From a virus (taxonomy: Duplodnaviria; Caudoviricetes), in IMG/VR virus record IMGVR_UViG_3300012953_000012, positions 64,001 to 128,000 of that record: DNA of 64,000 nucleotides; one strand, 5' to 3'. Within the stretch, counting starts at the first letter, position 1; the number at the start of each line of letters is the position of its first letter. The translations under genes and the position numbers were made by a program. The notes under the pieces were generated by a model. That model saw nothing but the letters and a program-made list of their open reading frames with translations. It was not told the origin of the DNA and searched no databases. This document shows positions 1 to 64,000 of the stretch, piece after piece.

Positions 1-395
1 CCACCGAGAAACTGAACGAGGTCCTTCGTGATCTCAAGCGTCTCGCTATGTCGTTCAACCGAGGGGCGGGCATCGCGGTCATCGCTCTGTTCCAGATCAG
101 CCGAGAAGGCTACAAGGCCGCCGAGAAGAACGGCGGTCGGTACAACCTGACTCACCTGTCCTATGCAAACGAGGCCGAGCGTTCGTCTGACATCGTGACG
201 GCAGGGTGGGTGGACACCGAGTTGCGGGAGTCGAACCTGGTCAAGATCCAGTGCCTCAAGTCCCGTGACAACGCACCGTTCCAGGACTTCTACGCCGGGG
301 TGTTGTGGCCCTGCCGCCGGTTGATCACCACCAACGATGTCACGCCGCAGACCGCACAGCGTGTAGGACAGGACATCGACCTGGGAGACCTGTAA
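1..395 (+). CDS. dnaB: Replicative DnaB-like (SF4) helicase, C-terminal part (5' truncated by window)
   Basis: Frame open from nt 3: LRDLKRLAM...IAVIALFQISREG (H3 motif) and YANEAERSSDIV (H4-like); directly upstream of primase ZnF and polymerase. Confidence 0.8.
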   Translation, partial: TEKLNEVLRDLKRLAMSFNRGAGIAVIALFQISREGYKAAEKNGGRYNLTHLSYANEAERSSDIVTAGWVDTELRESNLVKIQCLKSRDNAPFQDFYAGVLWPCRRLITTNDVTPQTAQRVGQDIDLGDL

Positions 396-1036
396 TGCGT
401 ATGGTCCACGTCCTGCGGAAGCCCTTGTCCGAAGGGACAGTCGCCTCCAACGTCCTCAAGCACGGTTGTGGTGGTTTGAACATCGACGCTTCCCGTATCT
501 CCAGCACCGGAGATCACATGCGTCCCTTCCAGCCCACGAACAACGACCGTGAGGTCTACGGGGTTCAGGCTGGGTTTCAGCCTACCAACCACAAGGGAGG
601 CCGTTGGCCTGCCAATGTGATCCTCCAGCACCTCGACGGTTGTCGGTGCGATGGGGTCAAGAGGGTGAAGGCGTGTGGCGGGACGAGGACGTTCACGCGG
701 TCCACAGCAAAGGATAGAAACGGGCAGACTGGGGCTGCTTACGGTGCGGAGTCGCGCCCCGAAGGAACCGAGCACGTCAACTACGCCGACGCAGAAGGCA
801 AGGAAACCATCGCCAACTGGATCTGTGAACCCGGCTGTCCCGTTGCTCGGCTGGATGAACAGACAAAACTCTCGCAAAGCAGCAGACCCAACCGGGTCTC
901 TGGGCAGTTCACTCAGCCCGGTCAGAAGGGTCTTATCTACGGCAACGGCTTCGGCGGTGTGTTGTCTCCCACTTACAACGACAAGGGGGGAGCCAGTCGC
1001 TTCTACAAGCAGGTAGGCGGCAAGGCCGATGGGTAG
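395..1036 (+). CDS. DNA methyltransferase-related protein (central segment only; no DPPY or FxGxG motif)
   Basis: TAATG overlap with helicase stop; RKPLSEGTVASNVLKHGCGGLNIDASRI, GRWPANV and GGASRFY match the middle of phage beta-class N6/N4 MTases. Confidence 0.6.
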   Translation: MRMVHVLRKPLSEGTVASNVLKHGCGGLNIDASRISSTGDHMRPFQPTNNDREVYGVQAGFQPTNHKGGRWPANVILQHLDGCRCDGVKRVKACGGTRTFTRSTAKDRNGQTGAAYGAESRPEGTEHVNYADAEGKETIANWICEPGCPVARLDEQTKLSQSSRPNRVSGQFTQPGQKGLIYGNGFGGVLSPTYNDKGGASRFYKQVGGKADG

Positions 1037-1661
1037 GGCAAAGGCGGCAGCAGACCGCATCCGAGCCGAAGTACCCATCGTGGACGTGCTCTATGAGTAC
1101 GGCTACCACGTCCACCCAGACGGAGACGACCGGGAGCAGCAGTTTTCGTGTGATCTCCACGGCGACGGGGCTGACACGAAGCCCTCGGCCCGCGTGTACC
1201 CGGAGTCGGCCTCGTTCCACTGCTTCGCTTGCGGTAGATCACGGGACGCCATCACCCTCGTCCGAGAAAAGGAAGGCATCGACTTCTGGCCTGCCGTGAA
1301 GGCGCTGGAGGGCCGCTACGGTCTTGACCCCCTGCCATGGGAAGGACCCGAAGAGCCCCGCAAGGACAAGGCCGTCCACAAGATCAATGAGGCTCTGGAA
1401 CACACCGCCGAGACCCCGGAACAGTTGCTCAACAGGATCTCCCGGATCATCGACTCGTGTTGCCGAGAGCGCAGCATTCCGGCTGAGAGGTGCGCGGCCT
1501 TCTGGGAGGCACACGACAAGGTAGACACGGCCTGGCGTGAAAACGCGGCCCCCGAAGCCACTGTGAAGGCGGCTGCGAGCAAGGTCCTTCGCACCGTTCG
1601 TGAATACCTGGGGGTAGCCTCCGCTCAGACATCGGTACATCCCTCTGAGGAGAGCACATGA
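1029..1661 (+). CDS. CHC2 zinc-finger protein (primase Zn-binding domain without TOPRIM domain)
   Basis: CDLHGDGADTKPSARVYPESASFHCFACG...DAITLVREKEGIDF. Confidence 0.75.
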   Translation: MGRAKAAADRIRAEVPIVDVLYEYGYHVHPDGDDREQQFSCDLHGDGADTKPSARVYPESASFHCFACGRSRDAITLVREKEGIDFWPAVKALEGRYGLDPLPWEGPEEPRKDKAVHKINEALEHTAETPEQLLNRISRIIDSCCRERSIPAERCAAFWEAHDKVDTAWRENAAPEATVKAAASKVLRTVREYLGVASAQTSVHPSEEST

Positions 1662-4417
1662 ACATTCTGGAAAGCCTCAAAGAGATCAGCCGCCCAAAGG
1701 TCGCCAAAAAGCCGTGGATGGAGGCCGTAGATCTACGGCTCGCCACTGTGGATGACCTGGACACCATCGCACAGGAGTGCATCGACGCAGGCATCTACGC
1801 CCTGGACCTGGAAACGACGGGTCTGGACCAGCGAGCCTTTGCGGGCGGGTCTGGACGCAAAGAGACGGTGGACAAGATCGTCGGCTACTGCATCGCCCCC
1901 AGCCCGGAGAAGGGTTGGTACATCCCCGTCCGGCACAGGGCTGAAGGGGCAGCAGCAAACGTCCCGCCACGCCTTGCGGTGGACCTGGTCAACCGCATCC
2001 AGGAGACCGGGGCGCAGGTCGTCTTCCACAACGCCAAGTTCGACCAGAAGTTCCTCGACTACGAGCCCTCAGGCCGGGCCGGGGATTGGGATGACAACAC
2101 AACGTGGCACGACACCATGATTCTGGCCTACCTGCGGAACACCCGCACACGGGCGAAGGGTCTCAAGCCCCTGTCGAAGAATGAACTCGACCGGGAGATG
2201 ATCGAGATCAAGGAGTTGTTCCCACCCGAGGCCGTCAAGGCGAAGAAACTCGACTTCTCGACCCTGGACCCCACCTGGGAGCCTGTCGTCTGGTACGCAG
2301 CGGCAGACGCCGTGAACACCCTGGCGCTGTTCCACATCCTCCACCCCTCGGTCGTGGAGAAAGACAATCAGGGCCGCCACCAGAAGGGCATCTACAAGTT
2401 GGAGAAGGCGTGCCTGCGAGCAACCATGTGGATGGAACAGAACCGCATCAACATCGACCGTGACCGTCTGGAAGGGTTGATGCGCCTGGGCCAAGATGAG
2501 TGGTGGGGGTGCATCAACGAGGTCTACGACGAAGCCTCCACCATGCTGGAGCGCGACGTCCGCCCCTCGTGGGTCAAGGAGATGCAGACCGGCTACGACC
2601 CCAACACTCTGGACCCCAACTACATGGAGGTCCGAGAGCGGGCGATGGTGGGGTCACAGGACAAGGCGTTGGAGCCTATCGAGAGGTCTGTGCCTCGGCT
2701 CGATGACCCCCGCAGGCAGGAGAGCGTCGAGTTCCCAGCGGTCTACGACGTGACCATCCCCGCCAACCTCGGGATCATGCTGCGGGAGATGGGGGTTAAG
2801 GGCCTGGCGGTGACCGAAAAATCCGGCCAGGTCAAGACGAGCAAGGACGAGTTGGACCGCGTGATCTCGGAGGCTGGTGACCAGTTCCCGTTCATGGCGA
2901 AGGTCAAGCGGTTCCGTGAGGTCAGCAAAGGGTTGGGCACGTTCCTGTTCCCGATCTGGTGGGACACGACGCCCGAGCGCAGTCCGGGGGGCTGTGTGTG
3001 GGCCAACTTCAACGGGCAGAAGGTAGACACGGGCCGTTTCAGCACCCCGACCCCACGAGACAAGCACAAGGATCGCTTCATGGGTCAGGTTCGGTGGGGC
3101 GTCCACATGACCCCAGCGACCTACGACAAGTCCAAGCCCGAGTGCGTCCGGCGCATCCGGGAGGTCGTCACAGCGCGTCCTGGGCACGTCCTGTTCGCCA
3201 TCGACTACAGCGGCGTCGAGTTGCGGATCGTCACCAACCTGAGCGGCGAGCCGAAGTGGATCAACGAGTTTTTCCGGTGCTCCAGTTGCGAGCACACCTT
3301 CCCACGGGACGCCCGCCCGCCTCCCTTCTGCCCCGAGTGTGGGTCCGACAAGATCGGTGATCTCCACAGCCTCACGGCCATCGGTGTCTTCGGGGACGAG
3401 ATCAAGGGCACGGGTGAGTTCAAGCAGCGCCGCCAGGAGGCAAAGGCCCTCAACTTCGCCATGGCCTACGGTGGGGGTGGTTCCGCTGCCCAGCGTGCTG
3501 TCGGTGTGGACCGGGAGGAAGGCTGGCGCATCAAGAACCAGTACGACAAGACCTACAAGGTGCTGCGGAAGTGGTGGAAGAAGCAGCACCTGACTGCCCG
3601 CAAGCAGAAGTACGTCACGACCGCCTACGGTCGGAAGTACCCCCTTCCCGACATCGACCACGAGATGGGTGGCTTCCGGTCGAAGGCCGAGCGCAACAGC
3701 GTCAACGGACCTGTCCAGGGCACTTCTGCCGACATCATGAAGTTGGCGATGGCGAAGTTGTACCGGGCCTTCAAGAACCGAGACTGGCTCGACCTGGTGC
3801 TCATGACCATCACCATCCACGATGAGTTGGTCTTTGAGATTGACGAGCGGATCGCTGGTGAGGCCGTTGAGGTCATCGAGAAGATCATGGTGGACGATGC
3901 CGCGAAGGGTCTCCAGTGGCTCGTACCGCTCAAGGTGGATGTGGAGTTTGGCGACAACTGGACCGTGCCCTTCAACCTGACCGAGATGACCTGGAACCAG
4001 GGCGGCGGGAAGTGGACGGAGCACTGGGCCAAGGTGTTCCCGAAGCACTACCAGCACTACCTCTCGTGTGGTGGGGATCCCGTCAGCGGGGTGGAGGCCC
4101 CCACGGATGATCTCGCGACAACCACAGAGAAGGGTGTCCCTCTCCGAGATGTCAGCGAGGCCGAGATTGGAATCCGGTCACCTGACCGAACCAGCCCAGC
4201 CCGGAAGCCTGAAAAGGAAGGCACGTCCTACGTCTACCGTTTGCGGTCCTTGGACGCCCGGAATGCTGAGTGCCTGGCCCGCGTGATCCTGCGTTGTGAG
4301 GGTCGAGGCACCGATACCTTGTTTGTACGAGACAACAGAGGGAACGACCTCCTGGAGCGGCCCGTGCGGGTCGCTTACGAGGAGTTTCGTGTGATCGCCG
4401 ACTACGAGGGCCTGTGA
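1658..4417 (+). CDS. polA: DNA polymerase, family A, with 3'-5' exonuclease domain
   Basis: ExoI DLETTG, ExoII FHNAKFD, ExoIII YAAAD, motif A IDYSGVELR, motif B RQEAKALNFAMAYG, motif C IHDELVFE. Confidence 0.95.
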   Translation: MNILESLKEISRPKVAKKPWMEAVDLRLATVDDLDTIAQECIDAGIYALDLETTGLDQRAFAGGSGRKETVDKIVGYCIAPSPEKGWYIPVRHRAEGAAANVPPRLAVDLVNRIQETGAQVVFHNAKFDQKFLDYEPSGRAGDWDDNTTWHDTMILAYLRNTRTRAKGLKPLSKNELDREMIEIKELFPPEAVKAKKLDFSTLDPTWEPVVWYAAADAVNTLALFHILHPSVVEKDNQGRHQKGIYKLEKACLRATMWMEQNRINIDRDRLEGLMRLGQDEWWGCINEVYDEASTMLERDVRPSWVKEMQTGYDPNTLDPNYMEVRERAMVGSQDKALEPIERSVPRLDDPRRQESVEFPAVYDVTIPANLGIMLREMGVKGLAVTEKSGQVKTSKDELDRVISEAGDQFPFMAKVKRFREVSKGLGTFLFPIWWDTTPERSPGGCVWANFNGQKVDTGRFSTPTPRDKHKDRFMGQVRWGVHMTPATYDKSKPECVRRIREVVTARPGHVLFAIDYSGVELRIVTNLSGEPKWINEFFRCSSCEHTFPRDARPPPFCPECGSDKIGDLHSLTAIGVFGDEIKGTGEFKQRRQEAKALNFAMAYGGGGSAAQRAVGVDREEGWRIKNQYDKTYKVLRKWWKKQHLTARKQKYVTTAYGRKYPLPDIDHEMGGFRSKAERNSVNGPVQGTSADIMKLAMAKLYRAFKNRDWLDLVLMTITIHDELVFEIDERIAGEAVEVIEKIMVDDAAKGLQWLVPLKVDVEFGDNWTVPFNLTEMTWNQGGGKWTEHWAKVFPKHYQHYLSCGGDPVSGVEAPTDDLATTTEKGVPLRDVSEAEIGIRSPDRTSPARKPEKEGTSYVYRLRSLDARNAECLARVILRCEGRGTDTLFVRDNRGNDLLERPVRVAYEEFRVIADYEGL

Positions 4418-4713
4418 TGGACAACGAAGAACTCACCCAACAACTGACCCGGCTGACGCATACCGTCACGGAGTTACTTCTGTGGGTTCAGGAGGCCGAG
4501 TCGAAGGAGGTGTTGCCCCCAGGCACCCTCCGGGAAGCCCATCGCGTTGCTGAACGGGGGCGCGTCGTGAGTAGGATCAAGACCATGCGCGAGACGCTGG
4601 ACATGATCGACCAGGCCGATGATCTGACCAGCCTCCGGGTATCTTTGAGGGACTCCCTGAAACAACTGGAGGGTCGTGTGGATTCTATGAGAGGGGCACA
4701 TGGGAAGACGTAA
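4417..4713 (+). CDS. Hypothetical protein (helical)
   Basis: Overlaps polymerase stop; coupled to the next ORF. Confidence 0.55.
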   Translation: MDNEELTQQLTRLTHTVTELLLWVQEAESKEVLPPGTLREAHRVAERGRVVSRIKTMRETLDMIDQADDLTSLRVSLRDSLKQLEGRVDSMRGAHGKT

Positions 4714-5044
4714 ACCCCTGGAACCACTACAGGCTGACGGGGCCGTCTACGAGTGCGCCCACAAGGACAGGTGGCCTCCGATTGAGGTCATCGCGTACCA
4801 GGCAGAACTGATCGACCCTCTTCCTCCTGGTGTTCCCATCGCTGAAGCCTTCCGAGGGGTCCTCTCGGACGTGACTCACCAACGCATCCGCACCTGGGAG
4901 CAGGTGTGCGGTCAGCGCGAAATGTCCCTACAGAAGTGCCCCGGCTGCCGATTCAGCCTCAAGGACGGGACCTCCACTACCGTTGTAGGGACGGGGTTGA
5001 CCCACACGATCCACACCCCACACCCCAAGAAGAAGCGACAGTAG
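4700..5044 (+). CDS. Hypothetical protein with Cys motif (CGQ...CPGC)
   Basis: Overlaps upstream gene; preceded by AGAGGGG. Confidence 0.55.
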   Translation: MGRRKPLEPLQADGAVYECAHKDRWPPIEVIAYQAELIDPLPPGVPIAEAFRGVLSDVTHQRIRTWEQVCGQREMSLQKCPGCRFSLKDGTSTTVVGTGLTHTIHTPHPKKKRQ

Positions 5045-5097
5045 GGGGAGGGGGAGAGTATCTTTCGGGTATTACAGGGCTCACCAGAGGTAGCATT

Positions 5098-5661
5098 ATG
5101 ACCCCCATGACTGACATCTTCTTCGTGGACGAGGACCCCACCCTGTGCGCTCAAGTGCTTTCAGACCAGCATGTTCGGACGCAGGTGGCACAAGTCGGAG
5201 CGGTTTTGGCCGCTTCTTTGTCCCACAGAGGGGTCGCAGGTGGACCGATCCTCAGCAAAGCCACCCGCCGATCCGGCGTGCGTGCGAACACCGCTGCAAT
5301 CGCCTGGGCCAACGAGAACTGGGATCACTTCATGTGGCTCGTCTTCTTCGGCATGGCCGTCATGGAGGAGCACGACCACCGATTCGGGGTCATGCACCCC
5401 TCAAGCGCAGTTGTCCTCGCAGCAGGCAACGTCGGCCATCTGTTGCATGAGGGGGATCCGCTCATCCCTGCGACCTGGCCGACAACTCAGGCGTCCCGCG
5501 AGTACATCAACCGCTACGACTTCACCCCGTTCAACGCCTACCAGAACGTCCTCCGTGACCTCTACGAGGTCTGGGCTGAGGGCGATGACTGCGCGACCTG
5601 GACCAACACCTACCCGCCCAACTGGTTGTCGGATGTAGGGGAAGTGCTGCACACCGACTGA
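5098..5661 (+). CDS. Pyrimidine-dimer DNA glycosylase (DenV-like family) related protein
   Basis: DIFFVDEDPTLCAQVLSDQHVRTQV resembles family N-terminus MNIFxLDxDPxxCAxxxxDKHVVKM; start chosen at ATG 5098 after GAGG. Confidence 0.5.
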   Translation: MTPMTDIFFVDEDPTLCAQVLSDQHVRTQVAQVGAVLAASLSHRGVAGGPILSKATRRSGVRANTAAIAWANENWDHFMWLVFFGMAVMEEHDHRFGVMHPSSAVVLAAGNVGHLLHEGDPLIPATWPTTQASREYINRYDFTPFNAYQNVLRDLYEVWAEGDDCATWTNTYPPNWLSDVGEVLHTD

Positions 5662-5664
5662 CGC

Positions 5665-5679
5665 GGTAGTCCTACTATA
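5665..5679 (+). promoter_or_regulatory. Class L motif GGTAG-tccta-CTATA
   Basis: Intergenic after gene ending at 5661. Confidence 0.6.
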
Positions 5680-5730
5680 GGACCGGGAGGGTGGAGTCTC
5701 CATGTCGCCAACCCTTCGCAGAGCCGTCTG

Positions 5731-6063
5731 ATGCCCCGCATCTACACAAAGGTCATCCCAGTGAGGACCGTGGTCGATGTAGTGAAGCGCGACCCGCAGT
5801 GGTCGAACGCTGAGGACGCCCCCACGATCTCAATCAAGGTCAAGGTGACCTTTGAGACAGTCTTCACGGAGCACAAAGAAGCCCTGTGGTTGGAGGGTGA
5901 TGTGCAGGTGTGGCCCGACCGTGGGGTGGACATCCTCGCACTGGAGCCGCAGTACGGCACCGTCATCGGCCCCCGCGTGGCTACGGTCCTGGACATTTAT
6001 GAGGACGCGCTTCGACAGGCGTTCAAGGACACCAATCTGAACATCCTGGGGGTGGCACCGTGA
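5731..6063 (+). CDS. Hypothetical protein
   Basis: Downstream of TAG-N5-CTAT motif; GTGA overlap with next gene. Confidence 0.55.
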   Translation: MPRIYTKVIPVRTVVDVVKRDPQWSNAEDAPTISIKVKVTFETVFTEHKEALWLEGDVQVWPDRGVDILALEPQYGTVIGPRVATVLDIYEDALRQAFKDTNLNILGVAP

Positions 6064-7142
6064 GCACAAGGAAGCGCCTGACCCGACAAGCCGCCTCCCT
6101 CTCGCTCGGCGGGCGGGATCTGCCCCTGGAAGCAGACCTGAAAGCGGATGTGGCCTACGACCATGAGTTGGTCGGCAAGGACGTTGAGGTCTCCAGCATC
6201 GCTGGGGGAACCTTGCACCCTTACAGGGACAGGAAGGCTGTGATCCAGGGGGTCATCACTCGCTTCGGTGAGATCGTCGGATACCAGGTCACTGTGGGCG
6301 GGAAAGTGCATCATGGTCCCGCCAAGGACTTCTATGTGGACCGTTCGGTGGTGGAGGGCGTCCAGCCGCCGACCGCAACCTCAGTTGCCCTTCGTGAAGG
6401 GTTGTCGCACTGGGGTCAGCAACGCACCTACTGGCACACGCAAGCCGCCGGGCTGGAGTCGATGGCTTTCGCCGTGGCTTCCGTGACCCCACAGGCGGTG
6501 GCCCAACATTACGAGTGGGGTTGGGACTTCGCTGTTCCTGATCTCATGCCGGGGGGCTGCACAACAGTCCGGTGCCCGGCGTTCCAGCACAACGACTTCT
6601 GGACTGTGACCACATCGGTCTTCCCTCTCCGTGGGGGCCTGCAACCCAAAGCCCCGCTGATCGAAGACCACTGGCAGCGCACCTTCATGTGGACATTAGC
6701 CATCGCGGACGGCATGTCGAACCTCGACACCGACCCCTGGCCCTGGAAGAGGGCTGTGGCCAGCATCAAGGCCCGAATGTTGGCCACGGAGCAGGTGCTG
6801 GTGCCCTTGTTGAACGAGTGCTTGAACGAGTGCCTGGAAGCCCGGCGAGAAATCTCAGGGTCAGCGCCCGACCTCGTGCCGGGATCAGTCTCGGTGGGCT
6901 TCTCGTCGGTGCGCCTGAAACCCAACACCATCGGCCTGACGGAACCGCCGACAGATCGCCGTCCCTACACGGTGATCTCCATCGCCCCCCAGGCTGCCAG
7001 GTCACGCCACTACTTGCGGCAGGTGGTCTTGCACGAGTGCATCCACATCGCTGTAAACAACGGAAGCGGGGAGAAGCCTCACAACGACCTGTTTGACGCT
7101 ATTGCGGAGCGTGTGGGGTTGGAGCCAAAGCACAGGGACTAA
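6060..7142 (+). CDS. SprT-like zinc metalloprotease domain protein
   Basis: C-terminal QVVLHECIHIAV...HNDLF (HExxH plus distal H). Confidence 0.65.
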   Translation: MSTRKRLTRQAASLSLGGRDLPLEADLKADVAYDHELVGKDVEVSSIAGGTLHPYRDRKAVIQGVITRFGEIVGYQVTVGGKVHHGPAKDFYVDRSVVEGVQPPTATSVALREGLSHWGQQRTYWHTQAAGLESMAFAVASVTPQAVAQHYEWGWDFAVPDLMPGGCTTVRCPAFQHNDFWTVTTSVFPLRGGLQPKAPLIEDHWQRTFMWTLAIADGMSNLDTDPWPWKRAVASIKARMLATEQVLVPLLNECLNECLEARREISGSAPDLVPGSVSVGFSSVRLKPNTIGLTEPPTDRRPYTVISIAPQAARSRHYLRQVVLHECIHIAVNNGSGEKPHNDLFDAIAERVGLEPKHRD

Positions 7143-7225
7143 GGGGATTTTCTGCGAGGGGGGTGGGATCACTGCGCCGGTTCGGTAGTACCAAGCACCT
7201 GCTTGAACCCGTTCCCGGCAAGACC

Positions 7226-8803
7226 ATGAAGATCGGCATCGTCTCCGCACAGAAACACTGCAAGACCCACCTTCGCCAGTTGGCTTCGGATGGTCACGAG
7301 GTCTACTGCCTGGGCGCAAAACCCAAGCAGATACCTCCTTCCTACGATGTGCTCATCGTCCGCATCGCCTCGATGCGGCACTGTGACTCCTACAAGGAGT
7401 GGGCGAAGACCACGGGGCGTCCAGTGATCTACGAGGATGGCCTATCGGGTGCGCGGCGTGAACTGGCGAAGATCCAGTCCCAGGCCACGACGCCGCAGTT
7501 GGCCACCGCAACGATCTCCGTTCAGGATGTCCTGGACCAGATGGTGGAGTGGGGCAGTGTCCTGCTTGACGCCCGCCCTCTCTCCAACAACCGCGACATA
7601 TCACGCCACCTGAGTACCTTGCTGCGAGAGCAGTTTCCTTCAATGGCTTCCAACTCAAAGGCACTGGTCGCCAGCGTAGTGGCTCGGTTGAGCAACCCGT
7701 CCACGGGCGGTGCTGTGCTGACCGAAGCACCGCCAGAGCCCTACACCACCCCCTACACCGCTACCGTTACCGAATCCGAGGCCCAGGAGCCCCCTGTGAT
7801 TGAACCTACCCAGAACACCCCCTACCCCGCCGGTCTTGAGGGTTGGTGCAAGGTCTACACCCAATCAAAGTTGAAGGTTGCCTACAAGCAGGCGGTTGAG
7901 GGCCTGGACCTCATGGAGAAGGGGAAGCAAGGTCTTCCGTCGAGGGATGACCTCTGCCGCGAGTTCAAGAAGGCGGAAAAGGGGCGTCGGATGACGAACA
8001 CTGTCGCCAAGAAGATGGTCTCTCTCGTCAAGGGCAAGCCGTTGGCCTATGTGATGCTCGTGTACCTGGCGATGCCCGAAGACCACCTCTTCGTGAAGCA
8101 GGCATTCTGCGCCACCTACAAGCAGATCACCGGCAAGGGATCGGACACGCGCCTCTGGCGGGCCGTGGAGTGGTATCTGGGCCGCACCGAGCCGGTCCAC
8201 GAACCTACGATCATCACGCCCCCGGCAGCGAAGACGGAGCCACAAGGCATCCAGCCCGGAAAGGTGTTGCCCCCTCTTCCACCAGGCTTCCTGGTCCTTC
8301 GACCAGGCACGGCGAGCCAGCCGTTCCCCCCGCCTCCCACTGTGGGAGATCCTGGCTCCCGACCGGCGGTGGAAGCCCGTGTGCTCTCGGATTCGGACAG
8401 GAACACCGAGGACATCCTGGGGATCATCGAAGACTTCGCAGACTTCAAGAATCAGTTCCAGAAGTGGAAGGGCCACATGATCTCTCAGGCGGACACCACA
8501 GAGCAGAATCTGGAAGAGGCCATCAAAGCGGGGCTCGACCCTCGCACCAACGCCAAGTTGGCTCAGATGGAGAAGCGGATCGGCGACCTGTTCGCCACCC
8601 AGTTGAAAAACTTCAAGCATGAGATCAACCGCACCCTTGAACCCCGAGTCAAAGCACTGGAGGACAGTTCGGGTCTCGCGCTCGATGCGGAGCGGCAGCC
8701 GTCCGGTGACTTGTCCTCCAACCCGTTCGACGCGCTGGAGCAGGTGAAGGCTGCGCTCAAGGCGGCTGGATTCAAGGGCACCCTCACCCTCACCATCGAG
8801 TAA
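7226..8803 (+). CDS. Hypothetical protein (N-terminal alpha/beta domain, Pro-rich linkers, coiled-coil C-terminus)
   Basis: Long ORF; start placed at ATG 7226 (MKIGIVSA). Confidence 0.65.
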   Translation: MKIGIVSAQKHCKTHLRQLASDGHEVYCLGAKPKQIPPSYDVLIVRIASMRHCDSYKEWAKTTGRPVIYEDGLSGARRELAKIQSQATTPQLATATISVQDVLDQMVEWGSVLLDARPLSNNRDISRHLSTLLREQFPSMASNSKALVASVVARLSNPSTGGAVLTEAPPEPYTTPYTATVTESEAQEPPVIEPTQNTPYPAGLEGWCKVYTQSKLKVAYKQAVEGLDLMEKGKQGLPSRDDLCREFKKAEKGRRMTNTVAKKMVSLVKGKPLAYVMLVYLAMPEDHLFVKQAFCATYKQITGKGSDTRLWRAVEWYLGRTEPVHEPTIITPPAAKTEPQGIQPGKVLPPLPPGFLVLRPGTASQPFPPPPTVGDPGSRPAVEARVLSDSDRNTEDILGIIEDFADFKNQFQKWKGHMISQADTTEQNLEEAIKAGLDPRTNAKLAQMEKRIGDLFATQLKNFKHEINRTLEPRVKALEDSSGLALDAERQPSGDLSSNPFDALEQVKAALKAAGFKGTLTLTIE

Positions 8804-9240
8804 ACCCGCATGAACCGATCCTACATCGAAGGGATGATTAGCGAGATCATCATCAACGCTCCCAGTCCGAATGTATGGAGCGAAGGCGAGTACGAGGTCA
8901 GGGACTACCGGGGAACCGTCGAAGTACGCTTCTCTGGCTTCTCGGACCTCTGCGAGTTCGTCAACGCCGTTGAGAGGCGGGGTTGGGTAGCGACCATCAA
9001 GTCCGACGCCCGACGCCTTCTGTTCGGCGTGACCTTCGACATCCCGGCAGGCGAGGACCACGAGGGTTTGGCCTTGTTCGTGAGTGTGCGAGCCATGAAC
9101 ACCACCCTCCGAGCCTTGAAGAAGACGTACCCGGAAGTCACCCAAGAGTTCAACGCCCTTCTCGCCGCAGACGGCAAGACTTGGCAATCCGCCGCCCCTC
9201 CCCGCTGGATTCAAGGGCACCCTCACCATCGAGTAAACCC
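8765..9240 (+). repeat. Direct repeat pair: 8765-8807 (with extra CTCACC) and 9204-9240 (37 bp), flanking one gene
   Basis: gctggattcaagggcaccctcacc[ctcacc]atcgagtaaaccc read at both sites. Confidence 0.95.
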
Positions 9241-9244
9241 ATGA
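8810..9244 (+). CDS. Hypothetical protein bounded by direct repeats
   Basis: 144-aa ORF starting just after repeat copy 1 and ending across copy 2. Confidence 0.6.
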   Translation: MNRSYIEGMISEIIINAPSPNVWSEGEYEVRDYRGTVEVRFSGFSDLCEFVNAVERRGWVATIKSDARRLLFGVTFDIPAGEDHEGLALFVSVRAMNTTLRALKKTYPEVTQEFNALLAADGKTWQSAAPPRWIQGHPHHRVNP

Positions 9245-9567
9245 CCCCCACCTATGCCGTCAAGGACGGCAGGTACTCCTACACGCACATCACGGGCGAG
9301 GTCTTCGACACCGGACCCGAGATGGCGATGGTCTTCGACGTGCATGACGATCCAAGCCGCTCGATCCGCGTGACCTTGCACAAACATGGCCCTGTGGACA
9401 AGGTGACGCACTGGTACGAGGCCGCCATGGCCGCTTACAAGGAAAGCGGGCACCTTGAATGGGCTGAGGGCTTCATTCTCGTCACCGGGAAACTCGACGT
9501 GGACGAGGTGAACAAGGCCCTTGCGATCACAGGCTACTGCCCGTCGTTCCTGCCGGAAGGTGCGTGA
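9241..9567 (+). CDS. Hypothetical protein
   Basis: ATGA overlap with upstream stop. Confidence 0.6.
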   Translation: MTPTYAVKDGRYSYTHITGEVFDTGPEMAMVFDVHDDPSRSIRVTLHKHGPVDKVTHWYEAAMAAYKESGHLEWAEGFILVTGKLDVDEVNKALAITGYCPSFLPEGA

Positions 9568-9608
9568 TGGGACTCTCTCTCCGTGTCTACCTCTACTGGA
9601 CGTGACCC

Positions 9609-10427
9609 GTGTACATTCCGAACAAGGTCCACCACTTCCTTCGCCCTCCCACCAAGGCGAACGGGGTTCCGTGCTCCCCCTCTTTCCCTGTGTCGGCGGC
9701 GTTGAAGTCTTCGGCAGCGACGTGGAACAACGCTCGCAAGTGGGCAGAGAAGGGGGCGGGTGAGCCCGACCAGCCCGAGGTCGTCTGCGAGAACCCCCCG
9801 CGAGGTGGCTACCGTATCGTCGGAGCCGAGCAGCGTGGTCAGGGTGGTCGAGCGTGGCAGGTTGTCACCCCTGACTACTTCCTCGTGGATCTCCGCGAAG
9901 ATGTGTTCCTCCCCATCCTTCTGGAGAAGGGCTTGCCCGCAACGGGGGTCATCGACGCCGAGTTTCAGTGGTGCGTGAACGGCTCCCAACTGCGATTGGA
10001 GCAGGTCGGTTCCAAGTCCCACGCGAAGTACGTCTCCGAAGACGAGTGGCATGGCCGAAAGAAGGCTCGTCCGAAGAAGAAGTACGTCGGCGTCCGTGAT
10101 CTCGTGGTCGGACAGGCGTATGCGTTTGAGGGTCACGGCGTCCCCTCACACAAGAGGTATCTCGGTCGAGTCCGCATCAAGGGCAAGATCAAGACCCTGT
10201 GGACCAGAGACGCAGCCGTGGACTTCGCCTCCCGCTCCGGTATCTGTTGGGGCCATTATCTTATGGTGATGACCGGATCCAAGGCTATCCGCAAAGCCCC
10301 CGTGACGCGGGGATGTATCAACTGCATCGACCCCTCCAAGTTCGATGTGGAGCGCATCCTTGATGGCAGTGCTCTCTTTGATGGCATCGGGCAGCAGTTT
10401 GCGCCCGAACAAGTGGAAGTGCTGTGA
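9609..10427 (+). CDS. Hypothetical protein
   Basis: 272-aa ORF in a coupled + strand run. Confidence 0.6.
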   Translation: MYIPNKVHHFLRPPTKANGVPCSPSFPVSAALKSSAATWNNARKWAEKGAGEPDQPEVVCENPPRGGYRIVGAEQRGQGGRAWQVVTPDYFLVDLREDVFLPILLEKGLPATGVIDAEFQWCVNGSQLRLEQVGSKSHAKYVSEDEWHGRKKARPKKKYVGVRDLVVGQAYAFEGHGVPSHKRYLGRVRIKGKIKTLWTRDAAVDFASRSGICWGHYLMVMTGSKAIRKAPVTRGCINCIDPSKFDVERILDGSALFDGIGQQFAPEQVEVL

Positions 10428-10795
10428 GTCTTTCCAATCTGATTCAGCAGAGCGGCATCGGCGGCTCTCCGACCTGCACCTGCATGGTCTGTGGCAAGCA
10501 GGCCAAGGCGGTGACGGAGAACTGGGAGCACCCCACGGCCTTCTCCCCGCCTGACGGGTGGCACTGGATCGAGAAGGAAATGTGGGTCGAGGAAGGATAC
10601 TGCTGCGGCTGTATCCCCGCAGGCTGGAGGAAGCACTGTAGCGGCCAGTGGATCAAGCCCGGTTTCACTGGGGTTCAACAGATCAACGAGGGGCGATGGC
10701 TCACAGGCGTTGGGGTCTACGACGATCTGGTCGTCGCCATCAACGCCTGTGAAGAACGAGCCGACGAGATCCGCTCGTTCAAGGGGGTACTGTGA
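10424..10795 (+). CDS. Hypothetical Cys-rich protein (CxCxxC, CCGC)
   Basis: GTGA overlaps on both sides. Confidence 0.55.
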   Translation: MSLSNLIQQSGIGGSPTCTCMVCGKQAKAVTENWEHPTAFSPPDGWHWIEKEMWVEEGYCCGCIPAGWRKHCSGQWIKPGFTGVQQINEGRWLTGVGVYDDLVVAINACEERADEIRSFKGVL

Positions 10796-11115
10796 CTGAG
10801 AAGAACACACCACCATGGCAGCAGGAGCACCCCAACTACGCGGGCTGGTTCGCTGAGTACGGCGGAGACAACTGGGGAGAAGTGGGCGAGATCGTTCACC
10901 CACCGACCGCCGAAGGCCGACATGCTGCCCAAGAAGAGGCCCAAGAGTTTCAGGACTACTACGCATCCAAGACCGACGACGAGGGCTACATCGCGGAGTT
11001 GTACTCGACGGCGGCTCCGCTCGCGTTGAGCGCGGGCGGCTTCTTCGCCATGTGTGACTGCTGCGACTGGGGCTACACCGAACTCGACAGCGTCGGCTGG
11101 ATGGGTGGTGTGTAG
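10792..11115 (+). CDS. Hypothetical acidic protein (CDCC motif)
   Basis: Coupled ORF. Confidence 0.55.
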   Translation: MTEKNTPPWQQEHPNYAGWFAEYGGDNWGEVGEIVHPPTAEGRHAAQEEAQEFQDYYASKTDDEGYIAELYSTAAPLALSAGGFFAMCDCCDWGYTELDSVGWMGGV

Positions 11116-11316
11116 ATGGGATGGAAGATTCGACCAGACTGTGTGATCGAGGGGTGTGACTCCGAACAGGCCGTAGGGCGACAGTGGTGTCGGGATCATG
11201 ATCCCGAACGCTGCCAGGCGGCGGTGAGCATCACCACGCACTCCCACACCCAGGACCGCTGCCGCAACCGCGCCAAGCCAGGTCAACGCTTCTGCAAGAC
11301 CCACTTGAAGGGTTGA
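11116..11316 (+). CDS. Small Cys/His zinc-finger-like protein
   Basis: C-x4-C...C-x2-H and C...C...CKTH. Confidence 0.5.
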   Translation: MGWKIRPDCVIEGCDSEQAVGRQWCRDHDPERCQAAVSITTHSHTQDRCRNRAKPGQRFCKTHLKG

Positions 11317-11349
11317 GGGTAGGGTGAACCCTACCCATCGGAGGACACA

Positions 11350-11751
11350 ATGGCAAAAGGCAAGATCAAGCGCGTAGCGAACCTCGACCCCCAGAAATGG
11401 GAGAACGAGTCGTACCTGTTCGTGAAGGTGGAGGGCTCCTGGTCAGCACAGGCCGAGGAATACCTGCTGCTCACGGACCACGAGGTCACCGAGGCCAGCG
11501 ACCGGGCCAGCAAGAACACCGAGGACGTGCCTGACCTCAAGCGTGGGGTCTTCACCCGCGTGGACAACCGAGACAAGCACGCCGCCGCAGACGACTACTA
11601 CATCGCCTTCCAGGTGCGGGACGCGGACGGCAACGACGTGGACCTGATGTTCACCGAGGAGGCGATGGACCGCATCCGCAAGCGGGTCGAAGCCAACGCC
11701 GAAGACGTGGAGGCAAACAAGACTGGCTGGCTGGCAGACCTGTTCGACTAA
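11350..11751 (+). CDS. Hypothetical protein with two internal repeats
   Basis: GGAGG RBS; halves end in ...RASKNTEDV and ...RVEANAEDV. Confidence 0.7.
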   Translation: MAKGKIKRVANLDPQKWENESYLFVKVEGSWSAQAEEYLLLTDHEVTEASDRASKNTEDVPDLKRGVFTRVDNRDKHAAADDYYIAFQVRDADGNDVDLMFTEEAMDRIRKRVEANAEDVEANKTGWLADLFD

Positions 11752-11760
11752 GGAGCGACC

Positions 11761-11982
11761 GTGAGCAAGAACATCAAGATCATCGAGGGCAAGGACGGCA
11801 ACGACGTCGAGGTCGTGACCCGATCCGCTTCAAAGAAGCGATTGGCGCGACACCCAGACAAAGACAAGCGCCCGCTGTTCGGCGGTCCCGAGTCCGTCCT
11901 CGGTGGGCGGGTCCAGAAGGATCTGGACAACGCGCTGATGTACGCCTCGCTCGACGCGCTCATGAACCCGCAGGGGGAGTGA
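11761..11982 (+). CDS. Hypothetical protein
   Basis: AAGGAG RBS before GTG. Confidence 0.6.
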   Translation: MSKNIKIIEGKDGNDVEVVTRSASKKRLARHPDKDKRPLFGGPESVLGGRVQKDLDNALMYASLDALMNPQGE

Positions 11983-12428
11983 TGTCCGACGACAAGCCCC
12001 ACACCACTATGTTCCCCATCGACCACGGCGGTGTGCTCACTGCCGCAGCCAAGGCGGCGGGATTCGTAGAGATCGCCTCGACGCCCGCCATCAACCACGG
12101 CGAGATCAAGGGGAGAAGGGGGGTCACGATGACTCACCCATGGGAAGACCCCAACCTCATGCCGCTGTACCAAGTCCAGTTGGAGACGCGGGACTTGCTC
12201 GTGTCCTACGAGATCGCCACCCCGGACTTCGACTATGTGGAGATCGCCATGGCCCACCTGCGAGAGCGGCTGCGTGATCCCCACGTCCCCATCCACTACG
12301 GCGGTGGTGGCGACATTGGCTACCACCCCATCGGTGACGGCAAGCCTGTGGTCATCGAGTGGAAGGTGACGACGGGCACCCTGAGCAAGAAGTCCAACAA
12401 CGACGAAAACGCGCCCCCCAGACCGTGA
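11979..12428 (+). CDS. Hypothetical protein
   Basis: Coupled ORF ending in a hairpin at a convergent junction. Confidence 0.6.
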   Translation: MMSDDKPHTTMFPIDHGGVLTAAAKAAGFVEIASTPAINHGEIKGRRGVTMTHPWEDPNLMPLYQVQLETRDLLVSYEIATPDFDYVEIAMAHLRERLRDPHVPIHYGGGGDIGYHPIGDGKPVVIEWKVTTGTLSKKSNNDENAPPRP

Positions 12429-12445
12429 GGTCCAGGGGGCGCGTT
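12408..12445. terminator. Hairpin at convergent gene junction (likely bidirectional terminator)
   Basis: aacgcgccccc / gggggcgcgtt 11-bp stem with inner gacc/ggtc. Confidence 0.6.
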
Positions 12446-12455
12446 CGTCATGGGA

Positions 12456-12653
12456 TTAGCGGGGGCGCAGCATCGCCACGCACTCGGCGTGGTGTTGGCG
12501 GGAGTCAGGCCCACGAAGGTCACCCTTCTCAGCCATGCACGCCATGATGGCGTACCGGGCTTCGTCGTTGGGCTTCACTACCTTCTGGTAGTAGACGCCC
12601 ACTCCGACGAGGAGGGCAAAGATGGTGGCAGCAGCAGCAATACGATCAGTCAT
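12456..12653 (-). CDS. Small protein with N-terminal transmembrane segment
   Basis: GGAG RBS; IAAAATIFALLVGVGVYY; directly downstream of promoter motif copy 1. Confidence 0.6.
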   Translation of the reverse strand: MTDRIAAAATIFALLVGVGVYYQKVVKPNDEARYAIMACMAEKGDLRGPDSRQHHAECVAMLRPR

Positions 12654-12696
12654 GTGATCTCCGTTTCAGCAGTGGTGGAGGGGAACCCCCTCCACC

Positions 12697-12727
12697 TACT
12701 TACGGAAGCAGCACCCCCTTTTAACGG
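12697..12727 (-). promoter_or_regulatory. Class E (early-type) motif TTAAAA-N9-GCTTCCGTAAGTA, copy 1
   Basis: Minus strand ccgTTAAAAgggggtgctGCTTCCGTAAGTA. Confidence 0.75.
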
Positions 12728-12739
12728 GGCGGGATCAAA

Positions 12740-13135
12740 CTACTTGCCCAGAGCGCCCGACACCGCTGCCTTGAAGAACAAGGCACCGAAGGTGCCGAGG
12801 AGATGCCCGGCCTTCTTGACTGCCTGACGGGCCGACTTCTTTTCGGCTCGTTCGGCATTCTGGAGGGCAGCCACAGCATCACTCGCGACACGAGGGCTGG
12901 CCCAATCGATCTTCGGGGTCTCGCCTCGCAGCATCTTGTTGATCTCACGCTTCGCGATCTTGACGCCCTCAGGGCCGAGATTCTCAACGGCGTCAGCCAT
13001 CAAGGAGAGCACGAGCGCCTTCGTGGGGTCATCGGCATCGGAAGCCAGTGCGTCCAGTTCCTCCTGAGCCTTCGCGACGGCAGCGTTGCCGACCAGTGGG
13101 ATCAGGGACTCCAGGGTGCTTGAAAAGTCAGACAT
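12740..13135 (-). CDS. Hypothetical helical protein with hydrophobic C-terminal segment
   Basis: GAGGA RBS; co-oriented with lipoprotein; ends HLLGTFGALFFKAAVSGALGK. Confidence 0.65.
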   Translation of the reverse strand: MSDFSSTLESLIPLVGNAAVAKAQEELDALASDADDPTKALVLSLMADAVENLGPEGVKIAKREINKMLRGETPKIDWASPRVASDAVAALQNAERAEKKSARQAVKKAGHLLGTFGALFFKAAVSGALGK

Positions 13136-13138
13136 GGC

Positions 13139-13537
13139 TCAGTCCTCCTCGGCGGGTTCGGGTGAGGCGGCAGGTGCAGCGGGGAGCGGGCAAGACAAGG
13201 GAGCGATTTCTGGCGGTTGCTCAGACGGCTCTGCCTCGATCATCCCAGCGTTCCACAGGCTCATGGACTTGTGCCACTCATGGCGAGCCTCGATGGTCAG
13301 CACGAAGTCCGCAGCCTTCTCGCACTCGGGGTCAGAGAACTGGGGTCCCTCGGCATCCGACTCGCAGGAGCAGTGCTCTTCGATGAAGGTCCGAAGGTAC
13401 TTGGCCTGCTGGGTAGCCCAGTTGTCGTACTGGTCGAGTTCGGCCTGATAGACACGGGCGTCCCGCAGGACGGTCTTGTGGGCGCACCCGGCTGTCAGAC
13501 TGACAGCGACGAGAAGCGCGGTGATTTCTGCTTTCAT
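13139..13537 (-). CDS. Putative lipoprotein
   Basis: MKAEITALLVAVSLTAG|C signal-peptide-II-like N-terminus; GGAGG RBS; Pro-rich C-terminus. Confidence 0.65.
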   Translation of the reverse strand: MKAEITALLVAVSLTAGCAHKTVLRDARVYQAELDQYDNWATQQAKYLRTFIEEHCSCESDAEGPQFSDPECEKAADFVLTIEARHEWHKSMSLWNAGMIEAEPSEQPPEIAPLSCPLPAAPAASPEPAEED

Positions 13538-13541
13538 GGCG

Positions 13542-13599
13542 ATTCGCCTCCAACGATGGTTCACCGGACTATACCGGCGACACATCGTTGGAGGCGAAT
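13542..13599 (-). promoter_or_regulatory. RBS-sequestering hairpin (perfect 17-bp stem) upstream of lipoprotein gene
   Basis: Arms 13583-13599 and 13542-13558 are exact reverse complements; 3' arm contains GGAGG. Confidence 0.85.
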
Positions 13600-13611
13600 A
13601 GAGGGGCTACC
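13597..13611 (-). promoter_or_regulatory. Class L (late-type) motif GGTAG-cccct-CTAT
   Basis: Matches TAG-N5-CTAT; CTAT overlaps the start of the hairpin 5' arm. Confidence 0.7.
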
Positions 13612-13918
13612 ACCAGTGGTGGTCAGGGTGGGAATCCAACTCGGCAACGTAGGCGGCCACGGCGGCAGCATCCCGAGCAGCCTCGATGGCTCCCACAGCC
13701 CGCTCCAGGGCAGCGTAGCGAGCGGGGTGCTCCAGGATCATGTCGGGGTCGAGGTCGATGCCGAAGGCGTCCTTGAGGGACACCGTTTCAATCTCGGCCT
13801 CTTCGCCGGGTTGGTCCCAGGTCGCAGCGCAACCAGGGGAGTAGGTCAGGGAGCCGGTCACGATGCCCATTCCGGGCAGGGTCACAGCGTCTTCGGTGGT
13901 CAGGGTCACAGTAGGCAT
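13607..13918 (-). CDS. Hypothetical protein
   Basis: CTGGAG RBS before ATG 13918 (MPTVTLTT). Confidence 0.6.
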   Translation of the reverse strand: MPTVTLTTEDAVTLPGMGIVTGSLTYSPGCAATWDQPGEEAEIETVSLKDAFGIDLDPDMILEHPARYAALERAVGAIEAARDAAAVAAYVAELDSHPDHHWW

Positions 13919-13955
13919 GGGGTCTCCAGGGTGGGGGTCAACAACGCCGAAAATG

Positions 13956-13987
13956 CCCCCCGCCAACGTCGCTACTGTCGCGGGGGG
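13956..13987 (-). terminator. Possible weak intrinsic terminator
   Basis: ccccccgc/gcgggggg stem followed by cauuuu on minus strand; 16-nt loop is atypically long. Confidence 0.3.
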
Positions 13988-14017
13988 GTCGCATGAACAC
14001 GGTCGCTGCGGGACGCA

Positions 14018-14275
14018 CTACAGTAGTGCTGCCAGCCCAGCGAACGGGTTGTAGGTGAGGTCACTCCAGGTGTCGGCAGGGGGAAGCGGTCCTTGATACG
14101 GAGGCCGGGTCATGTCCGCGATCTCTTCGTAGAGGAAGTCCGCCAGAGCCACCATGCCAGCCTCGTCGTCCGACGCGGGGAAGATGACTCTGCCCCGAGG
14201 TCGGATGCCGTAGGTATCCTTGTAGACGTCGGAGTAGAGGGAGTACGCCTGGTCAAGGCGGGTTTGGGGGGTGAT
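14018..14275 (-). CDS. Small phage protein with YSDVYKDTYGIRPR motif; start uncertain (ATC 14275 or GTG 14362)
   Basis: Motif resembles a common small phage family (YSDxYKDxxGxRPR); GGAG lies 5 nt before the ATC. Confidence 0.5.
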   Translation of the reverse strand: MTPQTRLDQAYSLYSDVYKDTYGIRPRGRVIFPASDDEAGMVALADFLYEEIADMTRPPYQGPLPPADTWSDLTYNPFAGLAALL

Positions 14276-14483
14276 GAAAACTCCAGTTGGGGTTGATGGG
14301 GAAGGGGAACAGGAAGGGAATGTCGGACCGCCCAAGGATACGAACCTCGGACCACGACTCACTCGTTGGAGCGAGCGTCAACACATCGCCCTGCTGCTCC
14401 AACAGCAAGGATCAACGTCGGTTGTCGTGGTGACCGTCACGGCCATAAGGGAGGCAGCATCGTCGTCGCTGCCTCCTTGCATC

Positions 14484-14513
14484 TACTTACGGAAGCAGAC
14501 GAGAGTTTTAACG
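14484..14513 (-). promoter_or_regulatory. Class E motif copy 2
   Basis: Minus strand cgTTAAAActctcgtctGCTTCCGTAAGTA. Confidence 0.75.
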
Positions 14514-14600
14514 AGAAGGAGGCCAAAAAAAGATTCGGGTGCCTGTGAATGCCCATGGTCCCTCGGTTTTCGGGAGGTAGGGAAAAAACTCGGAGGGTGG

Positions 14601-14631
14601 CCGTTAAAAGTGCCTCCTGCTTCCGTAAGTA
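14601..14631 (+). promoter_or_regulatory. Class E motif copy 3 (divergent from copy 2)
   Basis: ccgTTAAAAgtgcctcctGCTTCCGTAAGTA. Confidence 0.75.
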
Positions 14632-14685
14632 CATGACACCCCCTCTCCCCTTCCCCGTGCCGCCCAGCGGCCAACCGGAGCACCC

Positions 14686-15279
14686 ATGACTTACAACCCC
14701 AACAGCCTGACTGACCGCCGCAACCTGGCGACCGCTCTCTGCGCTCGCCTCACCGAGTGCGGCTTCACCCCCGTCACCCGCAAGGGGACGAAGGAAGCCA
14801 TCTACTCCCGTCCTGTGGATGGCACGGACGGCACCATCAAGGTGCTGGTCTACACCAGCGTCGTCCCTGTCCGGGGCGGCTTCGCCGTCCGCAAGGAAGG
14901 CAAGGACGCCATCCGCGTCTGCGCCGTCTACACCGGCAAGGGCGGCAAGGAACGCGGCATCGCCCGTGCCGACAAGCGGGTCAACCGCACTGGCACCATC
15001 GAGGCCACTGTCGAGCGCACCTACCAGCGGATGCGCGACGTCTACAAGACCGCCGCAACCTGCGAGCGGTGCCGCTGTGGCGCTCCGAAGTTCGTGAGCA
15101 AGAAGGGCAACGAGGTCTGTGCTGACCTGTGCTTCCTCTCGGACAGCGAGCGCAACCGCCCGGCCCCGCGCCATCCTCGTCGGTCCTACGGTCGGGGCTA
15201 CCGGCCTCGTCGGCGTCGGTCGTCCTACGTTTCGACGTCCTACGACATCGAGTGCGCTCTCAACGGGGTGGCCCCATGA
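14686..15279 (+). CDS. Hypothetical early-type protein, Arg-rich C-terminus
   Basis: GGAG RBS; CxxCxC...CADLC. Confidence 0.65.
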   Translation: MTYNPNSLTDRRNLATALCARLTECGFTPVTRKGTKEAIYSRPVDGTDGTIKVLVYTSVVPVRGGFAVRKEGKDAIRVCAVYTGKGGKERGIARADKRVNRTGTIEATVERTYQRMRDVYKTAATCERCRCGAPKFVSKKGNEVCADLCFLSDSERNRPAPRHPRRSYGRGYRPRRRRSSYVSTSYDIECALNGVAP

Positions 15280-15458
15280 TCCGCCACCTGACCGCCCTGT
15301 TCCATCGGGCACGCTGCGACCGTGCCGTGTTGATCCCGATGCTCGACAAACTCACCCCCCTGGAGCAGCAAGCCTTGTGGCGACTGCTCCAGTCCGTTCA
15401 AGACGACGCCCAGCGCGACGGTGCCCGCAAGGGTGCCCGCCAGCCGTGGCGTCGATGA
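15276..15458 (+). CDS. Small hypothetical protein
   Basis: ATGA overlap with upstream stop. Confidence 0.5.
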   Translation: MIRHLTALFHRARCDRAVLIPMLDKLTPLEQQALWRLLQSVQDDAQRDGARKGARQPWRR

Positions 15459-15488
15459 TCCCCCACCCCACACGCCAGGAGGTATCCC

Positions 15489-16352
15489 ATGGCTGACATC
15501 AACAAACTCATTGAGCAGTTCGCTGCCGGGGTCAAGTCCTCTACTCGTGAGGACGTGACCAGCGGCAACCTGGAAGGCTTCAAGGACTTCAACCTGTCCG
15601 CGAAGCCCGCAACCCCCCGCAAGACCACCACGCCCACTGTGACCCCGCTGGAAGCCGCCCAGGCAGTCCGCGAGGCTGTGGCCGCGAAGGGCGGTCGCCG
15701 TCCGAAGGTCACCTACTGGAAGCCCGTCGCCGCGAAGACCCTGGGCATCAGCAAGTTGTTCGCCAAGCGATGGCAGGCTGTCCTGGACGCCGGGATCGAC
15801 GCGGGCCTGTTCCGCATCGACACCGAGACCCTGGCTCACCCCATCCTCGTCGCGCTCGACCCTGAGCCGGAACCCGAGGTCGAGGAGCCGGTTGCCGTGA
15901 CCCGCCCCCGCGTGGTCGAGGACAACGACGACTTCGACTACGACCGCTCCTGGCCTCCCGAAGGCTGGGTCGCCCCTGTGACACTCCCTTGTGGCCACAT
16001 GAACCACAAGGGCCACGGAGTCACCGAGGACGACCCGAAGCAGGTCGCCGCCCGTGCGGAAGGCTTCTGCTGCGCTGCTGCGAAGCAGAACGCGCAGCAG
16101 GTCGCCCGGCTGAACCCCGGCACGTCTGGACGGAACGTCCACCTTCACGTCAACTGGCGTGTCCGTGGGCTGACCCATCCGGTCCCCAAGGCTTTGCGCC
16201 GCTCCCCTGAGCGGGAAGCCAGCGGTGGCTTCCCCGGCCTCTGCTGTGATCCCGAGTCCGGCCTCTACATCGGAGGTCTGGGCAACAACTGTCGCCACTA
16301 CCACACCGGCTCTGAACGCTGTGTGATCCATGCACCGAAGGAGGTCAAGTGA
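15489..16352 (+). CDS. Hypothetical protein (Cys/His-rich C-terminal half)
   Basis: AGGAGG RBS. Confidence 0.7.
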   Translation: MADINKLIEQFAAGVKSSTREDVTSGNLEGFKDFNLSAKPATPRKTTTPTVTPLEAAQAVREAVAAKGGRRPKVTYWKPVAAKTLGISKLFAKRWQAVLDAGIDAGLFRIDTETLAHPILVALDPEPEPEVEEPVAVTRPRVVEDNDDFDYDRSWPPEGWVAPVTLPCGHMNHKGHGVTEDDPKQVAARAEGFCCAAAKQNAQQVARLNPGTSGRNVHLHVNWRVRGLTHPVPKALRRSPEREASGGFPGLCCDPESGLYIGGLGNNCRHYHTGSERCVIHAPKEVK

Positions 16353-16624
16353 TGTCTGCTGTTCAACCCCTCGTGGCTGTAGCCACGATCCCCGTCCCGA
16401 CCGGCTGGCGGTTCGTCCTGGAGGACGACATGCCCAGCATCGAGCGTGACGTGGGAGACTTCACCCTCACCGTTGGTTTGGACGACGGCAAGTGGCGCTG
16501 GTGGCTCTGCCCCCGTGGCCACAGCGGTGCCGTCCCAAGCCCCGGCAGCGGTGCGGACATGGTGGACGCCATCTGGCAGGTCTTCGACGCCCTCGCCCGC
16601 CGCCTTGATGGAGGTGGAGCATGA
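16352..16624 (+). CDS. Hypothetical protein
   Basis: GGAGG RBS; overlaps upstream stop. Confidence 0.55.
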   Translation: MSAVQPLVAVATIPVPTGWRFVLEDDMPSIERDVGDFTLTVGLDDGKWRWWLCPRGHSGAVPSPGSGADMVDAIWQVFDALARRLDGGGA

Positions 16625-16839
16625 CCCGCTGTGACCGCTGCCCGAAGCCCCTCGGCGTCCATCGGGTGTCGTGGTTCAACCTCGACACCATCTGCACTCG
16701 CTGTCAGGCCCAGGAAGAAGCCCACCCCGACTACGCCTATGCCCGCGATGTAGAACGCAAGCGGGTACAGGTTGGTGACTACAACTTCGTTGGAGTCGGC
16801 TGGCCTGGAGTCAACGGCAGGGTGCTCCGCACCCGGTAG
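16621..16839 (+). CDS. Small zinc-finger-like protein (CDRC...CTRC)
   Basis: ATGA overlap; GGAGG RBS. Confidence 0.6.
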   Translation: MTRCDRCPKPLGVHRVSWFNLDTICTRCQAQEEAHPDYAYARDVERKRVQVGDYNFVGVGWPGVNGRVLRTR

Positions 16840-16872
16840 ACGGGCTATCGCCTCCGACTGTTCGGAGGCGAT
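16835..16872 (+). promoter_or_regulatory. Class L motif GGTAG-acggg-CTAT fused to an 11-bp RBS/start-codon-sequestering hairpin
   Basis: atcgcctccga-ctgt-tcggaggcgat (16847-16872) buries GGAGG and the AT of ATG 16871. Confidence 0.85.
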
Positions 16873-33964: not shown

Positions 33965-34266
33965 ACCCAGCCCCAATCCCCAACCACGGAGCCCTATGTC
34001 CTTTCCATCCTACGACGAAGCCCGAGGTCCACGAGACCCCGCGAAACTGCAACACCGCCACCCGTCCCCGGCCTGGGTCGCCCCGACCCCACCCAATGTC
34101 GAACCCCTGCTTGCCGAGCCTCGGACGAGCATCGACCAACGGTCCCGGCGAACCACCGTGCGCCTCGTGCGCCACTGTTTCGGCCTCCCCTCCTGGACCT
34201 GACCCCGCCCGACATTCCCCGCCCCTGTGGCACCCCAACGTGAGGGGGAGACTCACGCAGCACCAC

Positions 34267-34632
34267 ATGGAGGTGCTTATCACTCACTGTGATGGCCCAT
34301 ACATCGACCGCCTACTGGATCACTACCTCCAGGCTGGCGTGATCGAGCAAAAGTGGATTCCCCAGATCAAAGCCAAAGTCACCGCTGATGGCATCGCGTA
34401 CATCCCCTGGCGCGAAGGCATCGACTTTGACGGCCCTGAGTTTTCGATCCAGTTCACCAAGAAGGACGGGACGAAGATCAAGGTGTTCCCGGTGTCGATG
34501 ACGCCGTGGGCGCGTTGGCTGAGAGTGGGTGCAACCACCGATGGTCCCATGAAGGGACTCGTCATGTTCATGCCCGAGGCGTTCTTTGAGACGCACGGCG
34601 AAGATGGTCTACCGCTGCCGCCGGTAAACTGA
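34267..34632 (+). CDS. Hypothetical protein
   Basis: Start placed at ATG 34267; ends just before a strong terminator. Confidence 0.5.
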   Translation: MEVLITHCDGPYIDRLLDHYLQAGVIEQKWIPQIKAKVTADGIAYIPWREGIDFDGPEFSIQFTKKDGTKIKVFPVSMTPWARWLRVGATTDGPMKGLVMFMPEAFFETHGEDGLPLPPVN

Positions 34633-34637
34633 GAGAC

Positions 34638-34697
34638 ACGCCCCGACCTCGCCCCGAGGTCGGGGCGTTTTTGCTCGTTCTGGCCCTGAGGGCCAGA
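34638..34697 (+). terminator. Tandem hairpins: 14-bp stem plus T-tract (34638-34672) and 8-bp stem (34679-34697)
   Basis: acgccccgacctcg-ccc-cgaggtcggggcgt-tttt; tctggccc-tga-gggccaga. Confidence 0.85.
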
Positions 34698-34708
34698 AAT
34701 CGACAGAC

Positions 34709-34723
34709 GGTAGCCTCGCTATA
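34709..34723 (+). promoter_or_regulatory. Class L motif GGTAG-cctcg-CTATA
   Basis: Intergenic, right after tandem terminator. Confidence 0.7.
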
Positions 34724-34795
34724 CTCCATTAGAGGGTGACAGGCGTGACCCCATAAGGTGGCCGCTCAACCATCTGGGCAGCAGGAGCCTGTAGC

Positions 34796-35092
34796 ATGTC
34801 GGAAGAATCACCATCAGCAAAGGCTCTCCAGTGGGGCAAGGACATCCTGGTGATCCTTGTGATCCCGGCGTTGATCTGGATCGTGAAGTTGGAGACCGGC
34901 AACGCGCAGCGCGACCTGATGCTTCAGCAGTCGAGGGACGAGGTAGCCCGCCTGGAAGAGCGCATCGGAGAAATCCGAGACATCGACCAGCGTGTCCAGG
35001 AGAATGCGTTGCATCTGGCCCGCCTGGAGGGGAAACTCGACACAGCCAACGGGAGACTCGATGAGATCCGTTCCATCCTTCTGGAGAGGTAA
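34796..35092 (+). CDS. Small TM plus coiled-coil protein
   Basis: CAGGAG RBS; DILVILVIPALIWIV then heptad-rich C-terminus. Confidence 0.65.
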   Translation: MSEESPSAKALQWGKDILVILVIPALIWIVKLETGNAQRDLMLQQSRDEVARLEERIGEIRDIDQRVQENALHLARLEGKLDTANGRLDEIRSILLER

Positions 35093-35390
35093 AGCCTGCG
35101 GCGCTGCACTCGTGATCCTGTTGATGATGGCCTTCCTGAGCCTCTACAAGTCGAACCTATGCCCGACAACCTTGACCGGGGACACGGCCTACGAGCCCGC
35201 CGCTGCCCCCGAAGTCGCCGTAGACGAACCTCCCCCAACGCCGCCCCCACCGCCGTCTGACGTAGAGACTGAGATGCAGCGTGCCCTCACCGAGCAGACA
35301 CGCATCCTGGAAGAAATCGCAAAGGACGTGGACTCGGTGAATCAGAGCCTGGACGAGATCACGGTGCTCCTTCAGGAACCTGCTCGGTAG
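35061..35390 (+). CDS. Small TM, Pro-rich, coiled-coil protein
   Basis: Start ATG 35061 overlapping upstream gene; AALVILLMMAFLSLY. Confidence 0.5.
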   Translation: MRSVPSFWRGKACGAALVILLMMAFLSLYKSNLCPTTLTGDTAYEPAAAPEVAVDEPPPTPPPPPSDVETEMQRALTEQTRILEEIAKDVDSVNQSLDEITVLLQEPAR

Positions 35391-35400
35391 GGTGGCTATA
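35386..35400 (+). promoter_or_regulatory. Class L motif GGTAG-ggtgg-CTATA
   Basis: TAG is also the upstream stop codon. Confidence 0.65.
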
Positions 35401-35430
35401 GAAACCCTCTGGGCACTACTGGAGCACCCC

Positions 35431-36276
35431 ATGATGAACCTCACCGACTCTGACCGCGCGGCCATGACACGACTGGCCAACCTTCTCCCCGAAGGCTCTG
35501 CCGACCGGGACGTCCTTCTGGCGACCGCTGGCATGGACAAGGAGGCCGCCTCCGCTGGTGAGTTTGCTTCCTACATCCTCTCCAAGCAGGAGGGTGACCC
35601 CATCCCCGTGAAGGAAGTCGAAGGCTTCGTCAAGGGTCTGGGCATCCGCGTCAGCGAAGGCGGACGGTCGAAGCGGAGCGGCGCTCGTTGGCAGCGCGGC
35701 GACCGGGTCTGCATCAAGGGTGACAAGCACAAGGGTGACGGCGTTGAGGTCTACCGGGCACACGACCGAAAGGTTGGTTTCGTTGTAGACGACGGTGGTG
35801 GGCAGAAGGGTGATCCGGTCACAGTCAAGTTTGGCGGTGAAGAGATCCTTTTCCCCAACGCCCAGCGTAGTCGCGGCGTCGGTATGTACAAGGCGACCGA
35901 CTACTCCAGCATGAAGGGCTACGGCCCCATCGAGATCATCTACAAGGCCAACCCCAGCAGCAGGCCCAACCCCGACCAGAAGCAGATCGCTGCCGAGTAT
36001 GTCTCTCGCGGTGACGCTCGCGGCGAGAGGCGCAGCCTCAACTACTACTCAGGCTGGGTTTTCATCGCGGCCAAGGGTGGCAACGGCTTCTACTTCTCCA
36101 TTCTCTCTCAGCAGCGGGCCAGCCAGGACGCTTGCGCCGAGGGTTTCCCCTTCCGTTCGTTCAATCCGGCCAAGGCTGAAGTCCTCTACATCGGACGCCT
36201 CGGCAAGCGCCCTCGTGGGTGGGAGAAGGACTGGGAAGCCTTGCAGATTGCTGCGGCGGCTGCGGCTGCGAAGTAG
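35431..36276 (+). CDS. Hypothetical late-type protein
   Basis: CTGGAG RBS; class L motif upstream. Confidence 0.7.
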   Translation: MMNLTDSDRAAMTRLANLLPEGSADRDVLLATAGMDKEAASAGEFASYILSKQEGDPIPVKEVEGFVKGLGIRVSEGGRSKRSGARWQRGDRVCIKGDKHKGDGVEVYRAHDRKVGFVVDDGGGQKGDPVTVKFGGEEILFPNAQRSRGVGMYKATDYSSMKGYGPIEIIYKANPSSRPNPDQKQIAAEYVSRGDARGERRSLNYYSGWVFIAAKGGNGFYFSILSQQRASQDACAEGFPFRSFNPAKAEVLYIGRLGKRPRGWEKDWEALQIAAAAAAAK

Positions 36277-36319
36277 CGGTAGTCCTGGGGTAGTGTGGCG
36301 AGAACCCCTACAGGAGACC

Positions 36320-36628
36320 ATGATCATGGCAACCGCAAAGACTCGCAAGACTCGCAAGAAGACCACCAAGAAGGCCGCTCCCGCTGAGATGGCCATCGCC
36401 CCTGACGTTTGGGCTGCGATCCAGCAGTTCCGTCAGCGGAGTGACCACTACGTCGGTGAGATTGGCCGCATGGAGGTTCGCAAGGCTGCATTCGTGTCGG
36501 AGATCGATGCGATGAACAACCAGGCGAACCAGATGCTCCGACAGGAAGGCACGCGGCTGGGAATCCCCGATGGGACTCAGTGGCGGGTCAACCCCGAGGG
36601 GAAGGTGATCCTGGGCGACGAGGGCTGA
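36320..36628 (+). CDS. Hypothetical protein with Lys/Thr-rich N-terminus
   Basis: CAGGAG RBS. Confidence 0.65.
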   Translation: MIMATAKTRKTRKKTTKKAAPAEMAIAPDVWAAIQQFRQRSDHYVGEIGRMEVRKAAFVSEIDAMNNQANQMLRQEGTRLGIPDGTQWRVNPEGKVILGDEG

Positions 36629-36631
36629 CCC

Positions 36632-36646
36632 GGTATCTGGCCTATC
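36632..36646 (+). promoter_or_regulatory. Class L variant GGTAT-ctggc-CTATC
   Basis: One mismatch; intergenic upstream of 36681. Confidence 0.45.
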
Positions 36647-36680
36647 CGTTCCGCCGTTGTATGACTGACGGGAGCGTGCC

Positions 36681-38798
36681 ATGACTACAGGATGGGAGCC
36701 AGTATCGGGGTCATTCCCATGGCCCCCGGCCAACGGCACGGCCATGTCCTCCTTCCATCGCGAAGGTGCGGACATCCGTTGGGATGATCCGTCTACCTTG
36801 ATCACGGGTCCTTCCACACCCTCTACAAGGGCCACAGTGTCCATCACGGTGGTGGGCATCCCTGATGTCCTTACCGCTTCCACAGCCTCACTCACGCTCT
36901 CCGGTGCCCCTATTGCAGCAGGGGACACCATCGCGGTGGGTGGGGTTGTGCTCACGTCGGTAGCCGCAGCCCCAGGGCCGGACGAGTTCGACGGGTCCTC
37001 TGGGGACACAGCGGTCGTGGCCGCCAACATCGCCACCGCCATCAACGACGGTTCGGTCGGCACCTGGGGCATCGCCTCTGCCACGGCTGCTCTCAATGTG
37101 GTCTCCCTCACAGCGGACACGGCGGGTGAGGTCGGTGACGAGATCACGTTGTCGTCCGGCAGCGACAGGATCACGGCATCCGGGAGCACTTTCTCTGGCG
37201 GCCTGGACCCAGACACCCTGACCATCGGGGGCCAGGTGCTGTCCGCCGAGACCACCCGGACGGCGGGCGGTATGAACTTCGGCGTGGGGCCGACCAACTT
37301 CGACACCGCCGCGAGCATCGCTGCGGCTATCAACGACACCACCAACGACCTGGGGTTCATCACAGCCACCACGGATGGGGTCATCGTACTCGTCGCGGCG
37401 TTCCTGGACGGAACCATGGGTGATGGGATCACCATCGCCACGACGAACACCACGGCGTTTGAACTGAGTGATTCCCGGACGACCGGCGGGACCGGCGTTG
37501 CTTGCGAGGGCAAGTCCAACAGCGAGTGGCAGATCCTCGGAGTCAACGTCTACCGCAGCGACACCGGAGAGCGCGGCCCCTACTTCCGGGTCAACCGCAT
37601 CCCGGTCATGACCAACTTCTTCCGCGACAAGACGGACATCGTCGAGGTCACAGGTGAGGTGATCCCGTGGGACACAGGCTGGGTCTATAGGGGATCAGCG
37701 CCCAACCAGAAGGACGTCTGGCGACTCCAGACGAGAAACCGGCCCATGGTCAAGCGCACCGGGAACGCCGTCGCTGCCGACTCGCCTTTCGACGTCGAGG
37801 TCCACATCGACGGAACACGGACGCCCGTATCAGCCGTGTTCGGCCCCAACGGTCAGGTCACACTCGACACGACCCCTGTGTGGGACCCGAGCACCGAGTC
37901 CTGGGTCACGTTCACACCGCCCACACCCACGAGTGCGGTGACCATCAACTACTACTGGAAGCGCGGCGACACCCTGGTCAACACCCTGGACCGCCGCCAC
38001 AAGGTCTTCTACCGCCTCACCACGGTCGCCATTGACCCCACGGGGGAGAGCCCGACCGGCCTGGTTGAGACCCCGCTGGGATACACCGAGCCGATCTCCC
38101 CCATGAACAGTGAGAGGTTCGACTACATCTGGCGGGAAGCCGTGCGGCGGAACCGCTGGATCCTGGAGCAAGGCGGTGAGCGCGTGAAGTTGTTTCTCCG
38201 CAGGGTCACCGGGGTCAAGTGCGACTGCGTGTGGGACGAACGGCTGGAGGAGTACAGCAAGCAGCCCTCCAACACCTGCCTGGAGTGCTACGGCACCGGG
38301 TTCGTCGGAGGCTACGAAGGCCCCATCGACATCATCATCGCCCCGGACGACGCAGACCGGCGCGTGACGCAGACACCCAACGGACGCCGACTGGAGCACC
38401 AGTACGAGGTGTGGATCGGACCCAGCCCGATGCTCTCGCAGCGGGACTTCATCGTGAAGCAGAACGGTGAACGGTACGCGGTTGGCCCTGTCCGCCGGAC
38501 TCAGGTGCGTGGCCTGATCCTCCAGCAAGCGTTCGCCATCGGCTACCTGGACACGGGCGACATTCGCTACCGGGTGCCCATGGGCGAGTTGGAACGCCTT
38601 CCGTGGCCCGAGACTCGCTACAGCAACCCCGAAGACGCACCGTGCGAGAGTCCGCAAGATCCGCATCCAGTCGGCTACGACTACCAGGCAACCCCGATGA
38701 TGTCGGAAGCCGCGAAGATCCCAGACGGACGGGAGCAACGAGGCAGGACCCCCGTGTGGCAGAACATCACCTACGGTGGTGGCGGGGGTAAGAAGTAA
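36681..38798 (+). CDS. Virion structural protein, probable neck/head-closure protein with N-terminal repeated domains
   Basis: C-terminal CDCVW...TCLECYGTGFVGGY resembles head-tail connector proteins of large myophages; N-terminal Ala/Thr/Gly-rich duplicated module. Confidence 0.5.
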   Translation: MTTGWEPVSGSFPWPPANGTAMSSFHREGADIRWDDPSTLITGPSTPSTRATVSITVVGIPDVLTASTASLTLSGAPIAAGDTIAVGGVVLTSVAAAPGPDEFDGSSGDTAVVAANIATAINDGSVGTWGIASATAALNVVSLTADTAGEVGDEITLSSGSDRITASGSTFSGGLDPDTLTIGGQVLSAETTRTAGGMNFGVGPTNFDTAASIAAAINDTTNDLGFITATTDGVIVLVAAFLDGTMGDGITIATTNTTAFELSDSRTTGGTGVACEGKSNSEWQILGVNVYRSDTGERGPYFRVNRIPVMTNFFRDKTDIVEVTGEVIPWDTGWVYRGSAPNQKDVWRLQTRNRPMVKRTGNAVAADSPFDVEVHIDGTRTPVSAVFGPNGQVTLDTTPVWDPSTESWVTFTPPTPTSAVTINYYWKRGDTLVNTLDRRHKVFYRLTTVAIDPTGESPTGLVETPLGYTEPISPMNSERFDYIWREAVRRNRWILEQGGERVKLFLRRVTGVKCDCVWDERLEEYSKQPSNTCLECYGTGFVGGYEGPIDIIIAPDDADRRVTQTPNGRRLEHQYEVWIGPSPMLSQRDFIVKQNGERYAVGPVRRTQVRGLILQQAFAIGYLDTGDIRYRVPMGELERLPWPETRYSNPEDAPCESPQDPHPVGYDYQATPMMSEAAKIPDGREQRGRTPVWQNITYGGGGGKK

Positions 38799-38813
38799 CG
38801 GGAGGCGAGGACC

Positions 38814-39113
38814 ATGACGGAAGCAGTGCTCAAAGAGTTGGAGACCCTGAACCCGGAAGCGTTGCTCCTGGAGCCGCGTGAGGTTTATGACCCTGCTCTG
38901 GTTGGGGTCACGGATGACCCCAACGACAGTTGGCCCCGCCAGGCTCGCATCCACGTTGCTGTCTACGACGTAGACAAGTGCATCGAAGCGATCATGGGCT
39001 GGATGGACTGCGACTACGAGTCGGCTCTGGACTGGTTCGGCTTCAACACCTCGGGTGCCTGGGTGGGTGAGGGCACCCCGACGTTCACCGTCCTGGGCGA
39101 AGACGAGCACTGA
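38814..39113 (+). CDS. Conserved small phage protein (AVYDxxKC...EWFxFNxxGAWVGExTP type)
   Basis: GAGG RBS; AVYDVDKCIE...DWFGFNTSGAWVGEGTPTF. Confidence 0.7.
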   Translation: MTEAVLKELETLNPEALLLEPREVYDPALVGVTDDPNDSWPRQARIHVAVYDVDKCIEAIMGWMDCDYESALDWFGFNTSGAWVGEGTPTFTVLGEDEH

Positions 39114-39117
39114 CCTC

Positions 39118-39132
39118 GCTACCCCTTCTATA
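39118..39132 (+). promoter_or_regulatory. Class L variant GCTAC-ccctt-CTATA
   Basis: Intergenic upstream of 39157; mismatch in TAG. Confidence 0.45.
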
Positions 39133-39156
39133 GGGGGAGGGCCTGTAGGAGGCACC

Positions 39157-39981
39157 ATGAGCCAAAAACGCGCTGCTGTTCGATCTGTCCTCGCAAGGAT
39201 GCGGACGGCGAACCCTCTCGCCACCACCCTCCGGGGAATGGTCCGGGGGCTCGTCGGTGAACCCACCGTCAAGGGCTACAAGGCCACCCCCAGAGGGATC
39301 GTGGTCGATCTGTCTGCTTCCGTCCTCCTGCCACCCTCCGAAGTGCTCAAGACGGTCCAGTCAGCACCTCCGAAGGATGCCCTTGCTCTCCTGAGTGCTG
39401 ACCCCACGCTGATGCAGTCACACTTCTCCATGGACTCTGCTGTGGTTGCGCTGCCCTTCGACAAACTGCCCGACAACCAGTTCAAGGCCATGGTCAAGAA
39501 GATGGGCGGTCTGTCCCTGTACTCGGATGCCATACTGATCGCCCTGTTGGAGGGTCGGGAGCCGTCGTTCCCGGACCCTGAGAGCGGCCTCCCAGAGTTG
39601 TCGCGGGGCTTCGCAAGCCAGTACATCCAACGCCCCGGAAATCTCGGGGCTGTTCCCGAGTTTTACGTTCGACAGCCCATCAAGAACGGCGTGTTGGACG
39701 GCTTGGCATCGGACCATGTGGACGGGGCGGGGACGGTTGGCCGCATCGACATCGGCACCTTCCCCCTCTCCTCGCTCACGGTGTTCATGACGCAAGTCGG
39801 TAAACCTCCCGGCAAGGGGACAAAGTGGTTCAAGAATGGGGACGGATGGCTCACAGAACAAGGGACTGTGGACTTCCCCGATCAGCCTGTGTCGGTGTAC
39901 ATGAGCCAGCCCTTCAAAGTGAAACTCACATCGCTCCCCCGCAGTGCCATCGAGGCCCTGGTCAAGGAAGCGGCTCAATAG
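39157..39981 (+). CDS. Hypothetical late-type protein
   Basis: AGGAGG RBS. Confidence 0.7.
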   Translation: MSQKRAAVRSVLARMRTANPLATTLRGMVRGLVGEPTVKGYKATPRGIVVDLSASVLLPPSEVLKTVQSAPPKDALALLSADPTLMQSHFSMDSAVVALPFDKLPDNQFKAMVKKMGGLSLYSDAILIALLEGREPSFPDPESGLPELSRGFASQYIQRPGNLGAVPEFYVRQPIKNGVLDGLASDHVDGAGTVGRIDIGTFPLSSLTVFMTQVGKPPGKGTKWFKNGDGWLTEQGTVDFPDQPVSVYMSQPFKVKLTSLPRSAIEALVKEAAQ

Positions 39982-39983
39982 CG

Positions 39984-40019
39984 AGTAGTTTCTCTATGGC
40001 CTTCTCCCTGTAGGAGGCC
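39984..40019 (+). promoter_or_regulatory. Class L motif AGTAG-tttct-CTATG plus SD-occluding hairpin
   Basis: ggccttct-ccctgt-aggaggcc (39998-40019, one G-U pair). Confidence 0.7.
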
Positions 40020-40022
40020 GTC

Positions 40023-40337
40023 ATGGCGAGATGCGGGCGTTGTGGGCTGTGGTCGAAGTACCCGGACAGCCATCACGAGCAGAAATACGCAGGGGTGTGC
40101 CTCTGGTATCAGCACCGTCTGATGGACGACGACGTGTTTGAGGACCGGGAGTGCAAGGACTTCTTTGAGCGTGTGCCTGGCCTGATGCCGATGGACCACT
40201 TCGACTACAAGATCAAGCGGGACAACCTCGGTGACGCCTACACCCAGGCACGCTTCAGCAAGCGCCTGGCGCTCATGGGGGCCGTGCTGTCGGTGATCTC
40301 ACTGGCCCTGTCGCTATGGAAGGTGTTCGGTGCCTAA
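40023..40337 (+). CDS. Cys-containing protein with C-terminal TM helix
   Basis: CGRCGLW...C...C; LALMGAVLSVISLALSLW. Confidence 0.65.
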   Translation: MARCGRCGLWSKYPDSHHEQKYAGVCLWYQHRLMDDDVFEDRECKDFFERVPGLMPMDHFDYKIKRDNLGDAYTQARFSKRLALMGAVLSVISLALSLWKVFGA

Positions 40338-40893
40338 GGAAGTCCGCCTCAGGGGTGTTTACGGGAGACCGTTGATCAAGCGGGGCGAGCCCACCACGGT
40401 GCAGATGCCTATGCCCATGCTCAAGAAGGCCGCCGGGATCATCCTGGACTCCATCAAGAAGGAGATCATGAAGGACATGGCGAAGACGGCGGGCCTCCGA
40501 GGTCGGGGCAAGCCCGTGCCGCTCCCGGACAGCCGGAAGTTTGTGGACTCGTTTTCCTGGAGGGTCGCGGGCAAGTCCACCATCGAGTTCACTTCCACCT
40601 GGCCCACCGCCTCGGCCCACACGCTCTCCCCTGGTGAGAAGGGGAAGGCTACGGAGCCGTACCGCATGACCTGGCTCACACAACCGAAGGTCAAGACGGT
40701 GCCCTTGACCACCCAGGAGGGCCGGGTGATCTTCAGGACTGCCCCCCTCACCACCGCCAACGCATGGGTCCACCCCGGCTTCCTTCGCTATACGTTCATC
40801 GAGCGAGGTGTGGAGAAGGGGCGGGTAAGGGTGTTTGAGGAGATGGCCGAAGAGATTGTGGGTCTGCTCCTTGAACAAGGAGACCTTTTCTGA
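40330..40893 (+). CDS. Possible neck/tail-completion protein
   Basis: SFSWRV...WVHPGF..TFIERGVEKG loosely resembles HK97 gp10-type proteins. Confidence 0.4.
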   Translation: MPKEVRLRGVYGRPLIKRGEPTTVQMPMPMLKKAAGIILDSIKKEIMKDMAKTAGLRGRGKPVPLPDSRKFVDSFSWRVAGKSTIEFTSTWPTASAHTLSPGEKGKATEPYRMTWLTQPKVKTVPLTTQEGRVIFRTAPLTTANAWVHPGFLRYTFIERGVEKGRVRVFEEMAEEIVGLLLEQGDLF

Positions 40894-41567
40894 TGTCTTT
40901 GCGAGTCGATGCGGACAAGCCAACCCCTATCCAGGATCTCGGGATCACGGTCGGTCCTGGGCCTGTCTGGATTGAACAGGAGGACCTGCAACGGTCCACA
41001 TGCCTACAGACCCTCATAAGGCTGGGGCATGTGCGGGTATCCTCCAACCCGAGGTGTCGAGTGTCCAAAGATCCCCCCAAACCGAAGGTCCACACCGTTG
41101 GGATGTCACGCCCCAGCAAGGTGCCTCGTGCCCATGTCAGCCACACGACCACCCACCACACGACCTCAGAAGTCATCAAGGAGGGGGTCACGGCAGAACA
41201 GGCACAGGAGATGGTGAACAAGGCTGCCGCTGAGGGTGCCTCGCAAGCCATCGCCGCCATGACTGCACAGTTGCAGGGCATCATCGGTCAAGCGAGCCAG
41301 CCAACGGCAGCCATCGAACAGGTGGTTCAGCAGGCTGTGTCGCAGGCGTTGGCCTCAGCCCAGATCAGCCGTTCGGGTCCCGCACCCCTCTCCGGGAGCA
41401 GTGACGACCTCGTGGTCAACGGCCCCGAAGAGCCCTTGTTCATTCCCACGGGTATTGTCAGGTCTGATACCGAGAACCTAAAGGTCCAGTCCGATTCCTC
41501 TGCTGATGCAGGTGGGTTGGACAACGCGGCATCCGCGCTCAAGGCCCTCCGCAAGAAGAAGTCGTAG
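40893..41567 (+). CDS. Hypothetical protein (Ala/Gln-rich helical centre)
   Basis: TGATG coupling. Confidence 0.65.
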   Translation: MSLRVDADKPTPIQDLGITVGPGPVWIEQEDLQRSTCLQTLIRLGHVRVSSNPRCRVSKDPPKPKVHTVGMSRPSKVPRAHVSHTTTHHTTSEVIKEGVTAEQAQEMVNKAAAEGASQAIAAMTAQLQGIIGQASQPTAAIEQVVQQAVSQALASAQISRSGPAPLSGSSDDLVVNGPEEPLFIPTGIVRSDTENLKVQSDSSADAGGLDNAASALKALRKKKS

Positions 41568-41577
41568 GAGATCCCAC

Positions 41578-42594
41578 ATGGCAACCAAGAAGCAAACTCC
41601 TCTCGGAGTCGGTCTGGACATCGGCACCATGAACATTGTCTCGGCACGGCGCAAGGACGACGGACAGGTTGAGACCAGCCGGATGCGAGATGCGTTCCTG
41701 GATCTGGACGCAGGTGCCAAGCGGATGCTCAAGTTGTCCGGGGTCAACTTCATCGACCACGGGGACGACGGGATCATCGTCGTCGGTGACGCGGCCATGG
41801 AGATGGCCAACGTCTTTGGGCGCGAAGCCCGCCGCCCCTTGTCGCAGGGCCTGATCTCGGCAGGCGAGATGGACGCGCTCGATGTCCTCGGGGTCATGAT
41901 CAAGAACGTCCTGGGCGAGCCAGCGACGAAGGACGAGGCGTGCTACTTCTCGGTTCCTGCCTCCCCGGTCGATGCTGACCGTGACGTCGTCTACCACAAG
42001 GGCGTGTTTGAACGCATCGTGAGCGAGTGTGGGTTCGACGCCTACGCGGGCAACGAGGCGATGGCCATCGTCTACGCTGAAACTGCGGCGGACGGCTTCT
42101 CCGGTCTGGGCATCTCGTTCGGGTCCGGCATGTGCAACCTCGCCCTGGCTGTGTCGGGTGTAGAGGGACTGTGTTTCTCCGTGGCGCGTGGTGGTGACTG
42201 GATCGACGCTGGAGCCGCGAAGGCAACCGGCAGCACCCAGAGCCGCATCTGTGCCCTCAAGGAGAGAGGCATCGACCTCATGGACCCCAAAAGCCGTGAC
42301 GAGGAAGCCCTCGCCCTCTACTACAAGAGCCTGATCGAGTACTGTGTGGACCAGACGGCCCGCGAGTTCATGAAGATCAAGGACCGGTTCGCGCTCCCGA
42401 AGGCCATCCCCATCGTAGTCAGCGGGGGGACCTCACTGGCTGGCAACTTCCTGCCCTTCTTTGAGCAGGTCTTTGAGAAGAAGCGGAAGAGATTCCCCAT
42501 CGAGGTCAGCGAGATCAGACACGCCTCGGACCCCCTGAACGCTGTTGCACGAGGTCTGCTGATTCAGGCTATGCAGGAGCACGAGGAAGACTGA
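41578..42594 (+). CDS. Actin-fold ATPase (MreB/ParM/FtsA superfamily)
   Basis: Phosphate-1 GVGLDIGT, connect NEAMA, phosphate-2 GISFGSG, adenosine VVSGGTS; AGGAG RBS. Confidence 0.8.
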   Translation: MATKKQTPLGVGLDIGTMNIVSARRKDDGQVETSRMRDAFLDLDAGAKRMLKLSGVNFIDHGDDGIIVVGDAAMEMANVFGREARRPLSQGLISAGEMDALDVLGVMIKNVLGEPATKDEACYFSVPASPVDADRDVVYHKGVFERIVSECGFDAYAGNEAMAIVYAETAADGFSGLGISFGSGMCNLALAVSGVEGLCFSVARGGDWIDAGAAKATGSTQSRICALKERGIDLMDPKSRDEEALALYYKSLIEYCVDQTAREFMKIKDRFALPKAIPIVVSGGTSLAGNFLPFFEQVFEKKRKRFPIEVSEIRHASDPLNAVARGLLIQAMQEHEED

Positions 42595-42956
42595 TGAACA
42601 AGCGCATCGCCAAGAAGATCGTCAAGGGCCACGAGCGGGGCTCCTCTCGCAAGAAGACCTGCACTCCCTGGGCCACCCTGGTCAAGGCGTTCCGACGCCT
42701 CGGCAAGAAGCCCCCCGAGCCCATCGCCAAGGTCAAGGAGGCCGTGGAGGAGGTCAAGCAGGAGGTCGTCGAGGCTGTCGAAGCCGTCGAGGACGCTGTG
42801 GAAGAGATCACCGAGGCGGTGGACCTGACGAAGATGAAGGTCGCCGAGTTGAAGGCGCTCGCAAAGGAGCGCGGGATCAAGGGCATCTCCAAGATGAAGA
42901 AGTCCGACCTGATCGAAGCCCACGACAGGTACGTCTACCTGCGGCGCTTGTCGTAG
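42594..42956 (+). CDS. Protein with C-terminal Rho-N/HeH nucleic-acid-binding motif
   Basis: DLTKMKVAELKALAKERGIKGISKMKKSDLIEA. Confidence 0.75.
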   Translation: MNKRIAKKIVKGHERGSSRKKTCTPWATLVKAFRRLGKKPPEPIAKVKEAVEEVKQEVVEAVEAVEDAVEEITEAVDLTKMKVAELKALAKERGIKGISKMKKSDLIEAHDRYVYLRRLS

Positions 42957-42963
42957 AAAAGAC

Positions 42964-42995
42964 GAAGCCCCCGCCGAAGGGGTGGCGAGGGCTTC
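42964..42995. terminator. Hairpin at convergent junction
   Basis: gaagccc/gggcttc plus cgcc/ggcg. Confidence 0.6.
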
Positions 42996-43031
42996 TGACT
43001 CCGCAGAGAGCAGAGTCGGGGAGACAGGTGC

Positions 43032-43238
43032 TTAGAAACGCACGGTGATCTTCGGCATGTTGCCAGTGGTGGCCGAGGTCGGCGCACAGCAAGCGTTGGG
43101 CCGGACAGTGTTGCCGGTGTTGGCCATCGTAACGCCGTTGATGGGCGTAGCGGTAGCACTGGACCCACTTCCCTTGACCCGCAGACGGTAGAAGGGTGGG
43201 ACGGGCTGGTACTCAGAAGTGGTGGAACGAGTGGGCAT
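43032..43238 (-). CDS. Small late-type hypothetical protein
   Basis: CTGGAG RBS; class L motif upstream. Confidence 0.55.
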   Translation of the reverse strand: MPTRSTTSEYQPVPPFYRLRVKGSGSSATATPINGVTMANTGNTVRPNACCAPTSATTGNMPKITVRF

Positions 43239-43280
43239 GGGGACTCCAGGTTGAGATTGAGGGTTCACCTATCCCCCTGA

Positions 43281-43295
43281 CATAGACTCCCTACC
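43281..43295 (-). promoter_or_regulatory. Class L motif GGTAG-ggagt-CTATG
   Basis: Intergenic, sense to 43238 gene. Confidence 0.65.
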
Positions 43296-43300
43296 GCAGA

Positions 43301-43939
43301 CTATTCCTCGCCGGGTCGGTAGTCGTCCCACAGCCAAGGGGCCTCGTCCTCCGACTCGTCGTGCATCTTCTTGATCTTCAAGTACCTTCGCAGGCCGTCC
43401 CGCTGCTCTACCGTCATCCGGCACAGGAGGTCGTAGAGGCTCTTCGCGTCCTCGGCGTCCTTCATCGCGGTGTGTGCCCCCTCCTTCGACCACCCCAGAA
43501 ACTCACGGATGCGGTCCATGCCCAGGCGTTCAAGGCCCAGCGGGACCAGGTGCTCCCAGGCCAGGGTCACGGTGTCCACCTTGTGGTAGGGGATGCGGCG
43601 TCTGACTCCAGCCCGCTTGAAGTTGGCTGAGATCATCGCCTCGTCGAACCCGACGTTGTGCCCGCAGATCACAGAGTTCCTTGTGATGTCCGCGATGCGG
43701 TCACCGACCTCGGCCATCGTGGGGGCGTCGTCCCAGCGGGAAGGGTTCGCCGCGTAGCCGTTGACCTCCAGGGCCTTCGGATGGGCGTCCTCAATGCGTT
43801 GAGGCTTGATCAACGTGTGGAATCGGGTCTCACTCCCGTCCGGCTCACAGCGGATCACAGCCACCTCAATGACCTCGGCCACCTGGGGGTCGAGCCCGGT
43901 GGTTTCGGTGTCCAGGAAACAGATTGTCTTGCCTTGCAT
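43301..43939 (-). CDS. DEDDh 3'-5' exonuclease (DnaQ/RNase T family)
   Basis: FLDTETTG, GHNVGFD, HTAMKDAED. Confidence 0.9.
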   Translation of the reverse strand: MQGKTICFLDTETTGLDPQVAEVIEVAVIRCEPDGSETRFHTLIKPQRIEDAHPKALEVNGYAANPSRWDDAPTMAEVGDRIADITRNSVICGHNVGFDEAMISANFKRAGVRRRIPYHKVDTVTLAWEHLVPLGLERLGMDRIREFLGWSKEGAHTAMKDAEDAKSLYDLLCRMTVEQRDGLRRYLKIKKMHDESEDEAPWLWDDYRPGEE

Positions 43940-44067
43940 AATGGTGCTCCACTTTCACGGGCTGTACCCAAAATGTACCCTTGCGGTCCCCCCTCCTTCG
44001 CCACTTTGTCTGAGGAATCCAGGACTTTGGATCCTGGGGGGCAGACTTACTCTCCGGTCGGGTAAGG

Positions 44068-44637
44068 ATGGGGGGAGGTAGTGCTTTGACTCGCAAACTC
44101 AAACCTGTTGACATCCCGGTCCCGGAACCTTTCCGGTCAGCCATGCTATCCGTCGCGGTGACCAACGAGGACGGCGGTTTCACGACTGTCGGCACCCTCG
44201 TGCAGGAAGCCCAGGAGGCTATCCGTCGTGCCAACGAAGCACTGGCGGAAAACAGCCTGGTGGAGTTGGCTGCGAAGGACATGATGAAGGGTCACCGTCG
44301 TCGTGGCAACGCCTCTATCGAGGTGGGTGCAGACGGCTCGGTGCGGCTACGGATCTCCTACTCGACCAGGCGGGACGGCCCCAACGTCACGACCGCTCCA
44401 GGAGGGGCAGGGCTTCCGTCACTGGACGCCTTGCGGAAGGAGGCCCAGGATCTGGGGCTCGACGTCAGCCACCTGGGACGCAGGAAGTTGGAGATCATGG
44501 ACCTGATCACCAACGCCCGAGACATCATGCAGAACCACCATGGAGGGACGGAGCCCGTTGATCCCTTGCCGCGACGTCTACGGGACGAGGTGTCTACCAC
44601 CACCCCCCTCCACACAAAGAAACTCCCGCCTCGGTAG
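44068..44637 (+). CDS. Hypothetical protein (start uncertain)
   Basis: LPSLDALRKEAQDLGLDVSHLGRRK may be a HeH-like motif. Confidence 0.55.
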   Translation: MGGGSALTRKLKPVDIPVPEPFRSAMLSVAVTNEDGGFTTVGTLVQEAQEAIRRANEALAENSLVELAAKDMMKGHRRRGNASIEVGADGSVRLRISYSTRRDGPNVTTAPGGAGLPSLDALRKEAQDLGLDVSHLGRRKLEIMDLITNARDIMQNHHGGTEPVDPLPRRLRDEVSTTTPLHTKKLPPR

Positions 44638-44669
44638 TGCCTCTATGGGCTCCTATCAACAGGAGGCCC
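44633..44669 (+). promoter_or_regulatory. Class L motif GGTAG-tgcct-CTATG plus SD-occluding hairpin
   Basis: gggctcct-atcaac-aggaggccc (44647-44669, one bulge). Confidence 0.7.
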
Positions 44670-44670
44670 T

Positions 44671-45039
44671 ATGGCAGAGAAACCACAACCCTTCGGATTC
44701 TGGACCCTCGGGCGCTCTCAGAATGGGTTGCAGGGAGGTCCTACAACCATCGAGGAACTTCCCGATGGTAGGCTCGTCAGGGTCAAGTATCCAGGAAACC
44801 CTGCCTTGCTGGAGGACGAGTTCATCTTGTTCACCGTGCGGAACAACCCCGTCGCCCGGAAGCAGTACTTTGATCTGATCCCTACAATGGATCCGGTGAG
44901 CCAAAAGCGCCTGAATGATCTGGCTGCGAAACGGCCCGACTTCTTCCGGTGGCCGAAGGTCGATGATCTCACCCTCAACGACAACATCCAACGCAAAGAG
45001 GTACGGGCCGGGATCCACCTGGAAGTCCCCAAGCCTTGA
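44671..45039 (+). CDS. Hypothetical late-type protein
   Basis: AGGAGG RBS. Confidence 0.7.
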   Translation: MAEKPQPFGFWTLGRSQNGLQGGPTTIEELPDGRLVRVKYPGNPALLEDEFILFTVRNNPVARKQYFDLIPTMDPVSQKRLNDLAAKRPDFFRWPKVDDLTLNDNIQRKEVRAGIHLEVPKP

Positions 45040-45063
45040 CCCCACCCTGAAAGAGAGGACAGC

Positions 45064-45312
45064 ATGATTATCGATCTGAAAAGGCTTCAGAAGAAGCAAG
45101 CCAACCGGCACTCCGGGCGGAAAGCCGCCGTGGCACCCGTCGCAGAGGCACCCGTCGTCGCACCTGAACCGGAAGCAGAACCGGAAGCAGAGGAGTTGAC
45201 CATGGCCAACACGAAGGCTGAGTTGACTGCCGGGGCCGAAGCCGCTGGCATCACTGTTGACCCTGGTTGGACCAAGGCGCAGATCCTGGCTGCGATGTAC
45301 CCTGGCGAGTGA
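45064..45312 (+). CDS. Small protein, basic N-terminus and HeH-like C-terminus
   Basis: GAGG RBS; TKAELTAGAEAAGITVDPGWTKAQILAA. Confidence 0.6.
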   Translation: MIIDLKRLQKKQANRHSGRKAAVAPVAEAPVVAPEPEAEPEAEELTMANTKAELTAGAEAAGITVDPGWTKAQILAAMYPGE

Positions 45313-45749
45313 TCCCGCCTGTGGAGGATCTGATGCCCACCATGAGAGTGGATCTCTACTCCATGGTGAACGGCTATGGATTCTGCGACCCGGTTGAGGA
45401 AGGCTCTGAGAGGGTCTACTTCCGGGTAGAGGATTTCGTGCGGCTGGAGGCAGGGGAACCCCTGCCTATCGCAGGTGAACTGGTCGAGGTGGGCGACGTG
45501 GCTACAGGGGGCCGAAGCCCACGAGCCACATCGGTCCACAGACTCGTGGCACCACAACGTGTTCAGGGATCTGTGAAGTCGTTTGACCCGGTGAAGGGTT
45601 GGGGTTTCATCGAGCGCGGCGCGGACCTGTACTTCCTCCACAGGAGTGATCTCGTGGACCCCTTCACTCCTGTGATCGGCACCACGGTCGAGTTTTACGT
45701 TGGAAGGAAGAAAGGCCGACCCCGAGCCTGCTACGTCTCACGGGTATGA
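45309..45749 (+). CDS. Tandem cold-shock-domain protein
   Basis: NGYGF...RVYFRVEDF and GSVKSFDPVKGWGFI...LYFLHRSDL. Confidence 0.8.
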   Translation: MIPPVEDLMPTMRVDLYSMVNGYGFCDPVEEGSERVYFRVEDFVRLEAGEPLPIAGELVEVGDVATGGRSPRATSVHRLVAPQRVQGSVKSFDPVKGWGFIERGADLYFLHRSDLVDPFTPVIGTTVEFYVGRKKGRPRACYVSRV

Positions 45750-45768
45750 TCCGACCAAAGGAGTGGAC

Positions 45769-46356
45769 ATGGCCCACGACAAGAACCGATTCGGAGGCAT
45801 CGCGGGGAGCAACTACACCCCGATGTCGGAGACTGAACAAGAGGTCCTTCAACGGCTCGTGGCTACTCGGGACATGGACGTCTACATCAAGGGATGGGGC
45901 TACATCAAAGGCGTCGAGGGCGCGATTGCAGGGGACCTGCGGCTGGCTCTCCCTCTGGTCCTGGACTTCGACCGTCCGGCAGTGCCGATGCCGGTCTACT
46001 ACTTCGACCTGGAACTCCGCACGTCGTCGGGGATCCTGCTGTTCGCCGAGCGCCAGAGCACGGTGTACGACAGTCAGCCACTCCTGGTCAGCGCAGGCAC
46101 ACACCTCTCGATGATCTGGGAGATTGCCATCCGGCACATGGACCCCAAGATCGTGAAGGCGTACAAGCCGGGGGCCACGGGACTCACCTCGCGGTGGCAA
46201 GACCGAGACACGGGCCAGATGACCATGTTCGGCAACACCCGCATGAGGGGCGACGACAGGAAGGCTCTTGTCAACCTCAGGAAAGGCGAGGCGTTCGCAA
46301 AGGCCGACACCGTCCGCATCGCTCAGAAGGCCACGAAGACCTCCCAAAAGAAGTAG
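45769..46356 (+). CDS. Hypothetical protein
   Basis: AAAGGAG RBS before ATG 45769. Confidence 0.65.
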   Translation: MAHDKNRFGGIAGSNYTPMSETEQEVLQRLVATRDMDVYIKGWGYIKGVEGAIAGDLRLALPLVLDFDRPAVPMPVYYFDLELRTSSGILLFAERQSTVYDSQPLLVSAGTHLSMIWEIAIRHMDPKIVKAYKPGATGLTSRWQDRDTGQMTMFGNTRMRGDDRKALVNLRKGEAFAKADTVRIAQKATKTSQKK

Positions 46357-46392
46357 ACCCCCCACACTTACAGCGCGGAGGGTCAGACTTTC

Positions 46393-46438
46393 AACCCTGT
46401 AGGCACAGGGTTTCACGTCAGCGGGGCTATCAGCCCCG
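46393..46438. terminator. Two hairpins at convergent junction (46393-46412 and 46422-46438)
   Basis: aaccctgt-aggc-acagggtt; cggggct-atc-agccccg. Confidence 0.6.
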
Positions 46439-46809
46439 TGCGGCGAGAACGTCCTTGCGGAGTTCGGCCAGATCCTTGCCCGCCTGGCTCGCAGCCTTGC
46501 GGAGTCGGGTGCCGGGGGCTCCAGCCTTCCCGCCGTCGCATTTTTCGGCGTCGGCACGGGCGGCCTGAAGGTCAGCGATGATGCGGTCGATCTTGTCTGT
46601 CATGCTCATGGTGTTTTTCCTTGTAACGGGGGTTGTGTAAAGCGGGGGGTCAACACGAATGACCTCCCATTGGTACTCTTTGGTGGCTTCATCGAGGGCG
46701 ACCATCCCGGCCTCCCACTCACGACCGGCCCTGAGCGCGGTCTCCAATCCAACATACTCGTCGGGCAACTCCCCCGATTTGTGCTCTCGCCGCACGGGGC
46801 TGATAGCCC
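46424..46809. repeat. Perfect 25-bp inverted repeat (46424-46448 / 46785-46809)
   Basis: gggctatcagccccgtgcggcgaga vs tctcgccgcacggggctgatagccc. Confidence 0.95.
46430..46609 (-). CDS. Histone H1-like Hc1-family nucleoid protein
   Basis: AAGGA RBS; DAEKCDGGKAGAPGTRLRK resembles the Hc1 DAEK..GNKAAGTRxRK motif. Confidence 0.65.
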   Translation of the reverse strand: MSMTDKIDRIIADLQAARADAEKCDGGKAGAPGTRLRKAASQAGKDLAELRKDVLAARG

Positions 46810-46848
46810 GCGTGGTGGACCACGCGACTTTGTAGTGGTCGGCTCGGA

Positions 46849-47220
46849 TCATGGCTCCTTGTCCTCTCCACGTTTGCCGAGGCGAGTCACTTGCTCGTCG
46901 TCGGGGTGGGGGTCAAGCAGATGATTGAGCCGGTATTGGTGGCAGATGTCGTTGGCGATGCTCCGCAGGTGGCGGACGATCAACTCGACCTCGTGGCTGT
47001 ACTCGGGCTGGCGCAGGGTCAACTCGGAGGCGGGGGTGCCCTTCCGCAACTCCTCCATGTCCACCGTGACGGCGTTCCAGCCGTAGACCTCTTCGCCCCA
47101 CACCACTTCAAAGTAGGCGACCGGCGTAGTGTCCAGGTCAGGCACACCAGGCTTGCCTTCCAAGGCCAGCCGGATGCGGTGCTTGTCGAGGTCAATGACC
47201 TTGTCGTTGTCGTCAGCCAT
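46849..47220 (-). CDS. Hypothetical protein
   Basis: Co-oriented minus-strand run. Confidence 0.6.
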   Translation of the reverse strand: MADDNDKVIDLDKHRIRLALEGKPGVPDLDTTPVAYFEVVWGEEVYGWNAVTVDMEELRKGTPASELTLRQPEYSHEVELIVRHLRSIANDICHQYRLNHLLDPHPDDEQVTRLGKRGEDKEP

Positions 47221-47228
47221 GCGTCACC

Positions 47229-47504
47229 CTACCCTCGCCAGCCGGTTTTGACGCCGAGGAGGGACTTGACCTCACGGAACCTGTCGCCGTCCTGGATGTA
47301 GCGGTCGATCTGCTCCAGCAGCCCAACCGTGCGTCCGAAAGTCAGCGGCTCGCTGGTCTTCTCCAGGAGCCCAGGGCGTTCCCACATGCCCACATCCGGG
47401 GCATCGACAGGGGCATCGCAGGCCCACACGCAGTAGGCATGACGCTCACCTTTGTCGTCGGTGACCTCAAAGCCGATGCAGTCGCAGGAGTACTTTCGGA
47501 GCAC
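47229..47504 (-). CDS. Small Cys-containing protein
   Basis: CTGGAGG RBS; CDC...C..AC. Confidence 0.6.
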   Translation of the reverse strand: MLRKYSCDCIGFEVTDDKGERHAYCVWACDAPVDAPDVGMWERPGLLEKTSEPLTFGRTVGLLEQIDRYIQDGDRFREVKSLLGVKTGWRG

Positions 47505-47576
47505 ATGCCCTCCAGGTGGTGATGGGCTCTCTTACCGAGATGGGGCCGGGTGTGTGCCCCCACAGCCGAGAAAACC

Positions 47577-47611
47577 AATAGGCCGCCTATCCCCCACCTC
47601 CTTCAAGGAGG
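47577..47611 (+). promoter_or_regulatory. Class L motif AATAG-gccgc-CTATC plus short anti-SD hairpin
   Basis: cctcct-tca-aggagg directly upstream of nuclease GTG. Confidence 0.6.
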
Positions 47612-47616
47612 CCGTT

Positions 47617-48006
47617 GTGTCCGCTGCCAAGATCCCGAGTCCGTATGTCTACCGTGCCGAGGTGATCTCGGTCTACGATGGCGACACCATCACCGTCATG
47701 CTTGATCTCGGCATGGGCATCGTCCGTAAGGCGAAGTGCAGGCTGCTGGGGATCGACACTCCAGAAATCCGCACGAAGTCCGCAGCCGAGAAGGAGGCTG
47801 GCTACACGGCACGGGACCGCGTTCGGAAGTTGATCCTGGGCAAGACCGTGGTGCTGCACTCGGTAGCGAAGCCCGACAAGTACGGACGCTTGCTGGTCAA
47901 GGTGTGGGCCGAGGACGGCTCCTGTGTCAACCAAGTGCTGCTCGACGAGGGCCTGGCCCGCGAGTACGACGGCGGAACTAAGGTGTCCTGGGCCTCATGG
48001 ACCTGA
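47617..48006 (+). CDS. Thermonuclease (SNase family), no signal peptide
   Basis: VISVYDGDTI, RLLGIDTPE, DKYGRLL, LLDEGLA. Confidence 0.9.
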   Translation: MSAAKIPSPYVYRAEVISVYDGDTITVMLDLGMGIVRKAKCRLLGIDTPEIRTKSAAEKEAGYTARDRVRKLILGKTVVLHSVAKPDKYGRLLVKVWAEDGSCVNQVLLDEGLAREYDGGTKVSWASWT

Positions 48007-48014
48007 GCCGGTTC

Positions 48015-48029
48015 GATAGTCCGGCTATA
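48015..48029 (+). promoter_or_regulatory. Class L motif GATAG-tccgg-CTATA
   Basis: Intergenic, 31 nt upstream of tail tube gene. Confidence 0.7.
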
Positions 48030-48059
48030 CTCCACCACCAGTACATCCCGGAGTGACTC

Positions 48060-48818
48060 ATGGCGAACACAGACCTCAACCCACAGGGCGGCATCCAAGG
48101 ATCGTCGCAGATCTACAACTTCGGGACGACCCCCAATACACGGTCGGTCGTCACGCAGAAGGTCCGGGTCCTTGCGCCTGCTTATGGCGGAAGTGGTCTG
48201 TTCCAGATCGGTGTGCTGTCCAACTTCGGACCCACCGAGTCTCGTACCATCGAGCCTGTGCGCGGCATCGGATTCGGTGACATCATCGCGGAACTCGTGC
48301 CGGGCAACACGGAGCCAATGACGGCTTCCGTCGAGCGCACAATGCTCTACCTCTCCAACCTGTGGCAGAGCACTGGCTACGCTTCCGGCGTGTCCGGCCC
48401 CGTCCGGTCCCTTCGTCACCACCGTTGGCCGTTCGATGTCGAGCAGCAGATCGTCTTCTCGACCATCGCTGACCGTGAGTTGACCTCCTCGGGTGATGGC
48501 ACGGGTGTTGAGACTGGCTTCGGCTCCTACGGAACGCTGAAGTACGACGGCGCTCTCGGTGGCGGTGGACCTGACGGCAACGGGAGCCAGCCAGGATCAC
48601 ACCAGATCCTGATCACCTACTACGAAGGTTGCTGGTGGGGCGACTGGAACACCTCGTTCCAGAAGGACACCGCGATGGTCATGGAGTCCGGGACCATGAC
48701 GATCACCGACGTTCACGACTTCTCCAGCGTCCAGTACGGTGAGTTCCTGGCGACAGGCAACGATCCGTCCATCGGCCAGACTGGAAGCCTGATCTACGGG
48801 TCCACCTTCGACGGGTGA
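48060..48818 (+). CDS. Tail tube protein
   Basis: ESRTIEPVRGIG...ELVPG...VERTMLY; TYYEGCW...SF...VMESGTM; position before chaperones and tape measure. Confidence 0.7.
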   Translation: MANTDLNPQGGIQGSSQIYNFGTTPNTRSVVTQKVRVLAPAYGGSGLFQIGVLSNFGPTESRTIEPVRGIGFGDIIAELVPGNTEPMTASVERTMLYLSNLWQSTGYASGVSGPVRSLRHHRWPFDVEQQIVFSTIADRELTSSGDGTGVETGFGSYGTLKYDGALGGGGPDGNGSQPGSHQILITYYEGCWWGDWNTSFQKDTAMVMESGTMTITDVHDFSSVQYGEFLATGNDPSIGQTGSLIYGSTFDG

Positions 48819-48837
48819 TCCCACGAAAACGACTGAA

Positions 48838-48873
48838 AGAAGGCCGAGGAGGTTGATGCCCCCTCGGCCTTCT
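48838..48873 (+). terminator. Hairpin after tail tube gene
   Basis: agaaggccgagg / cctcggccttct 12-bp stem. Confidence 0.7.
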
Positions 48874-48942
48874 ACGTTATCGCCCATGTGGGATGCGTGA
48901 CGTAGCCCCAGCGCGGGTACAGTCTCCCCTCGGAGGAGACCC

Positions 48943-50121
48943 ATGCTTGACCTCAATACACTCAAAACCGCGCTCAAGCCGCTCTCGGAGATGGGGCGTG
49001 ACGAGTTCACCTTTGACGTGGATGGTATGGGCATCACGTTGCGCCCGCTCCTTCCGTTGGAGGAGGTGGCAGTGCAGCGGTACTCCGCGTCTATCCTTGA
49101 CGACATCCAGGAACGGGAAGGGTTGGACACCAACGACAACATGAGCCGCGCTGCGGCCATGGACTACTTCGACCGTTTCCGCATCGAGATCATCGCCAAC
49201 GCCATTGTCCAGGTGGGCGACCTGGACCTCCGCGACGAGAGGTACATCGCGACGGGTGAGACCCTGGAGAACGGCACGCCGGTCCAGGTGCCACGCCACA
49301 TCGCCATGCGAGGGATCGTCCAGGAGTGGTCCCGCGCCATGCTTACCGTGTGCTTCGCTCGTTACGGTGATCTCGTCCAGAAGATTGCCGACGAGGCGGA
49401 CAAGATTGCCCGGACCACGCTCCCTGACCTCGACGCAGAAATCGAACGGGTCGAGGCTCGCCTGAAGACCTTGAAGCAGGACCGTGAGACCCGTGCGAAG
49501 GGTGACCCCAGCGTCACGGCCTCCCAGATCACCAACCTGGTCAACGCCGGGAAGGCTTTGGAAGCCGAAGCAGATTCCGCACTCAGCCGGGTGGAGGACG
49601 AACTGGAACTCCAGGAGGCGGTGAAGGAACGAAAGGCCGCCCAGCGACCTCGGCAACGAAAGGCCGCACCGGCACCTACGCAGGCCGCGAAGCCTGCCCC
49701 AGCACCCACACCGCCCGCACCCGCGCCACCACAAGAACGCAAGTCGGTGATCCCTTCCGCATCGCCACCCCCCTCGTCGTTTCCGTCGTCCGGCGGGACA
49801 CATGTTCCGGGCGAGGTGATGTCCTCCTTCGGTGACGGGGATGACCCCGAAGTGCTCGCCGCAGAAGAGTTGAGGATCCTGGAGGCGCGTCGTCAGGCAG
49901 CCCTGGCCCGCCACACGGCGCACGAACAGGAGGCGCGTGATCCCTTCCGAGAGGCTGTTGAGGTCGCGTCCCCTGAGAAAGGTGTCGAAGCCTACCGACT
50001 GCCCAAAGAGGAGTTGACCCCCCGTGGCCGCGCCAGCGCACCCTCCCCGAAGAAAGGGCGAAAGGGCAAGGGCAAGGGGCCACAAAGCACGGAGAATCCA
50101 AACTTCAAGCCACCACGATGA
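48943..50121 (+). CDS. Probable tail assembly chaperone
   Basis: GGAGGAG RBS; between tube and tape measure; FTFDVDG..ITLRPL; Pro-rich disordered C-terminus. Confidence 0.55.
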   Translation: MLDLNTLKTALKPLSEMGRDEFTFDVDGMGITLRPLLPLEEVAVQRYSASILDDIQEREGLDTNDNMSRAAAMDYFDRFRIEIIANAIVQVGDLDLRDERYIATGETLENGTPVQVPRHIAMRGIVQEWSRAMLTVCFARYGDLVQKIADEADKIARTTLPDLDAEIERVEARLKTLKQDRETRAKGDPSVTASQITNLVNAGKALEAEADSALSRVEDELELQEAVKERKAAQRPRQRKAAPAPTQAAKPAPAPTPPAPAPPQERKSVIPSASPPPSSFPSSGGTHVPGEVMSSFGDGDDPEVLAAEELRILEARRQAALARHTAHEQEARDPFREAVEVASPEKGVEAYRLPKEELTPRGRASAPSPKKGRKGKGKGPQSTENPNFKPPR

Positions 50122-50130
50122 TGGTGCCAG

Positions 50131-51345
50131 ATGGACCGTGATGAGATCCTCCGTCAACAAGCCGAGGACCACCTACTCCAGGAGGCGCACCGAAGGAGAT
50201 TCCTCTACAACGACGTAGAGACCCTGCTCCTGACGGGGTGGCTCTCACAGGTTGTGCCGCTCGGTCCTGGGAGCGTGACGCTCCGCACATACGACACCAC
50301 GAGCCACACCCACCTGATCATGCGGTGTGAAGGTGACCCCTCCAACTGGAAGCGGCACCGAGTAGCCCATGCCGTCTACATGGTGAATGGTTTCTACGTT
50401 CACCAGGAGGATCCCAACGCGGCCCACCACGTCTACCAGGAATGGTTGCGGAACGTCCGGGTTGAGCACATCGAAGTCCTGCACACCTATGTGCTGGGTC
50501 TGACGAACCGCCTGGCGAGGGCGTGCCGCCTGACCAACGCCTACTGCCACGAGCCGTATTCCCGTGCCCTCTGGAAGCGTAAGCCCCGCCAACAGGCCGC
50601 TTCCCAGAACGTCGTCCAGGAGTTGTGGTGGGCGTGGAACGAGTCCCAGGACACCTTCGACTCGGACATTAGGCAGTGGCAACACACCCGCTCCATCGTC
50701 GGCTCTATGAGCAGCAAGGGCGCGAAATCATTGAAGAAGTCCGAGGACGGTTGGAAGAAAAGGCGAGAGGATCTCGCCGCACGCACCATCGAGGACGCGG
50801 TCAACTGGGTCATCAGCGGGGAGCGGGAGGAACAGAAGCCTCTCACCGTCACGGTGAACGGACAGACCTTTGAGGTGCCGAAGGTCCACGCCTCCCAGAC
50901 GGTTGATGAGATGCAGGAAGAACTCATGCGGGCCGTGCGTGGGGAGAAGGACTACCACGACCTCATGGTGGAACAGTACAAGACGTACCACCGAGCCAAG
51001 AACGAGGCCGCCCGACAGGAACGGCAGAGGGCGGTGGAGGAGGCTCGCCGTGCATCGGAAGAGCGTGAGATCACGGGACGCACAGCAATCGTCGGCTACA
51101 CACCTGAGCAGTTGGCCGAGATCAACCCGGACATCTTCGACCAGCCCACAGCGAGGCACCAGCAGCACTCGCCCGAGCGGGAGCGGTTCGACAAGTACCT
51201 CGACACCGATGTCGAGGTAGGGTGGATCGGCGCGTCAGGGAAACCGGAACGAGCCCAGAGTGACCCCCCTCAGTCGGAGACTGGCACCAAAGGCCAAAGC
51301 CTTCAAGACAAGATCAGCCGCCGCAAGCCCCGTCTGAAACCATAG
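50131..51345 (+). CDS. Second tail-assembly-region protein (in frame with 48943 ORF)
   Basis: Directly upstream of tape measure. Confidence 0.6.
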   Translation: MDRDEILRQQAEDHLLQEAHRRRFLYNDVETLLLTGWLSQVVPLGPGSVTLRTYDTTSHTHLIMRCEGDPSNWKRHRVAHAVYMVNGFYVHQEDPNAAHHVYQEWLRNVRVEHIEVLHTYVLGLTNRLARACRLTNAYCHEPYSRALWKRKPRQQAASQNVVQELWWAWNESQDTFDSDIRQWQHTRSIVGSMSSKGAKSLKKSEDGWKKRREDLAARTIEDAVNWVISGEREEQKPLTVTVNGQTFEVPKVHASQTVDEMQEELMRAVRGEKDYHDLMVEQYKTYHRAKNEAARQERQRAVEEARRASEEREITGRTAIVGYTPEQLAEINPDIFDQPTARHQQHSPERERFDKYLDTDVEVGWIGASGKPERAQSDPPQSETGTKGQSLQDKISRRKPRLKP

Positions 51346-51355
51346 TCAGCCTATG
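51341..51355 (+). promoter_or_regulatory. Class L motif CATAG-tcagc-CTATG
   Basis: Upstream of tape measure; TAG is also the upstream stop. Confidence 0.65.
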
Positions 51356-51379
51356 TCACTCAGGGTGTAAGGAGTCCCC

Positions 51380-54300
51380 ATGTCACTACCGATCAAAATG
51401 GCTGCCGACCTGCTGCTGAACGTGAAGGACGTGGGCAAGGCACAGCGGGACATCGAGAACGCTGTGGGCGGCGCGGCGACACGAGGGTTGTCGAAGGCCA
51501 TCAAGACCTCGCAGAAGGAAATGAAGCGAGAGTACTCGACGGTCTACAGAGACATGCTGCAACTCGGCCACAAGGAACAAGCCCGGAACCTCAAAGAACA
51601 GTACAAGATGGCGAAGGAGCAGATCCTTGAAGAGGGCCGCATGGTCATGGCCCTCAACAAAAAGATCGCTGCGACAAAGGACAAAGCACAGAAGAAGTTG
51701 CTCAAAGATGAGCGTCGGGCGCTGGAAGCCAACATGAGGCGGCGGCAGACCGTAATGAGGGCCGACCTCCAGGAACAGGCGAACGCCCAGGCCAACCAGT
51801 TGAAGTTGCTGGAAGAGGGGATGGAAGCAGCAGCGGACGCCGCTGGGAAGAGACTCAGTGAGCACGCTGGGTCAGCCGCCGACAAGTTCGGGGACCTGGT
51901 GAACAAGGGCCTGACTCTCGACAGCCTCAACCCAGACGACCTCCTCAAGTCACTGGGGAGCGGGCTCAAAAATAACCAGGCCAACCTCATAGGCGGCGGC
52001 AAGGGTTTGATGGCCAGGGGCGCAAAGATGGGTGGTGGTATGGGCCGGGCCGTCGCCGGTCTCGGCAAGGCAGCCGCGATGCTTGGGGGGGCAGCCGCAG
52101 GCATCGCTGCCGCCACCGCTGGCATCGCTGCCCTCCTCGCGGTCGCCGCCGCAGCCTACGGCAAGACGAAGGCGTGGAACAAGGCCATCCTTCAGTCGAT
52201 CTCAGGGTTCGACGCCTTCAACACAGCCGCTGGTGATGTGGGCACCGCTCTCGACAACATGCGTACCGCTGTGAGTCGAGTCTCTCGGAGGTTCGCCACT
52301 GATGGGGAGGAGATCATCCAGATGCTGGGGGCCTTCAACCAGGCCGGGCTGACGGTCGGGGAGATGAAGGCTTTCTCAGGCGCGGGGCGGGAGGTCACGG
52401 CCTACACCCAGGTCTTGACCTTCGCCCAGCAGCAGACCAGAGCGTTCGGTATGGAGGCTGGGGAACTGGCAAGCCTGACGAACCGCATGTACGAGCAGTA
52501 CGGGTTCGGCCTCCGTGAGATGCGGGATGCCATGGAGTCGTTCGGCGGCGCAGCACAGATGGCAGGGATGAATAGCCGCTCCTTCGTGGCAGCCATCATG
52601 GAAGCCACGGCGAACATGGCCCTTTACAACTTCCGGCTCCAGGACACGAGCGAGTTGCTGGTTGGCTTGACCAAACTCCTCGGTGAGGACCTGGCGAAGT
52701 CCACCTTGAACATGGAAGGCACCTTCCGAAACATGGGCCTCCAGGGCCGCTACAAAGCCACCATGACAGGAGGGTCGGCCCTCGGGGATGTCATCGACGC
52801 AGGGGCGACCCGGCAGTTGGAGGGGGCTTTCAACGACATGACGCGAAAGCAACTCATGGTCCTGCGGGATGCGGGGATCGTCGGCAGGAGGCGGTTCGAT
52901 CCTACGACAGGCGAGGCTATGCCGATCACCATCGAGGACATCGACCTGGATAAACTCGGAGGGCTCACAGGCATCCAGTCCGGCACCATCATGAACGAAA
53001 TGTCGGCGGTGGGGGACGCCATGACTGGCTTTGAGGCGTTGACGGACCTCGCCGCAGGCATCGGAGGCAGCACCCTGGAGCGGGCGGACGCTCTGGACGA
53101 ACTCGACCGCCCTGGAGAGATTGCCGCGACGGTAGCACAGGCGATGGGTGTCCTTGACTTCAAGGACTTTGAGAGCATGGGCGCTGGCGGGCGTATGGCC
53201 CTGGAGGAAATGACGGGCCTTCAGGGAGAACAACTGCGGGTCATGGAGACCATCTTCAACCGGGTCGGCGCACAGATGGCCACCGATGATCCCAGCAAGT
53301 ACGGGCCAGACGGTCCTCGGGCTGCCGAGATTGCGGCAGCCATCGCCGGGGGTGACGGACTCCTCACCAGCGAAGAAAAGGACGCCCTGTCGAATGATCC
53401 TGCCAAGAAGGCAGCGGACATCGCCCAGCAGCAACTGAACGAACTCCAGACCATCGGGGATGTCCTGGGCACCAACATCAGTGGCCTGCTCAACTGGATC
53501 GGTGGTGGGGTCACCACGATGGTGGATGGGTTCCTCGGCTGGTGGGGCGGCGGGAGGTCCGCAGAAGACGCTGCCATCAGTCAGTCGGCGGTCCACGAGA
53601 AAGAACTCATCGACCAAGCGATGGAGATCCAAAAGTTGATCCGAGAGGTCGAGCGGGACGCGGACATGACCGAAGGGGACAAGGAGACCGCAATCGCACA
53701 ACTTGGGCGGCATCTGGAGACCATCGACAACCAGCGGGAGGCCGAGGCGGACTTCCAGTCCGATCTGGCCGCTGGGGCGACCTTCACGGAGGCCGGTGAA
53801 GAGCGGCTCATGTCGATGTTCGGAGGGGAGGAGGGGCTCAAGAACGCCCTGCAAACTGCTGCCCTCGGCGCGGTCAAAGAGAACGGCAGCCTGTTCGTCA
53901 CAAACGCCATTGACGAAGACTCTGTCATGGCACAGACAATGGGTCAGGAGTACGCCCAGGACATCGCCAGGGGCGACTTTGACCTGGACACGGCGCTGGG
54001 TGAACTTAGCGGCGGCGACTACCAGGCACTCGCGGAACTTCTCGGAGCACAACAGAATCAGAACGACGCACTGCTCAACGAAGCCGAGAGCCTGGAGACG
54101 AACTCCTACGAAGCCCTGGAGATGGCCCAAGGCCATCACAATGATCTCGTAGCGGAACTTGAGCACCTTGAGAAAGCACGACACAGGGACAGTGGGCGCA
54201 TCGAGGGTGTCCTGGAGGAGATCGACGAATCCAACGCGGAGATTGCGAAGTACCAACGGCTCACCCAGATGTCCGACGACTACTCAATGCTCAGGGAAGC

Positions 54301-54703
54301 CTTAGGATCGGACGGGAACTTCAGCGCGGCGATGGAGCGAATCAAGTCGAGCGGGACCACCACGTTGGCAGAGGGCAAACTTGACCGCTACACGCTCGCC
54401 CGCTTGCAGGCTTACCAGACTGGTGATTGGGACCACTATAACCGCATGGTCTCGTCAGACGCATACCTCACCGCACCGCAGGCGAATGACTTCCTCTACC
54501 AGGGCAACAGGTACGGCGGGACGATCACCCCCCTCAATAGCGCAGACGCATTCCTCGGCATGAAACCTGACGGGGTCCTTGACCGATTCGGCGGTGGCGG
54601 GGGTCGGCCAATCAACATGACCGTGAACATCACCGAGTCCAACGACCCTCAGAAGACACTCCAGATGGTCAAGCGAGCCATTCAAGCAGCGGAAAGGAGG
54701 TAG
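51380..54703 (+). CDS. Tail tape measure protein
   Basis: 1107 aa, helical, Ala/Gly-rich hydrophobic patch (AAMLGGAAAGIAAATAGIAALLAVAAAA), canonical position. Confidence 0.85.
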   Translation: MSLPIKMAADLLLNVKDVGKAQRDIENAVGGAATRGLSKAIKTSQKEMKREYSTVYRDMLQLGHKEQARNLKEQYKMAKEQILEEGRMVMALNKKIAATKDKAQKKLLKDERRALEANMRRRQTVMRADLQEQANAQANQLKLLEEGMEAAADAAGKRLSEHAGSAADKFGDLVNKGLTLDSLNPDDLLKSLGSGLKNNQANLIGGGKGLMARGAKMGGGMGRAVAGLGKAAAMLGGAAAGIAAATAGIAALLAVAAAAYGKTKAWNKAILQSISGFDAFNTAAGDVGTALDNMRTAVSRVSRRFATDGEEIIQMLGAFNQAGLTVGEMKAFSGAGREVTAYTQVLTFAQQQTRAFGMEAGELASLTNRMYEQYGFGLREMRDAMESFGGAAQMAGMNSRSFVAAIMEATANMALYNFRLQDTSELLVGLTKLLGEDLAKSTLNMEGTFRNMGLQGRYKATMTGGSALGDVIDAGATRQLEGAFNDMTRKQLMVLRDAGIVGRRRFDPTTGEAMPITIEDIDLDKLGGLTGIQSGTIMNEMSAVGDAMTGFEALTDLAAGIGGSTLERADALDELDRPGEIAATVAQAMGVLDFKDFESMGAGGRMALEEMTGLQGEQLRVMETIFNRVGAQMATDDPSKYGPDGPRAAEIAAAIAGGDGLLTSEEKDALSNDPAKKAADIAQQQLNELQTIGDVLGTNISGLLNWIGGGVTTMVDGFLGWWGGGRSAEDAAISQSAVHEKELIDQAMEIQKLIREVERDADMTEGDKETAIAQLGRHLETIDNQREAEADFQSDLAAGATFTEAGEERLMSMFGGEEGLKNALQTAALGAVKENGSLFVTNAIDEDSVMAQTMGQEYAQDIARGDFDLDTALGELSGGDYQALAELLGAQQNQNDALLNEAESLETNSYEALEMAQGHHNDLVAELEHLEKARHRDSGRIEGVLEEIDESNAEIAKYQRLTQMSDDYSMLREALGSDGNFSAAMERIKSSGTTTLAEGKLDRYTLARLQAYQTGDWDHYNRMVSSDAYLTAPQANDFLYQGNRYGGTITPLNSADAFLGMKPDGVLDRFGGGGGRPINMTVNITESNDPQKTLQMVKRAIQAAERR

Positions 54704-54706
54704 TAG

Positions 54707-55324
54707 ATGGCGCGTGGAACCCCACTATTCTCAGGGGCCTTCCCTGCCGGGGCAGAGGACGAGTTTTCAGGCCGTGGGGTCAGGCCGGTGGTCTTTGACA
54801 TCATCGCGCCGGATGGGGTCACGAGCATCCTGCCGGACAACCTGAAACTGGTCCTGCACACAAACCCTAAGAGCATGAAGGTCTCCTACGAGAAGGTCAT
54901 CGAACGCACGCAGACCAAGAGCGGGTTCGTCGAGCAGCATTGGGGTGACGGCACGTCGAGCATCGACTTCGACATGGCGACCGGTGGCTTCATGCGGCTG
55001 TACTCGGGCCTGGCGAACAACACGTCACCCGAGATGACGGAGGGGACCCGGCGCGAGACCCTGGCCTACGACTCGTATCTGGACATCCTCGCCCTGTTCC
55101 ACAACAACGGCTCGGTCTACGACATCAACGGCCAGGTCGCCCTGCAAGGCAAGATCCAGATCACGTTCGATGGGGGGATCTACCTCGGCTGGTTCAACGA
55201 CTTCACTGTGACGGAGTCGGTTCAGAACCCCTATCAGTTCACGATGACCACCACGTTTGAGGTCTCAAAGGAGATCCAGTCCTGGAGAACCGCCGTGACC
55301 ACCACCAACCCCTTTGCACTGTGA
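54707..55324 (+). CDS. Tail tube initiator-like baseplate protein
   Basis: LHTNPKSMKVSYEKVIERTQTKSGFVEQHWG, tube-fold initiator pattern. Confidence 0.6.
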   Translation: MARGTPLFSGAFPAGAEDEFSGRGVRPVVFDIIAPDGVTSILPDNLKLVLHTNPKSMKVSYEKVIERTQTKSGFVEQHWGDGTSSIDFDMATGGFMRLYSGLANNTSPEMTEGTRRETLAYDSYLDILALFHNNGSVYDINGQVALQGKIQITFDGGIYLGWFNDFTVTESVQNPYQFTMTTTFEVSKEIQSWRTAVTTTNPFAL

Positions 55325-55332
55325 GGTGAGTG

Positions 55333-56634
55333 ATGGCTGACGGACTTTTCCCTGCCCCCAACAACCAAAAGACCTCTGAAGCCAGCGCCGAGAGCGAGTA
55401 CATCGCGAGCCGCCTGGACGGCCTCCCTGTCGGCCCCTCCCTCTCCTACACGTTTGAGTCCCAAGCGAGCGTGCCTTACGACGGCACGAACCAGATGGCG
55501 CGGAGGTTGTCGCCATTCACCTTGCGGCTCGTGGTCCCAGAGGCGTTGGTCCCCCCCGACAGCGAGGTGGACGTGAACCTCATCGGCAGGGGGTCGAGCA
55601 CAGTCTCAGAAAACAACGCGCTGGCGAACGAACTCCGTCAGGCCATCGGTCAACGGCTGCTTTTCAACACTCAAGCAGGGGAAGGGCGGCTGACACAACT
55701 CAACTCCACCCTATCGGCGGGACGGGTGCTCCAGACAACCATGGGCACCGACAGCCGATCTGTGCTCGCAGACAACGTGACGGTGGCCGACATTCTGTAC
55801 CAGGTGGAGAAGTTGCTCCAGACACCGCCGCTCACCCTGTTCGTCAACCCCTCAGACCTGTCCATCTCCTACACCAGCATCCAGCAGTACAGCCAACGCA
55901 CCCGGTGGGGGAAGGTCTTTGAGCGGTGGGGTGAGGGGCAGCCCACGTTGTCCATCTCGGGATCAACGGGAGCCTGGTGTGCGGGGCAGGACCCCAGCGC
56001 AGCGATGGGGTTCCCAAGCCAGGGTGGGGAGAACCACGTCGCTACCGGTGTGCAGTTTGCCACGAAGCGCGACTCCGCAGCGTTCCAGCAGTTCATGTCG
56101 CTGTACCACTTCTACCGGAACAACGGCTACATCTACGACACCGTCGAGGGGTCTGAGGCCCACCTGTTCATCGGTGCCGTGGCCATCGACTACGACCAGA
56201 TGACCTACATCGGAAACATCGACTCATTCTCATACTCCTACGAGGAGACTGACTCACACCGAATCCAGTGGGAGATGGCCTTCACCGTAGGGCGCATGTA
56301 CGACCACGCTGAGTCTCCCTTCGTAGTGCTCCCGGAGTCGTCGCCAAGCGTGACCCCAGGATCGCTCTCCACCGACGAGTTGATGCGGGAGATGGCAGGT
56401 ACACCGAGCCGCACTGACATCTCAGATGCGGGCATCGGAGCACAACTGCTGGGAATCTCAGGCACGCAACAGTTCACAGGTGGGATCACGGGCGAGTCCA
56501 CCGACGAAGAAATCGAGGCTCAGTTGACCCAGCAGTTGGCCGAGGACAAGAAGAACGACCCGGACCCGGACAGCACCACACCTTTGGAGGCGTTGGGAGC
56601 CTTCTTCACCCCCAGCGGTATGTTTGAACCATGA
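55333..56634 (+). CDS. Second tail tube initiator-like protein (paralogue of 54707)
   Basis: LFVNPSDLSISY...RTRWGKVFERWGE; FYRNNGYIYD parallels FHNNGSVYD. Confidence 0.6.
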   Translation: MADGLFPAPNNQKTSEASAESEYIASRLDGLPVGPSLSYTFESQASVPYDGTNQMARRLSPFTLRLVVPEALVPPDSEVDVNLIGRGSSTVSENNALANELRQAIGQRLLFNTQAGEGRLTQLNSTLSAGRVLQTTMGTDSRSVLADNVTVADILYQVEKLLQTPPLTLFVNPSDLSISYTSIQQYSQRTRWGKVFERWGEGQPTLSISGSTGAWCAGQDPSAAMGFPSQGGENHVATGVQFATKRDSAAFQQFMSLYHFYRNNGYIYDTVEGSEAHLFIGAVAIDYDQMTYIGNIDSFSYSYEETDSHRIQWEMAFTVGRMYDHAESPFVVLPESSPSVTPGSLSTDELMREMAGTPSRTDISDAGIGAQLLGISGTQQFTGGITGESTDEEIEAQLTQQLAEDKKNDPDPDSTTPLEALGAFFTPSGMFEP

Positions 56635-59600
56635 GCATCAAGAACCGACCGTACACCGGCACCTGGGAAATGGGCCGTCAGACCGTCGTGCGGTACACAC
56701 CGGACGCGAAGGTGCTGATCAACGGCCACACGGAGTTGGCTGTTTGCGCGACCTGCGGGGACAAGACCGACTTCAACAAGTACATCACGACCATCTCGTG
56801 TGACGTGAGCACTGACCCCATCAGCACCGCGAGCCTGACCCTGGCGGTCCCCCGGCACGAAGCGGAGGTCTTCTCGCACGACGGCAACTACGTCCTGCAC
56901 CCCGGCCTTGAGGTCGTGATCCTCATGCGCGGCTACTTCCCGGTCACGGGCTACGCCATGAAGGGACAGGAGGGGGCAGACACAAACGCATTCACATCGG
57001 ACCCCGACGCCGTTCCGGTCTACCCCTACTACCAGGTCTTCCGTGGGGTCACGACCGAAGTGACTCACGAGTACAGCGGGGGTTTCTACACGGCGTCGAT
57101 CACCTGCTCCAGCATCCTCCACTTCTGGCAGTACCTCTACGTCGCTACCAACGGCAGCGTGTTCGGGACCGCTCCCGATGGGGACAAGGCCGGGATCGAC
57201 TTGCGGGGTCACACGTTCACGGGGATGTCCCCCTACGGGATCATCTACACCTTGATGCGGATCGGGTTCGGTGCGGCCTTCGGGCAGAACTGGACCATCT
57301 CTCAGGCAACCAACCTCGCTGCTGTGGACGAGACCTCAGGCAAGAGCCTCTACAAGCACGCCGCGTTGTGGTGGGAAAAGCGGTGGGCTGAGTCCTCGAT
57401 GCGGCTTCGCATGTACGGCATGGATGGAAGCCTGTTCAACGCCATGGAGCAGTCCTACCTGGGGATGTTCGACAAGCAAGGCACGACGGTCGGCGACTTC
57501 ATTCAGGGGTTCAACGTGGAGACCCCCGAGGGCTACAACCCCAACGCCACGGCTTCGCGTGAGGCTGCGGCACGGGCGGTGGGATACCGAGGCACTGAAA
57601 CCACCGCTGCGGCTCTGGATGATGGCGGCAGCGCGTTGGACGCCATGAAGATGCAGGCGTACACGCTCGATCTGGGTCGGCTGGGGTCGGTCAACTTCTT
57701 CGACTCGGAGTACATGTCGAAGTTGGAGATTGCCAACGCCGTCAAGCAGATCTGCGGCTACGAGTTTTACCAGGATGTCGATGGGGACGTTGTTTTCAAG
57801 CCCCCTTTCTACAACCTGGACACCAGTACCGATGAGGTCTACTGCATCCGGGATCGGGACCTGATCTCGTGCTCGGAGAGCGAACGCGAACCCGAGGCCA
57901 CCTATGTCAAAGGCTCCGGGTCACTGTTCCAGAACTTTCAAGGCATCCTGTCCGGTGAGTTCGGCACCCGCGAAGGCAAGTTTGCAGACTGGCGGTTGAT
58001 CGCTCAGTACGGGTGGCGCGAGACCTCGTTTGAAAGCCACTACTACTCAGGCAGCAAGCAGATGTTCATCGGGGCGATCATTCGCCTCGACACCGCGAAC
58101 GCGGAGATGCGGTCGGCTCAGATCACGATCCCCATGCGCCCGGAGTTGCGCCCTGGCTACCCGGTGTGGATCGAACACCTGGACTGCTTCTTCTACATCA
58201 AGTCCCTTAGCCACTCATTCGCACCCGGCGCGTCGGCGCAGACGACCATCACGGGTGTGGCGAAGCGGGCGAAGTGGCTCCCTCCCGGCTTCCCGGATCG
58301 CAGCGAGGGGTCAGGTAGTCAAGCACTCCCATCGCTGGAGGACATGCGCCTGGACGCGCCTGGTGAGTACCCGCCGATGCCCTTGTATGTCTTCCCGGAA
58401 GACATCGAGGGGTACGAGGGAGGTGCGTCAGGCCCTCCTCGGGTCATGGGGTTGCCCAACGTCGTGATGGCGTTGGACACAGAAAAGATCAACCCGGCCT
58501 TGATGCCTGGCGGGGTGTACTTCACGAACGGCCAGACCTACTTCGACACGGCTCTGACCCTGGGTGTACTGCGACGTGACCCCGACTCTGAGGGGACCTC
58601 TCCGCAGTACCGACTGGCTCTGGACAACGACCCAGCCCACGACAAGATCGTCTCTGAGGCTGAAGTGGTCTCGGCATTCGACCAGTATGCCGAAGCAATC
58701 CAGACCCTCAACGTCAGTGAGCAACTGGACAGGATGGAGGCGTTGAAGACCTCCTCCGAGTTCGGTGCGTTGGTTGTGGCAGTCGAATCAAGGCTACAGA
58801 ACGCCATCCCCGACCGTATGCACCTGAACAACTGGCTGGGCCTCCAGCGCAACATGAAGAACGTCTTCGGTGCGGGCAAGGCAAAGGGCGAGTACCGCTA
58901 CTTCTCATCCTCGGCCCCCAGGGAGGAGGACCAGTCTCCCTCGACCGTGACGGTCAACGGTGAGACGGGTGAGGTCGTCAAGGAGTACCCAGGTGGCCCT
59001 GTGGACGCCAACTTCACTGGGCTGACAACCCTCTACCAGAAGGGCGACCGCATTGGCGTGAAGGCAGGGATGCCCACGCGGGGTTTCCGAGTCTACGGCT
59101 TCAACCCTCCTGGAGAGGACGAAGAAGACTCCACGGCTCTCGGGCACGTTGATGTCACTTCCCGCGAGATCAGGTTCATCACCTTCCAGAAGATCACCAT
59201 TCGGGTGCCGGTGACCAAACAGAGCATGGGGGCGAACGGGCGGTTGGCCTTGACGCTGGCTCAGGAGGCGATGGAGGTGCTGTTCCAGGAGATCCTTGTG
59301 GGTGACGCCGTCAAGGAACCACTCACCGAATCAGTCTCCAACCGGTTTGGTGCAGACACAAGCCAGAGCGAGGTGGGGTACGGGCTGATCTGGAACGCCA
59401 TCAACGACCTGGCCTCCTCCCTCGGAGTGACGAGTGCCATCATTGACGGTGTGAACCTCTGGGGGGCGACGAACGGTCCTGCCCTGGGATCACCCCTCGA
59501 CCCTCCCGGCGATCTGTCAGATTTCTCCAACTCCTTCCTGCCCTTCACCCGGTCGGTCCAGACGGCACCGGAAGGCGAGGCAAGGCAGGTTTACTACATC

Positions 59601-61037
59601 TACCCCAATATCTACGCCATGGGGTCCAACGTCGTCACCCACCCCAACGCCGGACGCGAAGCCGAACCTGCGTACTTCTCGGGTGCCCAGGCTTACGACG
59701 TCCGAAATGTGCCCCTGGTCAGAAGGACTCGCACCGTCAGGACAGACCCCACCTACGGGCGGACGAACATCGAGAAGAACCTGGACGGCCCCGTGGGGGC
59801 GTTGGACGGTGAGACCGGTCTGACCAACATGGCAGATGTCCAGGGAGTCACGGCACTTGCCCAGAGGGTCGCGGCGACCATGGCGGCCCACTTCAACGCT
59901 GTGCAGTTGTACTGGACTCAGCAAGAACCTACTGACGACGAAGGTGAGCCGATCACCGATCCGACTGCCGACGAGCGGGCAGCCTTCAGCACCTTCATCG
60001 AGGCTGTCACCGAGAACCACGACTTTGAGGTGAACAACACCAACGGATCCACCACGGTCCTAACCAACCAGTACAATGAGACCGGGGACTACAACACAGT
60101 CCTGCCGGTGTCGGACAACCGAGGCTACGAGGTCTACGGAACGCTGGCCTATGGGCGTGGCATGAACATCGAGTCCTACAAGAAACTGCTGGAGGTAGGG
60201 GGGTCCCCAACCGACACCGCCTCCATGCTTGCCGTGGAGAGATTCTTCGCAACGGTCATCGCCACTCAGGACAACAGCCTCCCCAACGCCCTGGAGGCCA
60301 TGACCCCCGAAGCACGGGCCGAGTTGGCGGCTGCGTTGGAGTTGGACGACGACGGAGAACTCGGGGATGCTTTGCAAGCCCTGGCGGAAGACTCCGACTC
60401 AGCCTCCATCTTCGTGAGGAACACGCCGGTCACTACCGCAAGCAGGGGACAGTCCACCACCTTCGCCATCAGCGCAGATGAGTTGGCTGCCCTCACCACG
60501 AGCGACACGACCATCTGTTTGTGCAAGGGGACCGAGAACTCCCATTGGATTCAGGCGTTCACAGGTGAGTTTGTGGAGTTGCGTGGGGACGAGGCCGTCA
60601 ACGAGTTCCTGATCGGAGACGCCGAAGCAGCAGCGGAGGACTACACCGTCACGAAGCAGGCGCTGGCCGGTGAGATGATGGACCTCTCCACTGGGAACAA
60701 GTTGGCTGAGACCATCCAGGGTGCGAAGAACGCGGTCAACAGCCTCGGCAACACACTCACTTCGGCAGGGCAGGAGATTGAGCGTCAGTGGACCGAAGCC
60801 ATTGACGACATCCGACGTGATGCTGAGTCCGTGGGTGATCTCATTGACCAGGCACGGGACGCGGAATCCCTGGCCGACTTCAACGAGAGTGCAGCGCCTC
60901 GGTCGGAGTCTCAGGGAACACGAGAGGACGAGCAAGCGAGAGAGGAAGCCGCTGAGGATGACCTGACCCAGTCTACGTCGTCCTACCCCCCTCTCCCTTT
61001 CTGGGACGTAGCAGATAGCGAGGAGGACGACACATGA
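56631..61037 (+). CDS. Large baseplate hub protein (gp27/VgrG-like N-terminal region)
   Basis: ITTISC..S...TASLTL, SKLEIANAVKQICGYEFYQDVDGDVVFKPP, PMRPELRPG..V; position after initiators. Confidence 0.7.
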   Translation: MSIKNRPYTGTWEMGRQTVVRYTPDAKVLINGHTELAVCATCGDKTDFNKYITTISCDVSTDPISTASLTLAVPRHEAEVFSHDGNYVLHPGLEVVILMRGYFPVTGYAMKGQEGADTNAFTSDPDAVPVYPYYQVFRGVTTEVTHEYSGGFYTASITCSSILHFWQYLYVATNGSVFGTAPDGDKAGIDLRGHTFTGMSPYGIIYTLMRIGFGAAFGQNWTISQATNLAAVDETSGKSLYKHAALWWEKRWAESSMRLRMYGMDGSLFNAMEQSYLGMFDKQGTTVGDFIQGFNVETPEGYNPNATASREAAARAVGYRGTETTAAALDDGGSALDAMKMQAYTLDLGRLGSVNFFDSEYMSKLEIANAVKQICGYEFYQDVDGDVVFKPPFYNLDTSTDEVYCIRDRDLISCSESEREPEATYVKGSGSLFQNFQGILSGEFGTREGKFADWRLIAQYGWRETSFESHYYSGSKQMFIGAIIRLDTANAEMRSAQITIPMRPELRPGYPVWIEHLDCFFYIKSLSHSFAPGASAQTTITGVAKRAKWLPPGFPDRSEGSGSQALPSLEDMRLDAPGEYPPMPLYVFPEDIEGYEGGASGPPRVMGLPNVVMALDTEKINPALMPGGVYFTNGQTYFDTALTLGVLRRDPDSEGTSPQYRLALDNDPAHDKIVSEAEVVSAFDQYAEAIQTLNVSEQLDRMEALKTSSEFGALVVAVESRLQNAIPDRMHLNNWLGLQRNMKNVFGAGKAKGEYRYFSSSAPREEDQSPSTVTVNGETGEVVKEYPGGPVDANFTGLTTLYQKGDRIGVKAGMPTRGFRVYGFNPPGEDEEDSTALGHVDVTSREIRFITFQKITIRVPVTKQSMGANGRLALTLAQEAMEVLFQEILVGDAVKEPLTESVSNRFGADTSQSEVGYGLIWNAINDLASSLGVTSAIIDGVNLWGATNGPALGSPLDPPGDLSDFSNSFLPFTRSVQTAPEGEARQVYYIYPNIYAMGSNVVTHPNAGREAEPAYFSGAQAYDVRNVPLVRRTRTVRTDPTYGRTNIEKNLDGPVGALDGETGLTNMADVQGVTALAQRVAATMAAHFNAVQLYWTQQEPTDDEGEPITDPTADERAAFSTFIEAVTENHDFEVNNTNGSTTVLTNQYNETGDYNTVLPVSDNRGYEVYGTLAYGRGMNIESYKKLLEVGGSPTDTASMLAVERFFATVIATQDNSLPNALEAMTPEARAELAAALELDDDGELGDALQALAEDSDSASIFVRNTPVTTASRGQSTTFAISADELAALTTSDTTICLCKGTENSHWIQAFTGEFVELRGDEAVNEFLIGDAEAAAEDYTVTKQALAGEMMDLSTGNKLAETIQGAKNAVNSLGNTLTSAGQEIERQWTEAIDDIRRDAESVGDLIDQARDAESLADFNESAAPRSESQGTREDEQAREEAAEDDLTQSTSSYPPLPFWDVADSEEDDT

Positions 61038-64000: not shown

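What the first reader, a model, noticed from the sequence alone, without database searches (positions are those of the whole stretch)
5665..51355. Compact late-type motif TAG-N5-CTAT, often overlapping the upstream stop codon
Seen: 12 exact copies (5665, 13611-, 16835, 24210, 34709, 35386, 39984, 43295-, 44633, 47577, 48015, 51341) and 2 variants (36632, 39118). All are intergenic or at gene ends, sense-oriented, and include the baseplate, tail tube and tape measure genes. In 5 of 12 the TAG doubles as the upstream stop, which saves space but could inflate the apparent TAG conservation; the other 7 are independent of stops. No -35 box was noticed, which recalls T4 gp55-type -10-only promoters. 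I did not exhaustively scan coding regions for background hits.
Basis: partly seen in the sequence, partly recalled or inferred. Interest (0 to 1): 0.7.

Follow-up and report, generated by a model that had tools for sequence, protein, structure and literature searches.

The report
Giant-phage late promoter box CGGTAG-N5-CTAT
A rigid 15-base signal, CGGTAG, five free bases, then CTAT, sits just in front of tail, baseplate and many unknown genes of an uncultured marine giant phage and its relatives, and is most likely the phage's own late promoter, though no transcript start has been measured.

Summary
TAG-N5-CTAT gives 16 strand hits (12 sites) in the window against 0.67 expected. All 12 sites are intergenic or overlap only a stop codon, and all face a start codon, most of them 24-35 nt away.

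The full signal is CGGT(A/g)G-N5-CTAT with a strictly 5-nt spacer and no -35 element. An unbiased dyad search ranks it first in this genome and in three relatives. It is also present in a complete 436-kb relative. At orthologous sites the two halves stay invariant while the spacer and flanks drift.

- About 45% of sites carry a third element, GGKTA, 11-15 nt after CTAT.
- About 10% are followed directly by an anti-Shine-Dalgarno hairpin arm, as in T4 translational timing switches.
- ORF 23182-24090 is a divergent sigma-70-family protein. Its sigma-2 domain is nearly invariant across the clade while its sigma-4 domain drifts, which fits a -10-only promoter.
- No phage RNA polymerase gene was found.

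"Late" is supported by the baseplate genes, with tail-tube and tape-measure genes as leads. Replication genes sit behind other promoter classes. Membership in the T4 gp55 type is not met.

This scan had already reported the same motif in neighbouring windows of this genome and in another genome.

The parts
5664..5678 (+). Box CGGTAGTCCTACTAT, 52 nt before gene 5731-6063
13598..13612 (-). Box TGGTAGCCCCTCTAT. TAG is the stop of 13607-13918(-). It is followed at once by a -42 kcal/mol hairpin that pairs the SD of 13139-13537(-).
16834..16848 (+). Box CGGTAGACGGGCTAT. TAG is the stop of 16621-16839. An anti-SD arm abuts CTAT. The box stands before the baseplate module 16877-22482.
24209..24223 (+). 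Weak two-strand copy GAATAGTTGCCCTAT in the divergent gap between the sigma gene (-) and 24330-25577 (+)
34708..34722 (+). Box CGGTAGCCTCGCTAT, just after a stem-loop seen by eye upstream, 73 nt before 34796-35092
35385..35399 (+). Box CGGTAGGGTGGCTAT. TAG is the stop of 35061-35390. It lies 31 nt before 35431-36276.
36631..36645 (+). Variant CGGTATCTGGCCTAT, 35 nt before 36681-38798
39117..39131 (+). Variant CGCTACCCCTTCTAT, 25 nt before 39157-39981
39983..39997 (+). Box GAGTAGTTTCTCTAT with an abutting anti-SD arm, 25 nt before 40023-40337
43282..43296 (-). Box CGGTAGGGAGTCTAT, 43 nt before 43032-43238(-); conserved in L003 and L005
44632..44646 (+). Box CGGTAGTGCCTCTAT. TAG is the stop of 44086-44637. 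An anti-SD arm abuts CTAT. Both halves are invariant in 5 aligned genomes.
47576..47590 (+). Box CAATAGGCCGCCTAT at a divergent junction, 26 nt before the nuclease gene 47617-48006
48014..48028 (+). Box CGATAGTCCGGCTAT, 31 nt before 48060-48818 (tail-tube-like lead)
51340..51354 (+). Box CCATAGTCAGCCTAT. TAG is the stop of 50131-51345. It lies 25 nt before the 1107-aa gene 51380-54703 (tape-measure-like lead).
23182..24090 (-). Candidate reader: a 302-aa divergent sigma-70-family protein with a conserved N-terminal beta domain, a sigma-2 domain and a sigma-4 domain

Best explanation
What it is. The box CGGT(A/g)G-N5-CTAT is a phage-specific core promoter of the virion (late) gene class in a clade of uncultured marine giant phages.

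How it probably works. It acts as a compact -10-type promoter with no -35 element. Host core RNA polymerase carrying a phage-made specificity factor binds the 15-bp box and starts transcription a few to about 12 nt downstream of CTAT. This gives short leaders that carry the Shine-Dalgarno sequence.

The most likely reader (my estimate about 0.5) is the sigma-70-family protein encoded at 23182-24090. Its sigma-2 domain, and perhaps its conserved N-terminal domain, would contact the box.

Subset behaviour. Where the box lies inside a co-directional gene array, the anti-SD arm that directly follows CTAT would lock translation on read-through transcripts. That arm would be missing from box-initiated transcripts, as in T4 late genes.

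Shown: the existence of the box, its rigid geometry, its position and orientation, its conservation across the clade, and the sigma nature of the ORF.

Inferred: promoter activity, the start site, late timing, and which factor reads the box.
For: Enrichment and geometry.
- 12 window sites against 0.67 expected.
- 28 of 28 genome sites fall in the 8.35% of the genome that is intergenic.
- 18 exact 15-mers are all intergenic; 14 of 20 one-mismatch copies are intergenic.
- The spacer is strictly 5 nt.
- Intergenic-only shuffles give 0.77 hits against 30 observed.
- All copies are sense-oriented, most of them 24-35 nt from a start codon.
- No upstream conservation appears in 84 sites from four genomes.

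Sites that need a promoter. Copies stand at divergent junctions, where a promoter is required and no upstream co-directional transcript exists: window 47576, plus three more beyond the window's end at window-relative positions 113575, 114152 and 123190.

Clade conservation.
- A blind dyad search ranks CGGT-N7-CTAT first in G000, G003, G004 and G005, and finds it 12 times upstream of genes in complete G006.
- Orthologous alignments keep both halves invariant while N5 and the flanks vary.

Functional split. The box stands before the baseplate, tail-tube-like and tape-measure-like genes. The DNA polymerase, exonuclease and ligase operons sit behind GGGTA-type or sigma-70-like promoters.

Sigma.
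- Profile match to SigH 3mzy, E 1.4e-4, across sigma-2 and sigma-4.
- 19 of 36 family members match Sigma70_r2.
- The Foldseek top 50 are almost all sigma factors.
- 47 of 87 sigma-2 columns are at least 90% conserved, against 1 of 80 sigma-4 columns. That matches a conserved -10-type box with no -35.
- The sigma gene itself is preceded by a conserved GTCGGTAyTGTG signal of the other class in G000 and G003, as expected in a cascade.
- Class-I promoter words are recoded between lineages, while the box is shared by all five genomes.

No phage polymerase. No beta, beta-prime or T7-like polymerase gene was found in G000-G006 or LR745208.1. The T7 positive control matches.

Hairpins. Anti-SD arms abut CTAT in 11 of 100 box sites against 1 of 250 control genes (Fisher 6e-6).
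Against: - No transcript 5' ends exist for this uncultured phage. Every contig I retrieved comes from metagenomes.
- The record is only about 46% complete by CheckV, so a polymerase or another factor could lie in the missing part.
- A 15-bp box with a 5-nt spacer does not map onto the usual sigma-70 -10 register. With T of CTAT at -7 there is no conserved A at -11.
- About 45% of sites carry a -10-like GGKTA element 11-15 nt downstream. This allows a different architecture in which the box is an upstream element.
- The sigma-to-box assignment rests on conservation patterns only. A second candidate exists, a 77-aa stand-alone sigma-4-type HTH beyond the window's end, at genome 175750-175983.
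- Most genes behind the box have no known function, so 'late' rests on a few modules.
- The more distant relative LR745208.1 has a partial sigma homologue but no enrichment of the box.
Confidence: 0.75

Rival explanations
1. The box is an upstream (-41 to -26) recognition element, like the T4 MotA box. A phage activator or a remodelled sigma-4 binds it, and the real -10 element is the GGKTA(G/A)G word 11-15 nt downstream, read by the host primary sigma.
For: GTA starts 11-15 nt after CTAT in 29 of 64 sites (P 1.6e-19). This also holds in 16 of 32 sites lying 33 nt or more from the start codon, and the element is seen again in G006. The same GGGTA word stands alone before about 34 other genes and resembles the -10 of the class-I promoters. 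A stand-alone sigma-4-type HTH protein exists.
Against: More than half of the sites have no TA at that position but keep a good SD. With this register the start site would fall on or beside the ATG at the many sites with only 24-31 nt to the start codon. That would make the conserved SD untranscribed, including at divergent-junction sites such as 47576, where no other promoter is seen. MotA and AsiA homologues were not searched for.
Confidence: 0.12
2. The box is read by a phage-encoded RNA polymerase, either single-subunit or highly divergent multisubunit, that was not detected. The polymerase would start right after CTAT, much as T7-type promoters end in CTATA followed by G.
For: The element is compact, has rigid spacing and lacks a -35. 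It ends in CTAT followed by G-rich positions. T7 promoters in the fetched record end in ...CACTATAG. The genome record is only 46% complete.
Against: PF00940, PF00562 and PF00623 find nothing in G000-G006, including a 100%-complete relative that carries the box, or in LR745208.1. The same search finds T7 RNA polymerase at E 1e-109. A conserved sigma-family gene is present in every box-bearing genome tested for it (G000, G003 and G006; sigma-anchored loci in G004 and G005).
Confidence: 0.07
3. The motif acts at the RNA level, as a processing site or a translational operator between cistrons, or it is a binding site for a non-transcriptional DNA-binding protein that exploits the TAG/CTA inverted repeat.
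For: The motif is strand-specific, lies close to start codons, overlaps stop codons, and TAG-N5-CTA is formally palindromic.
Against: Copies head transcription units at divergent junctions. The flanks are asymmetric: CGG on the left, and T rather than CCG on the right. N5 is unconstrained, and only a weak 4-bp stem is possible. No other candidate promoter is seen before these units.
Confidence: 0.05

Closest known systems
Middle/late promoters of phiEco32-like phages, read by the phage sigma gp36 on host core (PMC12276001)
   Same: There is a single short conserved element near -10 and no conserved -35. The phage encodes a distant two-domain sigma (an N-terminal sigma-2-like part and a C-terminal sigma-4-like part). 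Early genes use a sigma-70-like promoter class.
   Different: The consensus there is AATGTA, centred at -11.5, whereas here it is a bipartite 15-bp box with a rigid 5-nt spacer. No gp79-like partner was identified. The sigma here has an extra conserved N-terminal beta domain. Nothing has been measured here.
T4 late promoters (TATAAATA) read by gp55 with gp33 and the gp45 clamp (own knowledge; gp33 orthologues in jumbo phages are noted in PMC7824862)
   Same: The logic is -10-only, the promoters are squeezed into tiny intergenic gaps before virion genes, and some late promoters sit beside hairpins that hide the SD on earlier read-through transcripts.
   Different: The sequence is unrelated. gp55 is a sigma-2-only protein, whereas the candidate here keeps a sigma-4-like domain. 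gp33 and clamp dependence were not tested.
T4 middle promoters (MotA box plus sigma-70 -10, sigma appropriation; described in the discussion of PMC12276001)
   Same: In about 45% of sites the box lies at a fixed short distance upstream of a -10-like word.
   Different: The -10-like word is absent from most sites. The implied start sites would remove the SD. No MotA or AsiA homologue was sought.
Sigma-dependent promoter-proximal pausing at -10-like elements (PMC9191641)
   Same: A -10-like word, GGTAG, sits a few bases into the predicted transcript at a fixed distance from the promoter.
   Different: This is purely a sequence resemblance. No pause, antiterminator or start site is known here.

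Membership tests
Phage-sigma-dependent -10-only late promoter (phiEco32 gp36 type) | One conserved element close to the start site, with no conserved -35 | tested here: met
   84 aligned sites from 4 genomes show no information from -45 to -1 upstream of the box. Position relative to the true start site is unknown.
Phage-sigma-dependent -10-only late promoter (phiEco32 gp36 type) | The phage encodes a sigma-70-family protein | tested here: met
   ORF 23182-24090: profile match to SigH 3mzy at E 1.4e-4, 19 of 36 homologues match Sigma70_r2, and fold matches are almost all sigma factors.
Phage-sigma-dependent -10-only late promoter (phiEco32 gp36 type) | Transcripts start just downstream, and the holoenzyme with the phage sigma initiates there | not testable with these tools
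   The phage is uncultured and only metagenome contigs were found.
Phage-sigma-dependent -10-only late promoter (phiEco32 gp36 type) | Consensus AATGTA | tested here: not met
   The consensus here is CGGT(A/g)G-N5-CTAT.
T4 gp55-type late promoter | TATAAATA element at -10 | tested here: not met
   The box sequence is unrelated.
   The candidate aligns to SigH through sigma-4, and the model shows C-terminal HTH helices. gp33 and the clamp were not searched for.
T7-type single-subunit polymerase promoter | The phage encodes a T7-like RNA polymerase | tested here: not met
   PF00940 is absent from G000-G006 and LR745208.1. The positive control in T7 matches. The own genome is incomplete.
T4 MotA-box middle promoter | An upstream box plus a good -10 at fixed distance in all members | tested here: inconclusive
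   The GGKTA word lies 11-15 nt downstream in 29 of 64 sites only.
Sigma-70 family (for ORF 23182-24090) | Sigma-2 and sigma-4 domains in order | tested here: met
   All scores are below the Pfam gathering cut-off for the window protein alone (14 bits), so it is a divergent member.

The most novel reading that the evidence does not exclude
The box defines a new promoter architecture read by a new sigma subfamily. The nearly invariant sigma-2 domain, together with the conserved N-terminal beta domain, would read the two halves of a rigid 15-bp element, while sigma-4 has no DNA-reading role. The fixed downstream GGTAG word would act as a sigma-dependent pause or second recognition step. Anti-SD arms placed between the box and the start site would give a clade-wide, T4-like translational timing switch.
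Probability: 0.2. Interest if true: 0.7.

Novelty: new variant of a known kind. Interest (0 to 1): 0.5.

Why it matters
Giant marine phages of this clade are known only from metagenomes, and most of their genes have no annotation.

- A reliable late-promoter signal splits their genomes into transcription units and marks unknown genes as probable virion or late genes.
- It gives a concrete promoter-sigma pair to test in vitro. It would add a rigid bipartite -10-type element to the short list of known phage sigma specificities.
- The box is conserved from 38% to 100% sigma identity, while the early-type promoters are rewritten between lineages. This gives a natural system for studying how promoters and their readers co-evolve.

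Tried and rejected
- Megablast of 20 kb against GenBank phages found nothing. The nearest record, LR745208.1 (DNA polymerase 44% identical), shows no enrichment of the motif, so it could not serve for comparison.
- Searches for beta, beta-prime and T7-like polymerases were negative.
- A phmmer search of the sigma alone against PDB found nothing. Only the family profile found a match.
- PHROGs and Pfam left most genes behind the box unnamed.
- I considered a general rule that the 5'-UTR forms an SD-locking hairpin and rejected it. The mean z-score is only -0.7, and the effect is carried by a subset.
- I considered a dimeric palindromic operator and rejected it because the flanks are asymmetric.
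- I hoped that short contigs might be metatranscript ends marking the start site. All contigs were metagenomic.
- Literature searches for the motif and for promoters of huge phages found no prior description.
Full report
CONTEXT

The window is bases 64001-128000 of a 205,564-bp linear IMG/VR virus record. The record is 62% GC and about 46% complete by CheckV. Identical genes lie on Tara Oceans metagenome scaffolds of up to 258.6 kb. The nearest GenBank phage is an unannotated 485-kb uncultured phage whose DNA polymerase is 44% identical. This is therefore a fragment of an uncultured marine giant phage.

OBSERVATION

TAG-N5-CTAT occurs as 16 strand matches, which is 12 sites, against 0.67 expected. 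I called genes with a codon-usage and RBS model: 217 genes, with 8.35% of the genome left intergenic.

- All 12 window sites, and all 28 sites in the whole record, are intergenic or overlap only the stop codon of the upstream gene.
- Every asymmetric copy points at the next gene on its own strand.
- The distance from CTAT to the start codon is mostly 24-35 nt.
Genome-wide, 9 of 67 TAG stops lie in the motif.
- Shuffling only the intergenic DNA gives 0.77 hits against 30 observed.

ANATOMY

Aligning the sites shows C-G-G in front of TAG and nothing conserved further upstream. With 84 sites from four genomes there is no information at any position from -45 to -1.

The two halves predict each other without circularity:
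- Of 159 CGGTAG words, 18 have CTAT exactly 5 nt downstream. The next most common 4-mer occurs 5 times.
- Of 308 CTAT words, the hexamer 5 nt upstream is CGGTAG 18 times, CGGTGG 6 times and CGGTAT 3 times.
- The spacer is rigid: 18 sites at N5 and none at N2-N4 or N6-N9. In the relative G003 the counts are 25 at N5 and 0-2 at other lengths.

TAG is therefore the commonest form but not an obligatory one. The unit is CGGT(A/g)G-N5-CTAT. The TAG/CTA inverted repeat is probably incidental, because the flanks are asymmetric.

A THIRD ELEMENT

In 64 sites from G000 and G003, GTA starts 11-15 nt after CTAT (mode 12-13) in 29 sites, against 5.7% expected per site (P 1.6e-19). The same holds in 16 of 32 sites that lie 33 nt or more from the start codon, so this is not the Shine-Dalgarno sequence. 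The consensus is G-G-(G/T)-T-A-(A/G)-G. It recurs in the distant complete relative G006.

The same GGGTA word also stands alone 16-36 nt before about 34 other genes.

CONSERVATION ACROSS THE CLADE

- Loci from IMG/VR that encode relatives of the 392-aa protein at 48943-50121 (44-71% identity) keep the box at the same intergenic positions.
- MAFFT alignments of two such regions show CGGTAG and CTAT invariant, while N5 and the leader differ.
- I fetched four related genomes: G003 (297 kb, sigma 67% identical), G004, G005, and the complete 436-kb G006 (sigma 38% identical).
- A blind count of all 4-N(2-9)-4 dyads upstream of genes ranks CGGT-N7-CTAT first in G000, G003, G004 and G005. It finds 12 upstream copies in G006.
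- In G003, 33 of about 36 sites are intergenic, with the same spacing to start codons.

OTHER PROMOTER CLASSES AND TIMING

The same genome has two other classes.
- A sigma-70-like class, GTTAAA-N17-TAAGTA with a conserved spacer, stands before small genes and the ligase operon.
- A GGGTAnnGT class stands before the DNA polymerase module, the exonuclease gene and the sigma gene itself.

The box stands before:
- the baseplate module (a sheath-initiator or gp25-like protein and Baseplate_J);
- a protein whose nearest named clusters include a tail-tube family;
- a 1107-aa protein whose neighbours include tape-measure families;
- many large proteins with no family.

It also stands before a small nuclease gene. 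This split supports a late, virion class, but only a few functions are known.

WHO READS IT

No beta, beta-prime or T7-like polymerase gene was found in this record, in five relatives (one of them complete) or in LR745208.1. The same search finds T7 RNA polymerase.

The ORF at 23182-24090 belongs to a family of more than 900 proteins of about 300 residues on giant-phage contigs.
- Its profile matches the sigma-H structure 3mzy across both sigma domains (E 1.4e-4).
- 19 of 36 members match Sigma70_r2.
- The AlphaFold model (pLDDT 84.7) retrieves almost only sigma factors.
- Across the family, the sigma-2 part is nearly invariant (47 of 87 columns at least 90% conserved), the N-terminal beta domain is partly conserved (21 of 70), and the sigma-4 part is free (1 of 80).

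This pattern is what one expects of a factor reading a conserved -10-type element with no -35. It parallels the promoters: the box is shared by all five genomes, whereas the words of the bipartite early class are lineage-specific.

A 77-aa stand-alone sigma-4-type HTH encoded beside another box copy is a second candidate.

START SITE AND THE HAIRPINS

The register cannot be fixed from sequence. One indirect clue exists. In 11 of 100 box sites from five genomes, against 1 of 250 control genes, the leader folds into a significant hairpin whose 5' arm begins within 10 nt of CTAT and pairs the SD (Fisher 6e-6).

The window cases are 13598(-), 16834, 39983 and 44632. All lie inside co-directional gene arrays, with no room for a terminator. 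In two of them TAG is the upstream stop; at 16834 and 39983 the box lies directly against the upstream gene's end.

If transcription starts about 8-12 nt after CTAT, box-initiated transcripts would lack the anti-SD arm and read-through transcripts would keep it. This is the arrangement known for several T4 late genes (own knowledge). If transcription started directly after CTAT, the late message itself would be locked, which makes less sense. This is inference only.

RIVALS

- An upstream-box model in which GGKTA is the -10 fits the fixed spacing. It fails for the majority of sites that lack TA there, and it would remove the SD from the transcript.
- An undetected phage polymerase cannot be excluded while the genome is incomplete.
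- An RNA-level role is unlikely, because copies head units at divergent junctions.

PRIOR NOTES AND LITERATURE

Notes of this scan already describe the same box in neighbouring windows of this genome and in another genome, and one note raised the SD-locking hairpins. I re-derived these points independently.

- the spacer scan;
- the blind dyad ranking in four relatives;
- the downstream element;
- the hairpin statistics;
- the domain-wise conservation of the sigma;
- the polymerase controls.

I found no published description of the motif.

VERDICT

This is a real, clade-wide promoter-like signal and a new variant of a known kind. It is of moderate interest until a start site or a reader is measured.

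Noticed in passing
window 41578-42594 (+): This 338-aa protein matches Pfam Volactin (PF25216, an actin-family protein described from archaea) at E 2.6e-77 over its full length. An actin-like gene in a giant phage may position DNA or particles.
   Followed up: no
window about 12.6-12.7k(-), 14.6k(+), 30.1-30.3k (both strands); many more at genome 160-169 kb: A second promoter class, ccGTTAAAA-N-CTGCTTCCGTAAGTAgGTGA (sigma-70-like -35 and -10 with a conserved 17-nt spacer), stands before small genes and the ligase operon. Its words occur 15-16 times here and 0-2 times in relatives. G006 instead has 34 copies of GAGTAGTCTAGG behind a CTTATyT word.
   Followed up: partly
window 5067, 11317, 36288, 41035, 43965(-), 44060, 48915 and elsewhere: A third class, GGGTAnnGT, lies 16-36 nt before about 34 genes. 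These include the DNA polymerase module, the exonuclease gene and, as GTCGGTAyTGTG conserved in G003, the sigma gene. It is possibly a middle class.
   Followed up: partly
genome 175750-175983 (window-relative 111750-111983, outside the window): A 77-aa protein consists of little more than a Sigma70_r4-type helix-turn-helix (28.5 bits, above cut-off). It ends 5 nt before a perfect box copy.
   Followed up: partly
window 63916-63930 (+) and beyond 64000: A variant box, CGGTATTGCGACTAT, lies inside a weakly scored ORF 98 nt before a giant ORF of about 11.5 kb (window-relative 64029-75503).
   Followed up: no
whole record: TAG makes up 31% of stop codons (67 of 217), which is high for a 62% GC genome. 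Many TAG stops overlap the next gene's SD as TAGGAGG.
   Followed up: no
window 23182-24090 (-), residues 1-70: The sigma carries a conserved, confidently folded N-terminal beta domain with no clear relative. The only match is a weak one to a DUF2559 chain at E 0.16.
   Followed up: no

Follow-up and report, generated by a model that had tools for sequence, protein, structure and literature searches.

The leader of a small lipoprotein gene in an uncultivated marine giant phage folds into a long RNA hairpin that buries the gene's own ribosome site, and the loop of this hairpin has the sequence of an extended −10-like element. Our preferred reading, to which we give a probability of roughly one half, is that the hairpin acts as a translational block on the lipoprotein gene, and that the gene is translated from a transcript of its own, started by a promoter in the loop.

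Source of the DNA and searches

The window, which is the whole stretch of 64,000 nucleotides analyzed here, comprises bases 64001–128000 of a virus record of 205,564 bp (62% G+C; completeness ~46% by CheckV). The genes of the record include those for a family A DNA polymerase, an NAD ligase, and a baseplate J protein. By DNA polymerase the nearest database relative is a 485-kb uncultured phage (44% identity), and the sequencing runs containing window DNA are marine metagenomes. The source is an uncultivated marine giant phage.

Phage records queried at the DNA level with a 1.7-kb segment of the locus gave no matches, and neither did single-sequence locus searches that used a 119-aa ORF or the baseplate protein. 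Loci of relatives were recovered by alignment-based and handle-based searches; about 80 lipoprotein homologue loci were collected. No RNA runs were listed for a 2.3-kb stretch; one metatranscriptome run contained a small share, stored as contigs from which transcript starts and ends are not readable.

Pfam and PHROG searches with nine local proteins gave nothing usable. When 30 motif-bearing or nearby genes were compared with PHROGs, only a baseplate protein, a polymerase exonuclease, and an FmdB-like regulator were matched; because matches were so few, temporal classes could not be assigned by annotation. A search of the record with PF00940 (T7-like RNA polymerase family) gave no match, and the control genomes gave none either. 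For sigma-70 region 2 there was a single weak match (E = 0.006, below the family cut-off) in a 302-aa ORF (window 23521–23697, minus strand), which had no PHROG match.

The lipoprotein gene

The start codon of the lipoprotein gene (Table 1) is sound because all 26 aligned homologues begin at the ATG (13537–13535) and carry the lipobox. The family comprises at least 67 protein clusters from marine and other metagenomes and has 27 invariant columns. Its AF2 model (pLDDT 89) is a helical hairpin of two long helices, with a small beta hairpin and the Pro-rich tail. Compared by fold with PDB and AFDB clusters, the model had no match at E ≤ 0.001, and comparison of the protein with Pfam and PHROG gave no family. 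Downstream of the gene lie a 131-aa protein with a hydrophobic C-terminus and then a 65-aa protein with an N-terminal TM segment, the latter with its own class I promoter-like motif.

Table 1 Features of the lipoprotein locus and of the baseplate site (window coordinates)
Feature	Position	Strand	Description	Basis or remark
Loop element GGTAnnnT	13568..13575	−	GGTATAGT, extended −10-like; hexamer TATAGT (13573–13568) is the hexaloop	homologue conservation
Outer stem, 5′ arm	13583..13599	−	ATTCGCCTCCAACGATG, with anti-SD CCTCC at 13594–13590	sequence, folding
Outer stem, 3′ arm	13542..13558	−	CATCGTTGGAGGCGAAT, with Shine-Dalgarno (SD) GGAGG at 13551–13547	sequence, folding
Inner stem, 5′ strand	13574..13580	−	UCGCCGG, 7 bp	folding
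Inner stem, 3′ strand	13561..13567	−	CCGGUGA	folding
Motif at hairpin base	13598..13611	−	tGGTAG-N5-CTAT, deviant copy; TAG 13609–13607 is the stop of the upstream ORF	one of 21 copies
Upstream small ORF	13607..13918	−	~103 aa, start ATG 13918	transcripts would run into hairpin
GC-rich upstream hairpin	13950..13987	−	8 bp, CCCCCCGC/GCGGGGGG, 16-nt loop, then CAUUUU	read from sequence
Class I ("class E") promoter-like element	14484..14513	−	CGTTAAAA-N9-GCTTCCGTAAGTA	points toward locus
Lipoprotein gene	13139..13537	−	132 aa, lipobox LTAG|C, five invariant Cys, Pro-rich tail	gene proposed to be regulated
Baseplate site	16835..16873	+	canonical CGGTAG-N5-CTAT running into 11-bp stem over GGAGG and the AU of AUG	z = −5.8

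The hairpin and the ribosome site

The first-pass annotation of this DNA had described a perfect 17-bp stem, extended by a ccgg/ccgg inner stem, with GGAGG in its 3′ arm 5 nt before the lipoprotein ATG. The perfect 17-bp stem is as described, and its 5′ arm begins at the AT of a CTAT. The inner stem is also there but is longer than had been thought, with 7 bp including one G-U. GGAGG does lie in the 3′ arm, but its spacing to the ATG is 9 nt rather than 5; from the end of the arm to the ATG there are 4 nt. The outer and inner stems are separated by a 2×2 internal loop, and the inner stem closes the hexaloop UAUAGU. In total the duplex has about 24 bp and an energy of about −45 kcal/mol. In a 106-nt context the minimum free energy was −52.4 kcal/mol (z = −8.4), and none of 200 shuffled sequences was equally good.

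The energy needed to open the ribosome site was calculated for positions −16 to +5 in a 130-nt context. The set of genes ranked by this measure was called crudely by GC3 and held 232 genes, 230 of which were ranked. The ribosome site of the lipoprotein gene was the most occluded of all (rank 1 of 230), requiring 27.8 kcal/mol vs. a mean of 11.2 (sd 4.4). The probability that the SD is unpaired was 0.00 for every 5′ end at or upstream of about 13595–13596. As in the T4 type of control discussed below, the helix sequesters the SD in the long transcript, at an opening energy of about 26 kcal/mol.

The hairpin resembles the intrinsic terminators of the phage in being a GC-rich stem-loop located where an ORF ends. 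Unlike these, it has no U-tract after the stem, where AAUCGCCAUG is found instead, and the next gene has its ribosome site in the 3′ arm; the recognizable terminators of the phage genome carry UUUU after the stem (e.g., 12445–12408). A terminator scan with a loop limit of 8 nt did not list the hairpin.

Conservation and covariation

The same long hairpin was found in nine distinct leader sequences, namely the window and eight relatives, which form one clade with 72–100% protein identity. All nine have the UAUAGU loop and UUGGAGG in the 3′ arm, and their hairpin energies range from −35 to −50 kcal/mol (z from −3.0 to −7.6). An alignment of the nine leaders by MAFFT with RNAalifold was set aside, as it left the 3′ arm off by one column between subclades and gave 12 pairs only; covariation was counted instead in an ungapped register anchored on UUGGAGG. 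In this register 118 of 126 cells were paired, vs. 46–76 when the partner was slid by 1–3 nt. The middle of the stem is wholly different between subclades and yet paired (CGAUG/CAUCG, GGGAGG/CCUUCC, GGCAAGGG/CCCUUGCU). Double compensatory changes occur at four outer-stem positions (offsets −1, −3, −4, and −5), and inner pair 4 goes from C-G through U-G to U-A among the relatives, so that five or more pairs show compensatory change. The intergenic anti-SD CCUCCAA is kept in eight of the nine distinct sequences. In locus L001 two transitions yield G-U and U-G pairs, which are tolerated only in sense-strand RNA. Because of the covariation, the kept anti-SD, and these strand-specific pairs, comparison of the relatives indicates that the structure is an RNA element under selection and that SD pairing is part of what is selected.

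In a sister clade (L015, L077–L079, and L018) a 7-bp stem encloses GGTATAGT and leaves the SD untouched; at two pairs of this stem, L077 and L079 differ by compensatory changes. Because this clade keeps the stem without SD contact, the stem around GGTATAGT may have a second or different role, or may be a precursor of the longer hairpin. The 552,571-bp contig Ga0080013_1000001 carries two paralogues of the lipoprotein gene (L016 and L026) ~289 kb apart, with 79% and 68% identity to the window's lipoprotein and with an SD hairpin at one only.

The loop element

The most conserved letters of the leader are those of the loop, cGGTATAGTcc, which are invariant in the hairpin clade, the sister clade, and L003. 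Among 57 distinct homologous loci, 37 have GGTAnnnT 17–41 nt upstream of the start, vs. ~2% expected per locus, and these 37 include loci without the hairpin. In the remaining 20 the gene abuts the preceding ORF. The final base of GGTAnnnN is T at 37 of 39 homologous sites, vs. 11% genome-wide. Within the phage's own genome, GGTAnnnT was found 12–45 nt before starts 17 times in the sense and twice in the antisense orientation, with 1.9 expected.

An A at −11 and a T at −7, with G at −14/−13, are the signature of extended −10 elements of the sigma-70 family. The sequence cGGTATAGT (13576–13568) matches TAnnnT, including the conserved A (position 2) and T (position 6), and is preceded by G at −14/−13. 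From the hexamer to the lipoprotein ATG there are 30 nt. By these matches, GGTATAGT is a sigma-70-type extended −10-like element. Being conserved upstream of the gene throughout the phage family, it is also a better candidate for the switch promoter than GGTAG-N5-CTAT. From sigma-70 geometry, the predicted +1 of a loop promoter is A13561, the seventh nucleotide after the hexamer. The predicted leader would be 24 nt long in the window and 22–27 nt in all 16 loci tested, with A at +1 in 9 of the 16. A13561 lies 3 nt before the 3′ arm, and the RNA predicted from it would have no anti-SD, the whole 5′ arm being absent.

As a class, GGTAnnnT usually follows G or C and resembles an extended −10 element without a −35, a third promoter-like class beside class I and CGGTAG-N5-CTAT. 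Other examples in the window are at 43940–43985 (minus strand) and at 45720–45768, 48900–48942, and 36280–36319 (plus strand). Because one gene with GGTAnnnT upstream encodes the polymerase exonuclease, the class is not obviously late. By a crude count of enclosing pairs, 76% of GGTAnnnT sites vs. 67% of controls were enclosed by stems, which did not separate them. Two further hairpins with a GGTAnnnT loop lie in the record outside the window. The one at G000:C1:139490–139545 (plus strand) has a ~20-bp stem around GGTAGTGT; that at 194720–194765 (plus strand) encloses GGTATCGT in an 11-bp stem and has a U-rich tail after it. Both resemble the hairpin studied here, except that the SD is outside the stem.

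The motif at the base of the hairpin

The first-pass annotation had named GGTAG-cccct-CTAT as a late promoter overlapping the first bases of the stem. The letters are there on the minus strand as described (GGTAG at 13611–13607, N5 cccct, and CTAT at 13601–13598), and the motif is a real class. G[GT]TAG-N5-CTAT has 21 copies in the record, all co-oriented with a downstream start 22–60 nt away, and exact CGGTAG-N5-CTAT was observed 18 times vs. about 0.3 expected by chance from base composition. Of the one-mismatch variants, 10 of 20 stand in promoter position. Forms of the motif (CGGTAG, CGGTAA, or CGATAA-N5-CTAT) persist in every hairpin-clade relative. By its distribution CGGTAG-N5-CTAT is a credible promoter-like class, which lies ahead of at least one structural operon.

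The copy at 13611–13598 has the core GGTAG-N5-CTAT and the co-orientation, but it is the most deviant of the 21 in the record. It carries a T at a position that is C in all 20 others and a further T following CTAT, which none of them has, and it stands 60 nt from the ATG, compared with 22–43 nt for the others. Loci L012, L013, L048, and L073 read TGGTAG-GT-CGGTAG or a variant of it at this place, and the window lineage has TGGTAG only (13607–13616), as if the 8 nt between two GGTAG repeats had been deleted, fusing the stop of the upstream ORF with the motif. A composite promoter of CGGTAG-N5-CTAT and GGTAnnnT was considered and set aside, since most copies of each stand alone; the spacing from CTAT to GGTA is N11 in the sister clade and N22 in the window.

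Folding as a function of the transcript start

Comparison of long and short leaders, which the first-pass annotation had proposed, showed that the cost of opening the ribosome site depends on where the RNA starts. In the window it was 26.4 kcal/mol for the long leader, 16.6 for a start at CTAT+7, and 10.3 for a start 7 nt after the loop hexamer. For the nine hairpin-clade sequences the corresponding ranges were 17–27, 13–21, and 8–10 kcal/mol. In the sister clade without SD pairing, the cost was flat at about 9–12 kcal/mol whatever the start.

The expectation that RNA starting a few nucleotides after CTAT would lose most of the anti-SD was not borne out as stated. RNA begun at CTAT+7 would keep 9 bp of the outer stem and the inner stem, with 16.6 kcal/mol still to be paid against a baseline of 10; the opening energy reaches that baseline (about 10 kcal/mol) only for starts at or beyond CTAT+9. 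The relatives have the anti-SD 5–11 nt after CTAT, so a +7 start retains it, at 13–21 kcal/mol. Given the deviations of the copy and the partial occlusion of its CTAT+7 transcript, the assignment of the switch promoter to GGTAG-N5-CTAT is probably wrong. What stands of the proposed transcript-start-dependent switch is the hairpin, its covariation, and the SD in the 3′ arm; what probably does not is the promoter that had been named for it.

A second hairpin at the baseplate gene

The geometry that the first-pass annotation had in mind does work at another site, where a canonical CGGTAG-N5-CTAT runs into a stem over the start of a baseplate gene (PHROG 975; Table 1). The baseplate ribosome site ranks 3 of 230 in occlusion. 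Its anti-SD occupies CTAT+3 to +7, and a start at +7 would free the SD. The motif, as CGGT-N7-CTAT, is conserved upstream of the baseplate gene in six phages with 40–73% protein identity (the comparison set being L102, L103–L106, and the window). The SD-sequestering stem itself was found in the window and its nearest relative L102 only, with one pair changed from A-U to U-A in L102. In L103 the motif supplies the 3′ arm of a hairpin that looks like a terminator and has UUUCUCU after it.

The upstream unit and possible read-through

A class E cluster had been placed upstream of the locus in the same orientation, and the motif, here called class I, is indeed found at 14513–14484; there are about 17 near-identical copies of it in the record. 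Two small ORFs separate it from the studied hairpin, and between these ORFs is the CAUUUU hairpin of Table 1. The latter, at 13987–13950, is absent from the list of the terminator scan, which had a loop limit of 8 nt. From its sequence it may be a leaky terminator that stops much or part of the upstream transcription. No promoter-like motif of its own was found for the ORF at 13918–13607, and for this reason some read-through seems necessary. A homologue of this ORF is at the same position in L001 and in L069–L080. The scan showed no U-tract terminator directly before the studied hairpin.

One marine metatranscriptome contig of 238 nt, from a relative ~93% identical, spans 13380–13606 plus 10 more letters. 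The ATG and the two arms all lie within it, and upstream of them it has other letters than GGTAG. As a weak hint, it fits read-through RNA with both arms; it could also be DNA carry-over.

Other features of the class I units and of this intergenic region were recorded. L001 has at about 2575–2605 a different, equally paired intercistronic stem (CCCCCGCAC/GUGCGGGGG) without a U-tract. Copies of class I, such as that at 12693–12727 (minus strand), are directly followed by a short GC hairpin, e.g., GGUGGAGGGG-uucc-CCUCCACC; by position, such a hairpin is likely the 5′-terminal stem-loop of the transcript. Right after the class I motif at 14513–14484, and preceding the first real gene of the operon, is a 7-codon ORF, MLPPLWP (14437–14460, minus strand), with a strong AGGAGG.

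Discussion

We propose that the hairpin is an RNA-level block that would act only on transcripts entering from upstream. Such RNA would hold both arms, and its SD would be locked in the ~24-bp duplex. The gene's own promoter would be inside the hairpin, its −10-like GGTATAGT (13575–13568) being the loop, and RNA made from it would start near A13561, with its ribosome site free in a leader of 24 nt. The tGGTAG-N5-CTAT copy at the 5′ base may provide another, weaker way in, whose transcript would still be partly blocked. This switch logic fits the computed energies: RNA started from the loop would lack the 5′ arm, and the opening cost drops from 26 to 10 kcal/mol.

Three other explanations were weighed against this one. 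In the version of the first-pass annotation, GGTAG-N5-CTAT at 13611–13598 is the operative late promoter, and read-through RNA is silent. The motif is strongly over-represented and directional in 21 of 21 copies, half of its 20 one-mismatch variants are in promoter position, all hairpin-clade relatives keep a form of it, and starts at or beyond CTAT+9 would reach the baseline. At the baseplate gene, moreover, the motif abuts the anti-SD, a +7 start frees the SD, and CGGT-N7-CTAT recurs in six phages. Against it, the copy at the lipoprotein gene departs from the other 20 at three positions and is farther from the ATG than any of them; a CTAT+7 start leaves 16.6 kcal/mol in the window and 13–21 in the relatives; and the RNA-library contig, from a relative without the GGTAG letters, keeps the hairpin region. 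The label "late" comes from one annotated baseplate gene, most motif-bearing genes being without annotation. We judge this version distinctly unlikely. The hairpin could instead be mainly an intercistronic element of processing, stability, or termination (an RNase III-type site, a 3′-end protector, or a U-less terminator of the upstream unit), with SD burial secondary or relieved by cleavage. RNase III processes hairpins between genes in phages T7 and lambda, and like these the present one is a long, slightly irregular intercistronic duplex beside a start, whose cleavage could alter downstream translation. Its 17 bp plus 7 bp, near-continuous across the 2×2 internal loop, reach the length of about 20 bp or more that RNase III requires. 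The operon has another intergenic hairpin at 13987–13950, GGTAnnnT also sits inside long hairpins at 139.5 kb and 194.7 kb, the latter with a U-rich tail, and the sister clade keeps the stem without SD pairing. Unlike the T7 and lambda hairpins, however, this one has a conserved loop, a selected anti-SD, and an internal promoter-like element. CCUCCAA in eight of nine sequences and UUGGAGG always in the 3′ arm point to selection on SD pairing, a loop that stays invariant while the stems drift is not needed by a plain RNase III site or terminator, and the U-tract of the genome's recognizable terminators is missing. We regard this explanation as unlikely.

We think it very improbable that the inverted repeat or its loop is a protein site, whether recognized as a DNA operator by a dimeric regulator or as an RNA hairpin by a translational repressor or antiterminator, or serving as an extruded promoter like those of phage N4. 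The stem covaries around an invariant loop GGUAUAGU with invariant closing CGG/CCG, the motif CGGTAG-N5-CTAT is nearly palindromic, and CTATACCG pairs with CGGTATAG in the sister clade as an inverted repeat of 9 bp (8 bp and one wobble pair), all of which would suit such a site. However, GGTAnnnT persists in distant loci without an inverted repeat, and its function therefore needs no hairpin; the G-U pairs of the relatives suit one-strand RNA and not a DNA operator. The promoter hairpins of N4 have stems of 5–7 bp, and the present stem is far longer. Nor was GGTAnnnT more often enclosed by stems than the controls in the crude test described above.

An extension of our preferred reading, the translational block with a loop promoter, would make the locus a three-state rheostat. 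Three promoter classes would feed one gene, each transcript keeping a different length of anti-SD: read-through from class I would be fully blocked at ~26 kcal/mol, class III starts just after CTAT half blocked at ~17, and class II starts from the loop open at ~10. The yield of translation would then be set by the form of polymerase or sigma that makes the RNA, and the baseplate operon would have a second guard. We consider the rheostat quite improbable. If true, it would be a general way for giant phages to insulate modules dropped into foreign transcription units.

The analogy drawn in the first-pass annotation, to the control of T4 e, soc, and I-TevI, is documented (PMC3014915). In T4 the genes e (lysozyme), soc, 49, and I-TevI have inhibitory leader hairpins with late promoters inside (PMC3014915). 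Long transcripts started upstream have the SD sequestered in the helix, and the structure is kept in related phages; promoter elements in the DNA for the 5′ strand or loop give the gene its own transcript without the 5′ strand, and the regulated gene lies downstream of an early-type unit (PMC3014915). The present locus likewise has the SD in a helix, promoter-like motifs within the DNA of the hairpin, an early-type motif upstream, and a conserved structure. It differs in belonging to an unrelated, uncultivated marine giant phage of 62% G+C, and in its candidate promoter elements, which are the extended −10-like GGTAnnnT and CGGTAG-N5-CTAT rather than the T4 late TATAAATA. Unlike the T4 hairpins, its hexaloop is exactly the −10 hexamer, and its stem is much longer and stronger (~24 bp, about −45 kcal/mol). 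The protein proposed to be regulated is a lipoprotein without an assigned function. As cited in PMC3014915, SD-sequestering hairpins also occur at mobE of Aeromonas phage Aeh1 and at other homing-endonuclease genes. As at mobE, the hairpin here hides the ribosome site of a gene within a foreign transcription unit; unlike at mobE, there is no mobile-element context, and the promoter-in-loop layout is specific to the window locus.

It is plausible, from the covariation and the sequence features described, that this is a new case of T4 e/soc/I-TevI control, present twice in one giant marine phage lineage. It would be an unusually clean natural example, with a hexaloop that is the −10 hexamer, a stem of ~24 bp, and covariation over nine natural variants. 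The three promoter-like classes defined by sequence are handles on the transcription programme of an unculturable phage group. If our reading is confirmed, the expression of a widespread family of small lipoproteins without a known fold family would be tightly gated, and the T4 trick, by which a gene lying in an earlier unit stays silent until its own promoter fires, would extend to a distant lineage of uncultivated marine giant phages.
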